Below are positions 1 to 64,000 of a DNA stretch of 64,000 bases, piece after piece (positions within the stretch are counted from its first letter, which is position 1; each line of letters opens with the position of its first letter). Under the pieces are notes generated by a model. That model was given only the letters and a program-made list of their open reading frames with translations. It did not search any database and was not told where the DNA came from. The position numbers and the translations under genes were made by a program. Location of the stretch: positions 62,001-126,000 of IMG/VR virus record IMGVR_UViG_3300027996_002186. One strand, 5' to 3'.

Positions 1-2140
1 TTGTTTGTGTTGGCTTACCACCCTTTTGGTTGATAAAAGTACCATTCTTTATCAACTTAGCTGAATTACCAGATGGAATACCAGCGAACATTTTTTGAAT
101 TCTACCTCCTTTACCGGAGCTCTGAGTCAATTCAGATATTAAAAAGGCACATTGTGCCTCAAATAAATAAGGCACTGATTTCAAATATACTTCGAGTTTA
201 TTTAAAGTATCTCTTCCAATCTTAACAGTTCCGCCTCCATGTGGTCTTGGATCTGTATCAAGGAATCCATTCTTCAAAGCTGAAGTCTTAACTCCTTTGT
301 TAGTTAGATACTCACCACAAAATTTCTCCATGTTATATCTCCTTGAATATGTCCATTGAGCTAAGCCGAGACCAGAGAATACTTGACATTTACCTTTCTT
401 ACACGTATAATGTTTTACTGATCCTTGTTTTGCGTTCTCTTTTGACCACCGTTTTGCACCCATCCCACCGGGTACTATGTAATTTGCTTGATTTTCAATA
501 TTCCAAAATTTAAAACTTGATTCTGCATCGATATTACCACAGATACCAGCTGCTTGGTCTTTTGTAAACCCGCCCTCCTTGATTAACAATTCCATCAAAA
601 TATAAATCGCCTGTCGTTTCGTTTGGTTGTTACTAGGTGATGCTGGTGTAGGAGGTTCACCAGTAGCTGGATCAGCGTCTGGATCATTGGATCCATTCTG
701 TTCCCGCGCCTCATCCCGCTCCTCAGCTGCTTCTGCTTCTGCCTCCTCTTGACCTAAGAATGCAGTTTCTCGGTACTCATCGTCCAATTCACCAAGTTGT
801 TCAAAATCATCCTGGAAAACAAACCCACCGGGTTCGATTAGTGTTAATTTACCAATTTTTGAATCTACTATTATTGATAAAGAATCTTCATATGATTTGA
901 GAGAATCGTTACTAGTTGTTCCGCCGCTTGCACTTCCACTTGATAAAGGAAGAAACACTCCCTCAATTTCAACATTGAATGTTATTATATTTTTTTTTGA
1001 TTCTACATCACCGCTTTGTGAACCCGTAATTACAGGCGCGGGCTCTTCTACTTCTTCTTCTGGTAGTAATTTTATGGGGCTTTTATACTCTACTAATTCT
1101 CCTGAATAATATAAACCTTTTTCACTTTTAGCAGGTGTTGAATTAGCCGCCCCCAATCTACCACCACCTTCGGGGTTATATATGTTACAAGCCACACCAT
1201 TACCAAATATTTTATTAGTGTTCCCATCCTTCGCTGGCCACCTACCGAGTGATGTTTCCTGTGGATCTATCAACTCACATTGACCAACATTATAATTAGG
1301 TACTTTTTTATTCCAAGCAGATAGTATATCATTTATGATATCAACATCATCAACATTACCAGTATATTTCTTTTCTTGCTTCTCTAATTTTGTTGTGGTA
1401 GATTTCCCAGTATCGTCATAAGTCGTTTCATATCCAACCTTAGTAGATAATTCTAATAAATTATCCTCTGTTATATAAAGAACAGATTCTTCGGTCTTCC
1501 ATTGTGGATCAAAAGAAGGGTCACTAGGAGTCCGTATGGTTACCGACTTAATTATTCTAGATTTGATACTTTGATAAATTATCAAACCATTACCATCTCC
1601 AATACTACCATCACTATAATAGGATTGTGTGGGTGATACACCATCAGGTAATGCTAATTCATTACCTTCATCATCACTCCATTGTTCACCACCCAACATA
1701 GTATATGGACCAACAGTGCGCCCAAAGTATGTAGTATCTCCATTTTCATCGACCTGACTAGAAGATGCGCCGAAGTCTGGTGATGTCCATCTAATATCTA
1801 CCCTTGTTCCATTATTTAAATGATAATAATCGGATCCGAAGTTTCTTTTTCTAGCTATATTTACTGACCAGGGGTCCTGTATTATTTCAGAGCCTTTGGG
1901 TATTTTACCCGAGGCCGAATTCACATGCAACCAATCAGCTATGATTTCATCGGAACTCATATCTTTATACCTATTACCTTTATAATCCCCTTCACCTAGA
2001 ATAGGACCGGTATCATAATCATTAACGTATCGAGTTAATCCATAAACGATTCTGCTTTTAAGTTTACCGTTATTTTTAAAATTCTCAACCACACGGACCA
2101 TTATATCACCTGTAATTCTAACCTCTTTAACTATTCCCAT
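1..2140 (-). CDS. Virion tail/baseplate protein with phage tail lysozyme domain (partial, runs off the left edge)
   Basis: Not in the ORF track. ATG at 2140 (MGIVKEVRITG...). The same frame near 600-350 reads GFTKDQAAGICGNIDAESSF...GLGLAQW, the GNxxxES / GLxQW signature of phage tail lysozymes. Confidence 0.7.
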   Translation of the reverse strand, partial: MGIVKEVRITGDIMVRVVENFKNNGKLKSRIVYGLTRYVNDYDTGPILGEGDYKGNRYKDMSSDEIIADWLHVNSASGKIPKGSEIIQDPWSVNIARKRNFGSDYYHLNNGTRVDIRWTSPDFGASSSQVDENGDTTYFGRTVGPYTMLGGEQWSDDEGNELALPDGVSPTQSYYSDGSIGDGNGLIIYQSIKSRIIKSVTIRTPSDPSFDPQWKTEESVLYITEDNLLELSTKVGYETTYDDTGKSTTTKLEKQEKKYTGNVDDVDIINDILSAWNKKVPNYNVGQCELIDPQETSLGRWPAKDGNTNKIFGNGVACNIYNPEGGGRLGAANSTPAKSEKGLYYSGELVEYKSPIKLLPEEEVEEPAPVITGSQSGDVESKKNIITFNVEIEGVFLPLSSGSASGGTTSNDSLKSYEDSLSIIVDSKIGKLTLIEPGGFVFQDDFEQLGELDDEYRETAFLGQEEAEAEAAEERDEAREQNGSNDPDADPATGEPPTPASPSNNQTKRQAIYILMELLIKEGGFTKDQAAGICGNIDAESSFKFWNIENQANYIVPGGMGAKRWSKENAKQGSVKHYTCKKGKCQVFSGLGLAQWTYSRRYNMEKFCGEYLTNKGVKTSALKNGFLDTDPRPHGGGTVKIGRDTLNKLEVYLKSVPYLFEAQCAFLISELTQSSGKGGRIQKMFAGIPSGNSAKLIKNGTFINQKGGKPTQT

Positions 2141-2178
2141 ATTGTATATTTATAATTATCTTAACCCCCGCTATAAAA

Positions 2179-4422
2179 TTAATCAGAAACGTCAATTAAT
2201 TCACCTACTACTTCTTTACCATCATCTGATAATGATGAAACTATAAGTTCGTATATTTTACCATTACCATCACTAAGTCTATATGATTCACCAATATTAT
2301 AGACCTCATTTGGTTTAGGTTCCTCAACAGGATTATCATTTGTTTCTGCATTATCAACACCCTCTTTTGCTTTTGTTGGTATGTCTAATTCCTTGTTTAA
2401 TTTACCTAATTCTTTTCTAGCTATTTTAACTTTTTGTGTTAATTTACCAGATCTCCAAGAATATCTAATGTCTATTATTAACCACTCACCGCTCATCCGC
2501 TCATCAAGATATGATTCTGTTGTTTCTGTTTGTGGTGTTCTTTTAGTATTTGTAAAGTTGACTTGTATTTTTTGATATTTATATATGTTAAAATTAGGTT
2601 GTGGTAATTGTAACTCGGCTGTTATTTTAACCATGTTATCTAAGTTAATTCTATTTTGTGTTTCTGAATAGAGATAATTTTCATGAACATTATCCATATC
2701 AACTCTGCCTAAAAAATTAGTTCTATAATTTTCTTTAAATGATTTTTCATCACCAGGTGCTCCCTTTAATGAGACAACATCATCCTTTTTTGTAGTTAAA
2801 GAGTCAATTTTGAATATCTGCATAATTTTTTTATTACTATCATAGTATTTGGTAATAGTAAATTGTCCCTTTTTAAGTGATTGGCTTGTTGAATTATTAC
2901 TTATTTTGTATGATGAAAAATATAAGTTGTTACTTTGATTACTCTGCTCGTTAGATAAAGCGAGGGGTATTATTTTACTCTCATCACTTTTACCCACTGT
3001 TTGTGTAGATAAACCTGATGAATCAACACCAACATCTGATGATATATCTCTATTCCATTCTTTTTCTATATCAACATAGTTAAAACACCAATAATGATCA
3101 ATATAACCTAATACAAAAGAGTCATCTGATATATATGAGTGTTTTATAATATTGGAAACAAAATCTTTAAACAACATACCTGTATTTGTCCATTTCATCG
3201 AATCTTTTGTGTTATTTATATTTGAATTAAATCCTAGTTTTAATTCTTTTGATATCATATCAAATGTATCAAATGATGTTCCGGTATATGATTTATAAGC
3301 TATTTCATAAAATTTGGGTAAGTCAATAGATCCAGATATTGTATAATTTTTCCTCTTTCTTTGAAAGGTTTTAATCTTAAATTTTAGGTGTATTGATTTT
3401 AAATTTTCAGATCCAGAATTAAGAAATATTTCAAACTTAGTATCATCAAGTGGAGCACCTTCAGCTTTCATAATACCGAGCGTATCTTTGAATGTTACAA
3501 TCACCGTTGGTGATATTCCTTCGTGATAAAGTTCAAGTGACTTAATATCCTTTTCAGGTATTTGTAGTGCATTATACCATAAAAACGGCATATAACCTTG
3601 TCCCTGTGAGTCCGTATTCTGTTGTGCGTCCTCGGTGACCTTATATTGAATTGGTGGTAATATTACTTCTGGTTTACGTATCTGTGCAATTATTGGTCTA
3701 TCTCCTTCTACTTTTACTTCATCTGGGCCACTATCATCCTGTTCTATAAGTTCATCCTCCGGTAATACTGTTATTGAAAATTCTGTGCTATCAAGATCTG
3801 GTGATGTTGGTGTTACTGCTATAATATAATCACCTGGTTTATCGAATTGTAACCCAGAAAAGTCTATTTCTCCATTGACAACTTCTTTTTCGGTAATACC
3901 AATTATAACACCTGGTCCACTTTTAACACTTAATGTTATTTTTGTATTTATAGACTTTGGATCTACTATCGCTGATGTTTGTTTATTTGATGGTTCTGGA
4001 TCGCTCTGTGGTGTGCTCTGTGTACCAGTTTGTGGTTCTTCTTCTTCTTGTTTTGGTTCCTCTGGTGCTGGCTCCCAAACCAATCTTGGTCCAATAGTAG
4101 TGCCATAGATATCATCTATGATTCCAGCCATTTCACTTAATAGTATATCAATTGCGTATTTAAGGGATCCTGGACCATCACCCGTGAAAGGAGTAATTGC
4201 TTCTTGGGTTCCCTCTATGGTAAATTCACCAATATCAACTATTTCTTGTGCTGATTTACCATCAATCGTAACACTACTATTTGTTGTGAATGGTTTGGGA
4301 AATCCATTTACGGTACCAAATACTGTTAATTTATTGAATTGGTTTTTATTATCTATTGTTCCGGTTATAGATTTCTCTGCATCTGATACAGGGTTTTTTA
4401 CGAAGAGTGACCAATTTGACAT
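2179..4422 (-). CDS. Putative baseplate hub-like protein with an N-terminal acidic/Ig-like extension
   Basis: 747 aa. C-terminal SGEWLIIDIRYSW...KVKIARKEL resembles the end of myophage hub proteins. Lies directly upstream of the tail lysozyme gene. Confidence 0.45.
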   Translation of the reverse strand: MSNWSLFVKNPVSDAEKSITGTIDNKNQFNKLTVFGTVNGFPKPFTTNSSVTIDGKSAQEIVDIGEFTIEGTQEAITPFTGDGPGSLKYAIDILLSEMAGIIDDIYGTTIGPRLVWEPAPEEPKQEEEEPQTGTQSTPQSDPEPSNKQTSAIVDPKSINTKITLSVKSGPGVIIGITEKEVVNGEIDFSGLQFDKPGDYIIAVTPTSPDLDSTEFSITVLPEDELIEQDDSGPDEVKVEGDRPIIAQIRKPEVILPPIQYKVTEDAQQNTDSQGQGYMPFLWYNALQIPEKDIKSLELYHEGISPTVIVTFKDTLGIMKAEGAPLDDTKFEIFLNSGSENLKSIHLKFKIKTFQRKRKNYTISGSIDLPKFYEIAYKSYTGTSFDTFDMISKELKLGFNSNINNTKDSMKWTNTGMLFKDFVSNIIKHSYISDDSFVLGYIDHYWCFNYVDIEKEWNRDISSDVGVDSSGLSTQTVGKSDESKIIPLALSNEQSNQSNNLYFSSYKISNNSTSQSLKKGQFTITKYYDSNKKIMQIFKIDSLTTKKDDVVSLKGAPGDEKSFKENYRTNFLGRVDMDNVHENYLYSETQNRINLDNMVKITAELQLPQPNFNIYKYQKIQVNFTNTKRTPQTETTESYLDERMSGEWLIIDIRYSWRSGKLTQKVKIARKELGKLNKELDIPTKAKEGVDNAETNDNPVEEPKPNEVYNIGESYRLSDGNGKIYELIVSSLSDDGKEVVGELIDVSD

Positions 4423-4453
4423 GAACTATATATTTGCCATCACATCTTCTGTC

Positions 4454-6058
4454 CTATAAGTTTATTTTAATTGTTTTATATGGGTATTTTCGTTTATCAT
4501 ACATACGTGCTCTCTCTTTGAAATGTCTATATAATATATTATTCATATTCTTCGGATCAAAAACATCTACTAAGTCAAATATCATAGCCTTTGTCTTATC
4601 CGTGTGTAAACGTAAGGCTCTACCAATTGATTGTATTATAATTTGCTCTGATTTGAAAGAATCTACAAATATCACATTAAATATAGCATTAATAGATACA
4701 CCAGTTGATAGTGTACCATAAGAAGCAACTAATACTCTAACTTTACCATCAGTTTCCTCCATTTGTTTCTTAATAACTTCCCTCTTTTTACCCGATACAC
4801 CACCATCAATATAATAAAATTCTTTATCTGGTAATTCCTCTGATAATTTATTCATTATCTTTTGACCATATTCAATCGTGTGAAATAATAAAAGTGTATT
4901 TGATTCACATTTATCAACTATCTTCTTGATAAAGTCTAATCTTTTATCCGAAACATGAATATATTCCTTTTCTATTTGAAAAGCTTCTTTACCATAACCA
5001 CCTTTCCTTATTTGTTCCATTCTATCTGCGAATTCTAAGTCATTATGATTCATAATGACAGCCTTTATTTCCATAGCTGATATTATACCCTTCTTCTTTA
5101 ATTCATCAGCAGAAACTTCTGTTATCTTAGGACCTAAAACTGATTGTATTGTTAGTATTTCACAAGTATCATCCTCAGGGAATGTACCAGATACACCAAA
5201 CCTTGAATATGCTTTACCAAACGTTCTCTTTAATATACTTAACATCGTTTTTGCTTTAGCTCCATGTGCCTCATCAGTAACAACTGTGTGAAATTGGTCA
5301 AAGAATTCTTTCGGCCATTTTTCTAATGATTGATAAGTTCCGATATAAATATTAGCATCTTGTGTACCTGTGTGTTTTCTTGGTCTTTCTGACATAACTT
5401 CCTCAACCCTTAAATCAAAGGGTACATGAGTTCCTTCTATATGGTCTATCTTTTTATCATCCATTTCTATTAAATTATTAACACCATGGTTATATTCTAC
5501 AATATTATCATAAAATTGAGTAACTAATGTTATCGATGGTACTATTATTAGAAATTTAGCTTTAGGAGTATGTTTAAGTGTATAAAACATAACAATTGAT
5601 ATGATTAATGATTTACCACCTGATGTAGCAACCTCAGCCATACAATATCTATTCTTTAATATTTTGTAAGCTGATTCAACTTGGTGGTCATAAGGTATAA
5701 ATGGTATCCAAGTACCATCTTTTTTCTTAACTTTATGTTCTTTAAAAAATTCTTTACAAAAATCATGAACTTTTTCTAAGGTAACATCTCTATTTAATGG
5801 GAAATCTTCTTTATTTTCTAATATAAAAGGTGCTCCGATTTCTTTACAACCTTTCAAAGCTTCTTTCCAAAGACCGATGTTTATTCTACCGTCCTTAAAA
5901 TATGATTGTTGTCCATTCCAAACACCCATCTTGAATGCTGGCATATATCGATAACCTTTAACGTGTCTAGATAACCACAAATCCATTTGGTGGTATTCGA
6001 TTCTCGTAGCTTCACTTACGACAATTTCTTCTGTTTCTTTATCATATCTAAACTTCAT
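4454..6058 (-). CDS. uvsW: UvsW-like SF2 DNA helicase
   Basis: ATSGGKS (Walker A), VPSITLVTQ, DEAH, SGT, STGVSI and QSIGRALR motifs; T4 UvsW-like layout. Confidence 0.9.
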   Translation of the reverse strand: MKFRYDKETEEIVVSEATRIEYHQMDLWLSRHVKGYRYMPAFKMGVWNGQQSYFKDGRINIGLWKEALKGCKEIGAPFILENKEDFPLNRDVTLEKVHDFCKEFFKEHKVKKKDGTWIPFIPYDHQVESAYKILKNRYCMAEVATSGGKSLIISIVMFYTLKHTPKAKFLIIVPSITLVTQFYDNIVEYNHGVNNLIEMDDKKIDHIEGTHVPFDLRVEEVMSERPRKHTGTQDANIYIGTYQSLEKWPKEFFDQFHTVVTDEAHGAKAKTMLSILKRTFGKAYSRFGVSGTFPEDDTCEILTIQSVLGPKITEVSADELKKKGIISAMEIKAVIMNHNDLEFADRMEQIRKGGYGKEAFQIEKEYIHVSDKRLDFIKKIVDKCESNTLLLFHTIEYGQKIMNKLSEELPDKEFYYIDGGVSGKKREVIKKQMEETDGKVRVLVASYGTLSTGVSINAIFNVIFVDSFKSEQIIIQSIGRALRLHTDKTKAMIFDLVDVFDPKNMNNILYRHFKERARMYDKRKYPYKTIKINL

Positions 6059-6167
6059 CTCATGTTTATATATAAAAAAGTAATCTTTGTTTATTTTGGG
6101 TTTTTTCGAGGTTTTTTACAGAGGGAGGGAAAAAATATGAATATATAATAAAAAATAATTTAAAATC

Positions 6168-6542
6168 ATGAAAAGTATAATATCTTTTTTTAAGAGATTG
6201 TTTGGTAAAAAAACTACACAAGTTGTTGTTAAGGCTGAAGTTAAAATAGAAGCTGTTAAAGAAGTTACTAAACCAATCGTAAAGGCTAAACCAATCGTAA
6301 AGGCTAAATCAACAAAGGACAAGTCTAAAGTTGAAAAGCCTGTAACAGCTAAGGATATCAAAGCTAAGGTTAAAAAACCAGTGAGTAAAAAGTCAACGGT
6401 TAAAAAGTCAGATACTAAGAAATCGACTAATAAAAAGTCAACTCCTAAAGTTAAAAAGGAATCGACTAATAAAAAGTCAACGGTTAAAAAGGAATCTACT
6501 AAGAAGAGAGCTCCTAGAAAGTCAACTGCTAAAAAGGATTAA
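6168..6542 (+). CDS. Lys-rich, histone H1-like small basic protein
   Basis: 124 aa with KKST/KKES repeats and an amphipathic N-terminus (IISFFKRLFG). Confidence 0.5.
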   Translation: MKSIISFFKRLFGKKTTQVVVKAEVKIEAVKEVTKPIVKAKPIVKAKSTKDKSKVEKPVTAKDIKAKVKKPVSKKSTVKKSDTKKSTNKKSTPKVKKESTNKKSTVKKESTKKRAPRKSTAKKD

Positions 6543-6559
6543 ATTAATTGATTTTTAAC

Positions 6560-6592
6560 AAAAAACCCACTCAAATATGAGTGGGTTTTTTT
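6560..6592. terminator. Bidirectional rho-independent terminator
   Basis: A6-CCCACTCA-aata-TGAGTGGG-T7 between convergent genes. Confidence 0.85.
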
Positions 6593-6604
6593 ATTCTTAA
6601 TATT

Positions 6605-7276
6605 TTATTTCCTTTTTGTTAAAATTTCATCTATCATACCATATTTCTTAGAATCAGCGGCCGACATCCAATAGTCTCTATCACCATCTTTATAAACTCT
6701 ATCATATGTTTGACCAGTTCTATCTGATATTATCTCATATAATTCTTTTTTAAGTGAGTTAATTTGTTTTGCTTCAATTTCTATATCAGATGCTTGTTGT
6801 GCCCACCCACCACCAAGTGGTTGGTGTATCATAGTTCTACTTCTTTTTAGTGATTTTCTTTTACCTTTTGTCCCAGAACATAATATAATAGCTCCCATGG
6901 AAGCAGCTAACCCGGTATTAACCGTAATTATATCAGGTTTAACAAACTCCATAACATCCAATAATCCTAATCCGGAATAAACTGAACCTCCTGCCGTATC
7001 TATGTATATAGATATATCTTCATCACTTTGGGATTCTAAGTATAGAAGTTGAGCTTTTATTATGTTACATACATAATCATCTATTTGTGTTGAAAGAAAT
7101 ATTATTCTATCATCTAATAATTTAGAGAATACATCTACTGGTATTTCATTATTACTTAATATGTTTGGTGTGTTATTATTTTTCTGTATCTGCTTGAAGT
7201 AGTCATCACTATAATTAGATCCTATTTTATTACTACGTAGATATTTTTGTAAATCTTTGTCGTTATTCATTATCAA
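6605..7276 (-). CDS. clpP: ATP-dependent Clp protease proteolytic subunit
   Basis: DVFSKLLDDRIIFL, GLAASMGA (Ser), MIHQP (His), DRDYWMSA (Asp), YGMIDEI. Confidence 0.95.
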   Translation of the reverse strand: MIMNNDKDLQKYLRSNKIGSNYSDDYFKQIQKNNNTPNILSNNEIPVDVFSKLLDDRIIFLSTQIDDYVCNIIKAQLLYLESQSDEDISIYIDTAGGSVYSGLGLLDVMEFVKPDIITVNTGLAASMGAIILCSGTKGKRKSLKRSRTMIHQPLGGGWAQQASDIEIEAKQINSLKKELYEIISDRTGQTYDRVYKDGDRDYWMSAADSKKYGMIDEILTKRK

Positions 7277-7378
7277 AGTTATTTTTTTGTTTTATGTTAT
7301 AATGTTGTGAATGTTTAGTAAAATTGTATGTAAAGTGGCTTTATATTTTTAATATATAATAAAAAATAATAATATAAT

Positions 7379-7696
7379 ATGAAAACTAAAGTTGAGATTG
7401 CTGGATACGAAATTGAGGTCGAAGAAAAAGACGGCCTTATTATGGTGAAAGCTGAAAAAGATGATGAGGTTGTAGAAGAATTTACGATTGAAACAGAAGA
7501 ATTTGAAGGTGAAGAAGGACAAGAAGAAGTTCAAGGACAAGAAGAAGTTCAAGGATTTGGAGACTTCGAAGGAGGAGCTCAAGAAGAAGGTGACTTTGAA
7601 GAAGGTGACTTTGAAGAAGGTGAACTTGAAGAAAAAGATGATGAGGTTCAATTAGAGTCTTTTCAATCATTTGTTAATAAGAACGCTAAAAAATAA
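7379..7696 (+). CDS. Acidic hypothetical protein
   Basis: 105 aa, Glu-rich with short repeats; preceded by TAATATATA at 7350. Confidence 0.6.
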   Translation: MKTKVEIAGYEIEVEEKDGLIMVKAEKDDEVVEEFTIETEEFEGEEGQEEVQGQEEVQGFGDFEGGAQEEGDFEEGDFEEGELEEKDDEVQLESFQSFVNKNAKK

Positions 7697-7704
7697 AAAT
7701 AAAA

Positions 7705-8772
7705 ATGATTAAGAAGTTTAATCAATTTCTAGAAAATAAAAATTCTAGTTACCTTCTTTACTATGCGTTTGATTGGGATGATAATATATTAAATATGCCA
7801 ACCGTAATACACCTAGATAAAAAAGATGGTGACTCTTGGGTACCTATTAATGTTTCAACATCTGATTTCGCTGATGTCAGAAATGATGAGAATTATAGAA
7901 TGTTGAATAATGATCCTGATGAGGCTTTCTCTGAGTTTAGAGATGGCGGTCCTCGAGGGGTTGAAGCCTTTTTGATTGATACTAAAGCAGCTATTGCTAG
8001 TAACAGTTATGGTCCGGCTTGGGATGATTTTATTGAATGTTTGACAAATGGGTCAATATTTGCTATAATCACCGCTAGGGGTCACGAACCAGAGGCTATA
8101 AGATTAGGTATTGATTGGATACTTGATAATGTTCTAACCGAAGACGAAGTATATGATATGTATAATAACTTATTAAAGTTTGAGTATATGTTTGATAGAG
8201 TTGAAGGTGAGAAAATATTAAAAGGTGATCCATCTAAGAATGAATTGGTTAAGAAGTATTTAGATCAATGTGATTTAGTTGGTGTTTCGGCTCCTTCTAG
8301 AGGTGGTTCTCCTGAGAATCCGGAAAAGGAAAAGGAAAACGCTCTTATGGATTACAAGACTAAGATTAATGACTTTGCTAAAAACCTAGGTATGGAAGCA
8401 AAAGTTGGTTTTTCTGATGATGATTTAGGTAATGTTAAACATATTGAAGATTTAGTTGATAGTTTACATCACGAAAAATTCCCTAATATTGTTGAGTTTG
8501 TAGTTAAAAATACAAAAAACCCAGAAGATGTTACCAAAAAAGTTAGAACAATGAATCTAATAGAGGGTAATGATACCCCAGGTATGGAATCATCTGTTTT
8601 AGCATTCACTCAATTTAATAATATGACAAATAAACTGTATCCAACGGATGATAAAACAAGACAAGATGACTTTGCTAACCAATTCAGAAGACAATCTGAA
8701 TATCTAGCTAAAACTTCTAAAGACATCTTAGGGAAAAAGAAAGTAAAGAAGAAATTTCCTAAAAAGAAATAA
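7705..8772 (+). CDS. HAD-like hydrolase family protein
   Basis: FDWDDN (motif I), ITARG (motif II), FSDDD (motif IV); N-terminal tag MIKKFNQFLE. Confidence 0.55.
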   Translation: MIKKFNQFLENKNSSYLLYYAFDWDDNILNMPTVIHLDKKDGDSWVPINVSTSDFADVRNDENYRMLNNDPDEAFSEFRDGGPRGVEAFLIDTKAAIASNSYGPAWDDFIECLTNGSIFAIITARGHEPEAIRLGIDWILDNVLTEDEVYDMYNNLLKFEYMFDRVEGEKILKGDPSKNELVKKYLDQCDLVGVSAPSRGGSPENPEKEKENALMDYKTKINDFAKNLGMEAKVGFSDDDLGNVKHIEDLVDSLHHEKFPNIVEFVVKNTKNPEDVTKKVRTMNLIEGNDTPGMESSVLAFTQFNNMTNKLYPTDDKTRQDDFANQFRRQSEYLAKTSKDILGKKKVKKKFPKKK

Positions 8773-8788
8773 AAAATTAAAAGTCCTC

Positions 8789-9025
8789 TTAATGAGGATT
8801 TTTTTTATGCTTTATAATTTCATCTATTTTAATATCTCTTAATATAGCTTTTTGATTTTCATTAAACCAACGTTTATAATCGTGATTATAAGCCATATGA
8901 ACACCATCAATAATTGGACCAGCCTGTCCAAACATAAACTCAGTAAAGCTTTTACGCCAATCATCAGGTATATCATCGAATGATACGGGCTCTGTATTTA
9001 AATACATCTCCATTAATTTAATCAT
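8789..9025 (-). CDS. Hypothetical protein
   Basis: 78 aa with C-terminal RDIKIDEI motif; a host-type promoter lies upstream. Confidence 0.6.
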   Translation of the reverse strand: MIKLMEMYLNTEPVSFDDIPDDWRKSFTEFMFGQAGPIIDGVHMAYNHDYKRWFNENQKAILRDIKIDEIIKHKKNPH

Positions 9026-9029
9026 GTAA

Positions 9030-9061
9030 CAAATATAATAAACTTAACTCTATTTTCCTAA
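9030..9061 (-). promoter_or_regulatory. Bacteroidota-type sigma promoter (TTAG-N20-TATATTTG)
   Basis: Minus strand TTAG (9061-9058), 20-nt spacer, TATATTTG (9037-9030), just upstream of the ATG at 9025. Confidence 0.6.
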
Positions 9062-9072
9062 TATATCATGTA

Positions 9073-10269
9073 ATGGATAAGGGATATATAAAAAATATGA
9101 TACAGAAGATTCTTGATAAAGAGTTTTCTCATAAACAGAAGCGTCGTCTTAATGATTATCACGATAGACTTAACATGGCTTGTCCTTATTGTGGTGATAG
9201 TCACCGTCACAAACATTCTAAGAGAGGCAATCTCTATTTCAATAGATTATTCTATATTTGCTTCAACTGTGATAAGAAGACTACCTTAGACAAGATGTGT
9301 AGGGATTTCAATGAGCAAATTGATCCAGGTAAGAAATTAGAAATGATTGAGCACTTAGATAGTGTCATGACTTATAATGATTACGAAAATGAGTTTGTAG
9401 ATGCTCAATTTGATAATCTAATTGATATGGAAGATCTTGAAGCAGCTTTCGCTTCTGATATAACTCCCATAAATGACTTCCAACCTATTAAGGTTAATGG
9501 TGGTATTTATAAGTACCTTATTGGTAGAGGAATAGGTCCCGAATTACATAAAAATATTTATCAAGCAAAGTATCACAAAAACGAAAACGAAAGTGAGTGG
9601 ATAATAGCTATGTTAAATAGAAGAGGTGATAAGATAATTGGAATGCAAGTCAGAAACCTTAAAGGTGGTAGACGAAGAATGTTCAAGATATACAATTATG
9701 AGAATCTATTAGAGTGGGTTAATCATGGTAAAGAAGAGCCTCTTAATATAGATATGGGTGAGATGGTTATTTATAATAAATTATCATACTATTTTAATAT
9801 ATTGAATGTTAACTTCGAAAAAAGAATAACCGTATTTGAGGGTTATTTAGATTCTTTATTCTATCCAAATTCAATAGGTTTGGTTGGTGTAAATACTGAT
9901 TATAGATTTTTGGAGAATAATGGATTTGATATACAATATTTCTTTGATAATGATGAAGCTGGTTTTAATAAGTCAGAAGAAAAAATGAATGATGGGTTTT
10001 CTGTCTTCTTGTGGAGAAAATTATTAAACGATATAGTTGATAAAAAGAATTCGACAGATCCATATAAGCTATTCCATAGAATAGTTAAGGTCAAAGATAT
10101 AAATAAATTGGCTGAGTTAGTACCAAATCCCTATAAGGCTCTTAAATTACCTGATTATTTTAGCACAGATGTTCTTGATGTTAAATGGATACCTAAAATG
10201 AATAAAGGTAAGTGGGTAGAAAGAGAAACTGATTATAACAAGAAATTTGATAATTTTAATAGATTATGA
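9073..10269 (+). CDS. DNA primase (T4 gp61-like)
   Basis: Zn finger CPYCGDS...CFNC, TOPRIM motifs FEGYLDSLF and FFDNDEAG, and KDIN. Confidence 0.9.
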   Translation: MDKGYIKNMIQKILDKEFSHKQKRRLNDYHDRLNMACPYCGDSHRHKHSKRGNLYFNRLFYICFNCDKKTTLDKMCRDFNEQIDPGKKLEMIEHLDSVMTYNDYENEFVDAQFDNLIDMEDLEAAFASDITPINDFQPIKVNGGIYKYLIGRGIGPELHKNIYQAKYHKNENESEWIIAMLNRRGDKIIGMQVRNLKGGRRRMFKIYNYENLLEWVNHGKEEPLNIDMGEMVIYNKLSYYFNILNVNFEKRITVFEGYLDSLFYPNSIGLVGVNTDYRFLENNGFDIQYFFDNDEAGFNKSEEKMNDGFSVFLWRKLLNDIVDKKNSTDPYKLFHRIVKVKDINKLAELVPNPYKALKLPDYFSTDVLDVKWIPKMNKGKWVERETDYNKKFDNFNRL

Positions 10270-10314
10270 ATTGGCATGGTGTGTGTTAATACAGGTAGTT
10301 GAGTTATTTATATA

Positions 10315-10622
10315 TGATAAAAGATGAATTGATACAAATAAAAATATCCAATAAAACACTCTCATATTATTTGAATATTAAAGAGAGGTATCATCAACAT
10401 TAATACAAGATGGATCTGGTATTTTAATAACAGGAATATGTGATTTTTGTGGGAATGAAAAGTTAATAAGTAAGAAAAAATATAACACACAAACCAAGTT
10501 TTCTAAGTTGGGATTCTCCTGTTCCAAACCAAACAGAACATTCTATAATGAACGAAAGGGGTTATTATCGGATATTTGATTGTGGGTCTAAAAAGTGGAT
10601 TAGGAAATTTAAATATCTTTAG
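10315..10622 (+). pseudogene. Decayed homing-endonuclease-like gene
   Basis: Three out-of-frame pieces: MIKDELIQIKISNKTLSYY, then GICDFCGNEKLI...FSCSK, then TEHSIMNERGYYRIFDCGSKKW. These resemble the N- and C-terminal motifs of mobile endonucleases of large phages. Confidence 0.6.
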
Positions 10623-11092
10623 ATAATTATATTACCTTTATTTATATACTTTTTATTTTTAGTAAAAAGAAATGACTTAAATTCTTTATTTCCTCTTTCT
10701 GCATTACAATCTTTACAACAAACAACTAGATTTACTTGACAATTATTACCACCTTCTGATATGGGTACTATATGATCCGCCGTAGCGTTTTCATAACTTA
10801 ACTTTTCTTCACAATATAAACAAAGGCTACCTTTGTTTTTATTTATGAAATCTTTAGCGAATCCGCTAGTTCTTCTTTTAACATTTTTACCGCTATATTT
10901 TAGTCCGACCACAACAAAGTCTTTCATATATTTGAATTTTTTCCTATATATCTCACAAGATTTATAGTTCTTATTTACAATGACTACCAACTTTATTAAA
11001 AATTTCCATCTGTTGTATGTTTTCTTTTCTACTGAGAGAAAATGTGGGTGTTCCGATTTTACTAGGAATTTTATTACTTTTATTACTTTCAT
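10619..11092 (-). CDS. HNH endonuclease
   Basis: CLYC...TADHIVPISEGG...NLVVCCKDCNAERGN. Confidence 0.85.
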   Translation of the reverse strand: MKVIKVIKFLVKSEHPHFLSVEKKTYNRWKFLIKLVVIVNKNYKSCEIYRKKFKYMKDFVVVGLKYSGKNVKRRTSGFAKDFINKNKGSLCLYCEEKLSYENATADHIVPISEGGNNCQVNLVVCCKDCNAERGNKEFKSFLFTKNKKYINKGNIII

Positions 11093-11163
11093 ATTTTATC
11101 AATTTATATATTGAATTTTCTCATTTTCCTCGTTTAATATATACCTAAAATAAAATAACCACT

Positions 11164-11475
11164 ATGCGTAAATTTAAATTACCAAAAACTTTCTTTGGAT
11201 GGTCTAACATTAAATGGGCTATTAAAGAGCTTACAAATGTTTATTCAACAAACAAATCTTTCTTTTCTAAGAAAAGACTAGAATCTGGAATGGCTTTTTT
11301 AGTTGGTCAATTCGGGATGGTGTATTTCATGATACAAAATCATTCTACAATGACTGCATCTGACTTAGCTATCTGGGCTGGGATAGAGTTTGCTATATCT
11401 GGGTATATGGTTACTCAAATACAGAAAGAAAAGAAAAAGGGTGATCCGGAAGGAAGTCACGAAGAACAAGTTTAA
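11164..11475 (+). CDS. Small membrane protein, possible holin
   Basis: 103 aa, two hydrophobic segments, charged C-terminus; late-promoter motif at 11135. Confidence 0.4.
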   Translation: MRKFKLPKTFFGWSNIKWAIKELTNVYSTNKSFFSKKRLESGMAFLVGQFGMVYFMIQNHSTMTASDLAIWAGIEFAISGYMVTQIQKEKKKGDPEGSHEEQV

Positions 11476-11479
11476 AAAC

Positions 11480-11511
11480 AAAAAAGACCATCAATTTGAT
11501 GGTCTTTTTTT
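11480..11511. terminator. Bidirectional terminator
   Basis: A6-GACCATCAA-t-TTGATGGTC-T7 between convergent genes. Confidence 0.85.
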
Positions 11512-11527
11512 GTATCTATTATTTTAA

Positions 11528-12022
11528 TTACTTAAATTTTCTAGTATTCTTATAACTTTTAGATTCACCTACTTTCATAGCATATCTTTCATCCTCATCC
11601 ATTTCATCAAATTCTTTATCAGCTAATTTGTTTGATTCACCTTCTATAAAAGTAACAACTTCATCCGCCGTTTTGAATTTTTTATTACCAACGTGAAACA
11701 TCTCTGTTTCTGATGGGAAAATTATCTTTTGTCCATTATATTCTACTTTACCATTAGTAACCTCTGATCCTAATTTATCAGCAACTTCTTGTAGTTTATT
11801 TGCATAAACATCTCCACCTTCTTCTTCCATTTCTTCTTCCATTTCTTCAGATTCTAAATCTTCAATGGGAGCTTCTTTAACGTCAGATTCTAAATCTTTG
11901 AATTCATGTTCTAAGTCACGAATAGCTAATTCATGTTCTTGTTGGTTTGTATCAAACTCTTCTTCTGATTCAAACTCTTCGTTTACTCTTTCGTTAACAA
12001 ATTGATTATATTTTTTAATCAT
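11528..12022 (-). CDS. Acidic protein, putative internal head protein
   Basis: Likely start ATG 12022 (MIKKYNQFVNE tag); Glu-rich. Confidence 0.55.
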   Translation of the reverse strand: MIKKYNQFVNERVNEEFESEEEFDTNQQEHELAIRDLEHEFKDLESDVKEAPIEDLESEEMEEEMEEEGGDVYANKLQEVADKLGSEVTNGKVEYNGQKIIFPSETEMFHVGNKKFKTADEVVTFIEGESNKLADKEFDEMDEDERYAMKVGESKSYKNTRKFK

Positions 12023-12062
12023 CACTATTACTTATTTTTTGTTGTGTTTATATATATTAAAA

Positions 12063-12557
12063 TTAATTATCAGAATTTTTCAATTCACTTATAACATAAT
12101 CAACAAAACTATCTAACTCATATTCTAATCCATTACAAAATTCGAATATGTCATAATTATCTTGATTCTTTCTCTTTTTTATTGAGAAAAAATCAGGTGA
12201 TGTTGTTCCATTACTAAATAAAACTATTTTTCCCTCTAACCTACCTTCTATTTTCTTCTTACTAGGAAATTCTAAATCAGGAACATACATTGTCCCAATA
12301 TAGTGTATTTCATCACCATAATCTTCTATTTCTTCTAATTCAAATTTGAAATATCCATAATCATCTTCGAAAACTCTTTCACTTTCTTCTTTCACTATCT
12401 CCTTATGAACTTCTTCTTCACCACCAGAAGCGTGAGCGTCCAAAAAATCTTTCTCCAGCTTGGTTATAGAAGGCATACCATATTTAGATATTTTATCTAA
12501 AATATCATCTACCCTTTCTTTGGTAGTATAACCTTCATATCTCATTAAGTGTTTCAT
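12063..12557 (-). CDS. Hypothetical protein with DUF6576-like motif
   Basis: Likely start MKHLMRYE at 12557; contains VDDILDKISKYGMPSITKLEKDFL. Confidence 0.55.
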   Translation of the reverse strand: MKHLMRYEGYTTKERVDDILDKISKYGMPSITKLEKDFLDAHASGGEEEVHKEIVKEESERVFEDDYGYFKFELEEIEDYGDEIHYIGTMYVPDLEFPSKKKIEGRLEGKIVLFSNGTTSPDFFSIKKRKNQDNYDIFEFCNGLEYELDSFVDYVISELKNSDN

Positions 12558-12607
12558 ATTGTTATTAAACATTAAGGTATATATTTCATATTGAATTCCC
12601 TTTTTTA

Positions 12608-13000
12608 TCAGTAAAACTTATGTGTTGGTGTTTTACCTAACCCACTATCAACAAGGTTTCTGTTGTGGTTACCAACTAACCAAGGTTTTCCTATCTTTTT
12701 ATGTATATTTTCCTTTATTGCTTTATATACTATTTCTAAATCCCCGTCTGTCTGATATATACAAATATAATTGTTGTTTACAATATCGATATCAAAATCA
12801 ATAACTTCTTCATCTGATAGTATATTATCTATCTTAGACCCTCTATCGTACTTTTTAACCTCACTTACCCAATTCTCAACGAAGTAGAATATAAATCCAC
12901 CAGATCCGTCCTTAGGATGCTCTTGAGCCATTTTTAGGTCTATACCATCATAGTATTTAACATTAATATCGTCTATTTTTTCCTCAGAAATTAATATCAT
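12608..13000 (-). CDS. Hypothetical protein
   Basis: 130-aa ORF overlapping the upstream ORF; contains RGSKIDNIL. Confidence 0.55.
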   Translation of the reverse strand: MILISEEKIDDINVKYYDGIDLKMAQEHPKDGSGGFIFYFVENWVSEVKKYDRGSKIDNILSDEEVIDFDIDIVNNNYICIYQTDGDLEIVYKAIKENIHKKIGKPWLVGNHNRNLVDSGLGKTPTHKFY

Positions 13001-13217
13001 CGAATATATCGTCTATTTTTTTATCCCTTGTTTCGGATTTATGTAATCCTATTATATTTTTATGGAAAAGTTCATCGGTTTCAAATTTTAGTTTGAAACT
13101 ATCAAATGATGATCGTGACATTCTCAATAAAGAATACTCACCTCTTGATATTTTAGACTCTAAAATCCTGGTATCCAAGTAAGTTATATATTCTAGGTAT
13201 AATTCCTCGTTTTTCAT
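12984..13217 (-). CDS. Hypothetical protein
   Basis: 77 aa with C-terminal RDKKIDDI. Confidence 0.55.
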   Translation of the reverse strand: MKNEELYLEYITYLDTRILESKISRGEYSLLRMSRSSFDSFKLKFETDELFHKNIIGLHKSETRDKKIDDIFDDINF

Positions 13218-13249
13218 AAATTATATATCTATATTTAATATATACCCAT

Positions 13250-14008
13250 ATGCTAAATTATAAAGAGTATTTAAAGGAGGCCCAAGATAATCAAGTCGTT
13301 GTGTTGGATGATGGACAAGGTGGTAATATGTTTAAGACTGTTAAAAATGGTAGTAAGAACTCAATTACTTATCTTAATGCTGTTATAAAAAGGTTTATCG
13401 AAAGTGTTTATGGATCATCTGGGTTTGTTTATGGTAAACATACTGATATATTTATCGATAATAAGATAATTAATGGTGAGTATATATCAAAGATGGTTAA
13501 TAATTACACCATTTTTAAAAATGTGATAAGAATTAATAATATTAAAGAGGAAGAATCTTTTTATAATTTTATGTTATCTAATCTGAATAATATTTATTCA
13601 CCAAATGGTAAATTCTTTTTAGAACAATCATTACCTATTTTAATAAACACAACTAGAAGGGGAAATGTACTTGAAAAAATGGCTAAGGAATCCTTTTTAA
13701 AGTATTCTAAAGAAAAAGATATCGAGATTACTATACAAAACCCTTCTGTTGATGAAGATATAAACGGTGTTGATTTCAAATTCTTATCCAATGGTAGAAG
13801 TTTTACTGTTCAAGTAAAGCCATTTACTGATTATAAGTATATTGGTGATAAAATTTTCATAAAGACAGAAGGATCTTTATCATTGAATACAAACTACTTG
13901 ATACTATGTGATGGTAAGAATTGTATTAAATTAAGAAATACACCCTCTAATCCAGTTAAAATAAAAGGTAATACTTTTATTTCAAGTAAATCTAATCTAC
14001 TTATTTAA
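13250..14008 (+). CDS. Putative PD-(D/E)xK-fold nuclease-like protein
   Basis: G-x2-LE helix followed by DINGVDF...TVQVK; N-terminal tag MLNYKEYLKE. Confidence 0.45.
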   Translation: MLNYKEYLKEAQDNQVVVLDDGQGGNMFKTVKNGSKNSITYLNAVIKRFIESVYGSSGFVYGKHTDIFIDNKIINGEYISKMVNNYTIFKNVIRINNIKEEESFYNFMLSNLNNIYSPNGKFFLEQSLPILINTTRRGNVLEKMAKESFLKYSKEKDIEITIQNPSVDEDINGVDFKFLSNGRSFTVQVKPFTDYKYIGDKIFIKTEGSLSLNTNYLILCDGKNCIKLRNTPSNPVKIKGNTFISSKSNLLI

Positions 14009-15462
14009 ATCCACCGAATATATCCATTACCACACTCAATCTTCTTGTTATTTCTGGCATACCTAATGGTTCAATAATAGAATTAATTGGTGATAGTATT
14101 GATTTCTCAAATTGTATATCATAATCTATCTCAGGAGCAAATTCAATCGGGTAAGACCCTCTAGCATAAGCAAATGTGGAATTAACTGATTTATCTTTAC
14201 AGATATAATATTTAATCTTTGTACCAGATTTCATAAATTCATACTTATCTTGTAATTTCTTATCATTGTTCAATAAGTAATTATGATAAGCGGCCGCTTT
14301 AACAGCAAAGTGAGCTCCACTTATAAATTGTAATGGTAATGTTTTATCATTTAAAACTTTCTCATCATATTTATTACAAGATGATTGCATTGCGATATCA
14401 TCAACATCAGCCAATTCAAATTCCTTTCTAAGACCTTTTACCAATTTAAGTAAATCCTTTATATTGAATGTATCGGGATTCTCAAATAAATACTCTACTA
14501 TCCCAACAATCTTATCACGAGCAAAGGCTGGTGTGGATGACCTAACAAGTTCAACTCCTTTAGGATAAATATATTTCAATCTATCATATGGAATACCATC
14601 CTCATATAAAATATGTTGTATGTATTTTTTCTTAGCAATATTTATAATTGATTCTGATATTCTTTCAAGTTCAAAATCTTCTTTGTTTTCAACACCATAT
14701 GATTCTGCGTGTTTATCTAAACAATCTTTGAAGTAACCCTCATATTTTATTTGGTCAACTCCTAATATAAAATCAACCTCAGTAGACCAGTTCCAGATAA
14801 TATCATTTGTTAAAACTCCATCATCTATCATCTTATTTAACTTCCTATCTTTCACGAAGTTACCATCTATTAAAACTAACCCATAATCTTCTTTCAGAAG
14901 TTCTGTAAATTCCGTGATATCTTTTGACATACCCAAATAATTTGGATTATCTGTTTCTATCAAATCTCTTGATAGTATAATAAATTTCTTATCAATTGAA
15001 GATAGATATTCATCGTTAAATACTTGATCTCTCCAAGTACAATGGTCCATACAAGGTTTGAATGAAACAAAAATTGAATCGGTATCACCATAGATACTAA
15101 CATCCTCTTTCGTATCAATTGGTGTGATATCTTTTATATTTAATTGTTTGTGTAGCTCAGTATCAAGATGCCATTGATTATACCAATAATCTTGGTTATC
15201 ATCATCCATCTTTCTAGTCAATTCTCTACCCTCTGCTGTTATAGTACCTGCAACGTGGTTGTTATAAAGTATGAAGTATGGTGTTGCGAAGGCTCCATAA
15301 GAACCATTCAATACAAGTTTTAGTCATTTACCCCCACTTAAAATAAAGCGGGGGTGATTAAAGAGCGAGTTGAAGGGCATTGTAGTAATCTACTTCCTTT
15401 TTCAACTCGCTCGCTTTAATTTTTAATGACTCGATTTTTTTTATTTTTTCGGTTTTTGTCAT
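14001..15462 (-). CDS. Family B DNA polymerase, C-terminal subunit of a split gene, interrupted by a 40-nt gap at 15321-15360
   Basis: ORF1 15462-15361 (MTKTEK...YYNALQLAL*) plus ORF2 from 15320 (KLVLNGSYGAF...YGDTDS...KKKY...KGVELVRSSTP) together rebuild motif B QLALKLVLNGSYG and motif C. No exonuclease domain or motif A is present in the window. Confidence 0.9.
15321..15412 (-). other. Candidate programmed translational bypass element in polB
   Basis: CTT TAA TCACCCCCGCTT-TATTTT-AAGTGGGGGT AAATGA CTA AAA, plus a perfect 12-bp inverted repeat at 15363-15374 / 15401-15412. Confidence 0.7.
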
Positions 15463-15527
15463 ATTTAATAAATTTGTTATAAAGGGTACTTATACATTTT
15501 GATATATAAATAAACCTCTTAAAGTAT

Positions 15528-15614
15528 ATGATAAAGGAAGAAAAAGTTTCAGTAAAAATCGGACCACGTAACATAAAATATTTTAATATGTGTGGATATG
15601 ATGTTACACTTTAG
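15528..15614 (+). pseudogene. Truncated N-terminus of a homing-endonuclease-like gene
   Basis: MIKEEKVSVKIGPRNIKYFNMCGYDVTL*, similar to the N-terminus of the remnant at 10315. Confidence 0.45.
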
Positions 15615-15664
15615 TCAGGCGCAATTTGGTCAGATAACAGAACTATACGCCTATATGGTATTTG

Positions 15665-15986
15665 TTATGCTGATTGATAACCACTTATATTCTCACCATC
15701 ATAATAGTCGATACCTATCCAATTTTCATAATCTTCTACATTCACGTTTATATAATTCCCATTGTGGTAATAATTCACCAGGTATAATAATAAACAATAT
15801 AGGATCTGCCATTAGCTCTGTACCTCTTTTAACCTTTGTTTGTTTTGATTTTAATTTTACAATATCAACCTTTGATACATTATCAACTCCATATCTCTCT
15901 AAACAGGTTTCTTTTATTTTAGATATGATTGATTTTTTATTTATCTTATATTGATTATAGTAATGGAAATAGTAGTAACCTATCAC
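15665..15986 (-). pseudogene. Frameshifted homing-endonuclease-like remnant
   Basis: KIKETCLERYGVDNVSK repeat motif and WELYKRECRRL, continuing in another frame as YENWIGIDYYDGE before a stop. Confidence 0.55.
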
Positions 15987-16048
15987 TATTTGATTAATCA
16001 GATATATTATATTTTAAATTTAATATATAATAAAAATAACAGTATCAA

Positions 16049-16432
16049 ATGAGGTTAAAGAAGTTTAATAGTTTCAAAATTAATGAATCAGAAGAGTTGA
16101 TGGAAACTCCTGTTGAGACTGGTAGCAAAGCATCTACATTAACTGGTGAGGTTACTCTTTATAGACTCACTTCTCATCCGGTTGTTGATCTTTCTTCACC
16201 TGGTGAGTATTATGTATGTGATAAAGGTGATATCGACCCTTCTATATTAGATAAGAAAGAAAGTTCTGAGTTATATTTAATTACGGTTACTTGTGATTCT
16301 TCTAATATTGACTTAGATAAATCTGAAATGGAGATTGCTAACTTAGGAAACGATTCTATCGTAGCAGTTAAAGATGATAATGTTTGTAAGGTTATTAGTG
16401 TTACTCCTTATGGAAACAATCCAGTAGATTAA
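16049..16432 (+). CDS. Hypothetical protein, putative internal head protein
   Basis: MRLKKFNSFKINE tag; TAATATATA at 16021. Confidence 0.55.
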   Translation: MRLKKFNSFKINESEELMETPVETGSKASTLTGEVTLYRLTSHPVVDLSSPGEYYVCDKGDIDPSILDKKESSELYLITVTCDSSNIDLDKSEMEIANLGNDSIVAVKDDNVCKVISVTPYGNNPVD

Positions 16433-16457
16433 TATGAATCGAATTTAGTTGGATTCA

Positions 16458-17360
16458 TTAATAGATAATTGGTCCATCAAACCCCAAACGAACATTTTGA
16501 CCATCAAACACAATTGTTTCCGTTATCTCAGAAGGCTTAAATGTATTTTTGTGATAAACTTTCATTGGTCTTCTAAAGTCTTCTTCTGGTGGAGTATAGA
16601 CATAATTAAAACACTCACATCCACCACCCGTTCTTTTCCAAGACTTGGTTAAAAAAAAGTTATCACCTATTAATTCCTTTATGTGAAAATAAATATAATT
16701 CTCTTTTGAGTATTCATTGATAGGCATTAAAGATACTAAACCAATATCATTTATCTCAACAGAGTTTGCCCATTCTAAATATTTAAATACTTCTTCTGGT
16801 GTATCTATATAATTCTTTATTAAGTTACATCTGAATTGTACTTGGTGTGGATGTGTTTGTAAATGGCTTATAGCCTTTATCTCTTCTGATGTAGGAGTTT
16901 TGCATTTGAATATCTCATCATTAATCTTATCATCATAGTGGTGACGACTAAGTTGTATATAATCATATCTTTTAGCAATAGGGTCGTTAAATAACTTCTC
17001 CCATCTAAATCCGTCTGTATTCAGTGATAATTCACAATCAGGTGCATATTCCACACCAACATTGGACATTTCCAGAAAATTATCCCAATATAAAGTTGGT
17101 TCTCCACCAGAAATGGCTATTTTTCTAATCTTAATTCTATCTGATATATGTTGTAAGACTTCTTTATATTTTTTACCGTTCCATTTGGATGCGTCTGAGT
17201 GATATGTACAGAATGAGCACTTAGCGTTACAGAATTTAGTTCTAACATAAAGATTTATATAAGGTTCTTCAATGGCGTTTCCCTCCTCCTCTCCAAATAA
17301 GGCACAATTATGAGTTATTAGCTTAATTTCTTTCCCGAATAATTCGATTGATTCTAACAT
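16458..17360 (-). CDS. Radical SAM protein
   Basis: CNAKCSFC (CxxxCxxC), SGGEPTL, NTDG. Confidence 0.9.
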   Translation of the reverse strand: MLESIELFGKEIKLITHNCALFGEEEGNAIEEPYINLYVRTKFCNAKCSFCTYHSDASKWNGKKYKEVLQHISDRIKIRKIAISGGEPTLYWDNFLEMSNVGVEYAPDCELSLNTDGFRWEKLFNDPIAKRYDYIQLSRHHYDDKINDEIFKCKTPTSEEIKAISHLQTHPHQVQFRCNLIKNYIDTPEEVFKYLEWANSVEINDIGLVSLMPINEYSKENYIYFHIKELIGDNFFLTKSWKRTGGGCECFNYVYTPPEEDFRRPMKVYHKNTFKPSEITETIVFDGQNVRLGFDGPIIY

Positions 17361-17370
17361 TATTTATTTA

Positions 17371-17631
17371 TTAACAAGATGATCTTGAATATGATGAATC
17401 ATCGTTTCGAAATCTCGAAATTGATGATTTTGGTGTTGGTGTTACTTTTTTATTAATTCGTGGCTCGATATCATTTTCGATACAAAACTTTATATAAACA
17501 GATCTTTTCAAATCGCCTGTGTTTATTAAATCTTCACAAGCATCATTAAATTTTGATTCAAGGTTAGTACCTTCATATCTACCTTTGTAGAATTGTAAAA
17601 GTTTTGCTAAAAGTTCTAATTGTTGGTCCAT
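17371..17631 (-). CDS. Hypothetical protein
   Basis: 86-aa ORF between nadR and the radical SAM gene, with a Ser/Arg-rich C-terminus ending in Cys. Confidence 0.55.
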   Translation of the reverse strand: MDQQLELLAKLLQFYKGRYEGTNLESKFNDACEDLINTGDLKRSVYIKFCIENDIEPRINKKVTPTPKSSISRFRNDDSSYSRSSC

Positions 17632-17649
17632 TGTGAATTCTTATTTTAG

Positions 17650-18669
17650 TTATATATTAAATTGTGAATTTACAATTTCAATAGATTTGCTTAATCTATC
17701 TCTCCAATTACCACCCACTTCTATATAATTACAATTGTACTTTTCCAATTCTGATTTAATAACATTATAATGTTCCATCCTTTCTTCTAAAAACTGTCGT
17801 GTTCCGTCTTGAACACCATCACAATCAGGTTTCAATAGTAAGTATAAATCATAATTACTATTTTTATATACTTTATCTAGTAATATGTTTTCAATACTTT
17901 TATAACCATTTGGAAAATACATTTTTGAGAAGAGGTATGTTGTTATATCCTCTGTATCACAGAATAATAATTTATTGGATGTCTTTATTTTTTGATTTTC
18001 CAATTCTTGTCGACCAACAGATATTGGGATAAAGTCTTCTATTCCTATTTTATTACCATTTCTTTCAAATACAGTTCTGCCATATTCCTCAACAAAATTT
18101 GTGTTATAGTATTTAGCTAAATTTTCACTCATTGTTGATTTCCCAACAGATTCCGGCCCCATAATAACAATTCTCTTAACGAAGTAGGGTTTTATTTCAT
18201 CCGGTATAAATTCCCAACTATCAAAGGGGTTAGTTCTTACTTTAGTTCCTGATATAGGAAATTTCTTTCTTTCTTTATCAACTAGATAGTGTTTTATACC
18301 CAAATATTTAGCAAAATCATCACCGTAATTCTCAGAAGTGAATACACAATCTAATTTACCAACAAATTTATAAACAAATGGAACCCAATAAGAATAAAAT
18401 TCATCAAGTGATTTACATTCGTGTTCATATTGTGGCATCTCACTATCATCAACAGAGTGTATTATGACATTTGGGTTACTTTCATATATTTCTCGTAAAG
18501 ATTTTACTCTTAATTTACCAGGGATTGTTTGTGTAGGATTATGACAAGCTAAAACATGAACAACTTCCGAATTTTCCAAAGCGGTGTCTATTAAATAAAG
18601 GTGCCCGGTGTGTAATCCGTAGAATTTACCCAATACTAAACTACTTTTGTACTTTTTATCCATTTCCAT
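17650..18669 (-). CDS. nadR: NadR-like NMN adenylyltransferase / ribosylnicotinamide kinase (no HTH domain)
   Basis: GKFYGLHTGH (HxGH), ISGTKVR, P-loop GPESVGKST, EYGR, CDTE, DGTR. Confidence 0.9.
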   Translation of the reverse strand: MEMDKKYKSSLVLGKFYGLHTGHLYLIDTALENSEVVHVLACHNPTQTIPGKLRVKSLREIYESNPNVIIHSVDDSEMPQYEHECKSLDEFYSYWVPFVYKFVGKLDCVFTSENYGDDFAKYLGIKHYLVDKERKKFPISGTKVRTNPFDSWEFIPDEIKPYFVKRIVIMGPESVGKSTMSENLAKYYNTNFVEEYGRTVFERNGNKIGIEDFIPISVGRQELENQKIKTSNKLLFCDTEDITTYLFSKMYFPNGYKSIENILLDKVYKNSNYDLYLLLKPDCDGVQDGTRQFLEERMEHYNVIKSELEKYNCNYIEVGGNWRDRLSKSIEIVNSQFNI

Positions 18670-19184
18670 AATCCAATTGATGCTAATATTAAGAATAAAC
18701 CATATACATATGATGATACGTCTAAGCCATTTGATGAGAATAATACTATTAATAGAATGTCATTTATAATCCAAAGAATCCAAGCTTCTATTTTCTTCTT
18801 CACTAATAGGAATGTAGCCATAACACCCAATGTCATTACAGCAGAGTCTAGAAATGGCATATTACCACCATATTCACTTGTTATACAAAACGTGGTCATG
18901 TATAGAATAATGGTGCTGGTTGTTAGATATCCTAATTGCTTTTTATTTAACCAACTAATAGCCAATTCTTCTTTTGGTTTGCTCCAGTTTATCCAACCTA
19001 GTATAGATTGGACTAGAAATACACCTTGTAAAACTAAATCACCAAGTAAGTTATGGTTGTAAAAGATAACAGAGTAAAAGATAACTCCTACGATACCAAA
19101 TGGCCAACATAATATGTTATCTTTTACTGTTAGAATAACAGCTAGTAACGTGAATAAAACAGCTACTGCCTCAATAATATCCAT
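18636..19184 (-). CDS. pnuC: PnuC-family nicotinamide riboside/vitamin transporter
   Basis: Multi-pass membrane protein with WPFGI, GWINW, PFLDS and EAWILWIIND motifs; overlaps nadR. Confidence 0.9.
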   Translation of the reverse strand: MDIIEAVAVLFTLLAVILTVKDNILCWPFGIVGVIFYSVIFYNHNLLGDLVLQGVFLVQSILGWINWSKPKEELAISWLNKKQLGYLTTSTIILYMTTFCITSEYGGNMPFLDSAVMTLGVMATFLLVKKKIEAWILWIINDILLIVLFSSNGLDVSSYVYGLFLILASIGLWKWIKSTKVV

Positions 19185-21166
19185 TAAATCTTAAATTTAA
19201 TTGTAGCGAAGAAGTTGAATGGTGGATTAACAAAGAAGTGTCTATCTGTACCAACTGCGTATCCATTAGTGTAATAACTTTCATTAGTTATGTTATTTAC
19301 TCTAATACTTAAACTGTGTTGTTTATAGAATTTATAATCAACTTGAGCATTTAATACCACAAAATCTGGTGTTGTGAGTGTGTTCTCCATATCAATATAA
19401 GACTCTGAGTGGTACTTCACATCAAATCCAACTCTTATTCTATCTTTTGAATCTTTAATCACCACACCTTGGTTAATTATCAAATTAGGTGTGTATAATG
19501 GACTAAATTCTTTCCCATCATCATTAATTCTGTTATAAGAGTATGATGATGTATTAACTAATAATAAGTTAATTTTCTTTTTACTAAATAAACTTAAAGT
19601 CATATCTAATTCAATACCACTTCTAAAAGAGTTTTCAACATTAGTCATTAACGGTAAACCATTTGAACCAATTGCTCCTAATAATGTTATTTCATTTTTG
19701 AAATCCATATAGTATAGATTACCTTGTAACTTAAAGTTATCTAATGTTATATTAGTACCTAATTCATAATCAACAACCGATTCTGGTTTAACATCTATGT
19801 AACTAATAGGATCATCTTCTCCCATAAAAATATCATTTCTTGTTGGTTCTCTTTGTGATTGACCAACAGAAGCATAGAAGTTATAGTGTTTACATTTCGT
19901 GAACATTATACCACCTTTTGGGTTGAAGAATGTCCATTCAAATGGTGCCATATCCATAGTACCTTGATACTTGAAATCAACGTATCTAACTTGAGCATCT
20001 CCGAAAAGAGTAAACTTCTTTATATCATATCCGAATTTAACAAATGATGATACTTCGTTTTTAAGTCCTTTATTAGAATATAGTTCATCTGTGTTTGCTA
20101 ATACAGTCATAGCATGTCGTCTATCATACATATTACCACTAACACCAATATTCAATCTATATTTATTACCAGTTAAGTTATAGTTAGAGGTTAATCCATA
20201 GAAGTTAGAACCTAAATTGAAGTTAAGAACATCATCCCCTCCACCAAGTGGTAGTAAATCTAATCCCCAATCTCCATCTAATCTATTATAGAAAGCGGTA
20301 GTCGTTAAATTTGACTTGTTAAAAAAGTGTTTGTGTTTTAAGATAACCATACTTTGTGTAAAGTCGTCATTTTCTCTAGTAGTATTATAGTTAGTTCTTG
20401 GTTCTGATTTTATATCATCTTCTGAAACTGCGAACCAAGCCATTTCATTAGTTGTGTGTCCATTGAATGCTGTTATTTTAACAAAATCCTTTTCTCCATA
20501 ATAACCACCACTTAAAAAGAATGATTGTCCTTCACCACCTGAGTTATATTTGTATCCATCACTCGCGTAATTTGAATATCTAGTATAAAAGGCTGTTTTA
20601 TTTTTTAGTAATCCTGTTGAGTTTTCAATACTAACTCTATAAGTATTAAATGATCCATATCCAATTTGTCCTTCTGTTCCTTTCTTTAATCCCGTTGGTG
20701 ATTCAAAATTAATAGAACCAGCATATGAGGAAACACCGTTTGTTGATGTACCAACACCACGTTGTATCTGCATTGACCTAATTGAGTTTGTAAAATCTGG
20801 GTAATTTGAGAAATATACACCTTGGTCCTCTGGTTCATTAAGAGGAACCCCATCGAGTGTCATATTAATTCTAGTTTGGTCAATACCTCTCAATCTAAAG
20901 TAAGTATATCCCATATTGTGACCGCCATCTGTTGATGATGTTACACTTGGTGTTGTGTTTAATAACAACGGTAATTCTTGTGTATGATACATAACATCTA
21001 TATCATCTTTACTGATTGTTTTCTGAGTGACTGGTGTTTTAGATCCAGCTCTAATTCCTTGTATAGTAACTTCTTCAATTTGCACCATTGATGTGTCAAC
21101 CTTTAGAGTATCCTGTGAATACGATGTTGATGTTGCTAATAAAAATAAAAATAGTAATTTCTTCAT
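19184..21166 (-). CDS. TonB-dependent outer-membrane receptor (Bacteroidota vitamin-receptor type)
   Basis: Signal peptide; plug motifs RLRGIDQTRINMTLDGVPLNEPE and IQRGVGTSTNG; barrel end NNITNESYY...FFATIKFKI; coupled to pnuC by a TAATG overlap. Confidence 0.9.
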   Translation of the reverse strand: MKKLLFLFLLATSTSYSQDTLKVDTSMVQIEEVTIQGIRAGSKTPVTQKTISKDDIDVMYHTQELPLLLNTTPSVTSSTDGGHNMGYTYFRLRGIDQTRINMTLDGVPLNEPEDQGVYFSNYPDFTNSIRSMQIQRGVGTSTNGVSSYAGSINFESPTGLKKGTEGQIGYGSFNTYRVSIENSTGLLKNKTAFYTRYSNYASDGYKYNSGGEGQSFFLSGGYYGEKDFVKITAFNGHTTNEMAWFAVSEDDIKSEPRTNYNTTRENDDFTQSMVILKHKHFFNKSNLTTTAFYNRLDGDWGLDLLPLGGGDDVLNFNLGSNFYGLTSNYNLTGNKYRLNIGVSGNMYDRRHAMTVLANTDELYSNKGLKNEVSSFVKFGYDIKKFTLFGDAQVRYVDFKYQGTMDMAPFEWTFFNPKGGIMFTKCKHYNFYASVGQSQREPTRNDIFMGEDDPISYIDVKPESVVDYELGTNITLDNFKLQGNLYYMDFKNEITLLGAIGSNGLPLMTNVENSFRSGIELDMTLSLFSKKKINLLLVNTSSYSYNRINDDGKEFSPLYTPNLIINQGVVIKDSKDRIRVGFDVKYHSESYIDMENTLTTPDFVVLNAQVDYKFYKQHSLSIRVNNITNESYYTNGYAVGTDRHFFVNPPFNFFATIKFKI

Positions 21167-21182
21167 ATTTTTTGTTATTGAT

Positions 21183-21542
21183 TTATATTGATTGATTTAT
21201 TATTGATTCTCTGTTTTCTGATTTAAGATATTCGAAAAAGTCTTTTAGTAAAATATTTTCTGTTCCATCATACTCATATTCACTACCACTTCCTATATTC
21301 CCATAATTTATATTTGAGTTTTTAAACTCATTAAATTTTTCTTCTAATTTCTTACTCATTTCAGTGGATGTATGGATATCAATTGTATTGTCTCTTTCAT
21401 CTAAGTAAAAAGTGAACAATTTGTTATCTAATCCAGTTCTTTTGTGGTGTACCGAGACGAATCTTTTACCAAGTACCTCAATATGGTCTGAGTTATCACA
21501 TTTAAGTTCAATTCCGTAAAATGGTAAGTATAAATTTATCAT
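21183..21542 (-). CDS. Hypothetical protein
   Basis: 119-aa ORF with C-terminal RESIINQSI. Confidence 0.55.
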   Translation of the reverse strand: MINLYLPFYGIELKCDNSDHIEVLGKRFVSVHHKRTGLDNKLFTFYLDERDNTIDIHTSTEMSKKLEEKFNEFKNSNINYGNIGSGSEYEYDGTENILLKDFFEYLKSENRESIINQSI

Positions 21543-21562
21543 ATTAGATTAAAATTATTTGA

Positions 21563-22351
21563 TTAAATATCATCCTCTTCAAAATCTTGTTCGAAGCTAA
21601 GCATCAAATTAGATTCTTCATCTTTAACTAACATAAAGGTTTCGAATATACTGAATGTGATTTTTTCTCTCTCAGCGTTTATGCAATTTAAAAACCTTTT
21701 ATTAAAAATAAGGTTAGAACTTCTATCATCTTCTAAGTTATCGACTTCTAAATCCCAAGCTGATTTTTCAGAGAAGTTAACAATACCTTTATCGATACCA
21801 ATATTTATAATTCTCTCTGAGTTAATACTTGAAAGTTTTTTAATATCAGTGAAATCATCTTTCGTAAGAGCGAATGACCATTTACTATTTTTTAGATTTA
21901 AGTTCTTAGCTAACATTTCTTTATTGATTTCTCTAGTTTCATTATTGTGTTCTCCACCAACCCAATTAATCTTAAATCGACCACAAGATACTTGGAAATA
22001 TCTTACTTGATAAATGTCTCTATCATCGGCTGATGGTTTATAATTAAATTCTATTGTTACTTTATCCGGATCCTTGATCATACCAAGGTTCTTAACAAAT
22101 TTCTTGATATTAGGTATGACTAAATCTAATTGATAATCTAGGTCATCGTTTTTTATGAGAAATTCATCTGTTGGTATTAAATAGTTTTTGAAGGCGAGTA
22201 ATATATTCTTACCTAAGATAGAATACATTAATACATCATCATTATCTATTTTCAACCTAACACTATCATCAATAGTTGATAAATCACTTAATTTAGAAAC
22301 AAATGTATTAAATGTGTCTCCGTTTATTTTAAATTTTACTTTATTCGCCAT
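21563..22351 (-). CDS. Putative DNA polymerase sliding clamp (gp45-like)
   Basis: 262 aa with a repeated helix/strand pattern and acidic tail; size fits a clamp, and a clamp loader is present in the window. Confidence 0.5.
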   Translation of the reverse strand: MANKVKFKINGDTFNTFVSKLSDLSTIDDSVRLKIDNDDVLMYSILGKNILLAFKNYLIPTDEFLIKNDDLDYQLDLVIPNIKKFVKNLGMIKDPDKVTIEFNYKPSADDRDIYQVRYFQVSCGRFKINWVGGEHNNETREINKEMLAKNLNLKNSKWSFALTKDDFTDIKKLSSINSERIINIGIDKGIVNFSEKSAWDLEVDNLEDDRSSNLIFNKRFLNCINAEREKITFSIFETFMLVKDEESNLMLSFEQDFEEDDI

Positions 22352-22421
22352 TTCGTAGAAATATTATTACTAAGTATATCATGTAAATCTTTTTTTGTTT
22401 AGTTATTTTAATATATATGTT

Positions 22422-22748
22422 ATGGTAAAAAAATGGAATCAATTTATTAGAGAATTCATAGAGAACTCGGATAATGTTATCGATATTAAAATGCAAGAGA
22501 TAAGAACACTTATAAATGGTGTTTCTGATGGCCAGAACATAGTATATGAATGGGAGAATAAAAATGATCATCAATTAATAGTTAATTTCACTAAAGATGA
22601 TTTATCTATTAGATATGAATTTGACATCGATAATTTGATAGTTAAAAAAATAGTTGGTGATACTGTTGATTTCACCAATCAGGCAAAATCCATAAGTGGT
22701 GGGTTAATTAATATTGAAAAGGATATACATATGGTTTTAAGTATTTAA
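22422..22748 (+). CDS. Hypothetical protein
   Basis: Likely start ATG 22422 (MVKKWNQFIRE) just after TAATATATA. Confidence 0.55.
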   Translation: MVKKWNQFIREFIENSDNVIDIKMQEIRTLINGVSDGQNIVYEWENKNDHQLIVNFTKDDLSIRYEFDIDNLIVKKIVGDTVDFTNQAKSISGGLINIEKDIHMVLSI

Positions 22749-23129
22749 GATAGGTTTAACGTGTTCGTTAATTATTCTTTCAACTTCCTTTAACTTCTTT
22801 CTCGTAGTTTTAACATCTAATTGAATTCTCCAATTTCTAACAAGTACATCATCATCATCTGGAATTTCTTCGATTATTATATCGAAGTCTTCATCTTCCT
22901 TTAAAATTTCAAAGAAATTCTCATCACTTTCAAAAGAAGTCTTAAATTCTTTCATTGTCTTTTCATCAATCTGTTGATAAGCACCATAAGGATCTAGAAC
23001 CTCATATGTACCATTTTCGTTTGGTTCAAATATATGACCTTTTTCATAAATGACCTTTTCCTTTGAAAGGCCCATAAAATCAGTCTTTATACACCAATCT
23101 TCTTTTGATATAAATCTAGGATACTTCAT
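22737..23129 (-). CDS. Hypothetical protein
   Basis: 130-aa acidic ORF. Confidence 0.55.
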   Translation of the reverse strand: MKYPRFISKEDWCIKTDFMGLSKEKVIYEKGHIFEPNENGTYEVLDPYGAYQQIDEKTMKEFKTSFESDENFFEILKEDEDFDIIIEEIPDDDDVLVRNWRIQLDVKTTRKKLKEVERIINEHVKPILNT

Positions 23130-23153
23130 TTTTAATTTGTTTTTTATAAAATA

Positions 23154-23651
23154 TTAACTACGACCTAAATAGTTCATTAATTCAATCATATTCTTTATTG
23201 AATATGAAAAGCTTTCAAGATTTCTTACGGTGTCTCTTAAAAATTCTATATATGATTCTATTAATTCCATACATCTATCATTCTCGGCTAGGTGACCGTC
23301 TATTAAAATACCCTTTTCTCCTAAATTGGTTTTCATACCAAAACCCGTTGCATAAAAAACAAATTTATCTTGTCTAAGTTTCTTTATCTTAGTCGTTTCT
23401 CTACTACGTTTATTTAAAAAGAAGTTAATTTGTTCGTTAATTTGTTGTCTGTGTGTGAGAGCGTTAGCTTGAGCATCAAGTAATGGTTTAGCATTTGAGG
23501 GAATACTTAAATCCAAAGAAAGTACTTGAAATAATGGTTCCACATTTTTATTCCAATCTGTTCTTTTGTCATTAAAGAAGTCTTCTAATTTATCATTAGT
23601 CTCCTTTGCTTTTTTGATTCTCTCTAATTCTTCTTGGTTATATGGGTTCAT
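23154..23651 (-). CDS. uvsY: UvsY-like recombination mediator
   Basis: Helical 165 aa; C-terminal IEFLRDTVRNLESFSYSIKNMIEL matches the UvsY-type ending. Confidence 0.6.
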   Translation of the reverse strand: MNPYNQEELERIKKAKETNDKLEDFFNDKRTDWNKNVEPLFQVLSLDLSIPSNAKPLLDAQANALTHRQQINEQINFFLNKRSRETTKIKKLRQDKFVFYATGFGMKTNLGEKGILIDGHLAENDRCMELIESYIEFLRDTVRNLESFSYSIKNMIELMNYLGRS

Positions 23652-23728
23652 ACTTAAATATTTTTTTCATTTGTTAATCATACCTTTTATGTCTTTATCT
23701 ATGTTTTGATTTAAATATTTTTCAAAAT

Positions 23729-24007
23729 TTATTTATTTATTTCATCCATAATCTTTGAGATTTTGAAATCTCTTATGATTTTAATTGTTGAATTATCGAT
23801 ACCCTCATATATATCATTTGATGAGTGACCATTATTATTGATAATATTTAATACTGATATTAATGATTCTCCCATCTCATCTAGATGTTGATTGATAATA
23901 TTCTTCTTATTAATATTATTATTTTTTATATAATCAGAAATTATAATTATATGTGATGTTAGGTAATCAAGGTATTCATTAATTTCTAACTCTGTTGGTT
24001 CTTGCAT
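23729..24007 (-). CDS. Hypothetical protein
   Basis: 92 aa with C-terminal IRDFKISKI. Confidence 0.5.
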   Translation of the reverse strand: MQEPTELEINEYLDYLTSHIIIISDYIKNNNINKKNIINQHLDEMGESLISVLNIINNNGHSSNDIYEGIDNSTIKIIRDFKISKIMDEINK

Positions 24008-24073
24008 ATGTATCGAATTTTATCTAAAAATGGGTATTTTGTTTATTATATATACTAAAAATAAAAGTATCTT

Positions 24074-24805
24074 ATGAGTATAACAATAGGAAACCTTAAA
24101 AGGGTTATGAAAAACAAAGGATATAAATGGTATACAGATAGACCTAATATGATAGGAGTGAGAACCACATTAGATATACCAGATTCGTTTAATGATTTCT
24201 TCTGTATGGTTTATTCTATCCCAGAAATGCCTTCTACTTTATCATTAAAACAAAAACAATCTTTTTTAAATAATTGGGGATTTATAGGAGCCAATGGTAG
24301 AAAATTATCGGAGGATGGTGTTAGTGGTAAAAATACTGATTATGCTATTTCTCAATATGAATCTAAGAAGGGAAAAGAAGATTTAAAAATATTTCCGAAT
24401 ACAACTAACCCTGGGGTTTATTGGTTAAACCACCCTATGAATAAAATGGGATCAGCTGTTCTTAAACCTGGTCAATGGGAAGATTGTTGGTCTCGTGGAC
24501 AACACATAAAGCCTAGTCATAGAGCATTAAGACAAACTGGTAAGATAACAGTTTATAGAGATAATGATAAAGATAATAATTATGACTTGAATGAGTCTAA
24601 TACACAAAATGGTTTATTTGGTATAAATATTCATGGTTCTGGTAGAAAGTACCCTTCTAAACAAATTGGTAAATGGTCTGCTGGTTGTCAAGTTTTCTCT
24701 AATTGGGAACATAAAGAGTTTGTGATGGATGTTTGTGATAATTTCAAAGCACACACTGGTAATAAATTTACTTATACATTAATAGATGAAGTTGATTTAG
24801 TTTAA
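24074..24805 (+). CDS. Putative endolysin / L,D-transpeptidase-like peptidoglycan hydrolase
   Basis: GLFGINIH...WSAGCQV (His...Cys pair); inserted EDGVSGKNT segment resembling a peptidoglycan-binding helix motif. Confidence 0.6.
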   Translation: MSITIGNLKRVMKNKGYKWYTDRPNMIGVRTTLDIPDSFNDFFCMVYSIPEMPSTLSLKQKQSFLNNWGFIGANGRKLSEDGVSGKNTDYAISQYESKKGKEDLKIFPNTTNPGVYWLNHPMNKMGSAVLKPGQWEDCWSRGQHIKPSHRALRQTGKITVYRDNDKDNNYDLNESNTQNGLFGINIHGSGRKYPSKQIGKWSAGCQVFSNWEHKEFVMDVCDNFKAHTGNKFTYTLIDEVDLV

Positions 24806-24819
24806 AACTAAAATAAAGT

Positions 24820-24850
24820 AAAAACCCACTCAGATTTTGAGTGGTTTTTT
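24820..24850. terminator. Bidirectional terminator
   Basis: A5-CCCACTCA-gatt-TTGAGTGG-T6 between convergent genes. Confidence 0.75.
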
Positions 24851-25172
24851 ATGCTTTTTTATTTATTTTGTCATATAACTTTTTGAAATGATCTCTTATC
24901 ATTCTTTTAGTAACTTCTTCTAAAGATAAAATGTTATTAACTTCGTTAAGAAAATCTTCTAATCCTAAATCATCCATGAATTCTTTGGTGAATTCTTTGT
25001 TTAATTCTCTTAGTATTGTTCTTGAATCTATTTTCTTATCCATGTTCAAAAGTATAGAAGTTCTATATTCTTTTAATCTAAATAATAAATTATCATTTAT
25101 CTGTGATAATGTATTTTCATCCAAATCAGACATTTTTAATTCTTCGTTAAACTTTTTGAAATTATAAATCAT
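24849..25172 (-). CDS. Hypothetical protein
   Basis: Likely start MIYNFKKFNEE at 25172. Confidence 0.5.
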   Translation of the reverse strand: MIYNFKKFNEELKMSDLDENTLSQINDNLLFRLKEYRTSILLNMDKKIDSRTILRELNKEFTKEFMDDLGLEDFLNEVNNILSLEEVTKRMIRDHFKKLYDKINKKA

Positions 25173-25176
25173 ATTA

Positions 25177-26079
25177 TTATACTTTTTCGTCAAATAGATA
25201 AAGGTCATATAGTGAATTGCCTTTAACTCTTTTAATATTTTTTAATACATCTCCTGTTATAGAGTCTAATACTTTATAAACTCCTAATTGTGTACCTTTG
25301 TCTGTTAAAACTTTAACTGTATTTCCTGGTTGACCAAGTGCTCCTAAAATAGCAATATATTTATTACCATAAATACTTTTAAGAAAAGACATTCTTAACC
25401 CAACCATATCCTTAATATTATTGATATAAGCATTTTCCATTGGGTTTGTTAAATCTACTTGACTGTCAGCATCTTTAACTTTAATTATAGCGAATTTTCT
25501 ATTTTCATCTCCAATAGTAACCTCTTCTCTACTTTGAATCTTATCTTGTTTAACAAGGTTTTGTTGGTTTCTTCTTATTTCATTGAAATCAGCACGTGCT
25601 ATCATACCACCTCTCATTCCTTTATCATTCATATTGTATCCGTTTGGTGGAAGTCTATAAAATGAACCAGTAAATGTCATTGACAATACTCTATCAGTTC
25701 TAAAAAGTCTCCATATCTTATTAATGTGTCTTTTTTGTGATACTGACCAACCATTTAAGTGCCATCCTCTAAGTAAAGTCTTACCTTTTGATGACCTACC
25801 TAATACCATTGGATATATAACTCTTTCATGGCCAGCAAAATGAGAATCCTTTTCTCCTTTGTAGTTAAGTAAGAATATCATACCATATTTAATAGCTTTA
25901 ATCATTAATTCATCCGAATATTTAACTGGTTCGTTAATAGGAATATTTGCTATATCTCTAACATTCTTTAATGAAAATCTAGGAACAAACTCTTGATTTT
26001 CAATCAAGTCATATTTTTCTTTAATAATAAACTCAACTGGTTTTGTGTTGTAATATGCTCTTACTTGTCTTAAATTCAT
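25177..26079 (-). CDS. WYL-domain protein
   Basis: Y...ERVIYPMVLG...LLRGW...WRLFRTDRV, a WYL-like pattern; no HTH seen. Confidence 0.65.
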   Translation of the reverse strand: MNLRQVRAYYNTKPVEFIIKEKYDLIENQEFVPRFSLKNVRDIANIPINEPVKYSDELMIKAIKYGMIFLLNYKGEKDSHFAGHERVIYPMVLGRSSKGKTLLRGWHLNGWSVSQKRHINKIWRLFRTDRVLSMTFTGSFYRLPPNGYNMNDKGMRGGMIARADFNEIRRNQQNLVKQDKIQSREEVTIGDENRKFAIIKVKDADSQVDLTNPMENAYINNIKDMVGLRMSFLKSIYGNKYIAILGALGQPGNTVKVLTDKGTQLGVYKVLDSITGDVLKNIKRVKGNSLYDLYLFDEKV

Positions 26080-26150
26080 GTCTTATATATTAAAATTAAC
26101 CTTTAGCTAAAAAGGATGAGTTGATGAAATAAATATCTTCCCACTCAGGA

Positions 26151-26237
26151 TCACGACCACTTGTATTTTTTTAGTAGTATATCATAAACATCTGATTTTA
26201 TATCATTACTTTCGTTAAATTTTCTTAGATATTTCAT
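26151..26237 (-). pseudogene. Truncated tagged mini-ORF
   Basis: MKYLRKFNESNDIKSDVYDILLKKYKWS*, with an ATGA overlap to the upstream methyltransferase gene. Confidence 0.4.
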
Positions 26238-26806
26238 GTCTTAGCAACTATTTCTAACCATTTTGATTGATTATCATAAAGAATTCCTTCCTTTATCTCA
26301 GATGAAACTATCTCAAATTCATTTGATACTAAATCTTCCCAAGTTTCTTTATTAAATATTGTTTTACCTGTTTGTATATCATTTACTAACTTAACAGTAA
26401 ATACTAAATACTCTTTTGTGATTCTACTAATGTCTTTGAATATACTTTGTAATTCTGACTCACTGAAATAGTGAAGTCCTAATCTAGAATAAACTAAATC
26501 AAATGAATTATCAGGAAATGGGAATTTGTTTTTGGTGTCGTGTTTAACACAGTTAATCTTCTGATTAACGTGGTCTACATATTGTTGATTGTTTTCTGTT
26601 CCGAATACTACATATCCTCTTTTTAAGAGTTCTAAAGCATCAGCCCCGTTACCACAAGAAATTTCTAAGATAGAACCACTTGAAATAAGTGATTGTATTT
26701 TCTCTACTAACTCAATATCAGCATTGTCATCTAACTTTAGTAGAGTGTCTTGATTATTTAATTCTTCTTGATTCTCGAATATTTTTCTAGTGAGTAAGTG
26801 TTTCAT
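26234..26806 (-). CDS. Class I SAM-dependent methyltransferase
   Basis: ILEISCGNG, FPFPDNSFDLVYSRLGLHY. Confidence 0.85.
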   Translation of the reverse strand: MKHLLTRKIFENQEELNNQDTLLKLDDNADIELVEKIQSLISSGSILEISCGNGADALELLKRGYVVFGTENNQQYVDHVNQKINCVKHDTKNKFPFPDNSFDLVYSRLGLHYFSESELQSIFKDISRITKEYLVFTVKLVNDIQTGKTIFNKETWEDLVSNEFEIVSSEIKEGILYDNQSKWLEIVAKT

Positions 26807-26822
26807 TAGAGTATATATAAAA

Positions 26823-27545
26823 CTACTCTAATCTTTTTTTAGTTAAGTCAATAGCTTTCTGATTTATATCACATCCAATGAAATCCCTCTTTAGCTCCTT
26901 ACAAACAACAGCACATGTACCGCTTCCTAGGTAAAAATCAGCTACCAAATCACCTTCATCTGACGAAGCTCTTATTATTCTATCAATAAGTTCTTTCGGT
27001 TTCTGTGTATCATATCCAACTCGCTCCTTCTTATCGTTTTGTCCTAGAATATTCATTTTCCATACATCACCAATTACTTTACCGTCTTTGTGATAGTACT
27101 TTTCTTTAGCATAACCTCTTGGTGCACTTTTAGCATAAGGTTCTCTGATTGGGTTGAACTTATAATTGTTACTTTTAGTGAATCGGTATATTATATCATG
27201 TCTTTTTCCAAAATCTAATTTCTTTCTGGGAGCTGTATTGTAATTCCATATGATTTCGTTTCTCATATTATCATACCCGAATATGTCTTCCATTATACAA
27301 CGTATCCAGTGATTGATTTTAGTATCCATTTGTAGGTATATGGTTCCTGTATCCTTTAATACGCGGTGCATCTCCTTTAATCTAGGTATATAGTGTTCTT
27401 CTATATCAGATTTTATGGGTTTTAAGTCTTGGTAGTCTTTGAATTTCCTACCAGTCCCATATAAGATATCTACGTATATCAAATCTATTGAGTTGTCATC
27501 TAATGTTTTTAGTAAATCAAGATTATCTTGGCATGATATGTTCAT
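26823..27545 (-). CDS. N6-adenine/N4-cytosine DNA methyltransferase (beta class)
   Basis: DLIYVDILY at the DPPY position, TQKPKELIDRII, DFYLGSGT, FIGCD. Confidence 0.85.
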   Translation of the reverse strand: MNISCQDNLDLLKTLDDNSIDLIYVDILYGTGRKFKDYQDLKPIKSDIEEHYIPRLKEMHRVLKDTGTIYLQMDTKINHWIRCIMEDIFGYDNMRNEIIWNYNTAPRKKLDFGKRHDIIYRFTKSNNYKFNPIREPYAKSAPRGYAKEKYYHKDGKVIGDVWKMNILGQNDKKERVGYDTQKPKELIDRIIRASSDEGDLVADFYLGSGTCAVVCKELKRDFIGCDINQKAIDLTKKRLE

Positions 27546-27593
27546 ATTATGTTTATAGTTAAATTATAATTTTTGTTTTTTATATATAGTGTT

Positions 27594-27914
27594 ATGAATC
27601 ATATTAAAAAATACGAATCTTTCGATTTTAGTAATACTTTACCAATATCATCTAAATCAGACTTAACAATGTATTATAATTGCAATGTTTGTAATGCTCT
27701 TTGGGAATCATTTAATGATCCTTGTGTTAAGTGTAGATTTTGTGATACGGGTAACATTAAAGAATTGGATGAAGATGGTTACTATGATATGGTTGAGTCA
27801 AGGTTAGAGGATGATGAAGTAGAAGATTTGAGAAGTGAGAGGGAAGATAGTAAAGATAAATTTGTTAATTTATTATCATTAAAAGCAAAAGAGAAGAAAA
27901 AGTATGTCAATTAA
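27594..27914 (+). CDS. Zn-ribbon protein
   Basis: CNVC...CVKCRFC; likely start MNHIKKYESF at 27594. Confidence 0.55.
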   Translation: MNHIKKYESFDFSNTLPISSKSDLTMYYNCNVCNALWESFNDPCVKCRFCDTGNIKELDEDGYYDMVESRLEDDEVEDLRSEREDSKDKFVNLLSLKAKEKKKYVN

Positions 27915-28614
27915 TAACAGAGAAGATGCTAATAAGTATTATCAAATAATGAATGAGCTTGTTGATGAGTATATCGATAAGTGGAAAATACGTCCTGCTA
28001 AATTGAAAAAGTATCTTTCTCCTGGTTCTAGTAGGTTTAATAGATTTCTAGAAAGAAATAAATTAGGTGATATTAAAGGTGCTGGTACTATACTAACTGA
28101 TATAATTGATGATAGGTTCAGTATGGAGTCTGATGGTGTTCTTACATTTGAGAATCACAAGTTCTTAGAATCTGCTGAATTTAAAATACAATCATTAAAA
28201 CAATGTCTTTATAAAGGTATTGAGAAGGCTGATATTAAAATGGAAAAAATAATAGCTGATTATCACGATACTAATTTAGGTGAAATAGATGTTGTTGATT
28301 CTGATAAACATTTATTTAAAATTTCTTCTTGGGGAAATGATGGTTCCAATATTGTCATTTATTCAAAAGAGGATATTGATTTAATAGTAAGTAATATGAT
28401 AGACCATTTATTTGATGAATTGTCTAAAAATAAAGTTGAATTAACTGATTCAATTTCTATTGATCTTTCTGATTTGATTAAAAAAGAAAATTTTGAAGAT
28501 AAAATGAATTCAATTTTTAATAAAGAATTTTCAACAAAGGTTATTACTGATTGTTTAGGTGAAGAATGTCAGTTTGATGGTGAATTAAATGGATTTTTAC
28601 TATGGTCTATGTAA
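27904..28614 (+). CDS. Hypothetical protein
   Basis: 236-aa ORF overlapping the previous gene. Confidence 0.55.
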   Translation: MSINNREDANKYYQIMNELVDEYIDKWKIRPAKLKKYLSPGSSRFNRFLERNKLGDIKGAGTILTDIIDDRFSMESDGVLTFENHKFLESAEFKIQSLKQCLYKGIEKADIKMEKIIADYHDTNLGEIDVVDSDKHLFKISSWGNDGSNIVIYSKEDIDLIVSNMIDHLFDELSKNKVELTDSISIDLSDLIKKENFEDKMNSIFNKEFSTKVITDCLGEECQFDGELNGFLLWSM

Positions 28615-28725
28615 AACATGTAACATCATGATACCACTTTAACTATAATTTCGTATTTATATTTATCTTAATATACCATTAATAGATTTAAAATTTAATA
28701 TATAAAAGAAAGAAATTAGTATTTT

Positions 28726-29757
28726 ATGTCTGTCACTGGTACATATAGTCCTCCTGGTGGAGGTCCTCCTTATGGAGGTAGCGCTTCGGCTGAGAGTTGG
28801 TCTGATTTGGATGATTTACTTATTCGTATGCCTGATAATACGGCTAACTTAATAGTAGCTAAGAATATTAGAGATTCTGTTTACACTTTATGGGATAGAA
28901 TTGATACTGTTGAGGTAATAGCAGCTTCTGCGGGTTCGGCATCTTCTTTTTTCCAAAATACAGAATCTACACCAATTACAGTTGGTGGTATACCATCAGG
29001 AACTTCGTTTCCGACACCAACTAATATGCAAGATATGTGGGATCAATTACTTTATCCATATGTTGGACCAAGTTCTGGATTTTCACCATCATCTTTATCA
29101 AGAGAATTTGGTACACCTTTAGCGGTAACATTGAATTGGTCTGTTGTGAAAAATAGTGATCCAATTACAGTTATAACTGTTGATGGTGTTGCTCAAATAC
29201 CCACCGGTAATTCACAAGTTGGTACAAAAACAGATTCAACTGGTACACATAGCTTAACACCCGGAGTTACTGAAACTAATGTATTTGCTATGTCTGCTTA
29301 TGATGGTACATCTACTACAAATTCAAATTATACATTAACATGGAAAAATAGAATATTTTGGGGATATATTGACCTTGCTTCTATTGATAATCCAAATCTA
29401 ACTACAAATCCAGGATCACAGTCAATAGTAGCATCACTTTGTACCGATACTGCTATAAAGTCATTGACTGGAGCAAATGCAAATGGGTCTATGTTAGGTA
29501 GTGAATTAGCAATTAGTAAAAATAAAACATATACGGGAATAGATGGTGATGGTAAATATTTAATATTTGCTTGGCCTAGTAATGTGAGTGGTGCGTTGAT
29601 ACCATCATTTAGTGTTAATGGATTGCCTAATACGGCATTTACGAGAGTTAGGACCGCGTCAGCTTTTGTAAACTCAAATGGATTTAGTGGCACAAATTAT
29701 GAAGTGTGGGTTAGTAATACATTACAAAACTCACCATTAAATATAATAATAAGTTAA
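28726..29757 (+). CDS. Virion structural / tail-fibre-associated protein
   Basis: Ser/Thr/Gly-rich beta protein; first gene of the fibre cluster; late motif at 28696. Confidence 0.55.
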   Translation: MSVTGTYSPPGGGPPYGGSASAESWSDLDDLLIRMPDNTANLIVAKNIRDSVYTLWDRIDTVEVIAASAGSASSFFQNTESTPITVGGIPSGTSFPTPTNMQDMWDQLLYPYVGPSSGFSPSSLSREFGTPLAVTLNWSVVKNSDPITVITVDGVAQIPTGNSQVGTKTDSTGTHSLTPGVTETNVFAMSAYDGTSTTNSNYTLTWKNRIFWGYIDLASIDNPNLTTNPGSQSIVASLCTDTAIKSLTGANANGSMLGSELAISKNKTYTGIDGDGKYLIFAWPSNVSGALIPSFSVNGLPNTAFTRVRTASAFVNSNGFSGTNYEVWVSNTLQNSPLNIIIS

Positions 29758-29768
29758 ATATATAGAAT

Positions 29769-31391
29769 ATGGCACAAAACATAGGTACATTAGTTTCATC
29801 AGCAATCAGACCCAATGATTCATTAGATCCAATTGCGTCAGCTTTTTCTAGTGAGATAAAAGGTGGATTACATACAGTGGTATCAAGTGGTGATAGAGAT
29901 GATACTATATTTGAGAGAAGAGAATGGGGTATGATGTGTTACATTATCAATGATAAAAAAACATATCAATTAGAGTATAATTATGCGGATACTGATATAA
30001 TGAACAACTCTAATTGGATTGAATTTAGTGGATCTGGTGGAGGTGGTGGAAGCGAATGGGTTGATTCTGTGTTTTCAGTTTTGTTAACTGAGCCAACGAT
30101 AGGGCCCGGGTCACCAACAAGTGGTGATAGATATTTAGTAGGTACTAAACCCACCGATGTCGTTTCTGGTACTAATTGGTCAGTTATATCTCCTGGATTT
30201 GTAGCTGAGTGGAATTCAGCTTTAATGTCTTGGGATATCACATATCCAACTGAGGGTATGTCTGTTAGGGTAGATGATGAAGATAATTCCATTTATAAAT
30301 ATGAAACGGATGGTGGATTAAATAATTATCCGAATGGAACTTGGGAAAAGGAAAAATTAGGACAAGTTAGATCAATAGATGCTAATTTCACCGGAGGGTT
30401 TAGTTATTCAACAACATCTGATCCTGAATTTTCAGGATATATAAAAGATATGTTATTCCTTACCAAATTTGATACAGTTAATTCCGGAGTAACAGCTTCA
30501 TTGGATGTAAATGGATTGGGTAATGTTTTAATAAAAAAATCAACATCGGGTGGTGTTATAAACTTAAACCCATTTGATATAAAAACAGACATTGTTTATA
30601 GTTTAGTTTATGATGGTACATATTTTCAATTAAACAAACCTTCAAATGATGATTTATTTAATGTTAAATATTATATAGAACCTACTGATTATATAGTTGT
30701 TCCTCAATATTATCAATATTGGGTTTATGGAGATTTAACCATTGATGGTTGGATGGAAAATTACGGACAAGTTGTTATCGCTAATGGTTCACTTATTAAC
30801 ACTGGAACTTTTTCCAATTTTGGATCCTTATCATTTATTAGTTTTGACTCTGGAACTGGATCAACCCCATCAGTAACATCATATTCTGATACAGACACGA
30901 TAGATTTTGATATTTTTGTAGCACCACTTGGTCCCTCGGTATCAGCTTTCATTAAAAATGATTCACTAACGGCTTCACACTTAAACACTGGATCTTCCGG
31001 TGGAGCAACTGCTGGATATGTATTATCTGTTGATGAATCAGGATTATTTAACTGGAAAGGCGGAGGAGGAGGAGCTTTATCGTATTCTGATAAAAGTTAT
31101 GTAATGAGTACTAATACTAGTGGTGACGGTTCACCTACTGGATTGGTTATATCAAATACACCTCTTGTAAATTCTTATGTTGGTGTTTTTATAAATGGTC
31201 AAGAATTTCAAGTTGGTTTTGGTACAACTTCTAGCGTTCCATGTTATTTTAGTGATGATGGTGGAACAACTGCTAAAACATCAACTTCACCTAATAATGT
31301 ACAGATAGGTGACGAATTATATTGGAATGGAGTTGTAGTTGGAATGGATTTATTCACTACTTGGAGGATTTCATTATTTTATCAAGAATAA
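29769..31391 (+). CDS. Tail fibre / virion structural protein
   Basis: Gly-rich linkers; PTSGDRYLV segment; C-terminal module shared with the next gene. Confidence 0.6.
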   Translation: MAQNIGTLVSSAIRPNDSLDPIASAFSSEIKGGLHTVVSSGDRDDTIFERREWGMMCYIINDKKTYQLEYNYADTDIMNNSNWIEFSGSGGGGGSEWVDSVFSVLLTEPTIGPGSPTSGDRYLVGTKPTDVVSGTNWSVISPGFVAEWNSALMSWDITYPTEGMSVRVDDEDNSIYKYETDGGLNNYPNGTWEKEKLGQVRSIDANFTGGFSYSTTSDPEFSGYIKDMLFLTKFDTVNSGVTASLDVNGLGNVLIKKSTSGGVINLNPFDIKTDIVYSLVYDGTYFQLNKPSNDDLFNVKYYIEPTDYIVVPQYYQYWVYGDLTIDGWMENYGQVVIANGSLINTGTFSNFGSLSFISFDSGTGSTPSVTSYSDTDTIDFDIFVAPLGPSVSAFIKNDSLTASHLNTGSSGGATAGYVLSVDESGLFNWKGGGGGALSYSDKSYVMSTNTSGDGSPTGLVISNTPLVNSYVGVFINGQEFQVGFGTTSSVPCYFSDDGGTTAKTSTSPNNVQIGDELYWNGVVVGMDLFTTWRISLFYQE

Positions 31392-31469
31392 ATTGAGAAT
31401 AAACAAAACATAGATATATAATTAAGTTTCATATTTAATATATAATCTAAGAAAAATTAAAAATGAAGA

Positions 31470-34400
31470 ATGGCATTATTAGATGGTAAGCAAATGAGAG
31501 ATAACTCACTCTCATTAGATAAATTAAATGGATCCAGTGGTTTAGTTACTTTCACTTCTGCAACAATGAGTTTTTCTACGGGTGCTTTTTTAAGAACATC
31601 CGATGATAATATTTTAGATGGATTAGATGTTGTTAATAAAAATTATGTTGATTCTGTTTCATCTGGATTAAATCCAAAAGAATCTTCTACTGCTATTTAT
31701 GAGGATGACGTTGCATCAGAGACAGGATATGTATATAATAATGGTGCTTCTGGAGTTGGAGCTACATTAACATTTACAAACGTTAATAGTCTTGATTTTG
31801 ATGGTGTTACACTATCTGTAACCTCACCACTAACAAGAGTTATTATAAATTCTAACACAGACACATTTGTGAATGGTATTTATGATGTTACTAGTTTGAC
31901 AGTACTTACAAGATCTACTGACTTTGATGGTTCTCCATCTCAAGAGGTTGATGGTGGTGAATATTCATTCGTTACGGAAGGTAGTTTATATGCTGATACA
32001 GGATGGGTTGTTTCCTCTCCTAATAGCACAGCTACAATAGGAACAACTCCAATTATTTGGACTCAATTCTCATCTGCTGGTGTTGTACAAGCTGGATCTG
32101 GATTAACAAAAACCGGTAACACATTAAATGTTGGATCTGGAACAGGATTATCAGCATCATCAACAGAAGTTTTTCTTGAAGATACATCCGTTACTCCTAC
32201 TACTTATGGTGCTGATGATACAATACCAACATTTACAGTAGATCAACAAGGTAGATTAACATCAGCGAGTGATGTTACGATTGATATAACGGCATCTCAA
32301 GTAAATGATTTTACATCCGCTTCAGAAACAGCTATCTTTACAGATGCGAATTTTGTGGATGGTATAACAGTCACATTCTCAGTAACACCTGGGTCCGATA
32401 TTACTGCTGAAGTAGTTGATGGTTCGTTAGGAACTGTTAAACTTGATGCTAGTGGTGGAGCAACTGCTGGTTATTCTTTACTATCAAACGGAACAGGATT
32501 TGATTGGGTTCTTAACGCAGGAGACATATCAGCAGTTACTGCTGGAGCCGGATTAACTGGTGGTGGTTCGTCAGGAGCGGTTTCATTATCTGTTAATGTT
32601 TCTAATGGTTTAAATTTAGATGGCGATGATGTTGAATTAGGTGGTACATTAGATAAGACAACAACAATAGATACTGATGGTAATGTTTTAGATATAACAA
32701 ATGTGGCTGATTCATACACTTTGATGAAAAATCAGAACCTAGCGGATAAATCTGGTACATTTAGTACACTTTCTATTGGTTCTGATATTGATAATGGTAT
32801 TTCGGAACCTTCGACTAATAGAGTTGATGATTTACAAGTGGAAGCAGACTCAGTTTATATCATCGGCGCGAGTGATAGTAGTAATTTAGGATTTTTAAAT
32901 ATAAATAAAGAACAAGGTACTTTAGGCGTAGATGCACCTGGAGGACAATCATCAATTAACATATTGGCAACTCAGATGTTAGTAGGTGATACTTTAAATC
33001 TAACAGGTTTAAAGTATCAAGCTGATTACTCATCTAACTATACTGATCGTTCTTTAGTTGATAAAGAATATGTTGATGATGCTATTTCAATAGTTACTGG
33101 ATCAGATATCGATGAAGTTACTGCTGGTGCTGGTTTAAGTGGAGGTGGTACTCAAGGAGTTGTTACTTTAGATGTTAATGTTAATGCTGACTCTATGGAG
33201 ATAGTAACTGATGTTATTAGATTAAAAAATACTATTACAGGAGATAGAACATTTGCTGATTCGGTTATCGTATCAGGAAACTTAACAATTGCTGGAACAG
33301 CAACTTATGTAAATACAGAAAATCTTTATGTAGTTGATAATACTATTACATTGAACGCTACTTATAGTGGTTCTCCATCAGCAGTACCTTATTCAGGTAT
33401 CGAAATTAACTTAGGTGATGGTACATATTCTACATTTTTACACGAAGAATCAACTGGGTATTTTGTTGGTGGTGTTTCTGGATCAGAATCAGCATTTATA
33501 CAAGAAGCTGGTACAGGATTAACAAAAACTGGTAATGCACTATCTGCTGATTTAACAGAAATTGCTGAATCAACACAAGGTGCTGGATTAACAGCAAGTG
33601 CCGGTGTTATTAATGTTGGTCAAGGAACTGGTATTACAGTAAATGTTGATGATGTGGCAATTGATTTTGTTTCAATCACTGGTAATGGTTTAACACAATC
33701 GGGTGGAGTTATTAATGTTGATGTTGATAATACAACAATTCAAATTGTAAATGGTGAATTAGTCGCTACTACATTGGGTGATATACAAGGAGTTACTGCT
33801 GGTGCTGGTTTAAGTGGAGGAGGTGATTCTGGATTTGTTACTTTAGATGTTAATCTTGGAGTTGATGGTGGTTTAACATTCTCTAGTGATGATATAGTAG
33901 TTGATGAGGCTAACTTTAATTATACGATAATAAATACTAACTTACAAGGAAATGGTTTAACTGCAAATGGTGTAGTTCTTGACGTAAATACTGGAAATGG
34001 TTTAACAATCAATTCTGATGTTGTTGAAGCTGACTTATTATCTAATGGAGGTTTAACATTCTCTAGTGGCCAAATTGAAGTATCTGTTGATAATAGTACA
34101 ATAACAATTATAGATGGTGAATTAGTTGCTTCTGCACAAGGAGATATTACGGGAGTTACAGCCGGATCTGGTTTAAGTGGAGGTGGTAATTCTGGATTCT
34201 TACAGATGGATGCTGATATTACCGCACAAGGTGGTTTAACATTCTCAGGAGTTATTGTTGATAACAACAGCACTTTACAAGTTGAAACTGATGGTACAAC
34301 TATAACAGTTAATGCAAGTGGTCAATTAGAAGCAATTGGTACAACAGCTCAACCAGTTTATAATCAAATGAATGAAACTTCTGTATTAACTACACCAAAC

Positions 34401-34658
34401 ACTGATAATGTTAGTACACAAATTGCTATCGCGAACCCACCATCTAAATATTCAAGAGTACAAGTATTTGTTAATGGACAATTACAAAACTTGGGTGATA
34501 ATAACACAACCAAAGATTGTTACTTTAGAGATTCTGGTAATACAACAACTAGAGCAATAAGTCTTATAGTTGCTACTGATGTTCTTTATTGGAATGGGGC
34601 AATTGCTGGATTTAACTTAACAACTACTGATACAATTTCTCTTTCTTACGAAACATAA
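31470..34658 (+). CDS. Long tail fibre protein
   Basis: 1062 aa with repeated GDIxxVTAGxGLxGGG and GLT motifs; VNKNYVD and TRSTDFD...FVTEG...WTQFS fibre segments. Confidence 0.7.
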   Translation: MALLDGKQMRDNSLSLDKLNGSSGLVTFTSATMSFSTGAFLRTSDDNILDGLDVVNKNYVDSVSSGLNPKESSTAIYEDDVASETGYVYNNGASGVGATLTFTNVNSLDFDGVTLSVTSPLTRVIINSNTDTFVNGIYDVTSLTVLTRSTDFDGSPSQEVDGGEYSFVTEGSLYADTGWVVSSPNSTATIGTTPIIWTQFSSAGVVQAGSGLTKTGNTLNVGSGTGLSASSTEVFLEDTSVTPTTYGADDTIPTFTVDQQGRLTSASDVTIDITASQVNDFTSASETAIFTDANFVDGITVTFSVTPGSDITAEVVDGSLGTVKLDASGGATAGYSLLSNGTGFDWVLNAGDISAVTAGAGLTGGGSSGAVSLSVNVSNGLNLDGDDVELGGTLDKTTTIDTDGNVLDITNVADSYTLMKNQNLADKSGTFSTLSIGSDIDNGISEPSTNRVDDLQVEADSVYIIGASDSSNLGFLNINKEQGTLGVDAPGGQSSINILATQMLVGDTLNLTGLKYQADYSSNYTDRSLVDKEYVDDAISIVTGSDIDEVTAGAGLSGGGTQGVVTLDVNVNADSMEIVTDVIRLKNTITGDRTFADSVIVSGNLTIAGTATYVNTENLYVVDNTITLNATYSGSPSAVPYSGIEINLGDGTYSTFLHEESTGYFVGGVSGSESAFIQEAGTGLTKTGNALSADLTEIAESTQGAGLTASAGVINVGQGTGITVNVDDVAIDFVSITGNGLTQSGGVINVDVDNTTIQIVNGELVATTLGDIQGVTAGAGLSGGGDSGFVTLDVNLGVDGGLTFSSDDIVVDEANFNYTIINTNLQGNGLTANGVVLDVNTGNGLTINSDVVEADLLSNGGLTFSSGQIEVSVDNSTITIIDGELVASAQGDITGVTAGSGLSGGGNSGFLQMDADITAQGGLTFSGVIVDNNSTLQVETDGTTITVNASGQLEAIGTTAQPVYNQMNETSVLTTPNTDNVSTQIAIANPPSKYSRVQVFVNGQLQNLGDNNTTKDCYFRDSGNTTTRAISLIVATDVLYWNGAIAGFNLTTTDTISLSYET

Positions 34659-34678
34659 TAATTAATAATTAATTAATC

Positions 34679-34710
34679 AAAAAGGAGTGAAGAAATTCAC
34701 TCCTTTTTTT
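34679..34710 (+). terminator. Rho-independent terminator
   Basis: A5-GGAGTGAA-gaaa-TTCACTCC-T7. Confidence 0.85.
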
Positions 34711-34779
34711 ATGTACATTTTTAAAATAGAGTATCCTGTTTTAATATATAAGACTAGATAAAAATATTAAATCCATTAA

Positions 34780-35571
34780 ATGGCTCAACAGAATATTAAA
34801 CAAATAAAAGGTGCTTCACAAGGTTCAGTACTTTTCTTAGGTACTAATAGTGTAGTTAGTGAAGATTATAATAATTTAAATTGGGATCAAGGTACCTTTT
34901 CGATAAATGGTAATTTAGTAACATCTGGTATAATAAATGGTATAGATATAGCTACTGATGTAGCAGCGAACACAGCTAAAGTAACTAATGCTACTCATAC
35001 TGGTGATGTTACAGGAGATACCGCATTGACTATTGCAGCAGGATCCGTAGATATACCAATGCTTTCAGCTAGTGGTACATCTGACACTACTACTTTTTTA
35101 GGAGGAGATAATGTTTGGAATGTTGCTCTTAAAAGCTTAACGGTAGGAAGTAGCACATTTGTAAGCTTACAAAATGTAGGTACAGTAAATGTTCCTGATA
35201 TCACTTCTACATTATCTGCTACTGGTACACCGGATTCTACTACATTCTTACGAGGTGATAATACTTGGTCTGTTCCAGCAGGAGGAGGCGGAGCAACAGT
35301 ATCTTTTACATTAAGAAATGTGAGTTCAGGTGATACTTTTTCAACAGCACAAGAAACTATTAACGCTACTGCTGGTACATTTATAGTAAACTTACCAACA
35401 TCAGTAGGTATTCAAGGCGTAACCTATACACTCGTAAACAGTGGTACAGGGATAATAACATTAAAAGGTAATAGTGGTGAGACAATAAACGGTTCCACAA
35501 CTATTACTTTGTCAACTCAATATACAAGTAGAACAGTACAATCAGATGGTGCAAATTGGATCATCATATAA
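34780..35571 (+). CDS. Short tail fibre / adaptor protein
   Basis: Duplicated LSAxGTxDxTTFLxGDNxW motif; C-terminal TING...VQSDGANWII fibre module. Confidence 0.6.
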   Translation: MAQQNIKQIKGASQGSVLFLGTNSVVSEDYNNLNWDQGTFSINGNLVTSGIINGIDIATDVAANTAKVTNATHTGDVTGDTALTIAAGSVDIPMLSASGTSDTTTFLGGDNVWNVALKSLTVGSSTFVSLQNVGTVNVPDITSTLSATGTPDSTTFLRGDNTWSVPAGGGGATVSFTLRNVSSGDTFSTAQETINATAGTFIVNLPTSVGIQGVTYTLVNSGTGIITLKGNSGETINGSTTITLSTQYTSRTVQSDGANWIII

Positions 35572-35601
35572 ACAAGAAGAATAAAAATAAATATATAAGA
35601 C

Positions 35602-37746
35602 ATGAGTTATACACCACCATTAGAAGCAGAAGTAACTGCATTTAAAACTACCGCACTTTTAGCAAATGGAGCGACTTACACTTCATCTGATGTAGATTGG
35701 GATGGAGATGTAAATGGTTGTTCACAAGTTCAAACAGAGATATTAGCCTCTCACGATGGTAATATTGATATTTCATTTTGTGAAGATTCAGCTTTTACAG
35801 ATGTTGTTAGAACTATATCAATTCCTTATACTGCAAGTGGGGGTTATCAATTCTTTGCCGCACCTGCTTTTGCGAACTTTATAAAATATGAGTTTACAAA
35901 TAACGGTGGAGTAACACAAACAGATTTTTATTATACTACTAAGCTTTTAACAACTGCAATATCTCCTCAGTTATTAACAACGGGCGCTTTTATTGCCCCC
36001 GCGATGGTTACTACCCTAAATAGAAGTATAACAGTAGGACAAGACCCAAATGCTGTTTTTACAAATACTCCAAGCGGAGGAATAAGTGATGTAAATTCAT
36101 CAGTTGCACCTCTTGGTGCAGGAGCAACATTTAGCGGAACATTCACCGACACTAGTGGTTATGCTTCAACTTCTATTTTTATGAAATCGGATCAAGATTC
36201 AGCCGCAGATGGACTTAAAATTATACATTCGAGTGATGGTGTTACTGATGAAAGAGTAATAAGTTTTACATATTTAACAGCATCAAATCCACAAGGACTT
36301 GTGTATATGATACCAGCTTCAACTAAATATTTTAGAGTTCAGTATATCAACGGATCCACCCCTCAAAGTTCATTTGTCATGAGTATTAAGAATGAAACAT
36401 CACCACAACAAACAATAGCATTACCTGTTAATTTACCAATTAAAGATGGCACTCTTTCTAATGTAACTAAGTCAGTTATAGTTGGTCAGAATGATGCAGG
36501 TAATTTTGAAAATGTCCCAATAGATACTAAAGGTCATTTAGAAGTAAACGTTACAAATCCTAATACCTCTTATGATGAAGTTCAAGTAGCACAACTTACT
36601 CCAGTATCTCAATTAAGTTTTCCATATAATATTAATGCAGATATAGTAACTACTATTTTAGGAGGAAGTGGAACAGTTACACAAGGTGATAATATGGCTG
36701 TTCTTTCTACAAGCGTAGATCAAACCGCAGTAGAATCAGCAGCATTAGAAAGTAAAGAAACTATTACATTTAGAGCAGGACAAGGATCGTTAGCAAGATT
36801 TTCAGTCTTGTTTACAAACTCATCAAATGGACCAACAAGCATTCAAGGAATGGGAGTAGGAGATGCAAATGATGGATATGGTTTTGCTCTAATAGGTTCA
36901 GTTATGAATATATCGTATAGAACAAACGGAGCAGTTGATACACCTCCTGCTAACCAGACTAACGTAGTACAGACCTTATGGAATAATGATGTGATGGACG
37001 GCACAGGAAGTGTGGATAATCCATCAGGAATGTTATTAGACCCAACACTAGGTAATGTTTACCAAATTAGTTATGGAAGCGGGTTTGGTTGTATTAACTT
37101 TTCTATTGAAAGCGATGTAACAGGAAGAATGATATTAGTTCACGTATTGCATCTTGCAAATATATTGGATGCTCCATCCGCCTACAATCCAACTTTTGCA
37201 TTAAGAGCAGAAGTTTTCAAAGTAGGAACATCAGATGCCAACAATTATGTAATGAAAGTTGCTGATATGTCAAGTTTCGTGGAAGGAAATAACTTACCAA
37301 CTGGTCCTGTTAATGGATTCACAAACATAGAAGATACTAATAATACAACTGACGTACTAATGTTTACACTATATAACAATGCTACCTTCGCAAGTAAAAC
37401 GAATAAAGTATCTTGTTTATTACAAAGTATTAGTATTGCAAGTGGTTCAGGTGAGCCTGGTGTAGTTAAAATAATAGAGGATGGTTCTTTGACTGGAGCG
37501 GGAACACCTAATGATATATCAACTGGAACATCTGTTGTATCTACTGATATTACCGCAACTGCAATAAGTGGAGGTAGAGTACTATGGGTAGGTTCTGTCG
37601 CAAAAGATGGTGGGACCTCTGTTGATATAAGTAATTTAGGTATAAGAATGCGACCTGGTAGCCATTACACTGTTACTACTGCTTTGGTTACTACCGCTCA
37701 AAACAAAAAGATTTCAGCAGGAGTTGTTTGGAAAGAAGATTTTTAA
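35602..37746 (+). CDS. Putative receptor-binding / structural protein
   Basis: 714-aa beta-rich protein with a duplicated N-terminal module (LANGATYT / LGAGATFS) at the end of the fibre cluster. Confidence 0.5.
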   Translation: MSYTPPLEAEVTAFKTTALLANGATYTSSDVDWDGDVNGCSQVQTEILASHDGNIDISFCEDSAFTDVVRTISIPYTASGGYQFFAAPAFANFIKYEFTNNGGVTQTDFYYTTKLLTTAISPQLLTTGAFIAPAMVTTLNRSITVGQDPNAVFTNTPSGGISDVNSSVAPLGAGATFSGTFTDTSGYASTSIFMKSDQDSAADGLKIIHSSDGVTDERVISFTYLTASNPQGLVYMIPASTKYFRVQYINGSTPQSSFVMSIKNETSPQQTIALPVNLPIKDGTLSNVTKSVIVGQNDAGNFENVPIDTKGHLEVNVTNPNTSYDEVQVAQLTPVSQLSFPYNINADIVTTILGGSGTVTQGDNMAVLSTSVDQTAVESAALESKETITFRAGQGSLARFSVLFTNSSNGPTSIQGMGVGDANDGYGFALIGSVMNISYRTNGAVDTPPANQTNVVQTLWNNDVMDGTGSVDNPSGMLLDPTLGNVYQISYGSGFGCINFSIESDVTGRMILVHVLHLANILDAPSAYNPTFALRAEVFKVGTSDANNYVMKVADMSSFVEGNNLPTGPVNGFTNIEDTNNTTDVLMFTLYNNATFASKTNKVSCLLQSISIASGSGEPGVVKIIEDGSLTGAGTPNDISTGTSVVSTDITATAISGGRVLWVGSVAKDGGTSVDISNLGIRMRPGSHYTVTTALVTTAQNKKISAGVVWKEDF

Positions 37747-37818
37747 AATACACAACCATCCATATAATTTATAAACAGAAAAGTCTAGCGTTCTGTTTTT
37801 ATATTTAATATATACTTT

Positions 37819-38565
37819 ATGAAACTTACTAAATATTTAGAATTTGTCCAGTCTGATTTAGAACCTGTTAAATCTTTCTATATTAAAGATGAATTAAACC
37901 CAAAAGTTTGGGAAAATGAAGAGATGATACCTGAGGTAAGAGAACAATTACTTCAAATTGCTCAAGATTTTTACGATGGTACAGATTTAAAGGCTGATGT
38001 TCAAGACATTATACTAACTGGATCTTTGGCTAATTATAATTGGTCGGAAAAATACTCTGATTATGATATACATATATTAATTGATTTCAAGGATGTTAAT
38101 GATGATGAAGAATTGGTTAAGAAATATGCGGATAGTGTTAAGAACATATGGAACGGATTACATGATATTGAGATTGGAGGATATGAGGTTGAAGTTTATA
38201 TACAAGGTATAAAAGAAATACATAAAGCATCTGGGATTTATTCAGTTATGAATGATGAATGGAATGTAAAGCCGAGTAAAAAAGATTTCGAACCAAATGA
38301 AGAATTAATCAAAGAAAAGGCTAAATCAGCTATGATGATGGTTGATGATTTAGAGGGAGATATCGATGAAGATAAATATGAAGAATTTCAAAAGAAGGTA
38401 AAGAAAGTTTGGGATAAGATTAAGAATTATCGTAAGAGTGGATTAGCTACACAAGGTGGTGAATTCTCTACTGGTAATTTAGTATTTAAGTTACTTAGAA
38501 GAAATGGATATATTGGAAAAGTTCTTGTTCTAAAGAGAAAATCTTATGATAATCAATTTAATTAA
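37819..38565 (+). CDS. Pol-beta-superfamily nucleotidyltransferase
   Basis: ILTGSLANYNW...SDYDIHIL (GS + DxD) and EVEVY; N-terminal tag MKLTKYLEF. Confidence 0.75.
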   Translation: MKLTKYLEFVQSDLEPVKSFYIKDELNPKVWENEEMIPEVREQLLQIAQDFYDGTDLKADVQDIILTGSLANYNWSEKYSDYDIHILIDFKDVNDDEELVKKYADSVKNIWNGLHDIEIGGYEVEVYIQGIKEIHKASGIYSVMNDEWNVKPSKKDFEPNEELIKEKAKSAMMMVDDLEGDIDEDKYEEFQKKVKKVWDKIKNYRKSGLATQGGEFSTGNLVFKLLRRNGYIGKVLVLKRKSYDNQFN

Positions 38566-38568
38566 ATT

Positions 38569-39264
38569 ATGGCTAGAATTTCAGAAATAGAAGAATTGCT
38601 TAAAGAAGTATTTGATGAGGAAAAGGGTGTTGTTAACTCTGTTGAATCTATTTATGAGTCACCCGAAGAAGGTGATTTTCTTAAATTGGTTATATCTATA
38701 CATGGTTTAGTAACGGAAGATACTACTATCATACACACAAAGTTTATATTTAAAGTTGATTTAGAAAAAAGAAAAACCGTAGAGGATTCTTTTATTTATT
38801 TATATGATGTTAATTGTGTTTATCATAAATTAGATTTCAAAAATATTATTGACTTGAAAGATAAGATAACTAATATTATAGAATCTAAAGATTTTGGAGA
38901 GGACTTACAAATACTTTCTGACTTCATTGAGGCACCTGCTATGTTCTTAAATTACTACATGAGAAGACACAAGATAACAGATTATTCTATTTTTGATGTG
39001 GTGTATCAACCAAAATTTAAGACTACTCCGTGTGATAAAACAACGTTTGATTTCAAAGTCAATATTAATAATAACTATGATATGGGATTATCTATTAGTA
39101 AGGTAGATCGAGATGAAGAAGAGAATGAAATTGACTCCTATAAATTCCAATTTAGGTTTATGGATGATATAGAAACACTTGAAACAGATTCTTTGTCAAA
39201 TGTTCACTTTTTTATCGGGTCTAATATCGCTAAGATGTTGGATAAAAAGTTAAAGAATAAATGA
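38569..39264 (+). CDS. Hypothetical protein
   Basis: 231-aa ORF in an operon. Confidence 0.55.
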   Translation: MARISEIEELLKEVFDEEKGVVNSVESIYESPEEGDFLKLVISIHGLVTEDTTIIHTKFIFKVDLEKRKTVEDSFIYLYDVNCVYHKLDFKNIIDLKDKITNIIESKDFGEDLQILSDFIEAPAMFLNYYMRRHKITDYSIFDVVYQPKFKTTPCDKTTFDFKVNINNNYDMGLSISKVDRDEEENEIDSYKFQFRFMDDIETLETDSLSNVHFFIGSNIAKMLDKKLKNK

Positions 39265-39911
39265 AACATCTAGAGAAATTTTATAACTATATTACGGAGT
39301 CTGATTCATATTCTAAAGATGAATTGAATGAATTGTTAGTACCTATTAGGGATTTGGGTGTGTCTTGTGATATTGGTGATAAAAGAACAATAACAGAGGG
39401 TAAATTTTATGGTAGTGAATACATTAGTGTTGGATTTTCATTTAATGACTATGAAAAAACACCTGGTTTTGGATACCGAACCGATATTATGTCTGATAAT
39501 AGAATATGGGATTTTTTCGATGAGTTAATTTCTTTGAGAAATAGGTTAGAGAATGATAAAATATTAATACATTTTTATAACACTAAGTATGGTAGTTATG
39601 GTGTTAGTATAATGTTTGTTACTGGTGAGGTAACTGATAATAAATTATTTGAACTAGAAAAGGTTTATAATGTATTAAGAACTAGATCTAATTCTGGTAC
39701 AACAGATTTTTATTATAGTATGTTACTGAAATTAAATAAAGAGGAACCCTCTATAAATATTGAGGTTTCTCAATATACTAGTAGGAAATTCAAATACTTT
39801 ACTAGACAAATTGATATGTCTGGTTTTGATATTAGAATTGTAATTATTGGAGCTGGTAGTTATGGTTATGGCGGTACAAAAGCAGATATTAAGATAACAC
39901 CTAAAGGTTAA
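39261..39911 (+). CDS. Hypothetical protein
   Basis: MKHLEKFYNYITE tag; ATGA overlap with the previous gene. Confidence 0.55.
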   Translation: MKHLEKFYNYITESDSYSKDELNELLVPIRDLGVSCDIGDKRTITEGKFYGSEYISVGFSFNDYEKTPGFGYRTDIMSDNRIWDFFDELISLRNRLENDKILIHFYNTKYGSYGVSIMFVTGEVTDNKLFELEKVYNVLRTRSNSGTTDFYYSMLLKLNKEEPSINIEVSQYTSRKFKYFTRQIDMSGFDIRIVIIGAGSYGYGGTKADIKITPKG

Positions 39912-40101
39912 AACCCTCATCATGTAACCTACTATCTGATAGATTTTTCACAACAATACACTTTTCATATTCTTCATCATTCTCAAATGAAATTAGAACT
40001 CTTTCTAATAAAACTTCTGAATAAGGCTTTAAGTCCTTATCATAAGGTTTACCTGATATAATTCTATTATAAATTTTGTTATTATCTATTATCTTAAACA
40101 T
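39901..40101 (-). CDS. Small protein with UVR (UvrB/C)-like motif
   Basis: FENDEEYEKCIVVKNL. Confidence 0.45.
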   Translation of the reverse strand: MFKIIDNNKIYNRIISGKPYDKDLKPYSEVLLERVLISFENDEEYEKCIVVKNLSDSRLHDEGFNL

Positions 40102-41215
40102 CGTCTTTTTTATTAGTGTAGTTTTCTTTATAAATTTTAATTACTTCATCATACTCGTTTAATATACCATCCTTGAACTTACCATTATCATAGGTTTGTT
40201 TAAGTATGTACTCTTTTACATAGTCTTCGTAGTCTAGTTGTATAGATATATCTAAAGTCTCTTCATCCAATTCTATGATATCATCCTCACTTTTTTCTGT
40301 TATTAATGAAACATCATCTATATACTCAACAGATGCGAAATTACTACTTTCTAATATAACTTCCAATTTTCTTCTCAATTTTCTATTACTCATAAGTAAT
40401 GAATTTGATATAGCTATATCAACATAATCTTTGGTGTTTTTTATCTCATCAAGACTCTCAACATCATCCTCATTTTCTACACGAACTTTCTTAAAACTAG
40501 GTGAATAAGTGTTGTGTATAAATGAAATTTCATCAGTATCTAAATCCAACATTGTTATGCCTTTTTGGTCACCATAGTCATTTCTATCCATTTGATATAA
40601 ACTACCAATAAACATAAAGTTTTTATTTTCTTGTCTTATATGTATGTGTCCAGAGAAAACATTCTTATATCCTTTGAATTCTTCAACATCAATCTTATCA
40701 CCATTTCTATGAGCTATTGAATTTAGGTGCATCTGACACCCATTTAAGTCTGAGTGACACAATAAGTAGTCTCCAGGACTTATACTTATTTGATCAATCA
40801 TATCTCTTCGTCTTTCAATCCAAGGCATTAGAACGAGTTTTTGACCTCCCAATTCTAATGTTGTTGTTTCTTCATACACTTGAATATCTTTATTCATATA
40901 TCCGAATAATCTAACTGAATTAACTTCATTACTACCTTTATTCCATAAATCGTGGTTACCCACCATTATATGTAATGGTAATATATCAGACATTTCTTTA
41001 AGAATTTTCTCTACTTTGTTAATAACAATAATAGGTAAACTATTTCTATTATCAAATAGATCACCTAAATGTATTAGTACATCACCTTCTTTAGCATTTT
41101 CTTTTAGATAAGGTATAACAAAATCATAAAACGTTGATTCCATCATATTTAACCACTTATCTAAATTATTAAGATAGATACCAAAGTGTGTATCTGTTAT
41201 CATGAATACTCTCAT
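40094..41215 (-). CDS. Recombination endonuclease subunit (T4 gp47 / SbcD / Mre11-like)
   Basis: DTHFG, GDLFD, GNHD and SGHIH metallophosphoesterase motifs. Confidence 0.9.
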   Translation of the reverse strand: MRVFMITDTHFGIYLNNLDKWLNMMESTFYDFVIPYLKENAKEGDVLIHLGDLFDNRNSLPIIVINKVEKILKEMSDILPLHIMVGNHDLWNKGSNEVNSVRLFGYMNKDIQVYEETTTLELGGQKLVLMPWIERRRDMIDQISISPGDYLLCHSDLNGCQMHLNSIAHRNGDKIDVEEFKGYKNVFSGHIHIRQENKNFMFIGSLYQMDRNDYGDQKGITMLDLDTDEISFIHNTYSPSFKKVRVENEDDVESLDEIKNTKDYVDIAISNSLLMSNRKLRRKLEVILESSNFASVEYIDDVSLITEKSEDDIIELDEETLDISIQLDYEDYVKEYILKQTYDNGKFKDGILNEYDEVIKIYKENYTNKKDDV

Positions 41216-41262
41216 ATAAAAACATTTCTTTTTTAATTATATGAATATTTAATATATAGTTT

Positions 41263-41421
41263 ATGAAATATATTAAGACTTTTGAATCTTTCTATATTGG
41301 ATGTTGGATGATATTGGACGGTCACCATAGGTTATTGAAAGATATTAATAATGGTATTGTTAATATAAAGGATAGAATTTTGGACTTAAAAAGTTTTTTA
41401 TCAAAAAATGATTTTTGGTAA
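41263..41421 (+). pseudogene. Tagged mini-ORF containing a ParB/Srx-like motif
   Basis: MKYIKTFESF...WMILDGHHRLLK..., 52 aa; TAATATATA at 41250. Confidence 0.45.
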
Positions 41422-41510
41422 TTTATATATACTAATAGAGAAAGGAGAGATTATAATATATAAATTATAATTTAACCAAAACAAATTAATTAAAAAATAA
41501 TAAAAAGATA

Positions 41511-42131
41511 ATGGGATTACCACACTTTACACAAGTAATAAATTCAGGATCACCAGGTGGACCAGGAACCTTACCGGATGAGGTTGTATATTTAAACCTT
41601 TTTGAAATAACTTTTATTTTACCAGTTATTTTACAAGCACAGGGAAGAGACCCAATTTTATTGCTACAAAACGCAACTAAGGTTGATTTAAACTTAACAG
41701 AGTTTGATTCTAGTACTGTACAACAAAGATTTAAATACTCAACTAGAGAGTTTATAACTACACCAACTAAAACTAGTGGTACTATAGCTATACCGATTCA
41801 AGTTAACGTAAATCAACAAGGTTCTATGGAGACTTGGAACACTATGAAATCTTGGTACGATTTAATGTTTAATTCACAAAATGGTGCATTACACTATAAA
41901 AGTGATATGATTGGTACTATTATAGTTAATCAGCATGATAAGAAAGGTGTTGTTTTAAGAAGAGTAACATTTCAGAATTGTCAGATAACAAAATTAGGTG
42001 GATATTCACTCGATTGGTCATCTAATAATATATTAACTGAAGCATCAGCAGATTTTGTTTATGATTACTTTATTGATGAGTATATAGATCAAAACTTTAC
42101 AATTAATCCTCCTTTAGTAACAGGATATTAA
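41511..42131 (+). CDS. Tail tube protein (gp19-like)
   Basis: NLFEITF, W...N...G..YK, LDW...FVYDY patterns; close to the sheath gene. Confidence 0.75.
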   Translation: MGLPHFTQVINSGSPGGPGTLPDEVVYLNLFEITFILPVILQAQGRDPILLLQNATKVDLNLTEFDSSTVQQRFKYSTREFITTPTKTSGTIAIPIQVNVNQQGSMETWNTMKSWYDLMFNSQNGALHYKSDMIGTIIVNQHDKKGVVLRRVTFQNCQITKLGGYSLDWSSNNILTEASADFVYDYFIDEYIDQNFTINPPLVTGY

Positions 42132-42153
42132 AATTAAGATTAATAAGAATAAT

Positions 42154-42188
42154 AAAAAAACCCACTCAAAATTTGAGTGGGTTTTTTT
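42154..42188. terminator. Bidirectional terminator
   Basis: A7-CCCACTCAAA-a-TTTGAGTGGG-T7 between convergent genes. Confidence 0.85.
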
Positions 42189-42221
42189 ATTATTGTCTAT
42201 CCCCAATAGGTCGCCTAGTAT

Positions 42222-42473
42222 TTATAATTTCGGCATTTTCATGTTTTTTGTCATATCAGAAGCACTTTTCATCATAGAATTTGCATCGAAGTTTCCTTGT
42301 TGTCCATCTTCTTGTTTCTTCTGATTAGAATCTTCTTCTTCAAGAATTTCATTTACTAACTTAACATTTTCTTCAAATAACCAATAAGGCCAATTGTCCA
42401 TAGCTAATTCTTGTGTATGGAAATGTTTCTGTAATAATAACTTATTCTTTAAGATATGCTTCAAAGGCATCAT
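42222..42473 (-). CDS. Baseplate/tail assembly chaperone, small partner
   Basis: MDNWPYW...VNEILEEE pattern typical of the small ORF that follows gp26-like genes; overlaps the upstream gene in the +1 frame. Confidence 0.5.
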   Translation of the reverse strand: MMPLKHILKNKLLLQKHFHTQELAMDNWPYWLFEENVKLVNEILEEEDSNQKKQEDGQQGNFDANSMMKSASDMTKNMKMPKL

Positions 42474-43392
42474 GAATAACGAAAATACCTGAGGCTCCGT
42501 TGGGAAACGTCATATCTGTGAGGACCTCCATTCCACACTCACCACATGATTTTTTAAGTTCCTTTATTCCAAATGTCATTTTACCAATTGCTGCGTTTAA
42601 GAATTGAAATGAAATATCATCCATATCTTCAAAATCTACAAGTTTAGATTTTATACCATCATATGATATGCTAGTTCTACCAGCTAACATAAATGGTATT
42701 ATCTTCAAGAAAGCTAGATTAGGAGTTTTCTTTTCATTATTTTCTTTTATGATATAATCAGTAAAAGCTTTTTGTAAACCAATATTAGGTGGTGAAATTT
42801 CATAGTCTTTACCATTAACTGTTTTGAACTGGTATGTTTTTGTTGATAGATTTAAGAACTTAGATAAGTTCTCATCAACTTCGTGATAATTAAAACTATC
42901 TCTTTTCAATTCAACCTGAAATTCACTACCACATCCACATCTTGCTGGTATAGCTAAGCTATTTCCTTGTTGAAATGTTAATTCTCTTATTAAGAATACA
43001 AGATATAATCTATCTTGGTCTTTAATTTCTAAATAAGATCCTACCTTACCATCTGTGTATTTAATCCTAACACATGATTGTAACATATCATTCATCTTCT
43101 CAACAATATCATAGAAGTTATTATCATCAACCATTGAGTATGCTTGTATTTCTCTAACTTGAGCTGGTCTTACCATAAAAAGAGTACCTGTTGGGTAAAA
43201 CTCACCACAAGGTAATTCTTTAACATCAAAATTAAAGTATTGTAAATCATCAACTCTTGATCCTGATTTATTTTCTGAAATAAATGGTGTGTCAGTACTA
43301 GCTGACGCTGCCTCTTTACCAACTTCCAAGTCTGTTAAGTGTCTTTTTAAGTAGTCCTCTTCGGACATCTTATCTTGTTTTTTATCTGACAT
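42442..43392 (-). CDS. Baseplate hub / tail assembly chaperone (gp26-like)
   Basis: LPCGEFY, DRLYLVFLIRELT and two CxC/CxxC Zn pairs; directly downstream of the sheath gene. Confidence 0.6.
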   Translation of the reverse strand: MSDKKQDKMSEEDYLKRHLTDLEVGKEAASASTDTPFISENKSGSRVDDLQYFNFDVKELPCGEFYPTGTLFMVRPAQVREIQAYSMVDDNNFYDIVEKMNDMLQSCVRIKYTDGKVGSYLEIKDQDRLYLVFLIRELTFQQGNSLAIPARCGCGSEFQVELKRDSFNYHEVDENLSKFLNLSTKTYQFKTVNGKDYEISPPNIGLQKAFTDYIIKENNEKKTPNLAFLKIIPFMLAGRTSISYDGIKSKLVDFEDMDDISFQFLNAAIGKMTFGIKELKKSCGECGMEVLTDMTFPNGASGIFVIHDAFEAYLKE

Positions 43393-43479
43393 AAAATTAT
43401 CTTTATTTTTTAATTATATATTCTATATAACTCTTCCTCTATTATAAATAATAATATACACTTTGTTTAGTTTAAAATG

Positions 43480-43508
43480 AAAAAACCCTCGAAATTCGAG
43501 GGTTTTTT
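43480..43508 (-). terminator. Terminator after the tail sheath gene
   Basis: A6-CCCTCGAA-a-TTCGAGGG-T6. Confidence 0.8.
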
Positions 43509-43525
43509 AATTTATTTTGATATTT

Positions 43526-46500
43526 TTATGAGTTTTGAAACCCACCCGCGTTAATAGCTCCTGTTCTAAGTATAGTAATGTTGTTAACAATTATACCCAT
43601 ACCTTTGATTGGTTCTACATAAGTATCAATAACACCAATTTGGTTATCAATAATTTCAGATGTGTTATTCTCTTCATCCATTTTGTTAAAGAAGTTGTAT
43701 AAACCATTCTTACTTACATAAGTTTCACAAATAACATCTGCTCTAAGTTTAATTTCTGCTCTTACATCAGGAGTGTTAAACTTCCATTGGTAGTCTAATA
43801 ACATTCTTGATAATTCTCTTTCAAGTTCAATAAGTACTTCTCTTACGTGTATGTAAGAAAGAGCTGATTTATAAAGAGTTTGAGCTGTATTCTCAGTTTC
43901 AATTTGGTAACCTCTATTTCTCTTGAATACAATTGGATTCATTTGAGCTTGATTCAAGTATTCGATGTCTTCTTGTGTGAAGTCCATTTCTATACCAGAA
44001 GTGTTAGTAATCTTACCATTTGTTACACCAGCTGCTATTGTCCAAGGAGTAACAGATGTTATATTAGAAATATGCTTTCTCATATAAGTTGTTGCTACAA
44101 AGGATGCAGGTGGGAATTCTAATGGTCTACCATTATCATTCACCGTAACATAAGGTGTGAAATAACCAACAGTAGTTGTACCTGCTCCATCACCGAATGA
44201 GTAAAGGAATGCTGGGTTACTTTCTGGGTCACCTCCACTTGCTACATATTTAACTTGTAATGTACCTTCTGAATTAACAAATGATGGAGAAGATGAATTT
44301 TTGAACGATCTAAGTGATGGCATATTTAAGAAACCAAAGGCATCTAATCTATCACCACATATATCAACTAATTGTTGTTTTGATCTTTCGGTTAATCCTA
44401 ATCCAAATGAGTCAATTAAATATCTAAAGTCTAATGCTTCTTTGTTAATTAAAGCTTTGAACATTGGAGTTCCTTTAGCTACTAAGTTAAGTACTTGATT
44501 TTGTTTATCTTCTGTTCCATCAGGTAAAGAAGCTTGTCTAACCTTGAATCCTTTCATAGTGATAGCTTTGTATGTTGTCGCATATTGGTCAACTGATACA
44601 TATCTCATTGTTTGTACATCACCATTAAAAACATAAGTAGCTATTCTAGAATCACAAGATATTTCAGTTAAACTAGCATCACCTACATATTGTCTCTTAC
44701 TAAGAATTCTTGTTAATCTTCTTGGTACTTCACCAACTGCAAGAGTTGTAGGGTCATAATAAGCTTCTAAGAAATCACCAACTTTTATTTCGGTGTATCT
44801 AGAACCATCTATTAATATCTTATTTGGTATTTGAATATATCCAGTAGGTAATTCTACTTCAACTGTTTGTTTGAAGTTTGTTTTACCTGATTGTATATAA
44901 AATGTGTTATTAGCTTGTATATCAACTGCTTCAGTTGCTAGTAATAACTCATCCATAAATTGAACATTCAATACGCCATCGTTATCAAGATATAATTTAA
45001 GGTAGTGTCTTCTAGAAGAATAGTTATAAACTATACTCTGTGAGAATAAAGTTTCAGTCTCTACTTCCTCAGTTACTTGATAAGCGTAGAATGTACCGCC
45101 TAGAATACCATATCCTAATTTTACAGCCAATTCATTTGGAGTATCTCCTGGCTCTACTGAGTTTCCTACTATTGTAAATGTTCCTTTATTTACTTTCGAA
45201 GTAGGGAACAATAATTGCTCAAATGTTTGTAAATCAATTTCATCAGAGAAGGACGCGACACTTGAATCAAATACGATATAATCATATCCAGCGTATGATG
45301 AAGTAGCTGATGTAGCATTTTCACCATCGATAAATGATATATCAACTGTTGTTCCAAGAACATTAGTAGCACTCGCACTATTATCAACATAAAGTCTATT
45401 ATCATAAAAGAAATCTTTTGTGTTAATAACACCATCATAGTATTTACCATAAAGGTTAGAGTATTTAGCTACTACCCCAGAAGCTGGTGTCGAGACTAAA
45501 TCAGTTGTTGTTACTTCGTCAGTACCTAATATAAACTCATTATCTTCTGTATAGAATACTAATAAACCATCAGTTATTACATTTACTAATTCAACTGTTG
45601 TTAATCCAGTATTTAATGTGAATGATTTATTTTCTAATGTAGAAGTAACAATATCAGTTATAGTCATTAATCCCAAACTAACTTTAGTCATTGAATTATC
45701 CAATAACATAGTCATTTTATTTTTATTAGGACTATCAATCAGATTAACCAATCTGTTATACATTTTGAATCTTCTATATTGTTCGTAGTTTTTAACATCT
45801 GATTTTGTATTAGTTCCTAAAAATTCAATTTTTAATGAACCACTTCCTAAATCAGTTATTGAATAATCGGTACCTAATCTAAAATCAAGGTAATCGAATG
45901 TCCCGCTATCACCAACTGTTACATCAGTTACTCCACTCGATATGGCTGTTACGCTATCAATTGAACCTTGATAGACAGTAAAATCTATATACCCAAGTAT
46001 AATATCACTTGTGTTAACCGATGGGTTAACATTAGGAGTTAAGCTATTTACTAATACAACCTCACCAGTAGCGTCTAATACAAATGTTGATGTATAAGAT
46101 GCTGTTGAGCTTGTATATGTATAATCACTAGCACTTATAGTAAGTGATGTAGTTCCTGATACCGGAATATGAGTATCACCTATTACTGCGAATGCGTTTG
46201 TTCCAGTAACATACTCTATTACTAAAGATGCTGATGATCCTGTTATTGGTGTAGATCTAGTAACATTATAAACAGACCCTTCACCGAAAAATCCAGTTCT
46301 ATTATTACCATTCTCCAATATTCCACTTGATAATGGTCCAATAGAACCATTTATCGGACCATCAAATGCATGTGATGCTTGACTTCCGTATGCTGAATAT
46401 GTTCCTAACATAGCAGTTACGTTACCTGGTAAATCAAGAGGTGTATTTGTCATCACCACTGATTCTGCGATTGTTTCCTTATATGATAAGAATTCAATAT

Positions 46501-47458
46501 CAGTTTCGTTAACACCAACTAATGTATTACCTAATAAATCAAGTAATCCTGTATAATAATCTTGTTCAACTAAATCATTGTTAAATGAACAAAATAGCCC
46601 AGTTGAATCTGTATCTCTGTTTATTGATGTTTCAATAAATATATTTCTTCCGTTTAAGTCTCTGAAATAAGGTATTAAAGATAAACCTTCGTAATAAGAA
46701 AGTAAAGTGACATTTCTATCATTAGCAAAATTACTAACTTGGTCTTTTACTAAACCAGAAGCGTTGAAATATTCACTCCATCTTGGATCAACTGCTAATT
46801 CTTGATAGTTTGACCAGTCTCCAGCAATAACAACAACATCAATTAAGTAATCTGATGCAAAATCATTAGCATTTACATAAGTTGGCATTTTCTCAACAGA
46901 ACCATACCATTCTAGTAATGTTCTATCAAAACCATTTAGTTGAGATTTGAACACAAAAGTAGTTATAGGCTTATCCGATAAATTAGTAAGATTAAATGCT
47001 CTTTCAGTATATCCTGTGTTATTTTTTGTTAAGTTGATAAATGATTCGGTATCTCTTTTCCAGAAACCTGTTGTATCAAACATTCTTCTATAAGGTCCTT
47101 CTCTCTTTATATCATTCTTGTATTCAGCAGAAGCAGATAGTGATTTATATTCAATCACATCTAAGTTATCATCTGTTAATAACAAGTTCATAGCATATAT
47201 AGGAGCAGTCTCTAACATTTTAGCAATCGTTCTGTGGAAGAAAGAACCTTTTCTTTCTAAATTACGATCTAATTGTCCAAAGATAGCTTCTAAATCTGTT
47301 ATATTAGTTAGTCTAATCGGTGTGTTAACAGGTCCTTTTCTGGATACACCCATCACAAGATTGGTAATCCCTTCAACAGTTGGACTGCTGATTACAGACG
47401 CGTCAAATTCTTCGATGAAGATTCCTGGTCTTTTGTATTTTCCAATTTGAATTGCCAT
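43526..47458 (-). CDS. Tail sheath protein (gp18-like) with a large central insertion
   Basis: N-terminal PGIFIEEFD...GPVNTP; C-terminal AGVTNG, MNPI, LSYIHVREVL, FNTP, ENNTSEIIDN, VEPIK; 1310 aa. Confidence 0.9.
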   Translation of the reverse strand: MAIQIGKYKRPGIFIEEFDASVISSPTVEGITNLVMGVSRKGPVNTPIRLTNITDLEAIFGQLDRNLERKGSFFHRTIAKMLETAPIYAMNLLLTDDNLDVIEYKSLSASAEYKNDIKREGPYRRMFDTTGFWKRDTESFINLTKNNTGYTERAFNLTNLSDKPITTFVFKSQLNGFDRTLLEWYGSVEKMPTYVNANDFASDYLIDVVVIAGDWSNYQELAVDPRWSEYFNASGLVKDQVSNFANDRNVTLLSYYEGLSLIPYFRDLNGRNIFIETSINRDTDSTGLFCSFNNDLVEQDYYTGLLDLLGNTLVGVNETDIEFLSYKETIAESVVMTNTPLDLPGNVTAMLGTYSAYGSQASHAFDGPINGSIGPLSSGILENGNNRTGFFGEGSVYNVTRSTPITGSSASLVIEYVTGTNAFAVIGDTHIPVSGTTSLTISASDYTYTSSTASYTSTFVLDATGEVVLVNSLTPNVNPSVNTSDIILGYIDFTVYQGSIDSVTAISSGVTDVTVGDSGTFDYLDFRLGTDYSITDLGSGSLKIEFLGTNTKSDVKNYEQYRRFKMYNRLVNLIDSPNKNKMTMLLDNSMTKVSLGLMTITDIVTSTLENKSFTLNTGLTTVELVNVITDGLLVFYTEDNEFILGTDEVTTTDLVSTPASGVVAKYSNLYGKYYDGVINTKDFFYDNRLYVDNSASATNVLGTTVDISFIDGENATSATSSYAGYDYIVFDSSVASFSDEIDLQTFEQLLFPTSKVNKGTFTIVGNSVEPGDTPNELAVKLGYGILGGTFYAYQVTEEVETETLFSQSIVYNYSSRRHYLKLYLDNDGVLNVQFMDELLLATEAVDIQANNTFYIQSGKTNFKQTVEVELPTGYIQIPNKILIDGSRYTEIKVGDFLEAYYDPTTLAVGEVPRRLTRILSKRQYVGDASLTEISCDSRIATYVFNGDVQTMRYVSVDQYATTYKAITMKGFKVRQASLPDGTEDKQNQVLNLVAKGTPMFKALINKEALDFRYLIDSFGLGLTERSKQQLVDICGDRLDAFGFLNMPSLRSFKNSSSPSFVNSEGTLQVKYVASGGDPESNPAFLYSFGDGAGTTTVGYFTPYVTVNDNGRPLEFPPASFVATTYMRKHISNITSVTPWTIAAGVTNGKITNTSGIEMDFTQEDIEYLNQAQMNPIVFKRNRGYQIETENTAQTLYKSALSYIHVREVLIELERELSRMLLDYQWKFNTPDVRAEIKLRADVICETYVSKNGLYNFFNKMDEENNTSEIIDNQIGVIDTYVEPIKGMGIIVNNITILRTGAINAGGFQNS

Positions 47459-47518
47459 AGTATTATCTTTAATTTTTTGATTTAGTATATATATAAAAAG
47501 TAAAAAATGGTATTTTTT

Positions 47519-48079
47519 CTATTTTTGCTCTTGAGATGAGAGATTTTTTACATGATCCCTCATATCTTGCTCCATTTTAACCATTTTTTCTTTGTGGTCT
47601 TTTTCTTTTCCTACTAAATCTTGTTGTATTTCACTTATTTTGCTGGATCTTTCGGACATTCTATTTTTAATATCACTTATTTTGAATTCAACAGCTTTTT
47701 TTGTTTCACTATCCTCTGATAAACCAAGAGATTGTTGTAAATCATCTAATTTTATTTTATCATTTGAATTATCATCTTGTGATTTATTTATATCCTTTTC
47801 TAACTTAGCTAAGTGTGCATATTCTACTAGAAAGGGATTTCTATCCTTTCCGCTCTGAACATCTGTCTCACCTAGTATCTTTTCTAGCTCTGGTTTGATA
47901 TCAGCGCCTTCTTTAGAATATAATGCATCGATTTGTGATTTCTTAGTCTTATAGTCTTTCATATTAGACATAATAGTATTCATCTTCTCTTTAGACATAA
48001 CAACGTCTGGAGTATCAGTATCTCCTATCTCAAATTCATCAGCTTCTAGAAATAATTTATACTTTTTTAGATATTTCAT
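47519..48079 (-). CDS. Coiled-coil protein, putative internal head protein
   Basis: MKYLKKYKLFLE tag. Confidence 0.55.
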   Translation of the reverse strand: MKYLKKYKLFLEADEFEIGDTDTPDVVMSKEKMNTIMSNMKDYKTKKSQIDALYSKEGADIKPELEKILGETDVQSGKDRNPFLVEYAHLAKLEKDINKSQDDNSNDKIKLDDLQQSLGLSEDSETKKAVEFKISDIKNRMSERSSKISEIQQDLVGKEKDHKEKMVKMEQDMRDHVKNLSSQEQK

Positions 48080-50922
48080 TTTTCTAAATAACCTTTTGCT
48101 TTATCAACTGATATATCACCATAAGCATTTTGTGTTGCTGATGTTGGTAGTAAGTATTGTTCACCGGAACCTTCACCTTCTTTTACATAAAATGTGTATA
48201 AATCTTCTATCTTGCCTAAGTCAACTTCTTCTGTTTTCAGTTCTGAGGAACGTTCTTTAAGAGTAGTTAAATTAATAGATTTCAATTTTAAATTGATACC
48301 TTCTTTTAAGAGACCACCTTTAGCATCGAATAATTTATTAGATATTCTAGCATAATGTATAGTAGAGTCATTATCATTTAATGATGATGATAAGTCACCT
48401 TTCATACCCTTAACATTTTCACCTTTAATATATTTACTGATGTATCCAAATGTTTTTGAATATTTCAAATAAGTAAAATCACTATCACCTGCTATTACTA
48501 TCATAAAATATGAATTATTTAGGTTAAAAATACAACCAGGTTTATCATTTACCTCTTTAGACTTTTTGAACTCAGCTATTATATTACCTTTTGTTTCATC
48601 AGCAACTTCAGCATTTCCTTCAACCTCTTTTCCACCCGTATAATCTAATTTATTTGAATCAACATCAACTTTGAAGTATTTGCTGATAAATTTATGTTGT
48701 GCGCCACCACCTTTTCCACCCGAGGACCTGTATAAAGTATCTCCGTCTAACATATCGTTCATAAATTTGAGTAGTACTTTACCACCACCTTCTACTCTAC
48801 CACTTTTCTTACCTTTATCACTAATTGATGTTGGTGAAACATTTACCCTATCATCTGCTTTACCAACTTGTATAATAGTCGATTCATCGAATAAAACTGT
48901 ATATTTTGAATCCTTTATTATATCAAGAACAGCATCTTCCCATTTGGTGAATATTCTTATGTTTCTATAAGGGCCCATTCCAACTTTAAATCCACTTGAT
49001 TCAGTATTAACCTCAGGAGATCCACTACCTATATACTCATACTCTCTGAATTTTTTATTAGATACTTTACCACCACTTCTACCCGTTGGTATTGTCTGTG
49101 ATGTGTGTAATTTATAAGCTCTGTTAAATATCTTAACAATTTCTAGTATAGGATCAATACCGTTTATTTTATATGTAGTACCCTCTTTCTCCATTTTTAC
49201 CAACCTCTGTTCCAGATTTTTAGCATCTTGTTCGGTAACAGACCATTTTCTCAAATATTCTTCACTGAAAAATTTATTCCATGGTATGGATAAATCATAT
49301 CTATTCTCTTTTTCGATAGATTGATCCTCTTTTGAAACATCTCCAGATGGTTTATCTTTTGTTGTATCATCAACCACATCTTCACCTTCCGCTTCAAATA
49401 TTTTTCTGAAACTTTTATATCTTAATAACTTACCTTCGTTTTTCTCTACCTTATCCTCTGGTTTTTCATTTTCTGTAACCTCTGGCTCCTGTTCTAAAAT
49501 AGCACTCATTGTTTCATTAAATGATTTTATTGAATTTTTCAATGCACCATCTATATCTTTCCCCCATTCATCAATTTCGGTTAAATCTCCTGATTTTGAA
49601 ACACTATATAAATTTTTAATATGATTACCAAGTGCCTCACTACCGGATAATAAACTATCTAAATTTTCTGATACTGATGTTTTCTTAATATGATCATATA
49701 GGTTTTTAACAGAAGCATATTTTTGCATCATTTCCGCGTTACCAGCTGATAATTTATTTTTATTGTCATCAGACATTTTATCATAACTTGATATCAATCC
49801 TTGTAATTCTACTAGATTATTAGGATCTTCATTCATAAAATTAAATAATGCCTTTGTAGCATTTAGAATAGGTATATTATCTTGCTTTTTATCATCAGTT
49901 CCCTCATTTAGTGAGAATTTTCTAAAACTATCGTTCATAGACTCGGCATATAATTCGGTATCTGGTACTTTATTCCATGTTTCAGCTTTAGCAACAGATT
50001 TTAGAAAACTTTCTCCTTCTTTGGATTTTTTGAAATCCTCCATAGTACCAGAATTTCCTTTTTCTGACCAAATTTTGTAAGCAACTTCCTGTTTAAATTT
50101 CTTTCTAGTATGTTCTCCTGGTTTAAGATTAGCTCCCTTACCAAGAGCTTTTTGACTTTTTAGCAACTCAGCTAGTTTTTTCTGATAAAGATCTTCACCT
50201 TTAACTCCCCATTCAAAATGAACCTGTTCGGGTTCTTCAACTTCTTTTGGAGCTGGTAATGACCTTACTGATTTAATCTTCTTAAAAGACTCTAATATAC
50301 TAGATATGGATTTTATATTTGCCATATAAAGTTGATAAGGTATTTTTTCACCATCAGTTTCCTCACCATCAGTTTCCTCATCATCAGTTTCCTCATCATC
50401 AGTTTCCTCATCATCAGTTTCCTCCATTTCTTTAAGTTCTGCTAAAAATTCAGTTAACTTTTCTAAAACTTCTTGTCTATCACCTTCACTTTCATCAGAG
50501 TATAATACCACTTCTGTTATTGCATAAATAGTTTCAGTTGTAACTCTTATTATTTCATCTAAATGATTTTTACCTTCCGCTTCAGGTTCTTTTATTGCTT
50601 TTATTAATTTCCCTATTAAAATAGAAATAGACAACATATCAATTTCTTTATTTGTTGCTTCATCAATCTCAGCTCCGTTTAATTTAGCAGTATCTACTAA
50701 ATAATCAAATTGTGTTTTTAGTCTTTTAATAACAGAGTCTATTCTAACTAAATCTATTCCTATTTGAGCCTTTCTAGCAAATGAGTGTAACATTCTTCCT
50801 AATAATGAGTCTCCCCATGCTATATCATTGGCGAATGGTCCTGCTCCTGAAACAACAGCTTCGTTAACGACTTTATATTTTGCTGACTTTAAGTATTCAG
50901 TTCTACTTGATAGATACTTCAT
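48076..50922 (-). CDS. Large putative internal virion protein
   Basis: 948 aa; N-terminal MKYLSSRTEYL...VNE and internal tag-like segments (FRKFSLNE, LLRYKSFRKIFE). Confidence 0.5.
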   Translation of the reverse strand: MKYLSSRTEYLKSAKYKVVNEAVVSGAGPFANDIAWGDSLLGRMLHSFARKAQIGIDLVRIDSVIKRLKTQFDYLVDTAKLNGAEIDEATNKEIDMLSISILIGKLIKAIKEPEAEGKNHLDEIIRVTTETIYAITEVVLYSDESEGDRQEVLEKLTEFLAELKEMEETDDEETDDEETDDEETDGEETDGEKIPYQLYMANIKSISSILESFKKIKSVRSLPAPKEVEEPEQVHFEWGVKGEDLYQKKLAELLKSQKALGKGANLKPGEHTRKKFKQEVAYKIWSEKGNSGTMEDFKKSKEGESFLKSVAKAETWNKVPDTELYAESMNDSFRKFSLNEGTDDKKQDNIPILNATKALFNFMNEDPNNLVELQGLISSYDKMSDDNKNKLSAGNAEMMQKYASVKNLYDHIKKTSVSENLDSLLSGSEALGNHIKNLYSVSKSGDLTEIDEWGKDIDGALKNSIKSFNETMSAILEQEPEVTENEKPEDKVEKNEGKLLRYKSFRKIFEAEGEDVVDDTTKDKPSGDVSKEDQSIEKENRYDLSIPWNKFFSEEYLRKWSVTEQDAKNLEQRLVKMEKEGTTYKINGIDPILEIVKIFNRAYKLHTSQTIPTGRSGGKVSNKKFREYEYIGSGSPEVNTESSGFKVGMGPYRNIRIFTKWEDAVLDIIKDSKYTVLFDESTIIQVGKADDRVNVSPTSISDKGKKSGRVEGGGKVLLKFMNDMLDGDTLYRSSGGKGGGAQHKFISKYFKVDVDSNKLDYTGGKEVEGNAEVADETKGNIIAEFKKSKEVNDKPGCIFNLNNSYFMIVIAGDSDFTYLKYSKTFGYISKYIKGENVKGMKGDLSSSLNDNDSTIHYARISNKLFDAKGGLLKEGINLKLKSINLTTLKERSSELKTEEVDLGKIEDLYTFYVKEGEGSGEQYLLPTSATQNAYGDISVDKAKGYLEK
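50348..50422. repeat. 15-bp tandem repeat x5 (encodes ETD[D/G]E)
   Basis: tca(c/t)catcagtttcc repeated five times. Confidence 0.9.
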
Positions 50923-50998
50923 AAAAGAGTATTATTTTTTATTATATATTATTTCTACATACTCTATTTTTATTTTTATTGATATTTATCTATAAAAA

Positions 50999-51111
50999 TT
51001 AGGTTTATCAATATATAATTACTATATTGTGTATAGAAACAATAATAATGAATTAATAATAAAGAAAAGTAATAAAAAATTAGGTTACTTGGTATATTAT
51101 CCTTATATTGT
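50999..51111 (+). promoter_or_regulatory. Two tandem early-type promoters TTAG-N20-TATATTG
   Basis: TTAG 50999 / TATATTG 51023 and TTAG 51080 / TATATTG 51104, both with 20-nt spacers, upstream of ORF 51141. Confidence 0.55.
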
Positions 51112-51140
51112 ATTATAATCATTAAATAAAACAAACCACT

Positions 51141-51494
51141 ATGAAAAACAACATAATTTGCATCGACCTTACTAAATTCAACAACGAGAAACTTAAAGAA
51201 GTTTCTAATGAATTAAACTTATCTTATGATATTGTTTTAAACAATAAGAAAAAGGGATTCGCTAAAATTTACTTAAAAGGTATTGAAGTTATAGCATTCA
51301 CAACTAAGAAAGATAAAGGAAACATAATCTTTATGGAATCTTTCAAACTTGGATTATTATTTATGGATTCTTTCGAATTAACTGATGAGCCAATTCAGTT
51401 CGAATTAGATTCAGTTTTAGAAAAAATCACAAAGTATGGAATTGATTCTTTGAGTAAAAAAGAGAAATATTACCTTGATAACCTTTCAAAATAA
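51141..51494 (+). CDS. Early hypothetical protein with DUF6576-like C-terminus
   Basis: LDSVLEKITKYGIDSLSKKEKYYLD; stand-alone unit with its own promoters and terminator. Confidence 0.6.
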   Translation: MKNNIICIDLTKFNNEKLKEVSNELNLSYDIVLNNKKKGFAKIYLKGIEVIAFTTKKDKGNIIFMESFKLGLLFMDSFELTDEPIQFELDSVLEKITKYGIDSLSKKEKYYLDNLSK

Positions 51495-51523
51495 GGAAAA
51501 AAACAGGAAATAGTTAATATATT

Positions 51524-51551
51524 AAAAAACCGGGATATTTCCCGGTTTTTT
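51524..51551 (+). terminator. Rho-independent terminator
   Basis: A6-CCGGGA-tatt-TCCCGG-T6. Confidence 0.85.
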
Positions 51552-51663
51552 AATTTTAAATAATTTTTTTTATTTACATAGTCGATTTTATTAAAAAAAA
51601 GAGGGCGGTATAATTTTCTATAAAAAATGTCGAATATATAAAGATGTAAATAATTATTAAATT

Positions 51664-51963
51664 ATGAATTTTCAAGAACTAAAGTATAACGGTAAGACTT
51701 ATACAGAATACAATCAAATCATTAAAATTATTAAAGAAGAAGGATTCTATTGGTTAATAGACTCCGAGACTGATGGTGCTATTTTAGAAATAGAGAATAA
51801 CACTCTTATATGGCACGAAGGTATTTATATGGTTGGTGATTGGGAATATGGTATATTCAAAAATGGAGGTTTCTACGGCAATTGGAAAAATGGTATCTGG
51901 GAGGATGGATATTTTAAGGGCAATTGGGAAAGTGGAATAAATTTATCAAAAAATAATGTTTAG
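51664..51963 (+). CDS. Hypothetical protein with W/F-x-x-G repeats
   Basis: WHEG..WEYGIFKNGGFYGNWKNGIWEDGYFKGNWESG. Confidence 0.6.
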   Translation: MNFQELKYNGKTYTEYNQIIKIIKEEGFYWLIDSETDGAILEIENNTLIWHEGIYMVGDWEYGIFKNGGFYGNWKNGIWEDGYFKGNWESGINLSKNNV

Positions 51964-52420
51964 TATTATGAGAAGAAAAAAAGATTTACTTAAAGAATTA
52001 TCAGAAATGACTTATGTTAATGATAAAGTTGTGATTAATAAAGATAGTGGTGGGTGGTTTTTTGAAATTGGTAAAGAAGTAACAACTGATGTCGCTGAAG
52101 CGGCGGTTATTCTTATGAGAGATTTTGGTTATAATCACCCAGTTTGGGAAACCGATATTATTGATGTTGAAATTGAGGAGCTAACACCTGAGAAAAGTTT
52201 GTTTTGGTTAACAGGTGGTTATAAGGAGTGGAGAAGTTTAGAACATTATAATAGACCTTGGTGTGATTGTTATTTAGACTTTCAGGAAGAATTTGGATTT
52301 TTGATTATAAATATTGTTAAAAAGGCTAATACGATGGGAGATATTAGAGATGGTTTTATTAGATATTTGAATTTGCCTGTCTTGTATGACTTTGCTATTG
52401 GTAAAGATTTTGTGAAATAA
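51956..52420 (+). CDS. Hypothetical protein
   Basis: 154-aa ORF; the start may be at 51968. Confidence 0.55.
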   Translation: MFSIMRRKKDLLKELSEMTYVNDKVVINKDSGGWFFEIGKEVTTDVAEAAVILMRDFGYNHPVWETDIIDVEIEELTPEKSLFWLTGGYKEWRSLEHYNRPWCDCYLDFQEEFGFLIINIVKKANTMGDIRDGFIRYLNLPVLYDFAIGKDFVK

Positions 52421-52423
52421 TAT

Positions 52424-52457
52424 AAAAACCCATCAATTTGATGGGTTTTCTTTTTTT
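52424..52457 (+). terminator. Rho-independent terminator
   Basis: A5-CCCATCAA-t-TTGATGGG followed by a T-rich tail. Confidence 0.8.
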
Positions 52458-52468
52458 ATATATACAAT

Positions 52469-52705
52469 ATGGAATATAAAAGTGTATGTAGAAACCCTTG
52501 GTGTAAAGCACATTTTATCTATAACGATATTGATATACAAGATATTGATGGTAAGAAATTATCACCAAGTCAGTGTAAAAAGTGTGAAAGTTTTGATAGT
52601 GAATTGAGTGGTGGTGTTACTTGGACGGATAAAGAATATGAAGGGCCTCGGGATGATGGAAAACCTCATGAGATGAGCTATAAAGTAACAAATTTTAAAT
52701 TATAA
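52469..52705 (+). CDS. Small Zn-ribbon protein
   Basis: CRNPWC...CKKC. Confidence 0.55.
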   Translation: MEYKSVCRNPWCKAHFIYNDIDIQDIDGKKLSPSQCKKCESFDSELSGGVTWTDKEYEGPRDDGKPHEMSYKVTNFKL

Positions 52706-52706
52706 T

Positions 52707-53558
52707 ATGGGTGCTCATTTTTTCGATATAGATGTATTAGTTGATGTTAATAGTAAGGTTTGGGTTATATCTAAGATAAAACCAGATATTCCTGTTATTA
52801 AAATTTCAAAACATGAATTTAAACTCATAAAAAGGGGCATTTATAAGAAATATAAACAAAACCTTAATATAGGAGGAAAATCATATTGGTTACCAGAAGA
52901 TTTAATGAATAACCTAAAGGTTAGGTGTAAAAATTTAAAATGTGATATAACAGATTTATCATTTTCGATGCAAGAATTTATGAACCCGTTAGTTATAGAT
53001 CACTTAGAATTTAAGGTACTGGTTGAACACTTTCAACAATTGAAAAATACTAAGGATGATATTTATATTATTTGTTCAAAGAACACAGAAAAGAATTATA
53101 AAAAAGTAGTTGATACGTTAATAGAAAAAATGGCTGATTTTGGTTTGGTTATTAAGGATTTCTATTATTTATCAGAAACATTCTATAATAGAGATAAAGA
53201 TAATATATCACATACTAAAGTTAAGTTACTATTACAACACTTGATTGGTTATAGAAGCGAGAGTGATAAATTTATCGATGAGGAAATAACACAATATGAT
53301 AGAGTTTATTTTTATGATGATGACTCTAGTGTGATTTCATTGGCTAATGATTGTAACAAAACATTCGATTTCATTGTTTCAAACACAGAAGATTCAATAA
53401 AATCTAACATAAAAGATGTTGTTAAAGAGGATGATAAAATAATTATTGTTAATAAAGTAACAAATAATAAAGTAAATCCTTTTATAACCAAGGAGGTTTT
53501 AATAGAATGGAGTAATATAAAGAAAACTTTCGAGAGTTTTATCTACAAAAGAGATTAA
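52707..53558 (+). CDS. Divergent HAD-like protein
   Basis: FFDIDV at the N-terminus, IICS, and FYDDD. Confidence 0.45.
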   Translation: MGAHFFDIDVLVDVNSKVWVISKIKPDIPVIKISKHEFKLIKRGIYKKYKQNLNIGGKSYWLPEDLMNNLKVRCKNLKCDITDLSFSMQEFMNPLVIDHLEFKVLVEHFQQLKNTKDDIYIICSKNTEKNYKKVVDTLIEKMADFGLVIKDFYYLSETFYNRDKDNISHTKVKLLLQHLIGYRSESDKFIDEEITQYDRVYFYDDDSSVISLANDCNKTFDFIVSNTEDSIKSNIKDVVKEDDKIIIVNKVTNNKVNPFITKEVLIEWSNIKKTFESFIYKRD

Positions 53559-54209
53559 TTATTTCTTTTTCTTATCTTCTTCTTTACCGGTCATCGCCCT
53601 TTTAATTAAATCATTCAATTTTCTATTATCCATTACTTCACCACCTTCATCCTTTACTCCTTCATCGGCAGCGTGAGCGACTTGTGATTTAAGAACATCT
53701 GGACTTTCAATATCATTCAAGCCTAAATCGCTTCTTAGTGTTTTGTAGAATTTTTCAAGATCTGTTCTTTGTGTTGATAGAAATTTAGAATTTTCTCTTA
53801 TCTGACCAATTGTTTGATTGACAACTTCGTGCATTCTAGCTGAGTTATCACCGTTATCTACCTGCCTTAGTTGATTTAAGAAGTTTTTACGAGTCATTTT
53901 AGAAAGAAATATAGCCTCGGCATAAACTAAAGCATCTTCCCTCATTTTTGTTTTTATGTATGAGTGTTCTTTTAATTGTGGTACATCACTTAGATATAAA
54001 TCTACAAGTGACTCTAAGACTTCCATTGATTGTTGTGATGAAACACTTAAATCTGAATCGTAATCATATATCTCTATTTCTCCTAGATCTGGTAAGTCCT
54101 CGGGTTTAGCTAAGTGGTCAGATATATCAAAATTGAAATCATTACTTTCTGACTGAATTTGGTCAAATTCATCTTGTAATCTATTTCTTTCATTCTCACT
54201 TTTAGACAT
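53559..54209 (-). CDS. Hypothetical protein, possible terminase small subunit
   Basis: Helical; SARMHEVV and C-terminal MDNRKLNDLIK resemble gp16-type features; divergent from the large terminase gene. Confidence 0.4.
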   Translation of the reverse strand: MSKSENERNRLQDEFDQIQSESNDFNFDISDHLAKPEDLPDLGEIEIYDYDSDLSVSSQQSMEVLESLVDLYLSDVPQLKEHSYIKTKMREDALVYAEAIFLSKMTRKNFLNQLRQVDNGDNSARMHEVVNQTIGQIRENSKFLSTQRTDLEKFYKTLRSDLGLNDIESPDVLKSQVAHAADEGVKDEGGEVMDNRKLNDLIKRAMTGKEEDKKKK

Positions 54210-54254
54210 AGAGGTGGTTTTTTACAATATATATAAAAAAAATATGCTTTCTTT

Positions 54255-56387
54255 ATGGCTAAGGAACAAGTACAGAGACAAATGATATTCACAACCATTC
54301 TGGTTGATGATGCTACTGATAAAATAAATGATGGTGTTGTTGTTAAGAGATACCAGAACCCTTGGCTAAAAAGTGAAGTTGGTTTAAGAAGAGCTGGTGT
54401 TACTTTTAAGATGACTACTACTGAACAACAAGAGTATATTAGATGTGCTTTGGATGTTCACTATTTCACTGAAAAATATTGTAAGGTTAAAACAGAGGAC
54501 GGTAGTGTAGGTAATATAAAACTTCGAGATTATCAAAAAGATATGATGGATAATTTTGTTAATAATAGATTTAATATATTAATGGCATCCAGGCAGGTCG
54601 GTAAGACTATATCATCCTCTATTTTTATGTTACATACAATTTTATTTAATAATGATAAGAATGTGATGATAGTTGCGAATAAAGGTGATACTGCGGTTGA
54701 GATTGTTGATAAGATGAAATCTATTTATACTTTATTACCTTTCTTTCTAAAGCCTGGTATAAAAACCTGGAACCAGAAATCATTAACATTTGAGAATGGG
54801 TGTAGGATAAAGACATCTGCTAGAACAAAGACACCTGCGATTGGTTTTACTATTGATGTTTTATATCTTGATGAGTTTGCTCATATACCATCCAATATTA
54901 TAGAACCATACTACACGGCTGTATTTCCAACTGTATCAGCAATTAAGAATTCTAAGATTATAATAACATCAACACCCAATGGTATGAACTTATTCCATAA
55001 ATTACTTACTGATGGTGAGAGACCAGATGGTGATCCTAGAAGGAATAACTTTAAAGCTCATAGGGTTTATTGGTATCAAGTACCGGGTAGGTTTGTTACT
55101 TATGTTAGATTGAATGATCATAAATTATATGAACAGGGTATTGATAAGGAATATATTTTAAAATTTCTTCAAGAAAACCTTGGTGATATTACTAAAGTTG
55201 ATATGTCTTATAATATTGATTTACAAAAAAATATTATAAGTGTACTTAATAATGATAAATGCTCTGATGATGATATTAGATCATTGATGATAGTAAATTC
55301 AAAGGACGAGGAGATTCCTTTATTTTCTGTTGCTGAGTTAACAACTTGGAAAGAAGAAGCTATTAAGGATATTGGTGGAGAAGATGCTTTTAACCAAGAG
55401 TACGGTTTGAGATTTATCAATGCTAGTAAATCTCTATTAAATGAGTCTATTATAGATGATTTATTAAAGTCTAAGAAAAATTATATTCATGAGGAAATTT
55501 CAGAATTTGAAAAACTTAGATTTAGTTATAATGAATTAAGATGGGTTGATGATGATGTTTACCTACCATTAATGAGAAAGGATTATAAAATTGTATTATC
55601 TGTGGATATCGCCGAGGGTTTAGGACAAGATTATTCAATAATAAATATATTCAGAGTTAATAATAAGACAAAGGAAGTCATAGATAACCAAAAGGCAGCA
55701 TATACATCAATTGTTGATTTCTTTAAATTAGAACAAATAGGTATATATAGGAGTAATTTAGTATCTGTTAAGCAATTGGCTGAGATTTTATATCTTATTG
55801 CCTTTGAGTATTTTAATCCAGATAATGTTAAAGTTGTTTTAGAATTAAATAATTATGGCAATACATTATTAGCTGAGCTACCACATGTTTTTGAGGGTAA
55901 TAATGATTATGGTTCTTCTATTTTTGTTAGATATAAACATAGAGCTGATGCTAACGAAGAGAAGGTTGGGTTAAAAGTTGGAGAAAATAAAAATTTATTG
56001 GTTAAGGATTATCAAGACTTAATGATATCTAAGGGATTCTCAATTAATAATGAGGAAACAATTAGAGAGATAACAACCTTTGTTAAACACACAACAACTG
56101 CTGGTAATACCAGATATGCTGCTGATGTAGGTCATGATGATTGCGTTATGACTATTGTTAACTCAACATCTATATTTAAAAAGAGTGAATTTCGTGAAAT
56201 GGTTGAGGAATGGTCGAGTAAATTTACAGATAGAGATCTTATGTCTTATATAAATGGGTGCTTGAAAAACTTTGATTATGTTGAGGGTGTGGATTATGGA
56301 CAAGTACTAAAGGTTAGAAGAAATTTCCAAAATCGTAATAAGAATACTGGATTAGATAATAACATTGGTACTTGGTTTGGTCAATAA
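54255..56387 (+). CDS. Terminase large subunit (T4 gp17-like)
   Basis: LRDYQ, ASRQVGKT (Walker A), LYLDEFA (Walker B), ITSTPNG, VDIAEGLGQDYS, HDDCVM. Confidence 0.95.
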   Translation: MAKEQVQRQMIFTTILVDDATDKINDGVVVKRYQNPWLKSEVGLRRAGVTFKMTTTEQQEYIRCALDVHYFTEKYCKVKTEDGSVGNIKLRDYQKDMMDNFVNNRFNILMASRQVGKTISSSIFMLHTILFNNDKNVMIVANKGDTAVEIVDKMKSIYTLLPFFLKPGIKTWNQKSLTFENGCRIKTSARTKTPAIGFTIDVLYLDEFAHIPSNIIEPYYTAVFPTVSAIKNSKIIITSTPNGMNLFHKLLTDGERPDGDPRRNNFKAHRVYWYQVPGRFVTYVRLNDHKLYEQGIDKEYILKFLQENLGDITKVDMSYNIDLQKNIISVLNNDKCSDDDIRSLMIVNSKDEEIPLFSVAELTTWKEEAIKDIGGEDAFNQEYGLRFINASKSLLNESIIDDLLKSKKNYIHEEISEFEKLRFSYNELRWVDDDVYLPLMRKDYKIVLSVDIAEGLGQDYSIINIFRVNNKTKEVIDNQKAAYTSIVDFFKLEQIGIYRSNLVSVKQLAEILYLIAFEYFNPDNVKVVLELNNYGNTLLAELPHVFEGNNDYGSSIFVRYKHRADANEEKVGLKVGENKNLLVKDYQDLMISKGFSINNEETIREITTFVKHTTTAGNTRYAADVGHDDCVMTIVNSTSIFKKSEFREMVEEWSSKFTDRDLMSYINGCLKNFDYVEGVDYGQVLKVRRNFQNRNKNTGLDNNIGTWFGQ

Positions 56388-56392
56388 AAATA

Positions 56393-56674
56393 CTAATTTA
56401 CTTCCATAGTTACTGATAACCCAGCACTTTCCAATTTATCTTTCATTGTTGAAATAGTTTCTAAGTCTCCGTACTTTACATCACAGATTCCTTTGAAGTG
56501 TACAAGATGAGCACATTGATTAGCTTGTTCTTGTTCATGGTCACAAACCTTCATTAAACAAGTGATTACCCAATCAAATGAATTGTGATCATCGTTATGT
56601 AAATCAAGTCTAAATGGTTTAGAAAGTATTTCATCTACCTTAGTCTCACTTTTTTTCTTTGTAATAGTTGCCAT
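56393..56674 (-). CDS. clpS: ClpS adaptor protein
   Basis: LHNDDHNSFDWVITCL...VHFKGICDV...GLSVTME. Confidence 0.85.
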   Translation of the reverse strand: MATITKKKSETKVDEILSKPFRLDLHNDDHNSFDWVITCLMKVCDHEQEQANQCAHLVHFKGICDVKYGDLETISTMKDKLESAGLSVTMEVN

Positions 56675-56699
56675 TTTTATTATTTCCTTTTTGTATATA

Positions 56700-57215
56700 T
56701 TAATATGTATTTGTTATCTTATTTACTATATCAACAACTGTTACCTCACAATCTTGTTCACTAGCCCATTCTCTGAACTTTACAAGGTGTTCGTGTCTAT
56801 CATCATACATGATGAAATTATCACAGTTTGTTTTTTCAATTAATTTTTCGAAAAGTTTGGTTTTGAATTTGAATGTATCTCCACCATCATTTAAGTGAAT
56901 TTCATCAAATGATAAATTGTGTTTATTTAGAATTTTTTCAACATTTCCTCTCATTCCTGGTGATTTTTCTAATCTACCAGTTGCCATTATTATGTAGTTA
57001 TCCTCATCTGATACTGCTTCAAGATATCTTTGATATACCCATTCATTTTTATCAACTTCGAAAACATCATTATCCAAAGATTCCGATTTACCCCACCATC
57101 CAACATATGGCCATGTCATCTCGGTCTTTTTCAACCAAATATCTTTACCTTCAGTCGGCATTGGTGAGTGTACTAATGTACCATCAAAATCGAAACAGTA
57201 TAATGTTTTTGTCAT
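56700..57215 (-). CDS. HAD-family phosphatase (RNA-repair HAD-like)
   Basis: FDFDGTL, WW, ATGR, FK, YDDR. Confidence 0.75.
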   Translation of the reverse strand: MTKTLYCFDFDGTLVHSPMPTEGKDIWLKKTEMTWPYVGWWGKSESLDNDVFEVDKNEWVYQRYLEAVSDEDNYIIMATGRLEKSPGMRGNVEKILNKHNLSFDEIHLNDGGDTFKFKTKLFEKLIEKTNCDNFIMYDDRHEHLVKFREWASEQDCEVTVVDIVNKITNTY

Positions 57216-57254
57216 GTTGTTATATATTTATTTTGTCATGTTGTTATATATTTA
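57207..57254. repeat. 24-bp perfect tandem duplication covering a promoter motif and start codon
   Basis: ttttgtcatgttgttatatattta x2. Confidence 0.9.
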
Positions 57255-57257
57255 ATA

Positions 57258-57289
57258 CAAATATAAGTAAAATCCTTGAATTTTTCAAA
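57258..57289 (-). promoter_or_regulatory. Canonical Bacteroidota promoter TTTG-N20-TATATTTG
   Basis: Minus strand TTTG 57289-57286, 20-nt spacer, TATATTTG 57265-57258, upstream of the HAD-clpS unit. Confidence 0.65.
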
Positions 57290-57343
57290 TAATACAAGGA
57301 GATAATTTGTTAATTTATATATACACCAAAATAAAAAAGTTTT

Positions 57344-57757
57344 ATGAAGTTAGATATTAAGTCAATTCTCATATTAATACTTCTAGGGTTTACACTTATA
57401 TTTGGGTATAAGTGGTACTTTAGTACTGATGGTGAGATTGGTGAAAAATTAGACCAATTACAGGAAAGGTATGATGAGATTGAATTAAAGAAACAAGAAT
57501 CTAATAAAAGGTTAGAAGATAATTCCTTTATTATAGATTCTTTGATGTTAGTTGATAGTCTAAATGGTGAAAAAATTGCATTACTAGAATTTAATATTAG
57601 AGAAGCTGAGGATAAAGCTACCGAAAGCGCTGATAACCTTAGTAGGATAAAAAGAGAATTAGCGGATACTAGAAAGAAGATAGAAGAATTAAAGAAAAAT
57701 CCACCAAATAGAACAGGAGACGATTTACTTAATTCTATAAAAAATAAAACGAAATAA
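57344..57757 (+). CDS. Membrane-anchored coiled-coil protein (spanin-like candidate)
   Basis: N-terminal transmembrane helix followed by coiled coil. Confidence 0.4.
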   Translation: MKLDIKSILILILLGFTLIFGYKWYFSTDGEIGEKLDQLQERYDEIELKKQESNKRLEDNSFIIDSLMLVDSLNGEKIALLEFNIREAEDKATESADNLSRIKRELADTRKKIEELKKNPPNRTGDDLLNSIKNKTK

Positions 57758-58257
57758 TGAAAAGTTTATTAACATTGTTGGTTGGGTTATTAATTTCTAT
57801 TAATGTACTTTCACAAGAAATAGAATATCCTAGATATGAATTAGATTCTTTGGGTCAAAGTGTTGTTGTTATGACAATAGAACAAGCTCAAAAGCTTGAT
57901 AATAATTCTGATTTATTACAACTATTTGAGCAGTTAAATGTCCAGATTGGTAGTTATGATTCGGTTTGTGTTAAGGCGGTTAATGATAAGAATATTTTGA
58001 TATCAGAACAAAAAGTTTTAATAGAACAATTAAACACTAGTATTGATACTAAGGACACCACAATCGAAACTTTACAAAAACAAGTAACTGAGTATCAGTT
58101 AAGGGAGGTTATGTTTAATGATCAATTGATAAATCTAAAGGATCAGATAGATTTGAAAGATAAACAGATACGTGAGATGAAAACTAAGATGATAATAGGA
58201 GGAGGTCTCGGAGGTCTCGCTATTGTTGGTTTAATAATATCTATATTATTACCATAA
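57757..58257 (+). CDS. Exported coiled-coil protein with C-terminal TM (spanin-like candidate)
   Basis: Signal peptide, coiled coil, C-terminal GGGLGGLAIVGLII; TAATG coupling to the previous gene. Confidence 0.4.
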   Translation: MKSLLTLLVGLLISINVLSQEIEYPRYELDSLGQSVVVMTIEQAQKLDNNSDLLQLFEQLNVQIGSYDSVCVKAVNDKNILISEQKVLIEQLNTSIDTKDTTIETLQKQVTEYQLREVMFNDQLINLKDQIDLKDKQIREMKTKMIIGGGLGGLAIVGLIISILLP

Positions 58258-58319
58258 TTAAGTTGTAAAAAACGGCTTTTAATACTTAATATATAACTTA
58301 TAAAAAAATTCTATTAAAT

Positions 58320-58913
58320 ATGAAGCATATTAGAACGTATGAAAAATATCGTATTGTAAAGAACAGATCTGAAATTATCAAAGAAGCTGTTCTACAAGTT
58401 AATGATATTTATAAAGTAAAGACAATGATTGATATTCCTCAATCTTTGATTAACTCTTATGTTAAGAAAGTTAAAGAAACTACTGGTAAGAACCTAAGAC
58501 AATTTTTTGGTGATGTTGACATCGCTGAGGAAATTGTTAAATATATTAATATGAACAATCTTGATATAGAGAAGATTCCAGGTGGAGCTTTGATGGGTGG
58601 TCAAGAAGAAACACAAGTTCAGCAAGCTCAACCAGAAGCACAACCACAAGCTCAAATGCAACCTCAGGTTCAACCAGAAGCACAACAAACACAACCACAA
58701 GGTGAGTTTGAAGAGCCACAAGCAGATGCTCAAGTACAGGCTCAAGATGGTCAAGTACAAGTTCAAGCAGATGGTCAAACACAAGTACAAGATGGTCAAG
58801 TACAGGCTCAAGATGGTCAAGTACAGGCTCAAGATGGTCAAACACAAGGTCAAGTACAAGGTCAAGCACAAGACGAAGATGAAGAAGAGGACGAAGAAGA
58901 ACTTCCACTTTAA
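58320..58913 (+). CDS. Protein with a Gln-rich repeat tail, putative head/internal protein
   Basis: MKHIRTYEKY tag, QVQAQDG repeats, acidic end. Confidence 0.55.
   Translation: MKHIRTYEKYRIVKNRSEIIKEAVLQVNDIYKVKTMIDIPQSLINSYVKKVKETTGKNLRQFFGDVDIAEEIVKYINMNNLDIEKIPGGALMGGQEETQVQQAQPEAQPQAQMQPQVQPEAQQTQPQGEFEEPQADAQVQAQDGQVQVQADGQTQVQDGQVQAQDGQVQAQDGQTQGQVQGQAQDEDEEEDEEELPL
58725..58870 (+). repeat. Imperfect 21-bp tandem repeats (QVQAQDG)
   Basis: caagtacaggctcaagatggt occurs three times, with degenerate copies between. Confidence 0.8.
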
Positions 58914-58936
58914 TTTATAGAAAATATTAAAAAATG

Positions 58937-58968
58937 AAACCCATCAAATAAACTTTGATGGGTTTTTT
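58937..58968 (+). terminator. Rho-independent terminator
   Basis: AAACCCATCAAA-taaac-TTTGATGGG-T6. Confidence 0.8.
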
Positions 58969-58986
58969 ATTTAATATATACTTACA

Positions 58987-59601
58987 ATGAGATACCTAAA
59001 GGCATATGAGAATTATAATACTGATACAACACTTATAATTGTTGATGTTCAAAAATCATTTAAGAAATTCTTTTCTGAGATGTACATAAATAAATTAAAA
59101 AAGTATTGTAATGAATTTGTCAATGTTTATCAAATCTGGGATAACCATACAGATGGTAAAATTGTTGATAAAGACTACTTATATGATAAAAATCCTGAAA
59201 TTCCAATACATGATGATTTATACCATTTTCCTAACCAAAGTGAGTTAATCGAAAAGAGATATAATTATGATGTAGATGCTGATTTTTATAAAAAAATTCT
59301 AGATAAGGAAGTTTATAAAGAGATTAGTGATAAAGAGGATAATAAACAATTAAAAAAAGGTGACTTTTTCCGAACAAAAGAGGGAACTATTATAGTTTAT
59401 ATTGGTAATAATCATAAATGGTTCCAAGTTCCTATTAAATTATATAAACATCTTGTTGAATTAAGGGGTAAGAGTGTTATTATTGTTGGTGGTTCTGATT
59501 CTGAATGTTTGGAGGATATTATTACATCTGCTGAAAGTCTTGGTGTTAATATTAAAAGAGATTATAAGTATATCTACTCAGCAAATCATTGTCCTATCTA
59601 A
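58987..59601 (+). CDS. Isochorismatase/nicotinamidase-fold cysteine hydrolase
   Basis: TLIIVDVQ (catalytic Asp), WDNH, IIVGGSDSECL (catalytic Cys position); tag MRYLKAYENY. Confidence 0.65.
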   Translation: MRYLKAYENYNTDTTLIIVDVQKSFKKFFSEMYINKLKKYCNEFVNVYQIWDNHTDGKIVDKDYLYDKNPEIPIHDDLYHFPNQSELIEKRYNYDVDADFYKKILDKEVYKEISDKEDNKQLKKGDFFRTKEGTIIVYIGNNHKWFQVPIKLYKHLVELRGKSVIIVGGSDSECLEDIITSAESLGVNIKRDYKYIYSANHCPI

Positions 59602-59975
59602 ATTACTGAAGCATAAACCTCATAGTCTTTGAGATTGAATGTTATAACCATATACTCTTGGTGTCTATCTGGATCTTCGAAAAACTCAACTGTTAGCCCA
59701 TAGTCTATACCATCTATTTCCTCTATATAATCTGATATTTGTGCTCTAATATCTCCTTCGATAGCTTCTGCTGATAATCTTGTTTCATATAATAGAGCTG
59801 GTAAATCTGCTCCGAAGTTTGGATCACCTAATAAATCACCTTTATTAGTGAAAATGACCATTTCGTATTTTTGTACGATCACCCTAATCACATCATCCTC
59901 AATCATTTCTTTATCGGTGAATCTTGGGTGACCAGGGTAACCTATGTAGAAGTCTATAAAATTAATATCTGCCAT
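59598..59975 (-). CDS. Baseplate wedge protein (gp25-like)
   Basis: IFTNKGDLLGDPNFGADLPALLYE. Confidence 0.75.
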   Translation of the reverse strand: MADINFIDFYIGYPGHPRFTDKEMIEDDVIRVIVQKYEMVIFTNKGDLLGDPNFGADLPALLYETRLSAEAIEGDIRAQISDYIEEIDGIDYGLTVEFFEDPDRHQEYMVITFNLKDYEVYASVI

Positions 59976-60007
59976 GTGTTTATATATTAATTTTTATATA
60001 TACTCAT

Positions 60008-60577
60008 ATGAAATATCTGAAATTTTTTGAATCTTATAGAGGAACTGTATCTGTTAATAGAGATATTTTTATAAAGGTTTTATCTGATTATAGTAGTATA
60101 TATGATGATGGTTTGGTTACACAATTAGAGGAATTGGGATTTGAGAGTAGTGATGTAATTGCTGATATGATAGAAGATTCATTGAATAATGGTGATCGTA
60201 TAAGTTTAGAGGCTATAACACTTTTAGTTGATGAGATATCAAGAGGTAATTCTGAGAGGAGCGCAAGTAAGTTACAGGATATTTATAATGAATGTGAATA
60301 TCATTTAAATAATAGTACTGTTGATGTTATTGATAACTTGAAAGATATATTCTCTGAATATGTTGATGATAATAAAGCAATGATATATAAAACTGGTGAT
60401 AAATCTGACAACCGATGTGTCGTTTTACTAAAACAGGTTGATGTTTTGTTAAATATCGATTTCGATGAAGTATTAAATAGGGTTAAAGAATTTGTAAACT
60501 TAAAACATATGGAATATGTTGGTAGTAAAGACCGAATTAAATTTGAGTTTTATGAAAGATATCCTGATGAAGATTAG
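60008..60577 (+). CDS. Hypothetical protein
   Basis: MKYLKFFESY tag. Confidence 0.55.
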   Translation: MKYLKFFESYRGTVSVNRDIFIKVLSDYSSIYDDGLVTQLEELGFESSDVIADMIEDSLNNGDRISLEAITLLVDEISRGNSERSASKLQDIYNECEYHLNNSTVDVIDNLKDIFSEYVDDNKAMIYKTGDKSDNRCVVLLKQVDVLLNIDFDEVLNRVKEFVNLKHMEYVGSKDRIKFEFYERYPDED

Positions 60578-61533
60578 TTCAATATATCTCTTAACTTACC
60601 AATTATAGTCATCCCTAAAACAATAGGATCTGTGTTAGTCTCTAATTTTGACGAATAATCTGATATTATATAATTACACTCGAATAACTTATCAACATTT
60701 TTACCTTGTTCCATAGACCATTTTATAAATGGTGTTCCTAATACTTTAATCATACCATCTATTTTCTCAGGACCGAACATATTCATTAAGAAATGATAGA
60801 TTTTTTCGTAATCCATTGATGTGTCATATATAGTCTTGTATAAATCTAACCTAACCTTATTAGAAACATTAGATGATGATGTCGATTCTCCAGTTTTTAT
60901 GTGTGTTTCAAGATCAACCATTATTTCTCTGAAATCTGGGAACTTCTTATTGATAATAGTAACTAAACTTTCCTTTGATATTTCTTCTTCTTCTGTTGGT
61001 AATACAGTATTATTAATTCTCTTGTATATTGCTTGTTTTAGAAACTTTTCTTCTTCTAAATTCTCACAATCGAAGTTTAATCTAGGTATTCTGGATTTAA
61101 TACCACCATCTATCTTATTTAAGTGATTGGTTGTTATTATAAACCTAACATTTTTACTATACTTTTCTATAAATGCTTTAAACCCATCTTGAAACTGAGC
61201 GGATGTTCTTTCAAACTCATCAAAAAATATATATTTATAATCTGATTCTGTTTCCATCATAGGTGAAAACTTACAAAAATCATCAATTTCATTTCTAAGT
61301 AAATCAATTGATGTCTCGATAGAACTATTTATTTCTAGGAATGGTTTATCCTTGGTGTATTTACCAATGAGTATTCTAGCTAAGCTGGTTTTGCCAGTTC
61401 CATAATTTCCATGAAAAATATAATTTCCATCAATTCCGTTTTCAAAATGCTTTCTGATTCTAGGTAATAGAATCACATCATCCATAGTCTTTGGACGCCA
61501 TCTTTCCCATAATAATAATTTTTTTACGCTCAT
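60574..61533 (-). CDS. Clamp loader AAA+ subunit (gp44/RFC-like)
   Basis: WERWRPKT, GNYGTGKTS, FFDEFE, RFIITTN, SR, FPDFR. Confidence 0.9.
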   Translation of the reverse strand: MSVKKLLLWERWRPKTMDDVILLPRIRKHFENGIDGNYIFHGNYGTGKTSLARILIGKYTKDKPFLEINSSIETSIDLLRNEIDDFCKFSPMMETESDYKYIFFDEFERTSAQFQDGFKAFIEKYSKNVRFIITTNHLNKIDGGIKSRIPRLNFDCENLEEEKFLKQAIYKRINNTVLPTEEEEISKESLVTIINKKFPDFREIMVDLETHIKTGESTSSSNVSNKVRLDLYKTIYDTSMDYEKIYHFLMNMFGPEKIDGMIKVLGTPFIKWSMEQGKNVDKLFECNYIISDYSSKLETNTDPIVLGMTIIGKLRDILN

Positions 61534-61595
61534 AACATGTATATTGATATTTTGTGATAAGTTTTGGAGAAGATTTAGTTTTTATATATACATCT

Positions 61596-62639
61596 ATGAT
61601 AGGTGAAAGATTTAATATGGAGGATGTTTTCTTCCGAGATTTAACAGTTTGTGTTCTTGATACCTTAGAAGGTCAAGTTAATTGGGTTAATAGATTTTCT
61701 TCTGGGGATGTTTATGTAAAAGTACCTTTTTATTACTCATTGACGGGTGATGAGAGGTTTTTATTGGATACATTTCAGGATGATGTGGTTTCTGAAAATA
61801 GATTTGTTGAATTAAACACCGATATTATACCAAGGGGTCACATAACAATGACTGGATTTAATATTAATTCTGATGAATTCTCCAATCCTAATGTTTGGTT
61901 GAGAATGGTTGTCGAGAATGAGGTTGAGATAAGAAAGATTTTAGCTAAAGTTAGAGCAGTTCCTATTACTGTTAGTTATGATTTGGAAATATTACTTTCT
62001 AGTGAAGTAGATACGTTCAAGTGTAGTCAGGCAATAATGGATACTTTATGGTTATATAAATTTATGTATTTTGAGCATAACTTTATGAATATAGATGCTG
62101 TTATATTAATGCCAGATGGTAATTCAATAGAAATGGCACGTGAAAAAAATATGTCTTCTGATAATAATATTAAGATGAAGGTCTCATTTGAGGTACAAAC
62201 ATATTATCCAGCTTTTAGAAAAGATAGATATAATGGTGTGGGTTATCCTAGGAATTATGGTGATGGTATGACTGATTTAAATGGTCATACAATAGTAGAT
62301 GGGTTTTCGGAGGGATTTGGTACTGATAACCCATCGAATTCTCCTGGACCGTTCGCGCCCGGAGGTGGTACTAATAACGTACCGAATTCTCCTTATGATT
62401 ATATTGGTGGTCTAGATCCTAATATTAATACTGGTACTACACCATATGGTGCTACTGGTAATTATACATACATTCAAAATCCTAATGGTTCCGGTGATCC
62501 TGATTATTATATCACACCTAAAAGAACTAGATGGTTTAATAATATACTAAGAGCTAGACAAAAATCTAGTATACCAATAAATAACCCAAATTCACAAGAT
62601 CCTAATAATGGATCATCAGGAAATCCTTACACTCCGTAA
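61596..62639 (+). CDS. Tail completion / sheath stabiliser (gp15-like) with a low-complexity C-terminal tail
   Basis: VPFYY, IIPRG, AVPITVSYDLEI, FEVQTYYP; likely start ATG 61596. Confidence 0.55.
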   Translation: MIGERFNMEDVFFRDLTVCVLDTLEGQVNWVNRFSSGDVYVKVPFYYSLTGDERFLLDTFQDDVVSENRFVELNTDIIPRGHITMTGFNINSDEFSNPNVWLRMVVENEVEIRKILAKVRAVPITVSYDLEILLSSEVDTFKCSQAIMDTLWLYKFMYFEHNFMNIDAVILMPDGNSIEMAREKNMSSDNNIKMKVSFEVQTYYPAFRKDRYNGVGYPRNYGDGMTDLNGHTIVDGFSEGFGTDNPSNSPGPFAPGGGTNNVPNSPYDYIGGLDPNINTGTTPYGATGNYTYIQNPNGSGDPDYYITPKRTRWFNNILRARQKSSIPINNPNSQDPNNGSSGNPYTP

Positions 62640-62740
62640 ATATTTTACGATCTGTTAAAGGAATATATAAAAATGGTAAAAAATGACTTTTTACTATTAA
62701 TATATAATAATAAGTAGAAAAAAAAATAATATTTTAAAGT

Positions 62741-64000
62741 ATGAAGAATCTTAAACTCGAGTTGTTTAACTTCAAGAAAAATCTTTCACTTGATCAAGAA
62801 GACGTTGCACTTATTGTAGAGGGGCATATGAATGCTTGTAATGAGCATGCCGAGAAAGCAATAATTAATTCTCTTAATGAGAAATTAAGATCTTTCACGT
62901 ATGATAGCGCTGTGAAGGGTCTATTGGAGAGTTTAAACGATGATATGTCAAATCACGAACTAATATATGAATTAAAAAGTTTATATAATGTTCTTAATAC
63001 CCAAAACCAAGGAGAGCTTTATAGACAACCAATTAATGTTCTTTTACAAACAATCAATTTAGAATCTGATGAAGATAGAATGTCTAAGGTTTTGAATGAA
63101 TTAGCTATTTATGACTGGGTTCCAGAAATTAAAGTATTTGTTCATAACTTAACAAAGTCTCCGGAGAAAAGAAATAACCTATTGAGTGGTGGTTCTGGTG
63201 AGTCAGTATTCACTATTGTTGAATCTGTTGAAGATGGTCACATCGCTTTAATTAAAGATTCTTGGTTCTTACTTACAGAAAATGTTATTGAAAAAACACT
63301 TTTAGAAAACCATGTTAAAAATGAAGAAGACTTAAAAAGTCTTAGAATGATTGAATCAGCTATGAAATATGCTACTATCAGTGAAGATAGAGTTAATTTC
63401 AGAATATCTGAATATCTAACAATTGGTCTTTCTGTTAGTAAAAAAGGTGGTATCTTTATTAATGAAGATGAATTAAATGAAGAAACTACATTAGAAAGTC
63501 TTTTCTCATCTCCAATTGTTCCTATTGTTAACAAAAACTTTTACCCTATTTTACTTGAGGTATCTCATAATATGGATAAATTTGTTGAATTGGATGTTGT
63601 TAAAAAGATTAATAACTTAATCAACCCTTATTTAGAGTGTTTTGCATTCAATTATAAAAACACTACTTTCTTATATAGATGTGATGAGAGATATGGTAAT
63701 TCATTCTTTAAGTATGAATCAGCTATCGAACTTGTTAATGAAGTAAGAAATGAACTTAATTATGATTTGACATATTTTTATGAAAATAAATTAGATGGTG
63801 AGTTAATCATTAAGAGAAAGCTTGAAGATAAAGAAAGAGAAATCACTCTTAAATTAGAGGATGTCAATTTCAATATTGAAAAGGTTAAAGGTTCTATACA
63901 AATGATTGGTGAATCGGAAGTTTTATCAACAGCTCTTAATAACCTAGAGAAAAGAAAAGTAAATCTTGATGGTGAATTATTGGGTATTAAAGAAGTACAA
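62741..64000 (+). CDS. Large hypothetical protein (partial, runs off the right edge)
   Basis: Not in the ORF track. ATG at 62741 (MKNLKLELFNFKK...), appears open to the window end; TAATATATA at 62698. Confidence 0.7.
   Translation, partial: MKNLKLELFNFKKNLSLDQEDVALIVEGHMNACNEHAEKAIINSLNEKLRSFTYDSAVKGLLESLNDDMSNHELIYELKSLYNVLNTQNQGELYRQPINVLLQTINLESDEDRMSKVLNELAIYDWVPEIKVFVHNLTKSPEKRNNLLSGGSGESVFTIVESVEDGHIALIKDSWFLLTENVIEKTLLENHVKNEEDLKSLRMIESAMKYATISEDRVNFRISEYLTIGLSVSKKGGIFINEDELNEETTLESLFSSPIVPIVNKNFYPILLEVSHNMDKFVELDVVKKINNLINPYLECFAFNYKNTTFLYRCDERYGNSFFKYESAIELVNEVRNELNYDLTYFYENKLDGELIIKRKLEDKEREITLKLEDVNFNIEKVKGSIQMIGESEVLSTALNNLEKRKVNLDGELLGIKEVQ

What the first reader, a model, noticed from the sequence alone, without database searches (positions are those of the whole stretch)
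7705..60577. Shared capsid-targeting-like N-terminal tag on about 18 unrelated proteins
Seen: unrelated ORFs begin with a similar basic/aromatic motif usually ending in Glu: MIKKFNQFLE (7705), MIKKYNQFVNE (12022), MKHLMRYE (12557), MLNYKEYLKE (13250), MRLKKFNSFKINE (16049), MVKKWNQFIRE (22422), MIYNFKKFNEE (25172), MKYLRKFNE (26237), MKHLLTRKIFE (26806), MNHIKKYESF (27594), MKLTKYLEF (37819), MKHLEKFYNYITE (39261), MKYIKTFESF (41263), MKYLKKYKLFLE (48079), MKYLSSRTEYL (50922), MKHIRTYEKY (58320), MRYLKAYENY (58987), MKYLKFFESY (60008). Core replication, tail and fibre genes lack it, and most tagged genes follow the late motif. Established: T4 internal proteins carry a ~10-aa capsid-targeting sequence (MKTYQEFIAE-like) that the prohead protease removes after Glu. 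Inference: a large, modular packaging address for proteins injected with the DNA.
Basis: partly seen in the sequence, partly recalled or inferred. Interest (0 to 1): 0.7.

Follow-up and report, generated by a model that had tools for sequence, protein, structure and literature searches.

The report
Capsid-targeting-like tag on 88 phage proteins
About a quarter of the proteins of this uncultured marine jumbo phage start with the same ~10-residue peptide. The peptide matches the address phage T4 uses to load internal proteins into its head, which suggests (without proof) that the phage packages and injects an unusually large protein cargo.

Summary
The window lies in a 241,918-bp, 30% GC marine viral contig. 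I count 88 of 374 predicted proteins with the N-terminal tag, in two forms: long (MKYLK[KT][FY][EN]..) and short (M[IL]KK[FYW]NxF..E). A profile trained only on tags outside the window finds 15 of 74 window N-termini. It finds none of 313 internal-Met windows and none of 664 other ATG windows. Synonymous codon use inside tags equals that of gene bodies, so selection acts on the peptide. Orthologues in a 635-kb relative keep the tag, and it is better conserved there (77%) than the protein bodies (65%). The phage has a T4-type portal, a T4-type capsid protein, and a gp21-type protease fused to a repeat scaffold. It also has a gp55-like late sigma factor, and the same TAATATATA motif precedes tagged and structural genes. 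In a blind scan of all 1,580 open ATG windows of T4, the tag profile ranks ipI, ipII and ipIII in the top four. The best reading is an expanded T4-like capsid-targeting propeptide, with confidence about 0.55. Packaging and cleavage are untested. "Unrelated" is only partly right, because at least 16 tagged proteins form one divergent family.

The parts
7705..7737 (+). Short-form tag MIKKFNQFLEN of a 355-aa protein (ORF 7705-8772)
   Evidence: 14.3 bits on the profile trained outside the window. The orthologue in LR745206.1 starts MIKKFNQFLENNN. No Pfam hit.
11990..12022 (-). Short-form tag MIKKYNQFVNE of a 164-aa acidic protein (ORF 11528-12022)
   Evidence: 16.7 bits. Orthologue starts MIKKYNQFVND. 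Promoter-like motif lies 26 nt upstream.
12525..12557 (-). Long-form tag MKHLMRYEGYT of a 164-aa protein with a DUF6576 segment (ORF 12063-12557; the longest ORF starts at 12572)
   Evidence: 9.1 bits. PF20216 matches residues 12-43. The orthologue starts with the identical MKHLMRYEGY.
13250..13282 (+). Variant tag MLNYKEYLKEA of a 252-aa protein (ORF 13250-14008)
   Evidence: Below 4 bits on the cross-validated tag profile. Scores 4.8 bits on the scaffold-repeat profile. The orthologue starts MKKFTEYIKESS, which is tagged. Motif lies 5 nt upstream.
16049..16087 (+). Short-form tag MRLKKFNSFKINE of a 127-aa protein
   Evidence: 11.7 bits. Orthologue starts MRLKRFNKFKINES. Motif lies 19 nt upstream.
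22422..22454 (+). Short-form tag MVKKWNQFIRE of a 108-aa protein
   Evidence: 10.4 bits. Trp sits at the aromatic position. Orthologue starts MIKKWNQFIRE. Motif lies 4 nt upstream.
25140..25172 (-). Doubtful tag MIYNFKKFNEE (internal ATG of ORF 24849-25208)
   Evidence: Below 4 bits. No clear tagged orthologue. No promoter-like motif.
26151..26237 (-). Tagged 28-codon ORF MKYLRKFNES..., probably a truncated gene remnant
   Evidence: 17.8 bits. The ORF is only 28 aa long.
26774..26806 (-). Weak long-form tag MKHLLTRKIFE of a 190-aa SAM-dependent methyltransferase (ORF 26234-26806)
   Evidence: 6.1 bits. PF13649 and PF08241 match residues 46-132. Orthologue starts MKYILSKKIFEN. Motif lies 5 nt upstream.
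27594..27626 (+). Long-form tag MNHIKKYESFD of a 106-aa Cys-rich protein
   Evidence: 21.8 bits. Orthologue starts MEHIKKFETFD. Motif lies 5 nt upstream.
37819..37851 (+). Weak tag MKLTKYLEFVQ of a 248-aa protein
   Evidence: 6.9 bits. Orthologue starts MKLNKFYEFVQ. Motif lies 4 nt upstream.
39261..39299 (+). Long-form tag MKHLEKFYNYITE of a 216-aa protein that also carries the second motif
   Evidence: 11.1 bits. Second motif is at residue 21. Orthologue starts MKHLTQFFDYIKE.
41263..41295 (+). Long-form tag MKYIKTFESFY of a 52-aa ORF
   Evidence: 19.7 bits. Motif lies 4 nt upstream.
48044..48079 (-). Long-form tag MKYLKKYKLFLE of a 186-aa protein (ORF 47519-48079)
   Evidence: 20.5 bits. Orthologue starts MKYLKKYKIFLE.
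50890..50922 (-). Not supported as a tag: MKYLSSRTEYL of the 948-aa protein (ORF 48076-50922)
   Evidence: Below 4 bits. Only MKYL is shared. No family hit.
58320..58352 (+). Long-form tag MKHIRTYEKYR of a 197-aa protein
   Evidence: 16.5 bits. Orthologue starts MKHIRTYENYR.
58987..59019 (+). Long-form tag MRYLKAYENYN of a 204-aa protein
   Evidence: 14.0 bits. Orthologue starts MKYIRTYESYS: half the residues differ but the pattern is kept.
60008..60040 (+). Long-form tag MKYLKFFESYR of a 189-aa protein
   Evidence: 11.4 bits. Motif lies 5 nt upstream. A related strain has a 9-nt KYL duplication here.

Best explanation
The tag is this lineage's version of the T4 capsid-targeting sequence. It is a short, flexible N-terminal propeptide with the core [ML]-K-x-[FYW]-polar-polar-[FY], usually followed within a few residues by Glu.

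Proposed mechanism:
1. Tagged genes are transcribed late, from the same TAATATATA-type promoters as head and tail genes, through a gp55-like sigma factor.
2. The tag docks the new protein onto the prohead core, which is built from the protease-scaffold fusion protein.
3. The gp21-type protease degrades the scaffold at its [IL]-A-E sites, which recur every 14 residues, and clips the tag after its Glu.
4. The mature proteins stay in the head and enter the next host with the DNA.

What is shown:
- the tag exists and is restricted to N-termini;
- selection acts on the peptide, not the nucleotide sequence;
- orthologues retain the tag;
- the tag resembles the CTS of T4 ipI, ipII and ipIII;
- the T4-type head and late-transcription genes are present.

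What is inferred: docking to the core, cleavage, packaging and injection.
For: Enrichment and position.
- 15 of 74 window N-termini match, against 0 of 313 and 0 of 664 controls, with a profile trained outside the window.
- 71 N-terminal matches against 2 internal matches in the proteome.

Selection on the peptide.
- Synonymous codon use in tags equals that of gene bodies: Lys AAA 0.68 vs 0.72, Phe TTT 0.75 vs 0.70, Glu GAA 0.73 vs 0.74.
- Trp substitutes at the aromatic position.

Conservation in LR745206.1.
- 44 of 52 orthologues of tagged genes are tagged, against 2 of 156 orthologues of untagged genes.
- Identity is 77% in the tag against 65% in the body.

Separable module.
- NUDIX orthologues carry interchanging tag forms, and one homologue starts directly at the enzyme core.
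- In the AF2 model the tag has pLDDT 36 and is unstructured, while the core is above 90.

Blind T4 test.
- Among 1,580 open ATG windows of T4, the top four hits are gp61.1, ipI, ipIII and ipII.
- The T4 CTS sequence comes from PMC8442874.

T4-type machinery.
- Portal PF07230 and capsid protein PF07068.
- The protease domain hits only T4 gene 21, at E 3.6e-11, with the GExxHP and VSSR motifs aligned.
- The scaffold half has 10-11 repeats of NIAYSEYIAENLDK, each with an [IL]-A-E site of the T4 gp21 type.
- Gp55-like late sigma factor.

Late-type promoter motif.
- Upstream of 57 of 88 tagged genes, and also of the capsid protein, portal, sheath and terminase genes.
- Absent from the early-like gene array, which uses a different leader.

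Glu and cleavage context.
- Glu at residue 8-13 in 83 of 88 tagged proteins.
- Hydrophobic-x-Glu in 63 of 88 tagged against 59 of 286 untagged.

Distribution.
- Replication, tail, terminase and shell proteins lack the tag.
- Two tagged genes flank the peptidase gene next to the capsid gene.
Against: - No virion proteome exists and no cleavage data exist; the phage is uncultured.
- A quarter of all genes being packaged has no precedent. T4 has a handful of CTS proteins, and the giant Salmonella phage SPN3US has about 50 head proteins with longer propeptides (PMC5694885).
- P3 is Leu/Ile in only 35 of 88 tags. In the commonest form (..K-T-F-E-S) P3 is Thr or Lys.
- Tagged protein bodies are acidic (net -0.056 per residue), unlike the basic T4 internal proteins.
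- One tagged protein is a lysozyme with a membrane-spanning segment, next to a two-TM protein, which looks like a lysis cassette. However, an ejection protein with a TM segment after its propeptide is reported for SPN3US gp47.
- The top T4 hit, gp61.1, is not a known head protein.
- The scaffold-repeat profile matches only 3 of 88 tags at >=4 bits, so scaffold mimicry is not general.
- The complex prediction gave no answer.
- The motif TAATATATA also precedes the helicase gene, so it may not be strictly late.
Confidence: 0.55

Rival explanations
1. The tag is a peptide-level signal for something other than the capsid. One option is a degradation tag read by a Clp unfoldase, feeding the phage-encoded ClpP so that about 90 accessory proteins are short-lived. 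Others are a handle for a chaperone, a hub protein or a subcellular site.
For: - The phage encodes a genuine ClpP (PF00574, E 1e-64) at window 6605-7270, next to a tagged gene.
- The tag is N-terminal, flexible and peptide-selected, as any such signal would be.
- Met-basic-hydrophobic-hydrophobic N-termini resemble one class of ClpX recognition signals. This is recalled from the literature and was not tested here.
- The number of tagged proteins and their acidic, enzyme-rich make-up fit a cytoplasmic role at least as well as packaging.
Against: - No Clp unfoldase is encoded on the contig.
- This reading does not explain why the profile singles out T4's internal proteins.
- It does not explain why a Glu follows the tag in 94% of cases.
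- It does not explain why tagged genes share the promoter motif of structural genes.
Confidence: 0.2
2. The shared start is an RNA- or DNA-level element. It could be a translation-initiation region for leaderless or near-leaderless mRNAs in a host without Shine-Dalgarno pairing. Or it could be a recombination junction that shuffles promoter-plus-start cassettes. On this reading the peptide is a by-product.
For: - The promoter-like motif ends only 3-6 nt before the ATG in 36 of 88 tagged genes, against 21 of 286 untagged genes at 4-8 nt.
- No SD-like sequences are seen.
- Tags are A+T-richer (80%) than gene bodies (69%).
- In other IMG/VR contigs, arrays of tagged genes have a conserved junction AAATAAATTTAACATATGA.
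Against: - Synonymous sites in tags vary as freely as in gene bodies. Leu uses TTA, CTA, CTT and CTG, and Lys uses AAA and AAG.
- Replacements are conservative at the amino-acid level (F/Y/W; L/I/V/M; K/R).
- 31 tagged genes have no motif and sit inside operons.
- 21 untagged genes, structural ones among them, have the same short spacing.
- Highly expressed structural genes lack the tag.
Confidence: 0.1
3. The tag is inherited. The tagged proteins are one huge, fast-diverging paralogue family, plus fusions to it, whose N-terminal helix is simply the best-conserved part. It has no addressing role.
For: - 13-16 tagged proteins share a second motif (consensus LKDTIEDILLELEDDGYSVSVYF) 18-44 residues after the tag, and all hits are tagged.
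- BLAST finds small clusters and tandem arrays.
- The ESM Atlas lists 100 virus-only clusters around one member.
Against: - The tag also sits directly on unrelated, well-known folds: NUDIX, HD, SAM methyltransferase, GNAT, lysozyme, DHH, NFACT-R.
- It is unstructured and outside the fold in the NUDIX model.
- A NUDIX homologue exists without it.
- It is more conserved than the protein bodies.
Confidence: 0.1

Closest known systems
T4 capsid-targeting sequence (CTS) of internal proteins IPI, IPII, IPIII (Mullaney and Black 1996, as cited in PMC8442874 and PMC5694885)
   Same: - About 10 residues at the extreme N-terminus, with a similar pattern. T4 has MKTYQEFIAE and MKTFKEFTS...; this phage has MKSYTEFLLE, MIKKYNQFVNE and (MKY)LKTFESF.
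- The tag profile ranks T4's three internal proteins in the top four of 1,580 T4 candidates.
- A Glu follows the motif.
- It is carried by otherwise dissimilar, fast-evolving accessory proteins.
- It co-occurs with a gp21-type protease, a scaffold core, gp20- and gp23-type head proteins and a gp55-type late sigma factor.
   Different: - 88 proteins (24% of genes) here and 150 in a 635-kb relative, against a handful in T4.
- A dominant long form carries three extra residues (MKY/MKH).
- P3 is often not Leu/Ile.
- The cargo is acidic and includes enzymes.
- Protease and scaffold are one polypeptide.
- Packaging and cleavage are not demonstrated.
N-terminal propeptides of ejection and inner-body proteins of phiKZ-like giant phages such as SPN3US (PMC5694885, PMC10052503)
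   Same: - Giant phages with a gp21-related protease that cuts after Glu.
- Many different proteins are packaged in the head.
- The propeptides are proposed to target proteins to the prohead.
   Different: - Those propeptides are mostly 80-130 residues long and have no single shared short motif.
- About 50 head proteins in total, with processing documented for only a subset (19 in phiKZ, from memory).
- They belong to a different phage lineage.
Encapsulin cargo-loading peptides
   Same: A short, transferable terminal peptide addresses diverse enzymes to the inside of an HK97-fold shell.
   Different: - They are C-terminal in most systems.
- They bind the shell protein directly.
- They are not cleaved and have no scaffold or protease.
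- This is an analogy only and was not tested here.
ClpX N-terminal recognition signals
   Same: A short N-terminal Met-basic-hydrophobic pattern, with a ClpP gene present in the phage.
   Different: - The resemblance is recalled from memory and was not tested.
- No unfoldase gene was found.
- It does not explain the match to T4 internal proteins.

Membership tests
T4-type capsid-targeting sequence (CTS) | Short (about 10-20 aa) peptide at the extreme N-terminus of the precursor | tested here: met
   71 N-terminal matches at >=8 bits against 2 internal matches in the proteome. The tag spans residues 1-10 to 1-13.
T4-type capsid-targeting sequence (CTS) | Sequence resembles the CTS of T4 internal proteins | tested here: met
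   A profile trained only on this phage ranks ipI, ipIII and ipII at positions 2-4 of 1,580 open ATG windows in T4 (9.1-9.8 bits). The chance of two independent sequences both falling in the top four is about 5e-6.
T4-type capsid-targeting sequence (CTS) | Ends in a gp21 cleavage site, (L/I)-x-E in T4 | tested here: inconclusive
   Glu lies at residue 8-13 in 83 of 88 tags. Hydrophobic-x-E occurs in 63 of 88. Strict [LI]-x-E occurs in only 35 of 88, and P3 is often Phe or Thr. The specificity of this phage's protease is unknown. Its scaffold repeats carry [IL]-A-E.
T4-type capsid-targeting sequence (CTS) | Phage has a gp21-type prohead protease and a scaffolding core | tested here: met
   The protease domain profile hits only T4 gene 21 (E 3.6e-11), with the GExxHP and VSSR motifs aligned. 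It also matches phrog_207 at 1.6e-30. The C-terminal half is a repeat, coiled-coil-like scaffold.
T4-type capsid-targeting sequence (CTS) | Carrier genes are expressed late, together with head genes | tested here: inconclusive
   The same TAATATATA-type motif precedes tagged and structural genes, and a gp55-like sigma factor is present. The metatranscriptome contigs gave no timing and no 5' ends.
T4-type capsid-targeting sequence (CTS) | Carrier proteins are found in virions, processed after the tag | not testable with these tools
   The phage is uncultured and no proteome is available.
T4-type capsid-targeting sequence (CTS) | The tag is sufficient to load a foreign protein into the head | not testable with these tools
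   This needs an experiment. The complex prediction with the protease-scaffold protein gave no answer.
Single paralogous protein family | Detectable homology between members beyond the shared N-terminus | tested here: not met
   75 of 88 bodies are BLASTP singletons and at least 9 different Pfam folds occur. A sub-family of 13-16 members does exist.

The most novel reading that the evidence does not exclude
Marine huge phages related to the 635-735-kb 'clades of huge phages' genomes use one universal, cleavable N-terminal address. With it they load on the order of 90-150 different proteins into the prohead: enzymes, small effectors and a large orphan family. The phage would then deliver a ready-made proteome, not only DNA, into the next cell. 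The tag would be a sequence-only marker that predicts the injected protein set of uncultured phages.
Probability: 0.4. Interest if true: 0.9.

Novelty: new variant of a known kind. Interest (0 to 1): 0.75.

Why it matters
If the tag is a working capsid address, three things follow.

1. Scale of protein injection. It would show a scale of protein co-injection unknown in any phage. That would help explain what the hundreds of orphan genes in huge phages are for.
2. Effector prediction. It would give a simple sequence rule for listing candidate injected effectors, such as anti-defence and host-takeover proteins, in thousands of uncultured marine phage genomes. The protease-scaffold gene alone has 1,630 homologues in public data, and the contig is found in seawater metagenomes from 2012 to 2020.
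3. Packaging tool. It would offer a natural, short, transferable packaging tag beyond T4.

Even if the function is different, this is a peptide signal shared by a quarter of a proteome. It is more conserved than the proteins that carry it. I found no description of it in the searchable literature.

Tried and rejected
- SD-based start prediction. It mis-called starts because the genome has no Shine-Dalgarno sites. I replaced it with first-ATG calls, then corrected starts where a tag-scoring Met lay within 25 codons.
- Regex definitions of the tag. They gave false positives, so I replaced them with HMMs and cross-validation.
- Nucleotide search of the phage collection. It found only a 78%-identical piece of LR745206.1.
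- Literature searches for the peptides themselves and for conserved N-terminal motifs in huge phages. Nothing was found.
- Complex prediction of a 68-aa tagged protein with the protease-scaffold protein. The result was 'no answer', which is not evidence either way.
- Metatranscriptome contigs. They are fragmentary and come from 90-95% related strains, so they gave no 5' ends and no timing.
- Scaffold mimicry as a general mechanism. The scaffold-repeat profile matches only 3 of 88 tags at >=4 bits, against 10 of 2,625 internal windows. I kept it as a lead for the YxEY[IL]xE subset and for the T4 CTS only.
- PDB sequence search with the protease-scaffold protein. It returned only a designed coiled coil matching the repeats.
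- Searching five tag-rich IMG/VR contigs for the Gp23 family. No matches, but these are fragments of 6-46% completeness. Both near-complete contigs tested and one 78%-complete contig do have it.
- PTm1, the nearest cultured relative with annotation. It has no tags in a whole-record pattern scan or in its head region, so it cannot supply proteomic evidence.

Full report
**What the window is.** The 64-kb window is bases 124,448-188,447 of a single 241,918-bp viral contig. IMG/VR classes it as linear, and CheckV estimates 89% completeness. G+C is 29.9%. There are no Shine-Dalgarno-like sites. Some proteins have Bacteroidota-style signal peptides. The sequence occurs at about 100% of sampled words in many marine and seawater metagenomes from 2012-2020. 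An identical protease-scaffold protein lies on a 551-kb contig, so the true genome may be larger than this contig.

The nearest relatives by capsid protein are the uncultured huge phages LR745206.1 (635 kb, 78% identity), LR756502.1 (642 kb, 73%), LR756504.1 (636 kb, 53%) and LR756501.1 (735 kb, 52%). More distant are the Lak phages and Tenacibaculum phage PTm1.

**Checking the observation.** All 18 peptides are encoded at the stated coordinates. My own gene call, first ATG and greedy by length, gives 372 genes covering 92% of the contig. Two genes were added later.

The N-terminal motif is genome-wide. I built an iterated HMM and curated the short variants. The result is 88 tagged genes of 374:
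- 62 carry the long form MK[YH][LI]K[KT][FY][EN]..
- About 26 carry a short form such as MIKKFNQF..E.

Nearly all apparent control hits in a first pass were true starts that my caller had over-extended.

For a clean test I trained a profile only on the 71 tags outside the window. In the window it scores 15 of 74 N-termini at >=6 bits. It scores 0 of 313 internal-Met windows and 0 of 664 other open ATG windows (p 5e-12 and 3e-16). Over the whole proteome there are 71 N-terminal matches at >=8 bits and 2 internal ones. One of those two sits at an apparent gene fusion.

- 15 pass the cross-validated profile.
- 13250 fails, but its orthologue in the 635-kb relative has a proper tag.
- 25172 is doubtful.
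- 50922, the 948-aa protein, is not supported.
- 26237 opens a 28-codon remnant.

**Is it the peptide or the nucleic acid?** Codons at the conserved positions vary freely. Leu uses TTA, CTA, CTT and CTG. Lys uses AAA and AAG. Tyr/His positions use TAT, TAC, CAT and CAC. Synonymous usage inside tags is the same as in gene bodies for Lys, Phe, Tyr, Glu, Asn, Ile and His. Substitutions are conservative at the protein level, including Trp at the aromatic position. So selection acts on the peptide. This argues against a translation-initiation or recombination element, although tags are more A+T-rich than gene bodies (80% against 69%).

**Are the carriers unrelated?** With the first 15 residues removed, 75 of 88 are BLASTP singletons. 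Pfam finds a phage lysozyme, NUDIX, HD_4, GNAT, a SAM methyltransferase (window 26234-26806), NFACT-R_1, DHH, a winged helix and DUF326, each in a single member.

However, 13-16 proteins share a second motif (consensus LKDTIEDILLELEDDGYSVSVYF) 18-44 residues after the tag, and every hit is tagged. By eye the family has about 25 members. One member sits among 100 virus-only clusters in the ESM Atlas. So 'unrelated' is partly right. The tag sits on many different folds and also on one large divergent family.

**The tag is a separable, conserved module.** NUDIX orthologues from related contigs keep a 10-12-residue tag that changes between forms (MKFVKTFESF, MRFLRTYKLFES, MK-IKSWKIFNE). Meanwhile the enzyme core starts at an invariant LRYxGPNPT. 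One 53%-identical homologue starts directly at the core. In the AlphaFold model of this protein the tag (residues 1-11) has a mean pLDDT of 36 and no secondary structure. The core is above 90.

I assembled the complete 634,780-bp record LR745206.1 from fetched pieces. It has 150 tagged genes of 953 at >=8 bits, against 3 of 2,851 internal-Met windows. Of the 88 tagged genes here, 52 have a reciprocal best hit there. Of those, 44 are tagged at >=8 bits, and most of the remaining eight visibly keep a weaker tag. Only 2 of 156 untagged genes have a tagged orthologue. Identity is 77% over tag residues 1-10, against 65% beyond residue 40.

A back-translated pattern finds 17 sites here, 17 in LR745206.1, 6 in LR756504.1, none in PTm1 and none with the reversed pattern. 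It also finds at least 118 stretches in IMG/VR. In the flanks of those stretches, 394 of 1,604 ORFs are tagged, often in long arrays. Both near-complete tag-rich contigs tested (483 and 676 kb) encode a Gp23-type capsid protein, as does a 78%-complete one.

**The machinery around it is T4-like.**
- The portal matches PF07230 and the capsid protein matches PF07068.
- A 713-aa protein upstream of the capsid gene matches phrog_207, head maturation protease.
- A small profile of its N-terminal domain hits exactly one T4 ORF, gene 21, at E 3.6e-11. The GExxHP and VSSR segments are aligned.
- Its C-terminal half has 10-11 tandem 14-residue repeats (consensus NIAYSEYIAENLDK). Each contains [IL]-A-E, the type of site at which T4 gp21 cuts. 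That T4 gp21 cuts at (L/I)-x-E is established knowledge of T4, not something tested here.
- This protein is therefore a gp21-gp22 fusion, as also annotated for PTm1.
- The window also holds a tail sheath, a tail tube, a large terminase, a gp15-like sheath stabiliser and a clamp-loader ATPase.
- A gp55-like late sigma factor lies just past the window end.

**Expression class.** The motif [TA][TA]ATATATA lies within 60 nt upstream of 57 of 88 tagged genes and 59 of 286 untagged genes. Only 2% of random 60-nt windows contain it. In the window it is only 1.7 times more frequent than in dinucleotide shuffles. What is non-random is its position, directly upstream of genes in the sense orientation.

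The same motif precedes the capsid, portal, sheath, terminase and several large structural genes. Its spacing to the ATG is bimodal. It is 3-6 nt in 36 tagged genes and 4-8 nt in 21 untagged genes, which would give leaderless or near-leaderless mRNAs if the geometry is like that of T4 late promoters. Otherwise it is 17-27 nt.

A block of small genes at the left end of the contig uses a different, highly conserved leader, TTAAACCAAAACAAAG-ATG. None of the 88 tagged genes has it. So tagged genes group with structural genes rather than with the early-like array. The motif also precedes the helicase gene, however, and metatranscriptome contigs gave no timing. 'Late' is therefore an inference.

**The link to the T4 CTS.** The T4 CTS is MKTYQEFIAE (PMC8442874). 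In T4, internal proteins associate with the prohead core through it, and gp21 then removes it (PMC5694885).

The published 10-mer scores 10-12.5 bits on profiles trained only on this phage. It aligns to the short form. One tag here, MKSYTEFLLE, shares six of its ten residues.

As a blind test I scanned every ATG followed by at least 40 open codons in T4, 1,580 windows in all. The four best hits are gp61.1 (MKTFKEFIKED), ipI (MKTFKEFTST..), ipIII and ipII. Their identities were confirmed from the T4 annotation. The chance that two independent sequences both land in the top four is about 5e-6.

The T4 CTS segment YQEFIAE is also the best match in the T4 proteome to this phage's scaffold repeat YSEYIAE. 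But only three tags of this phage match that repeat at >=4 bits. Scaffold mimicry therefore remains a lead, not a finding.

Glu lies at residue 8-13 in 83 of 88 tags. A hydrophobic-x-Glu context occurs in 63 of 88. Strict [LI]-x-E occurs in 35 of 88. Ser is the commonest residue after the Glu.

**Best explanation and its limits.** The evidence fits an expanded T4-like capsid-targeting propeptide. The steps would be late expression, docking on the protease-scaffold core, removal after Glu, retention in the head, and injection. None of the physical steps is shown.

Points against:
- The sheer number of carriers.
- Their acidity.
- The inconsistent P3 residue.
- A tagged lysozyme with a membrane-spanning segment, next to a two-TM protein. 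A TM segment after the propeptide is, however, reported for SPN3US ejection protein gp47.
- The top T4 hit is not a known head protein.

The complex prediction gave no answer.

A phage ClpP at window 6605-7270, with no unfoldase on the contig, keeps a degradation-tag reading alive. I put the CTS reading at about 0.55, another peptide signal at 0.2, an RNA or DNA element at 0.1, and pure common ancestry at 0.1.

**Novelty.** The kind is known (the T4 CTS). The scale, the long form, the cargo and the lineage are not. I found no description of these peptides or of a shared N-terminal motif in huge phages in the searchable literature. That library lacks most subscription journals, so this is not proof of novelty.

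Noticed in passing
G000:C1:1-6200 (outside the window; locus L001): About 20 small minus-strand genes are each preceded by the nearly invariant leader TTAAACCAAAACAAAG directly before the ATG. None of the 88 tagged genes has it. This looks like a separate, early-like gene class with its own translation-initiation region.
   Followed up: partly
window 6605-7270 (-): A genuine ClpP protease gene (PF00574, E 1e-64). No Clp-type unfoldase was found on the contig.
   Followed up: partly
window 19184-21166 (-): A phage-encoded TonB-dependent receptor (Plug plus beta-barrel) with a signal peptide. Next to it, at 17650-18669, is a NadR-like protein (nucleotidyltransferase plus AAA_28).
   Followed up: no
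G000:C1:198213-200354 (L008:12213-14354): The prohead protease is fused to a scaffold with 10-11 tandem 14-residue repeats NIAYSEYIAENLDK, each with an [IL]-A-E site. An acidic low-complexity stretch follows. The T4 CTS segment YQEFIAE is the best match in the T4 proteome to this repeat.
   Followed up: partly
genome-wide, e.g. window 13236-13249, 22409-22421, 37806-37818, 41250-41262: The promoter-like motif TAATATATA ends only 4-6 nt before the ATG of 57 genes. That implies leaderless or near-leaderless mRNAs if the start-site geometry is like that of T4 late promoters. A second class has a spacing of 17-27 nt.
   Followed up: partly
window 64163 onward (L008:2610-2975), just past the window end: A gp55-like late sigma factor (phrog_234, E 1.9e-7). 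A gp15-like sheath stabiliser lies at window 61596-62639 and a clamp-loader ATPase at 60574-61533.
   Followed up: partly
G000:C1:22142-22870 (L002:4142-4867): One ORF carries two in-frame tags: MKYLRTFEGH at residue 1 and MKYLRTFNES at residue 101. The second is followed by the second motif. This is either a fusion of two tagged genes or a lost stop codon.
   Followed up: no
window 60008: A metatranscriptome contig from a related strain has a 9-nt insertion that duplicates KYL in the tag (MKYLKYLKFF..). Another gene in this genome starts MKYLMKYLKTYES. Tags seem prone to three-codon slippage.
   Followed up: no
IMG/VR loci L022, L031, L039, L040, L045: In other very A+T-rich viral contigs, up to nine consecutive tagged genes overlap by ATGA. 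They share the junction AAATAAATTTAACATATGA, so each protein ends in ..NKFNI and the next starts MKYIK. Both gene ends are conserved at the DNA level, as in cassette arrays.
   Followed up: no
T4 NC_000866 18966-19130 (-), gene 61.1: T4 hypothetical protein gp61.1 (54 aa) starts MKTFKEFIKED and is the top T4 hit of the tag profile, above the three internal proteins.
   Followed up: no
G000:C1:65519-67376 (L004): A possible lysis cassette of four genes: a tagged 136-aa protein, a tagged lysozyme with a TM segment after the tag, an untagged two-TM protein, and a tagged 98-aa protein.
   Followed up: partly
window 26151-26237 (-): A 28-codon tagged ORF overlaps the stop codon of the methyltransferase gene and precedes a gene with its own promoter-like motif. 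It is probably a decayed tagged gene.
   Followed up: no
protein P0028: A protein identical to the protease-scaffold is recorded on a 551-kb contig, and 1,630 homologues exist in public data. The 242-kb contig may be a fragment of a much larger and very common marine phage, despite the 89% completeness estimate.
   Followed up: no

Follow-up and report, generated by a model that had tools for sequence, protein, structure and literature searches.

A marine giant phage carries a 40-nt hairpin-bearing insert inside the most conserved motif of its split family B DNA polymerase, next to the remnants of a dead, putative homing endonuclease gene, and the comparison with related loci suggests that insert and endonuclease move together as a mobile cassette and that the insert is probably skipped by the ribosome through translational bypassing, as in phage T4 gene 60, although no RNA or protein data show the bypassing itself. 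The stretch analysed here (the window, 64,000 nt, C1:124448-188447) belongs to the 242-kb IMG/VR virus record IMGVR_UViG_3300027996_002186, and the locus, in window coordinates, is organised as follows.

14001-15320, minus strand: C-terminal half of PolB downstream of the gap, containing KLVLNGSYG (motif B) and YGDTDS (motif C), with the resume codon AAA (Lys of motif B) at 15318-15320 and the stop at 14001-14003.
15321-15360, minus strand: 40-nt coding gap, with an in-frame TAA at 15358-15360 directly after the take-off codon and the landing codon CTA at 15321-15323.
15330-15355, minus strand: hairpin inside the gap, with a 10-bp stem (five C:G pairs, then G:U, C:G, U:A, U:A and an A:U pair at the base) and a 6-nt loop, starting 5-6 nt after the take-off codon.
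15361-15462, minus strand: 34-codon leader of the C-terminal half (MTKTEKIKKIESLKIKASELKKEVDYYNALQLAL), with the take-off codon CTT at 15361-15363.
15463-15527: 65-nt divergent intergenic region between the polymerase leader and the endonuclease start; intact relatives have the same layout with 63-77 nt.
15528-15614, plus strand: N-terminal remnant (28 codons plus stop) of the free-standing endonuclease, in its native position and orientation.
15665-15986, minus strand: inverted, frameshifted middle/C-proximal fragments of the same endonuclease gene, with one KYGV/DUF7487 repeat and then WIGIDYYDGE, ending just before the HNH-like motif; the first ~50 nt (about 15936-15986) are not endonuclease-derived.
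15950-15997, plus strand: tail (IDYSNGNSSNLSLFD plus stop) of an unrelated 200-aa ORF that occupies this slot intact in the closest gapless relative, LR745206, and most of which is absent here, where the cassette segment lies.

The C-terminal polymerase gene starts with an ATG at 15460-15462, 34 codons before motif B, and its first frame ends in YYNALQLAL followed by TAA, while the 436-aa frame at 14001-15311 continues in another frame and, read back to 15320, gives KLVLNGSYGAF. This protein matches Pfam DNA_pol_B (PF00136, E 5e-15). The closest gapless relatives, LR745206 (84% aa) and LR756502 (69%), read ...QLALKLVLNGSYG... without interruption and start their gene at the same place, the leader being 76% identical (aa) to that of LR745206; the insert is therefore real. 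An assembly artefact was rejected since contigs of DNA runs from at least six studies hold the stretch at 99-100% of sampled words, a 57.6-kb contig of one run is identical across it (though this run may be the source sample), and eight or more sequence variants were found at the same site.

The preliminary description had inferred that the exonuclease and motif A half must be a separate gene outside the window, and this gene does exist in the same record, about 96 kb away, at C1:234401-235939 on the plus strand. It encodes 512 aa, contains DFASLYP (motif A), aligns to RB69 gp43 residues 184-494 and ends with an acidic tail (...DILDQIAELEGEI), whereas the leader of the C-terminal half is basic; the split maps to the tip of the fingers domain, after RB69 residue ~494. 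The split is conserved in four complete relatives and is ancestral to the whole clade, being present also in gapless, endonuclease-free relatives with the halves roughly 100-280 kb apart in record coordinates, so that it was not caused by this endonuclease and merely provides the upstream slot. No other PF00136 match was found in the record.

The two convergent endonuclease-like remnants of the preliminary description are instead pieces of a single dead gene. The segment 15726-15986 (minus strand) matches Pfam DUF7487 above its cut-off (30 bits, E 6e-7) and phrog_3339, annotated as homing endonuclease, and a profile built from intact relatives hits three pieces: 15528-15614 (plus strand; profile positions 1-27, E 1e-5), 15726-15986 (minus strand; positions 183-247, E 1e-11), and 15665-15778 (minus strand; positions 256-275, E 7e-4). 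These correspond to the N-terminus and to an inverted middle/C-proximal part, while the HNH-like C-terminal end is absent. The family comprises free-standing endonucleases with an N-terminal DNA-binding-like module, a zinc ribbon, DUF7487 repeats, and a C-terminal HNH-like region. The intact proteins, of 287-389 aa, have invariant D-H-K...N-L-C...N-S-K residues (D290-H291-K292...N313...N322) and match PHROG homing-endonuclease families; their fold matches are dominated by HNH domains but are weak and not statistically significant (best E 0.1, target-normalised TM 0.34-0.58), and a profile search against solved structures found nothing relevant. Inverted repeats that could explain the inverted fragment were looked for, but none was convincing.

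Among 58 related loci, 28 distinct alleles carry inserts of 36-48 nt at six codon junctions within motif B (QLA|L|KLV|LNG|S|Y|GAF). Gap lengths fall in all three residues mod 3 and the gaps carry stops, yet every gapped allele keeps an intact downstream frame of about 430 aa. At five of the six sites the flanking codons share their first two bases (CTT/CTC>CTA, GCT>GCT/GCA, GTT>GTT/GTA, GGT>GGT, TCT>TCA), while gapless alleles use assorted Leu codons at the corresponding position (CTT, TTA, TTG, CTA). In contrast, at the sixth site, after Tyr, the triplet before the resume codon is TAA, AAC, AGC, CAA, or GAC and never a Tyr codon. The landing codon is the first matching triplet after the hairpin in all 17 non-B variants and the tail before it is mostly AT-rich, with the G-run of the 3' arm ending 5-12 nt before landing. 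An in-frame stop lies within two codons of take-off in 22 of the 28 folded variants: in 4 it is the first codon, as in the window, in 18 it is the second, and in the other 6 it lies further on or is lacking; where the stop is second, the first codon is often the common UUU, and slow decoding in the A site is not obvious.

Each of these inserts has a C/G-rich hairpin starting 5-7 nt, mostly 6, after the last codon read, with folding energies from -17.5 to -34.6 kcal/mol and z from -3.1 to -12.4 (-18.1 kcal/mol and -6.1 in the window); only in the related loci L026 and L029 does the hairpin include the take-off codon. A consensus fold computed with RNAalifold on a MAFFT alignment of 24 gaps recovered only four C:G pairs because the loops are out of register, whereas a structure-anchored pair count across 24 variants showed that the five outer pairs are nearly always C:G and that pairs 6-10 change on both sides. 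No other copy of the hairpin was found interrupting a gene in the 242-kb record, the only other C/G hairpin resembling a terminator.

The association between gap and endonuclease anticipated in the preliminary description is supported across relatives. Intact endonuclease genes lie 63-77 nt upstream, in divergent orientation, at 16 gapped alleles and remnants at 2 (the window and L010, a 99%-identical strain), whereas none of 17 gapless alleles has one (Fisher 8e-6); ten gapped alleles have no endonuclease, and a phylogenetically independent test is underpowered, with 4 supported pairs and none in the contrary direction. On the polymerase tree the gap state changes at least 11 times and the site state at least 20 times. 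The two endonuclease clades track the gap position, one going with the sites after A, L, and V and the other with the sites after G, S, and Y, with two exceptions. Moreover, near-identical genomes differ by the cassette: L024 and L026 (94% nt) differ by a clean ~860-nt endonuclease indel; L021, gapless and without endonuclease, is 91-94% identical to L024, which has both; L019 and L013 (95%) carry gaps at different sites and diverge only from the endonuclease through to the end of the gap; and L010 has lost about 15580-15978 but kept the gap.

The reading that best accounts for these data, held with reasonable though not full confidence, is that the locus is a decayed copy of a mobile cassette formed by the endonuclease gene, transcribed divergently from just upstream of the polymerase C-terminal gene, and by the ~40-nt insert, placed about 100-130 bp into that gene. 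By inference, the endonuclease would cut the uninterrupted motif-B DNA of phages lacking the cassette, and recombinational repair would copy into them the endonuclease gene and the linked insert, which would break up the target and make carriers immune. Since motif B cannot tolerate amino-acid changes, the insert would have to be removed at expression, most likely by bypassing: the ribosome would stall with CUU in the P site, in front of UAA and of the hairpin, the peptidyl-tRNA would leave its codon, the ribosome would slide over the hairpin and the same tRNA would re-pair at CUA 40 nt downstream, decoding being resumed at AAA to give a product reading ...ALQLALKLVLNGSYGAF... across the junction. 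Whether a single tRNA-Leu can read both codons depends on the host. In the window the endonuclease has died, while the gap persists because only an exact 40-nt deletion could remove it.

Other explanations appear unlikely. Removal of the insert from the RNA as a micro-intron, by an unknown hairpin-directed cleavage and ligation, would leave the link to the endonuclease unchanged and finds some support in the conserved hairpin with flanking short repeats, in the lack of a matching landing codon at site B and in one metatranscriptome contig that reads a gapless QLAL|K junction at 92% identity to the window and could be a spliced form from a relative. However, gapless DNA alleles are common and explain this contig more simply, and codon matching at five sites, a stop after take-off and an AT-rich tail preceded by a G-run (itself also part of the hairpin) are signatures of bypassing that splicing does not need; furthermore, 36-48 nt is far below self-splicing intron sizes, and no exon-exon pairing for a bulge-helix-bulge motif was obvious by eye. 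The collapsed intron proposed as an alternative in the preliminary description is likewise not supported, with no Rfam match at E <= 1 apart from a chance sRNA hit. RNA contigs cover parts of the polymerase gene but none from this strain crosses the gap, and one run of unknown kind retains it.

Even less likely is that the gap is not skipped at all, with the polymerase working from separate pieces (512 aa, a 34-aa peptide, and a 436-aa protein restarted after the gap) or the gene being a pseudogene. A TTG at 15309-15311 could restart translation, a G-run resembling a ribosome-binding site lies upstream of the resume point and the polymerase is already a split enzyme; nevertheless, this restart would drop the motif-B lysine, restart codons are not conserved (the related locus L037 has no ATG, GTG, or TTG near its resume point) and restart would not explain the matched flanking codons, while a pseudogene would keep neither intact downstream frames in 28 alleles (56-85% aa identity among the IMG/VR relatives) nor covarying hairpins. 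It is also improbable that gap and endonuclease are neighbours without a functional link, the hairpin being an independent small mobile element, like mitochondrial GC clusters or byps, that favours motif B, and the endonuclease targeting something else. The ten gapped alleles without endonuclease, the homologous hairpin cores at sites one codon apart in L013 and L059 and the resemblance to Magnusiomyces byps in size and G+C content favour this view, but it is opposed by the single hairpin of this kind found inside a gene in 242 kb, by the absence of the endonuclease from gapless alleles, by the match between endonuclease clade and gap position and by the divergent tract between L019 and L013, which runs from the endonuclease exactly to the end of the gap.

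The closest known system is the T4 mobA/gene 60 cassette (Bonocora et al. 2011, as cited in Manning & Atkins 2022, doi 10.1101/2022.08.31.505936), to which the locus is analogous but not homologous. In both cases a free-standing endonuclease, HNH-type in T4 and HNH-like here, lies directly upstream of an ORF with a leader of about 34-46 codons followed by a 40-50-nt coding gap in an invariant motif of an essential replication enzyme that is itself a split protein; matched take-off and landing codons, a stop after take-off, and a stem-loop are shared, the G-run before landing, with its mostly AT-rich surroundings, may correspond to the G-rich element of gene 60 although it is also part of the hairpin, take-off can shift by one codon between variants, and the endonuclease decays while the gap is kept, T4 itself carrying a mobA pseudogene. 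In contrast, the interrupted gene is topoisomerase II (Toprim) in T4 and PolB motif B here, with no sequence homology of gap or leader, and the preprint reports all homologous cases in topoisomerase genes, with no mention of a polymerase. Here the HNH-like motif is C-terminal, after the DUF7487 repeats, whereas in the Mob proteins the HNH domain precedes a distinct C-terminal region (PMC2988022); the endonuclease is divergently transcribed; the hairpin lies 5-6 nt downstream of the take-off codon rather than including it; six take-off sites use Ala, Leu, Val, Gly, Ser, and Tyr codons, against two in gene 60; the split of the host gene predates the cassette, with the other half about 96 kb away; and the phages are marine huge phages (relatives of 635-735 kb), not T4-like phages.

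The split gp43 (43A/43B) of Aeromonas phages 25 and 44RR, with the seg43 endonuclease (as summarised in PMC2988022), is also a family B replicative polymerase encoded as two genes whose products must reassemble, with a homing endonuclease associated with the split region, but those halves are adjacent, whereas here they lie roughly 100-280 kb apart in all five genomes examined, and those phages have no coding gap. The byps of Magnusiomyces capitatus mitochondria (as summarised in doi 10.1101/2022.08.31.505936) are G+C-rich inserts of 27-55 nt in an AT-rich genome, bypassed with matched or near-matched codons and AT-rich 3' parts, and the tolerance of some landing mismatches may be relevant to the Tyr site; however, they are dispersed (81 copies in 12 genes) and not linked to an endonuclease, while here a single copy was found within a gene of the 242-kb record, in motif B and linked to an endonuclease. 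Fractured genes, namely split inteins with a free-standing endonuclease between them (PMC2677866), are another way for selfish elements to sit inside conserved motifs of replication genes in marine metagenomic phages, and occur in the same polymerase gene in some relatives, at motif C, but their removal is by protein trans-splicing and the window has no intein.

Efficient programmed bypassing of tens of nucleotides is established in only two natural systems, the T4 gene 60 family and Magnusiomyces mitochondria, and the reason for the gap in gene 60 has long been debated. It is somewhat more likely than not that the present locus represents a second, evolutionarily independent family of programmed long-range bypassing in phages, in the catalytic motif B of the replicative polymerase of marine huge phages and carried by a homing-endonuclease cassette. 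An independent case would show that immunity by an untranslated insert is a recurrent evolutionary solution, and its six take-off positions with six codon families and dozens of hairpin variants, including a Tyr site that seems to land without a cognate codon, would amount to a natural mutational series for the rules of take-off and landing. Gene callers will report these polymerases as truncated or frameshifted, and together with the clade-wide split and the motif-C split inteins this could make huge phages appear to lack an intact polymerase.

Nucleotide identity between the window and LR745206 is 68% in the leader and 73-84% just after the gap, a drop too small to prove a co-conversion tract in this pair. 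Ser is found at leader position 12 in 20 of 27 gapped alleles and in 0 of 15 gapless ones, which is only a hint of a nascent-peptide signal and could be due to hitch-hiking.

On the minus strand, the C-terminal polymerase gene is opened by a 34-codon frame, MTKTEKIKKIESLKIKASELKKEVDYYNALQLAL, and forty nucleotides after its last sense codon the sequence continues in a different frame with AAA CTT GTA TTG AAT GGT TCT TAT GGA, which encodes KLVLNGSYG, and then runs open to 14001. When joined, the two parts read QLALKLVLNGSYG, which is the motif B of family B polymerases; the downstream part matches Pfam DNA_pol_B (E 5e-15) and contains YGDTDS (motif C). The elements of this gene are the following:

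15460-15462, minus strand: ATG opening the 34-codon leader
15358-15360, minus strand: TAA ending the leader frame
15321-15360, minus strand: 40-nt insert
15321-15323, minus strand: CTA triplet, the inferred landing codon
downstream of the insert to 14001, minus strand: open frame with the rest of motif B and motif C

The window corresponds to bases 124448-188447 of a 241,918-bp IMG/VR virus record, in which the only other polymerase B match is a 512-aa gene at 234401-235939. This gene carries DFASLYP (motif A) and aligns to RB69 gp43 residues 184-494, that is, up to the first long helix of the fingers; the polymerase is therefore split at the fingers tip, with the two halves about 96 kb apart, and the preliminary description was correct in placing the exonuclease and motif A half in a separate gene outside the window. 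The N-terminal half ends (record positions 235901-235939) in an acidic heptad-like tail (DILDQIAELEGEI), while the C-terminal half begins (window 15400-15462) with a basic one (KIKKIESLKIKASELKK), and these may zip the two fingers helices together, like the added tails of other endonuclease-split enzymes. CheckV rates the 242-kb record 89% complete; however, an identical polymerase locus lies on a 483-kb IMG/VR contig (L009), and complete relatives are 635-735 kb, so that the record is probably less than half of the genome.

The nearest relatives are metagenomic huge phages, namely LR745206 (635 kb, 84% aa identity), LR756502 (642 kb, 69% aa identity), LR756501 and LR756503 (735 kb), and LR756504 (636 kb). 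In the four examined, the C-terminal gene starts at the same place, about 30–45 codons before motif B, and each has a separate N-terminal gene roughly 100–280 kb away in record coordinates. None of these four has a gap or an endonuclease at the locus; the split therefore predates the gap and the endonuclease and does not depend on them. In some other relatives, the C-terminal gene is split again inside motif C (YGD|TDS) by what looks like a naturally split intein (loci L037:3100-4910, L039 and L040, and L046, L051, and L053 around 1060-4190): the N-part ends ...EDHSLIVFRNGEK...RVIIHN, and the C-part starts M...EYVYD.E..DE.HTFIANDILVHN followed by TDSIFVSF. In L046, L051, and L053, a free-standing ORF of 369–371 aa (phrog_22677, no Pfam hit) lies between the halves, which is a 'fractured gene' layout, and L052 also has an insertion of about 470 nt at the same point.

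LR745206 and LR756502 read ...GCT CTT AAA... and ...GCA TTA AAA... straight through, which defines the insert of the window as exactly 40 nt. DNA contigs from at least six studies contain the stretch at 99–100% of sampled words, and a 57.6-kb contig of one sequencing run, X1, which may be the source sample, is identical across it. Among the 58 IMG/VR loci that encode this protein (L-numbers), 28 distinct alleles carry an insert of 36–48 nt in the same ten-codon stretch, at six different junctions.

Table. Junctions of the inserts within the motif B stretch, flanking codons, and IMG/VR loci.
Junction; flanking codons; loci
after Ala; GCT ... GCT or GCA; L013/15, L053, L054, L055
after Leu; CTT or CTC ... 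CTA; window, L030, L037/39/40, L042 group, L050, L051, L057, L059, L060
after Val; GTT ... GTT or GTA; L031, L046
after Gly; GGT ... GGT; L062-65
after Ser; TCT ... TCA; L045
after Tyr; TAT or TAC ... no Tyr codon; L019, L023-26, L029, L032, L036, L058

Every variant has a strong hairpin that begins 5–7 nt, mostly 6, after the last codon read (the take-off codon), with a stem of about five C:G pairs followed by four to six variable pairs and a loop usually of 4 nt; folding energies range from -17.5 to -34.6 kcal/mol, with z-scores against shuffles of -3.1 to -12.4. When the stems are anchored on the C-run, pairs 1–5 are nearly invariant C:G, while pairs 6–10 take UA, AU, CG, GC, GU, and UG in different variants, so that the helix is conserved rather than its sequence. 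In two endonuclease-poor Tyr-site variants, L026 (2950-3000) and L029 (homologous gap, leader starting at 2829), the stem extends to 19 bp and includes the take-off codon itself (-34.5 kcal/mol), a geometry closer to that of T4 than any other variant. An in-frame stop lies at the first codon after the take-off codon in 4 variants, including the window, and at the second codon in 18 of the 28. Only one such hairpin occurs inside a gene in the 242-kb record, and it is therefore not a dispersed repeat; the only other C4/G4 hairpin with a short loop, at 215675-215720 of the record, is flanked by A and T runs on both sides and looks like a bidirectional terminator.

Between the hairpin and the resume point lies a tail of 5–12 nt, mostly AT-rich, which in all 17 non-Tyr variants has no earlier triplet sharing the first two bases of the take-off codon. 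At five of the six sites, the codon before the gap and the triplet before the resume codon share their first two bases, whereas gapless alleles use assorted synonymous codons at the same position; these codons belong to four-codon families, in which a single tRNA with a modified U34 may often read codons ending in U, A, and G. Only one tRNA gene (Arg-TCT, 14109-14183) is present in the record, so any phage tRNA relevant to the hop could lie elsewhere. Gap lengths fall in all three residues mod 3, and all gapped alleles keep an intact downstream frame of about 430 aa. The otherwise identical gaps of L037 and L039/L040 differ by one G in the G-run (8 versus 7), giving lengths of 42 and 41 nt; length and frame of the gap evidently do not matter, or this is a homopolymer sequencing error. 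In addition, residue 12 of the leader (window 15427-15429) is Ser in 20 of 27 gapped alleles and in none of 15 gapless ones (Fisher 2e-6), which could be a nascent-peptide requirement for the hop or sequence hitch-hiking with the cassette.

Upstream of the leader, the minus-strand frame 15726-15986 hits Pfam DUF7487 above its cut-off and PHROG 'homing endonuclease' families. In 16 of the gapped relatives, an intact or nearly intact gene of 287–389 aa lies divergently, 63–77 nt upstream of the polymerase leader, and comprises, in order, an N-terminus MIKEEKV.VKI..RN..YY..GY, a Cys4 ribbon, two to five KYGV (DUF7487) repeats, W.G.DYYD, and a C-terminal YPTIDHKIS...NLCITKR.INS.K, in which residues D, H, K, N, N, S, and K are invariant. 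A search with a predicted structure (mean pLDDT 81) finds mainly HNH nuclease domains, namely the Cas9 HNH domain, the Gme HNH nickase, and PacI, although these matches are weak (best E 0.1). Against a profile of the intact genes, the window has three pieces, adjoined by a fragment of another gene:

15528-15614, plus strand: first 28 codons of the endonuclease, in native place and orientation
15726 to about 15935, minus strand: one repeat plus linker, inverted
15665-15778, minus strand: W.G.DYYD piece, frameshifted and inverted
15950-15997, plus strand: last 48 nt before the neighbouring gene, the tail of a 200-aa ORF that fills this slot intact in LR745206

The two inverted pieces stop just short of the HNH-like motif; the 'two convergent remnants' of the preliminary description are thus one dead gene. 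A strain 99% identical to the window (L010) has cleanly lost about 15580-15978 while keeping the gap. A second remnant of the same endonuclease family (profile positions 35-84, E 1e-5) lies at window 10314-10576 (plus strand), just downstream of a primase-like gene (9073-10269) and next to an intact 157-aa classical HNH gene (10619-11092, minus strand), and another N-terminal-only copy of the family lies at 197645-198067 of the record.

None of the 17 distinct gapless alleles with readable upstream sequence has the endonuclease, while 18 of the 28 gapped alleles have it, 16 intact or nearly so and 2 as remnants (Fisher's exact test, 8e-6). This test ignores relatedness, and the phylogenetically independent test has only 4 supported contrasts, none of them contrary, and cannot reach significance. 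The pairwise comparisons are more telling: L024 (gap plus endonuclease) and L026 (gap only) are 94% identical, apart from a clean ~860-nt indel that is the endonuclease gene; L021 (no gap, no endonuclease) is 91–94% identical to L024 on both sides; L019 and L013 are 95% identical on both sides but unalignable exactly from the far end of the endonuclease to the end of the gap, and carry gaps at different sites (after Tyr versus after Ala). On a tree of the C-terminal 259 residues, the gap state changes at least 11 times and the site state at least 20 times. The endonucleases fall into two well-supported clades, one accompanying the sites after Ala, Leu, and Val and the other those after Gly, Ser, and Tyr, with two exceptions; this is what is expected if each clade recognises its own part of the motif B DNA and the insert sits where it breaks that recognition. 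Gapless (L033, L041) or 5'-cut (L038) loci carry, just downstream of the polymerase gene, a short ORF of 128–158 aa (L033-35:4386-4859; L041:4380-4763; L038:1309-1710) homologous only to the N-terminal third of the endonuclease and without a nuclease part.

A cassette made of an endonuclease gene, a short divergent intergenic region, the polymerase leader, and the gap is present or absent among near-identical phages, and the endonuclease decays while the gap stays. By analogy with MobA/gene 60 and other free-standing endonucleases (PMC2988022; doi 10.1101/2022.08.31.505936), it can be inferred with good confidence that the enzyme nicks or cuts gapless motif B DNA in co-infecting phages, that repair copies the cassette into them, and that the insert protects carriers. 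The removal of the gap by translational bypassing is somewhat less certain but remains the more probable reading. The sequence signals suggest that ribosomes take off from the codon 6 nt before the hairpin and land on the matching codon after it; in the window this is CUU with UAA in the A site, landing on CUA at 15321-15323 and resuming at AAA.

The matched codons, the hairpin, the stops, and the intact downstream frames are together the recognised marks of peptidyl-tRNA re-pairing (doi 10.1101/2022.08.31.505936), and a pseudogene, a restart, or a splice that ignores codons would not produce them. However, the Tyr site has no Tyr landing codon, many variants have UUU rather than a stop in the presumed A site, and the hairpin geometry differs from T4. 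Bypassing is, moreover, inferred without RNA or protein evidence; metatranscriptome contigs cover parts of the gene but not the gap of this strain, and one gapless RNA contig from a 92%-similar relative cannot be assigned.

The architecture closely parallels the T4 MobA element, but the window is not a member of that family: the host gene differs, there is no sequence similarity, the endonuclease has a different domain order, and the hairpin is placed differently. The 2022 survey of gene 60 homologues found them only in topoisomerase genes and has no mention of a polymerase (doi 10.1101/2022.08.31.505936), and no report of a coding gap in a phage polymerase was found in full-text literature searches. 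Split gp43 with an associated seg endonuclease is known in Aeromonas phages (PMC2988022), but there the halves are adjacent and ungapped. As for the genomic surroundings, the neighbouring genes in the window encode a radical SAM protein (16458-17360, minus strand; PF04055, E 3e-13) and a product that by eye resembles NadR-type nicotinamide-nucleotide adenylyltransferase/ribosylnicotinamide kinase (17650-18669, minus strand).

Follow-up and report, generated by a model that had tools for sequence, protein, structure and literature searches.

A hairpin-forming 40-nt insert in motif B of a huge phage DNA polymerase gene, one of a family of inserts that ribosomes most likely bypass

Overview

A 40-nt insert with the potential to form a GC-rich hairpin interrupts the catalytic motif B of the family B DNA polymerase gene of a huge phage. 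It is one of a family of such inserts in related phages, and the anatomy of the family suggests that translating ribosomes jump over them. If so, this would be a second natural phage system of translational bypassing beside that of T4 gene 60, to which it is not homologous. That one polypeptide is made from an unspliced mRNA is an inference from sequence comparison, without protein or RNA evidence, though bypassing is the explanation favored here with reasonable, not high, confidence. The DNA analysed, here termed the window, is 64,000 nt long (positions 62,001 to 126,000 of IMG/VR record IMGVR_UViG_3300027996_002186).

The interrupted polymerase cistron

The polymerase of this huge-phage clade is naturally split, and its C-terminal cistron starts 34 codons before motif B. 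On the minus strand of the window, ATG 15462 opens these 34 codons (15462-15361; MTKTEK...YYNALQLAL), which encode the start of the fingers helix and the Gln of motif B and end with Leu CTT at 15363-15361. The coding gap, 15360-15321, follows directly. It consists of a TAA stop codon (15360-15358), a spacer of 2–3 nts, a hairpin, an A-rich tail with TGA (15326-15324) closing the downstream frame, and the triplet CTA (15323-15321). The hairpin, ACCCCCGCTT/TATTTT/AAGTGGGGGT at 15355-15330, has a 10-bp stem with a C5/G5 core, a 6-nt loop and one G.U pair, which exists only on the sense strand. Decoding in the resumed frame (15320-14001) would begin at AAA, the motif B Lys, and continue through LVLNGSYG, YGDTDS and the thumb domain to the stop at 14001. 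Removal of exactly 40 nts restores QLALKLVLNGSYG. Alignment of the protein of the gapless relative to a herpesvirus family B polymerase structure (7luf_A) confirms this as KxxxNSxYG, with YGDTDS downstream. The initial annotation, which proposed a 40-nt hop from Leu CTT to Leu CTA within motif B, was exact in its description of the layout.

The arrangement is more than chance. The hairpin is the only one of C5...G5 type in the 64 kb window, where the chance expectation is 0.00–0.01, and the 81-nt and 183-nt regions fold with z = -4.6 and z = -7.15, respectively. In the two closest public relatives, LR745206.1 and LR756502.1, the same cistron is uninterrupted at exactly this point. Open reading frame prediction, however, reports a 34-residue ORF plus a truncated ORF starting at TTG 15311, which would lose the Gln and Lys, and if bypassing occurs the polymerase genes of these huge phages are miscalled.

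A family of inserts at motif B

The initial annotation predicted that relatives would include gapless alleles together with gapped alleles which keep the layout of Leu codon, stop, hairpin and Leu codon, with covarying stems. This prediction was met. There are 16 gapless and 29 gapped distinct alleles, the latter with gaps of 36–48 nts at six neighboring codons of motif B. Gap length modulo 3 is 0, 1 and 2 in 9, 12 and 8 alleles, respectively, and two alleles (L039 and L041 of the sequences compared) differ by one G inside the gap, so the insert cannot be read as codons. All inserts fold (dG -17 to -31 kcal/mol), often with a GNRA or UUCG loop, and the stem starts a fixed 5–6 nts after the last sense codon. 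The stem covaries, with a score of 0.429 against 0.150 for shuffles, none of 500 of which was as high. The G.U pairs and the nature of the loops point to sense-strand RNA.

An in-frame stop codon is present at codon +1 or +2 in 23 of 29 gapped alleles. It is at +1 in 4, as in the window, at +2 in 19 and absent in 6, and where it is at +2 the A-site codon is an ordinary sense codon such as UUU. The last triplet of the gap matches the take-off codon in its first two bases in 22 of 29 alleles. Away from the Tyr site the match, which is in codon phase, holds in 20 of 20 alleles at five different codons (Ala, Leu, Val, Gly and Ser), and elements with the same hairpin carry GCA/GCT at the Ala site and CTA at the Leu site. 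However, the 2–3 nt flank matches could partly be insertion microhomology, and CUU and CUA are read by one tRNA only if it has a U34-type anticodon (no tRNA gene is in the window, and the host is unknown). At the Tyr site, 7 of 9 alleles end the gap with AAC, AGC, CAA or GAC, at best near-cognate for tRNA-Tyr. Either re-pairing is not strictly needed or the mechanism differs there.

Structure 5′ of the gap

A 5′ stem-loop made of coding sequence (15420-15357) ends at the take-off codon. In the minimum free energy fold 15412-15401 pairs with 15374-15363, and the helix is extended by pairing of 15420-15415 with 15362-15357, which covers the take-off CUU and the UAA. It is specific to gapped alleles (-26.2 kcal/mol against -9.0 for gapless, p = 1.7e-7) and moves with the take-off site. 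In gapped alleles 89.9% of cells are paired, with 6 compensatory pairs, while in gapless alleles pairing is 46.1%, the same as for shuffles.

A closing helix, which would generate a three-way junction, is predicted for the window between AGUCAUU (15431-15425, codons Glu-Ser-Leu) and AAUGACU (15328-15322, the end of the gap including the CU of the landing codon). Compensatory versions exist in L059, L044 and L039, but the helix is absent in about a third of Leu/Ala-site alleles and a covariation test in which tails were swapped was not significant overall (-4.8 against -4.3 kcal/mol). It is, accordingly, only a prediction for a subset of alleles. The Ser codon TCA at this spot, 22 residues before the take-off Leu, is in 22 of 29 gapped and 0 of 14 gapless alleles.

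An adjacent homing endonuclease gene

An HNH homing endonuclease gene of the DUF7487 / phrog_3339 family, with a C-terminal HNH-like motif, is just upstream in 17 of 29 gapped and 0 of 14 gapless alleles (Fisher 1.5e-4), though the association is weak once phylogeny is taken into account (sign test p about 0.25). In near-identical gapped/gapless pairs the endonuclease gene and the mini-insert are two separate insertions about 150 bp apart. In the window only a scrambled remnant is left (15528-15944), with residues 1–27 at 15528-15611 on the plus strand and residues about 220–322 at 15944-15671 on the minus strand. A PDB sequence search with the endonuclease gave nothing useful.

Inferred mechanism and origin

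With CUU in the P site, UAA is in the A site and the hairpin, starting 5–6 nts further on, would be at the mRNA entrance and block decoding. The inference is that peptidyl-tRNA-Leu then lets go of CUU and that the ribosome slides about 37 nts over the hairpin, potentially helped by refolding of the 5′ stem-loop behind it. Re-pairing to CUA at 15323-15321 and resumption at AAA would yield one polypeptide with intact QLALKLVLNGSYG (the junction peptide would be EVDYYNALQLALK). The phage shows no use of Shine Dalgarno sites (1 of 55 ORFs), so the G-run cannot be assumed to guide landing as the GAG does in T4. By analogy with T4 mobA/gene 60, the insert may travel with, or have been selected by, the free-standing endonuclease. 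Interruption of the conserved motif B DNA that such an enzyme would recognise would make the carrier genome immune, while bypassing would keep the polymerase intact. A fuller reading, which is somewhat more likely than not, is of a previously undescribed family of bypass elements that works in a translation system without Shine Dalgarno sites. It would be driven by the take-off hairpin at the mRNA entrance together with the 5′ stem-loop and, in the window, by a three-way junction bringing the landing codon next to the take-off codon. It would tolerate non-cognate landing triplets in some lineages, and spread with, and protect against, the endonuclease.

Alternative explanations

Removal of the insert from the mRNA by an unknown hairpin-guided endonuclease plus RNA ligase, as a kind of unconventional mini-intron, is unlikely though it is the strongest of the alternatives. 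The insert is precisely delimited, strongly structured and covarying, its ends pair with each other in some alleles (for example GCU...AGC in L026), splicing would not need the cognate landing triplet that Tyr-site alleles lack, and RNA repair enzymes may well be common in huge phages. However, there is no bulge-helix-bulge or twin-loop geometry, and the 3′ boundary is a variable 8–17 nts from the stem while the 5′ boundary is fixed, which is unlike structure-measured cleavage. Splicing explains neither the in-frame stops nor the codon-phased matches at five sites. The inserts are too short for group I or II introns, and the only Rfam hit is a chance miRNA match (E = 0.53, far below the gathering score). 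Synthesis of the C-terminal piece as two polypeptides, a 34-residue peptide and the rest, which assemble non-covalently is also unlikely. The polymerase of this clade is already split, both flanks are under selection and the window has the in-frame TTG at 15311, but starting there removes the motif B Lys. Most alleles have no in-frame ATG, GTG or TTG near the resume codon, Tyr-site alleles would lose the whole motif, and the break points fall inside KxxxNSxYG at six different codons. Nor does the model explain the matched codons, the fixed spacing or the 5′ stem-loop.

That the interrupted copy is non-functional or decaying is very unlikely, though the neighboring endonuclease gene is a pseudogene and the rest of the genome, about 600 kb, was not examined. 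Purifying selection on both sides of the gap equals that in gapless alleles (pN/pS upstream is 0.26 in gapped against 0.35 in gapless alleles, and downstream 0.18 against 0.16). Gapped alleles span 56–100% protein identity and dominate the clade, and each contig, including one of 483 kb, gave one polB-C locus. An assembly or sequencing artefact can be all but discounted. The identical 40 nts are in contigs from four JGI metagenomes, one of them from a diverged strain with differences in the flanks, and were confirmed directly in a Logan assembly of SRR3719506 and in ENA ERZ23491336 (identical copies are in L005-L012, L070 and L071). The allele is listed in 69 assembly blocks, and no gapless version with these flanks exists in the JGI metagenome contigs. 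Programmed frameshifting does not fit, as gap lengths cover all three phases and the 9 that are in frame contain stops. Initiation at ATG 15328 with a +1 slip on AAAA fails because the ATG is out of frame in every allele that has it and missing in many, and reinitiation lacks conserved in-frame start codons. Reading TGA 15326 as Trp extends the downstream frame only into unrelated sequence (…NHPRFILSGGKW…) and does not rejoin QLAL. The hairpin lacks the T-run of an intrinsic terminator, and the true terminators in the window look different.

Relationship to known bypassing and split polymerase genes

Efficient long-range bypassing is established for only two natural systems, the T4 gene 60 cassette and yeast mitochondrial byps. 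No description of a polymerase bypass was found in the literature searched, from which many subscription papers were missing. With the 50-nt gene 60 bypass and its MobA homing endonuclease cassette (Huang 1988; Bonocora 2011; Manning & Atkins 2022, bioRxiv 10.1101/2022.08.31.505936), the element shares a short non-coding gap about 35–45 codons into the second cistron of a split essential replication enzyme, a take-off codon followed by a stop, a stable hairpin with GNRA/UUCG-type loops, a 5′ stem-loop of upstream coding sequence, and a neighboring HNH endonuclease gene which often decays while the gap is kept. Insertion has recurred at nearly the same site. The layout also matches the stop or slow codon, AU-rich 3′ part and wobble-variant codon pairs described by Manning & Atkins. 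However, they found the gene 60 cassette only in topoisomerase genes, and the gap sequence and peptide are unrelated. The gap here is 36–48 nts, the hairpin starts 5–6 nts after the take-off codon rather than containing it, take-off is at six codons rather than two, the stop is often at codon +2, the phage uses no Shine Dalgarno sites and some alleles lack a cognate landing triplet. In most relatives the endonuclease gene is transcribed divergently. If bypassing is confirmed, the 29 or so natural variants would constitute a ready-made mutational series for bypassing requirements and would show that pairing of a homing endonuclease with a bypass insert protecting its target site is a recurrent evolutionary solution. 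The element, 40 nts plus synonymous upstream codons, would then be compact and portable.

The mitochondrial byps of Magnusiomyces capitatus (Lang et al. 2014) are 27–55 nt GC-rich hairpin inserts in an AT-rich genome. They too have an AU-rich 3′ part and take-off and landing triplets that mostly match, are in essential genes, behave as mobile elements and are in a translation system without Shine Dalgarno sites. They are, however, multi-copy (81 copies in 12 genes), whereas here there is a single site per genome, with no other copy in the 64 kb window, in about 400 kb of related loci, or elsewhere in viral contigs, two pattern scans of which returned only polB loci. The phage element, in addition, is linked to a homing endonuclease and has a 5′ stem-loop.

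Separate N- and C-terminal polymerase cistrons, with mobile genes at the split, are a feature of Chryseobacterium phage MA9V-2 and, it appears, of T4-related phages (gp43A/gp43B of Aeh1-like phages; Petrov et al.). Those splits give separately translated subunits with their own start codons, while the 40-nt gap offers no in-frame start codon and is inside a catalytic motif. Within the present clade the N and C cistrons are more than 250 kb apart in LR756504 and LR756501. The N-terminal half is not in the window, where 19184-21166 is a TonB-dependent receptor.

The interrupted polymerase gene and its genome

The initial annotation, which had proposed a 40-nt hop inside motif B of the phage DNA polymerase, is borne out at the level of sequence. 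On the minus strand, ATG 15462 opens a 34-codon ORF (MTKTEK...EVDYYNALQLAL) that ends with CTT 15363-15361 and TAA 15360-15358. Five bases later comes the hairpin ACCCCCGCTT-TATTTT-AAGTGGGGGT (15355-15330), and this is followed by AAATGA, CTA (15323-15321) and AAA CTT GTA TTG AAT GGT TCT TAT GGA. The downstream frame is closed by TGA 15326-15324 and runs to 14001, though mechanical ORF calling starts it at TTG 15311. Pfam and PHROGs identify the 436-residue ORF as the C-terminal part of a family B DNA polymerase, and a gapless relative aligns with a herpesvirus polymerase structure (7luf_A) over KxxxNSxYG and YGDTDS. The gap therefore lies between the Leu and the catalytic Lys of motif B. The hairpin is the only one of the C5...G5 type in the 64 kb window. 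[Bidirectional terminator-like hairpins, with an A-run, a GC stem such as CCCACTC and its complement, and a T-run, lie between genes at 6560-6591, 42148-42194, 43480-43508 and 51521-51554, but are clearly different from the polymerase hairpin.]

The closest public records are uncultured huge phages of 630-735 kb, LR745206.1 (84% protein identity) and LR756502.1 (69%). The polymerase of this clade is naturally split. Its N-terminal half is not in the window, and in LR756504 and LR756501 the two halves lie more than 250 kb apart. The cultured Chryseobacterium phage MA9V-2 (OR513085.1, 149314-155537) also has two cistrons, separated by three genes including one for a TnpB-family RNA-guided endonuclease, and its motif B (QKTMMNSIYG) is uninterrupted. 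In every relative the C-terminal cistron starts at M-T-K-x-E-K, 24 residues before DYYN, and ATG 15462 is therefore a true start and not a fragment. The genes of the window have A/T-rich leaders and essentially no Shine-Dalgarno motifs (1 of 55 ORFs against a background of 10.7%), which is typical of Bacteroidota-type translation.

In LR745206.1 and LR756502.1 the cistron reads straight through ...YYNALQLALKLVLNGSYG..., and the window differs by exactly 40 nt. The identical 40 nt occur in four IMG/VR contigs from four metagenomes, one of them a strain with changes in the flanks. The exact downstream ORF is indexed in 69 blocks of the public assembly collection, and Logan SRR3719506 and ENA ERZ23491336 have the same insert. 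A scan of JGI metagenome contigs for the window-specific gapless junction found nothing.

A family of inserts

Fifty-nine related loci from viral contigs (designated here by L numbers), together with the two GenBank relatives and the window, give 45 distinct junction sequences, of which 16 are gapless and 29 are gapped. The gaps are 36-48 nt long, with length mod 3 of 0, 1 and 2 in 9, 12 and 8 alleles respectively. Two otherwise identical alleles, L039 (2944-2991) and L041 (2948-2994), differ by one G in the G-run of the hairpin's 3′ arm (42 against 41 nt), a natural length polymorphism inside the gap. The gaps sit after six neighbouring codons of QLA|L|KLV|LNG|S|Y|G, with 5 distinct gapped alleles at the Ala site, 10 at the Leu site (including the window), 2 at Val, 2 at Gly, 1 at Ser and 9 at Tyr.

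Every gap contains a stable hairpin (dG -17 to -31 kcal/mol, z -3.5 to -11) with a C4-5/G4-5 base and a variable inner stem, and the loops are often GNRA (GAAA, GUAA, GCAA) or UUCG. RNAalifold finds 10 pairs, 7 of them with compensatory double changes. The covariation score is 0.429, against 0.150 +/- 0.026 for shuffles (0 of 500 as high) and at most 0.123 for slid controls. Stems are longer on the sense strand because of G.U pairs, which points to the structure being selected in the mRNA.

Features tied to the reading frame

The stem begins a fixed 5-6 nt after the last sense codon. An in-frame stop lies at codon +1 in 4 alleles, including the window, and at codon +2 in 19, while the six exceptions carry one-base variants of a stop there. 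The last triplet of the gap shares its first two bases with the take-off codon, in codon phase, in all 20 alleles at the Ala, Leu, Val, Gly and Ser sites, the pairs being GCT>GCA/GCT, CTT>CTA, GTT>GTA/GTT, GGT>GGT and TCT>TCA. Elements with the same hairpin carry GCA or GCT when placed after Ala and CTA when placed after Leu. Gapless alleles use CTT, CTA, TTA or TTG for that Leu. No cognate dinucleotide occurs in the 3′ tails of these 20 alleles before the landing triplet. Such properties are expected if a peptidyl-tRNA leaves one codon and re-pairs with another, but are not needed for RNA excision.

A 5′ structure specific to gapped alleles

The coding RNA from the ATG to the take-off codon folds much more strongly in gapped alleles than in gapless ones, with mean dG of -26.2 against -9.0 kcal/mol and z of -4.6 against -0.3 (Mann-Whitney p = 1.7e-7). 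The 3′ arm of the stem ends at the take-off codon. At the Leu and Ala sites, GAGCGAGYUG (codons Ser-Glu-Leu) pairs with CARCUCGCUC (Gln-Leu-Ala-Leu), and the window has the compensatory UUG/CAA version. On an ungapped alignment of 14 gapped alleles this helix is 89.9% paired, with six pairs changed on both sides and covariation of 0.270 against 0.120 +/- 0.018 for shuffles (0 of 500), whereas on 15 gapless alleles the same columns are 46.1% paired, no better than shuffles. At the Tyr, Ser and Gly sites a different helix (GAGUCAUUAAG with CUUAAUGGNUC) does the same job, so the stem moves with the take-off site. This corresponds to the 5′ stem-loop of T4 gene 60, which is thought to refold behind the ribosome and favour forward movement.

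For the window, the 183-nt fold (MFE -57.1 kcal/mol, z -7.15) is a predicted three-way junction. In it a closing helix pairs 15431-15425 with 15328-15322, the end of the gap including the CU of the landing codon. Though L059, L044 and L039 have compensatory versions of that helix, about a third of Leu/Ala-site alleles lack it and it is treated here as a prediction. The Ser codon TCA inside that motif is present in 22 of 29 gapped and 0 of 14 gapless alleles (Fisher 1.5e-6), and in phylogenetically independent pairs it goes the same way in about 5 and the opposite way in 0.

Use of the gene

Over the 25 codons upstream of the sites pN/pS is 0.26 in gapped and 0.35 in gapless alleles, and over 25 codons downstream it is 0.18 and 0.16. 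Each contig, including that of 483 kb, gave a single polB-C locus. The gene is in use.

Inferred mechanism and alternatives

The best-supported reading is programmed translational bypassing, and it is more likely than not that ribosomes really hop here. In this model the ribosome pauses with CUU in the P site, because UAA is in the A site and the hairpin sits at the mRNA entrance. The peptidyl-tRNA detaches from CUU, the ribosome slides about 37 nt, the tRNA re-pairs with CUA, and decoding resumes at AAA. The hop, the part played by each element and the protection of the endonuclease target are inferences from anatomy and from the T4 precedent. The codon pair of the window is synonymous rather than identical, and so needs a U34-type tRNA-Leu. 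In most alleles an ordinary sense codon occupies the A site with the stop one codon later, and there is no Shine-Dalgarno usage to guide landing. Seven of nine Tyr-site alleles end the gap in AAC, AGC, CAA or GAC, which are at best near-cognate for tRNA-Tyr. Published work notes latitude in P-site re-pairing and ‘even larger deviations’ in mitochondrial byps, but the Tyr-site triplets remain unexplained. In the Tyr-site lineage of L025-L028 and L031 the first triplet of the gap (GUU/GCU/GUC) tends to be complementary to the last (AAC/AGC), and in L028 and L031 the stem extends to 16-20 bp and includes the take-off codon UAU. This suggests that the ends of the gap are brought together there by pairing rather than by a cognate landing codon.

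Excision of the insert at the RNA level is unlikely, though in the absence of RNA data it is not excluded; it lacks any ribozyme signature and does not explain the frame-linked features. Separate translation of the two parts, also unlikely, lacks start codons and would cut a catalytic motif at six different places. Decay of the gene is contradicted by the pN/pS values, and an assembly artefact by the recurrence of the identical insert in the IMG/VR contigs and the Logan and ENA assemblies.

The system, as inferred, works like T4 gene 60 and resembles mitochondrial byps in having a GC hairpin in an AT-rich genome without Shine-Dalgarno sites. It is not a member of the gene 60/MobA cassette family, as the host gene differs, there is no sequence similarity, the hairpin is placed differently and there are multiple take-off codons. 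The 2022 survey by Manning & Atkins (bioRxiv 10.1101/2022.08.31.505936) found gene 60-type cassettes only in topoisomerase genes, and no description of bypassing in a polymerase gene or in huge phages was found in the literature searched.

Mobile context and neighbouring genes

On a tree of the 180 residues downstream of motif B, the gapped or gapless state changes at least 12 times (8 changes being forced by well-supported branches) and the insertion site changes 22 times. L017 (Ala site) and L021 (Tyr site) have identical downstream protein. Near-identical pairs such as L026/L023 and L027/L024 differ by two separate insertions about 150 bp apart, one being a gene of 0.9-1.5 kb directly upstream of the cistron's ATG and the other the mini-insert. 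That gene belongs to DUF7487 / phrog_3339 (‘homing endonuclease’) and has repeated LEKYGV modules and a C-terminal HNH-like motif. It is present next to 16 gapped alleles plus the window and next to none of the gapless ones (Fisher 1.5e-4). However, independent pairs go the same way in only about 3 and the opposite way in 0, which is of low power, and the association is weak once phylogeny is taken into account. A GIY-YIG/NUMOD3 endonuclease takes its place in one gapped and one gapless allele. In the window the HNH gene is a scrambled remnant, with residues 1-27 at 15528-15611 on the plus strand and residues about 220-322 at 15944-15671 on the minus strand. Manning & Atkins describe the same pattern for T4-type cassettes, with pseudogenised or lost endonucleases where the bypass is retained, and replacement by GIY-YIG enzymes. 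The context is like that of T4 mobA/gene 60.

A second endonuclease spot in the window comprises an HNH endonuclease ORF at 10619-11092 (minus strand) and, at 10314-10483 (plus strand), a fragment similar to the N-terminus of the DUF7487-type endonuclease; it sits next to a primase-like gene (9073-10269). In several relatives the polB-C ORF is interrupted again further downstream (L039, L041 and L042 at about 3550-4830; L048, L053, L055 and L064-L066 downstream of about residue 190). The ORFs stop after 182-191 residues and the tblastn match resumes 0.5-1.9 kb later, whereas L054 has one unbroken 598-residue ORF. These look like further introns, inteins or endonuclease insertions, so the gene is a hot spot for mobile elements.

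Seven relatives, probably mostly gapless ones, carry a phage-encoded homologue of translation initiation factor IF-3 (Pfam IF3_N + IF3_C) directly upstream of the polymerase cistron, at loci such as L022, L050, L043 and L049 (ORFs of about 172-176 residues). On the minus strand of the window, 16458-21166 holds a run of metabolic and host-like genes, namely those for a radical SAM protein (16458-17360), a NadR-like NMN adenylyltransferase/kinase (17650-18669), a PnuC NMN transporter (18636-19184) and a TonB-dependent receptor with plug and barrel domains (19184-21166).
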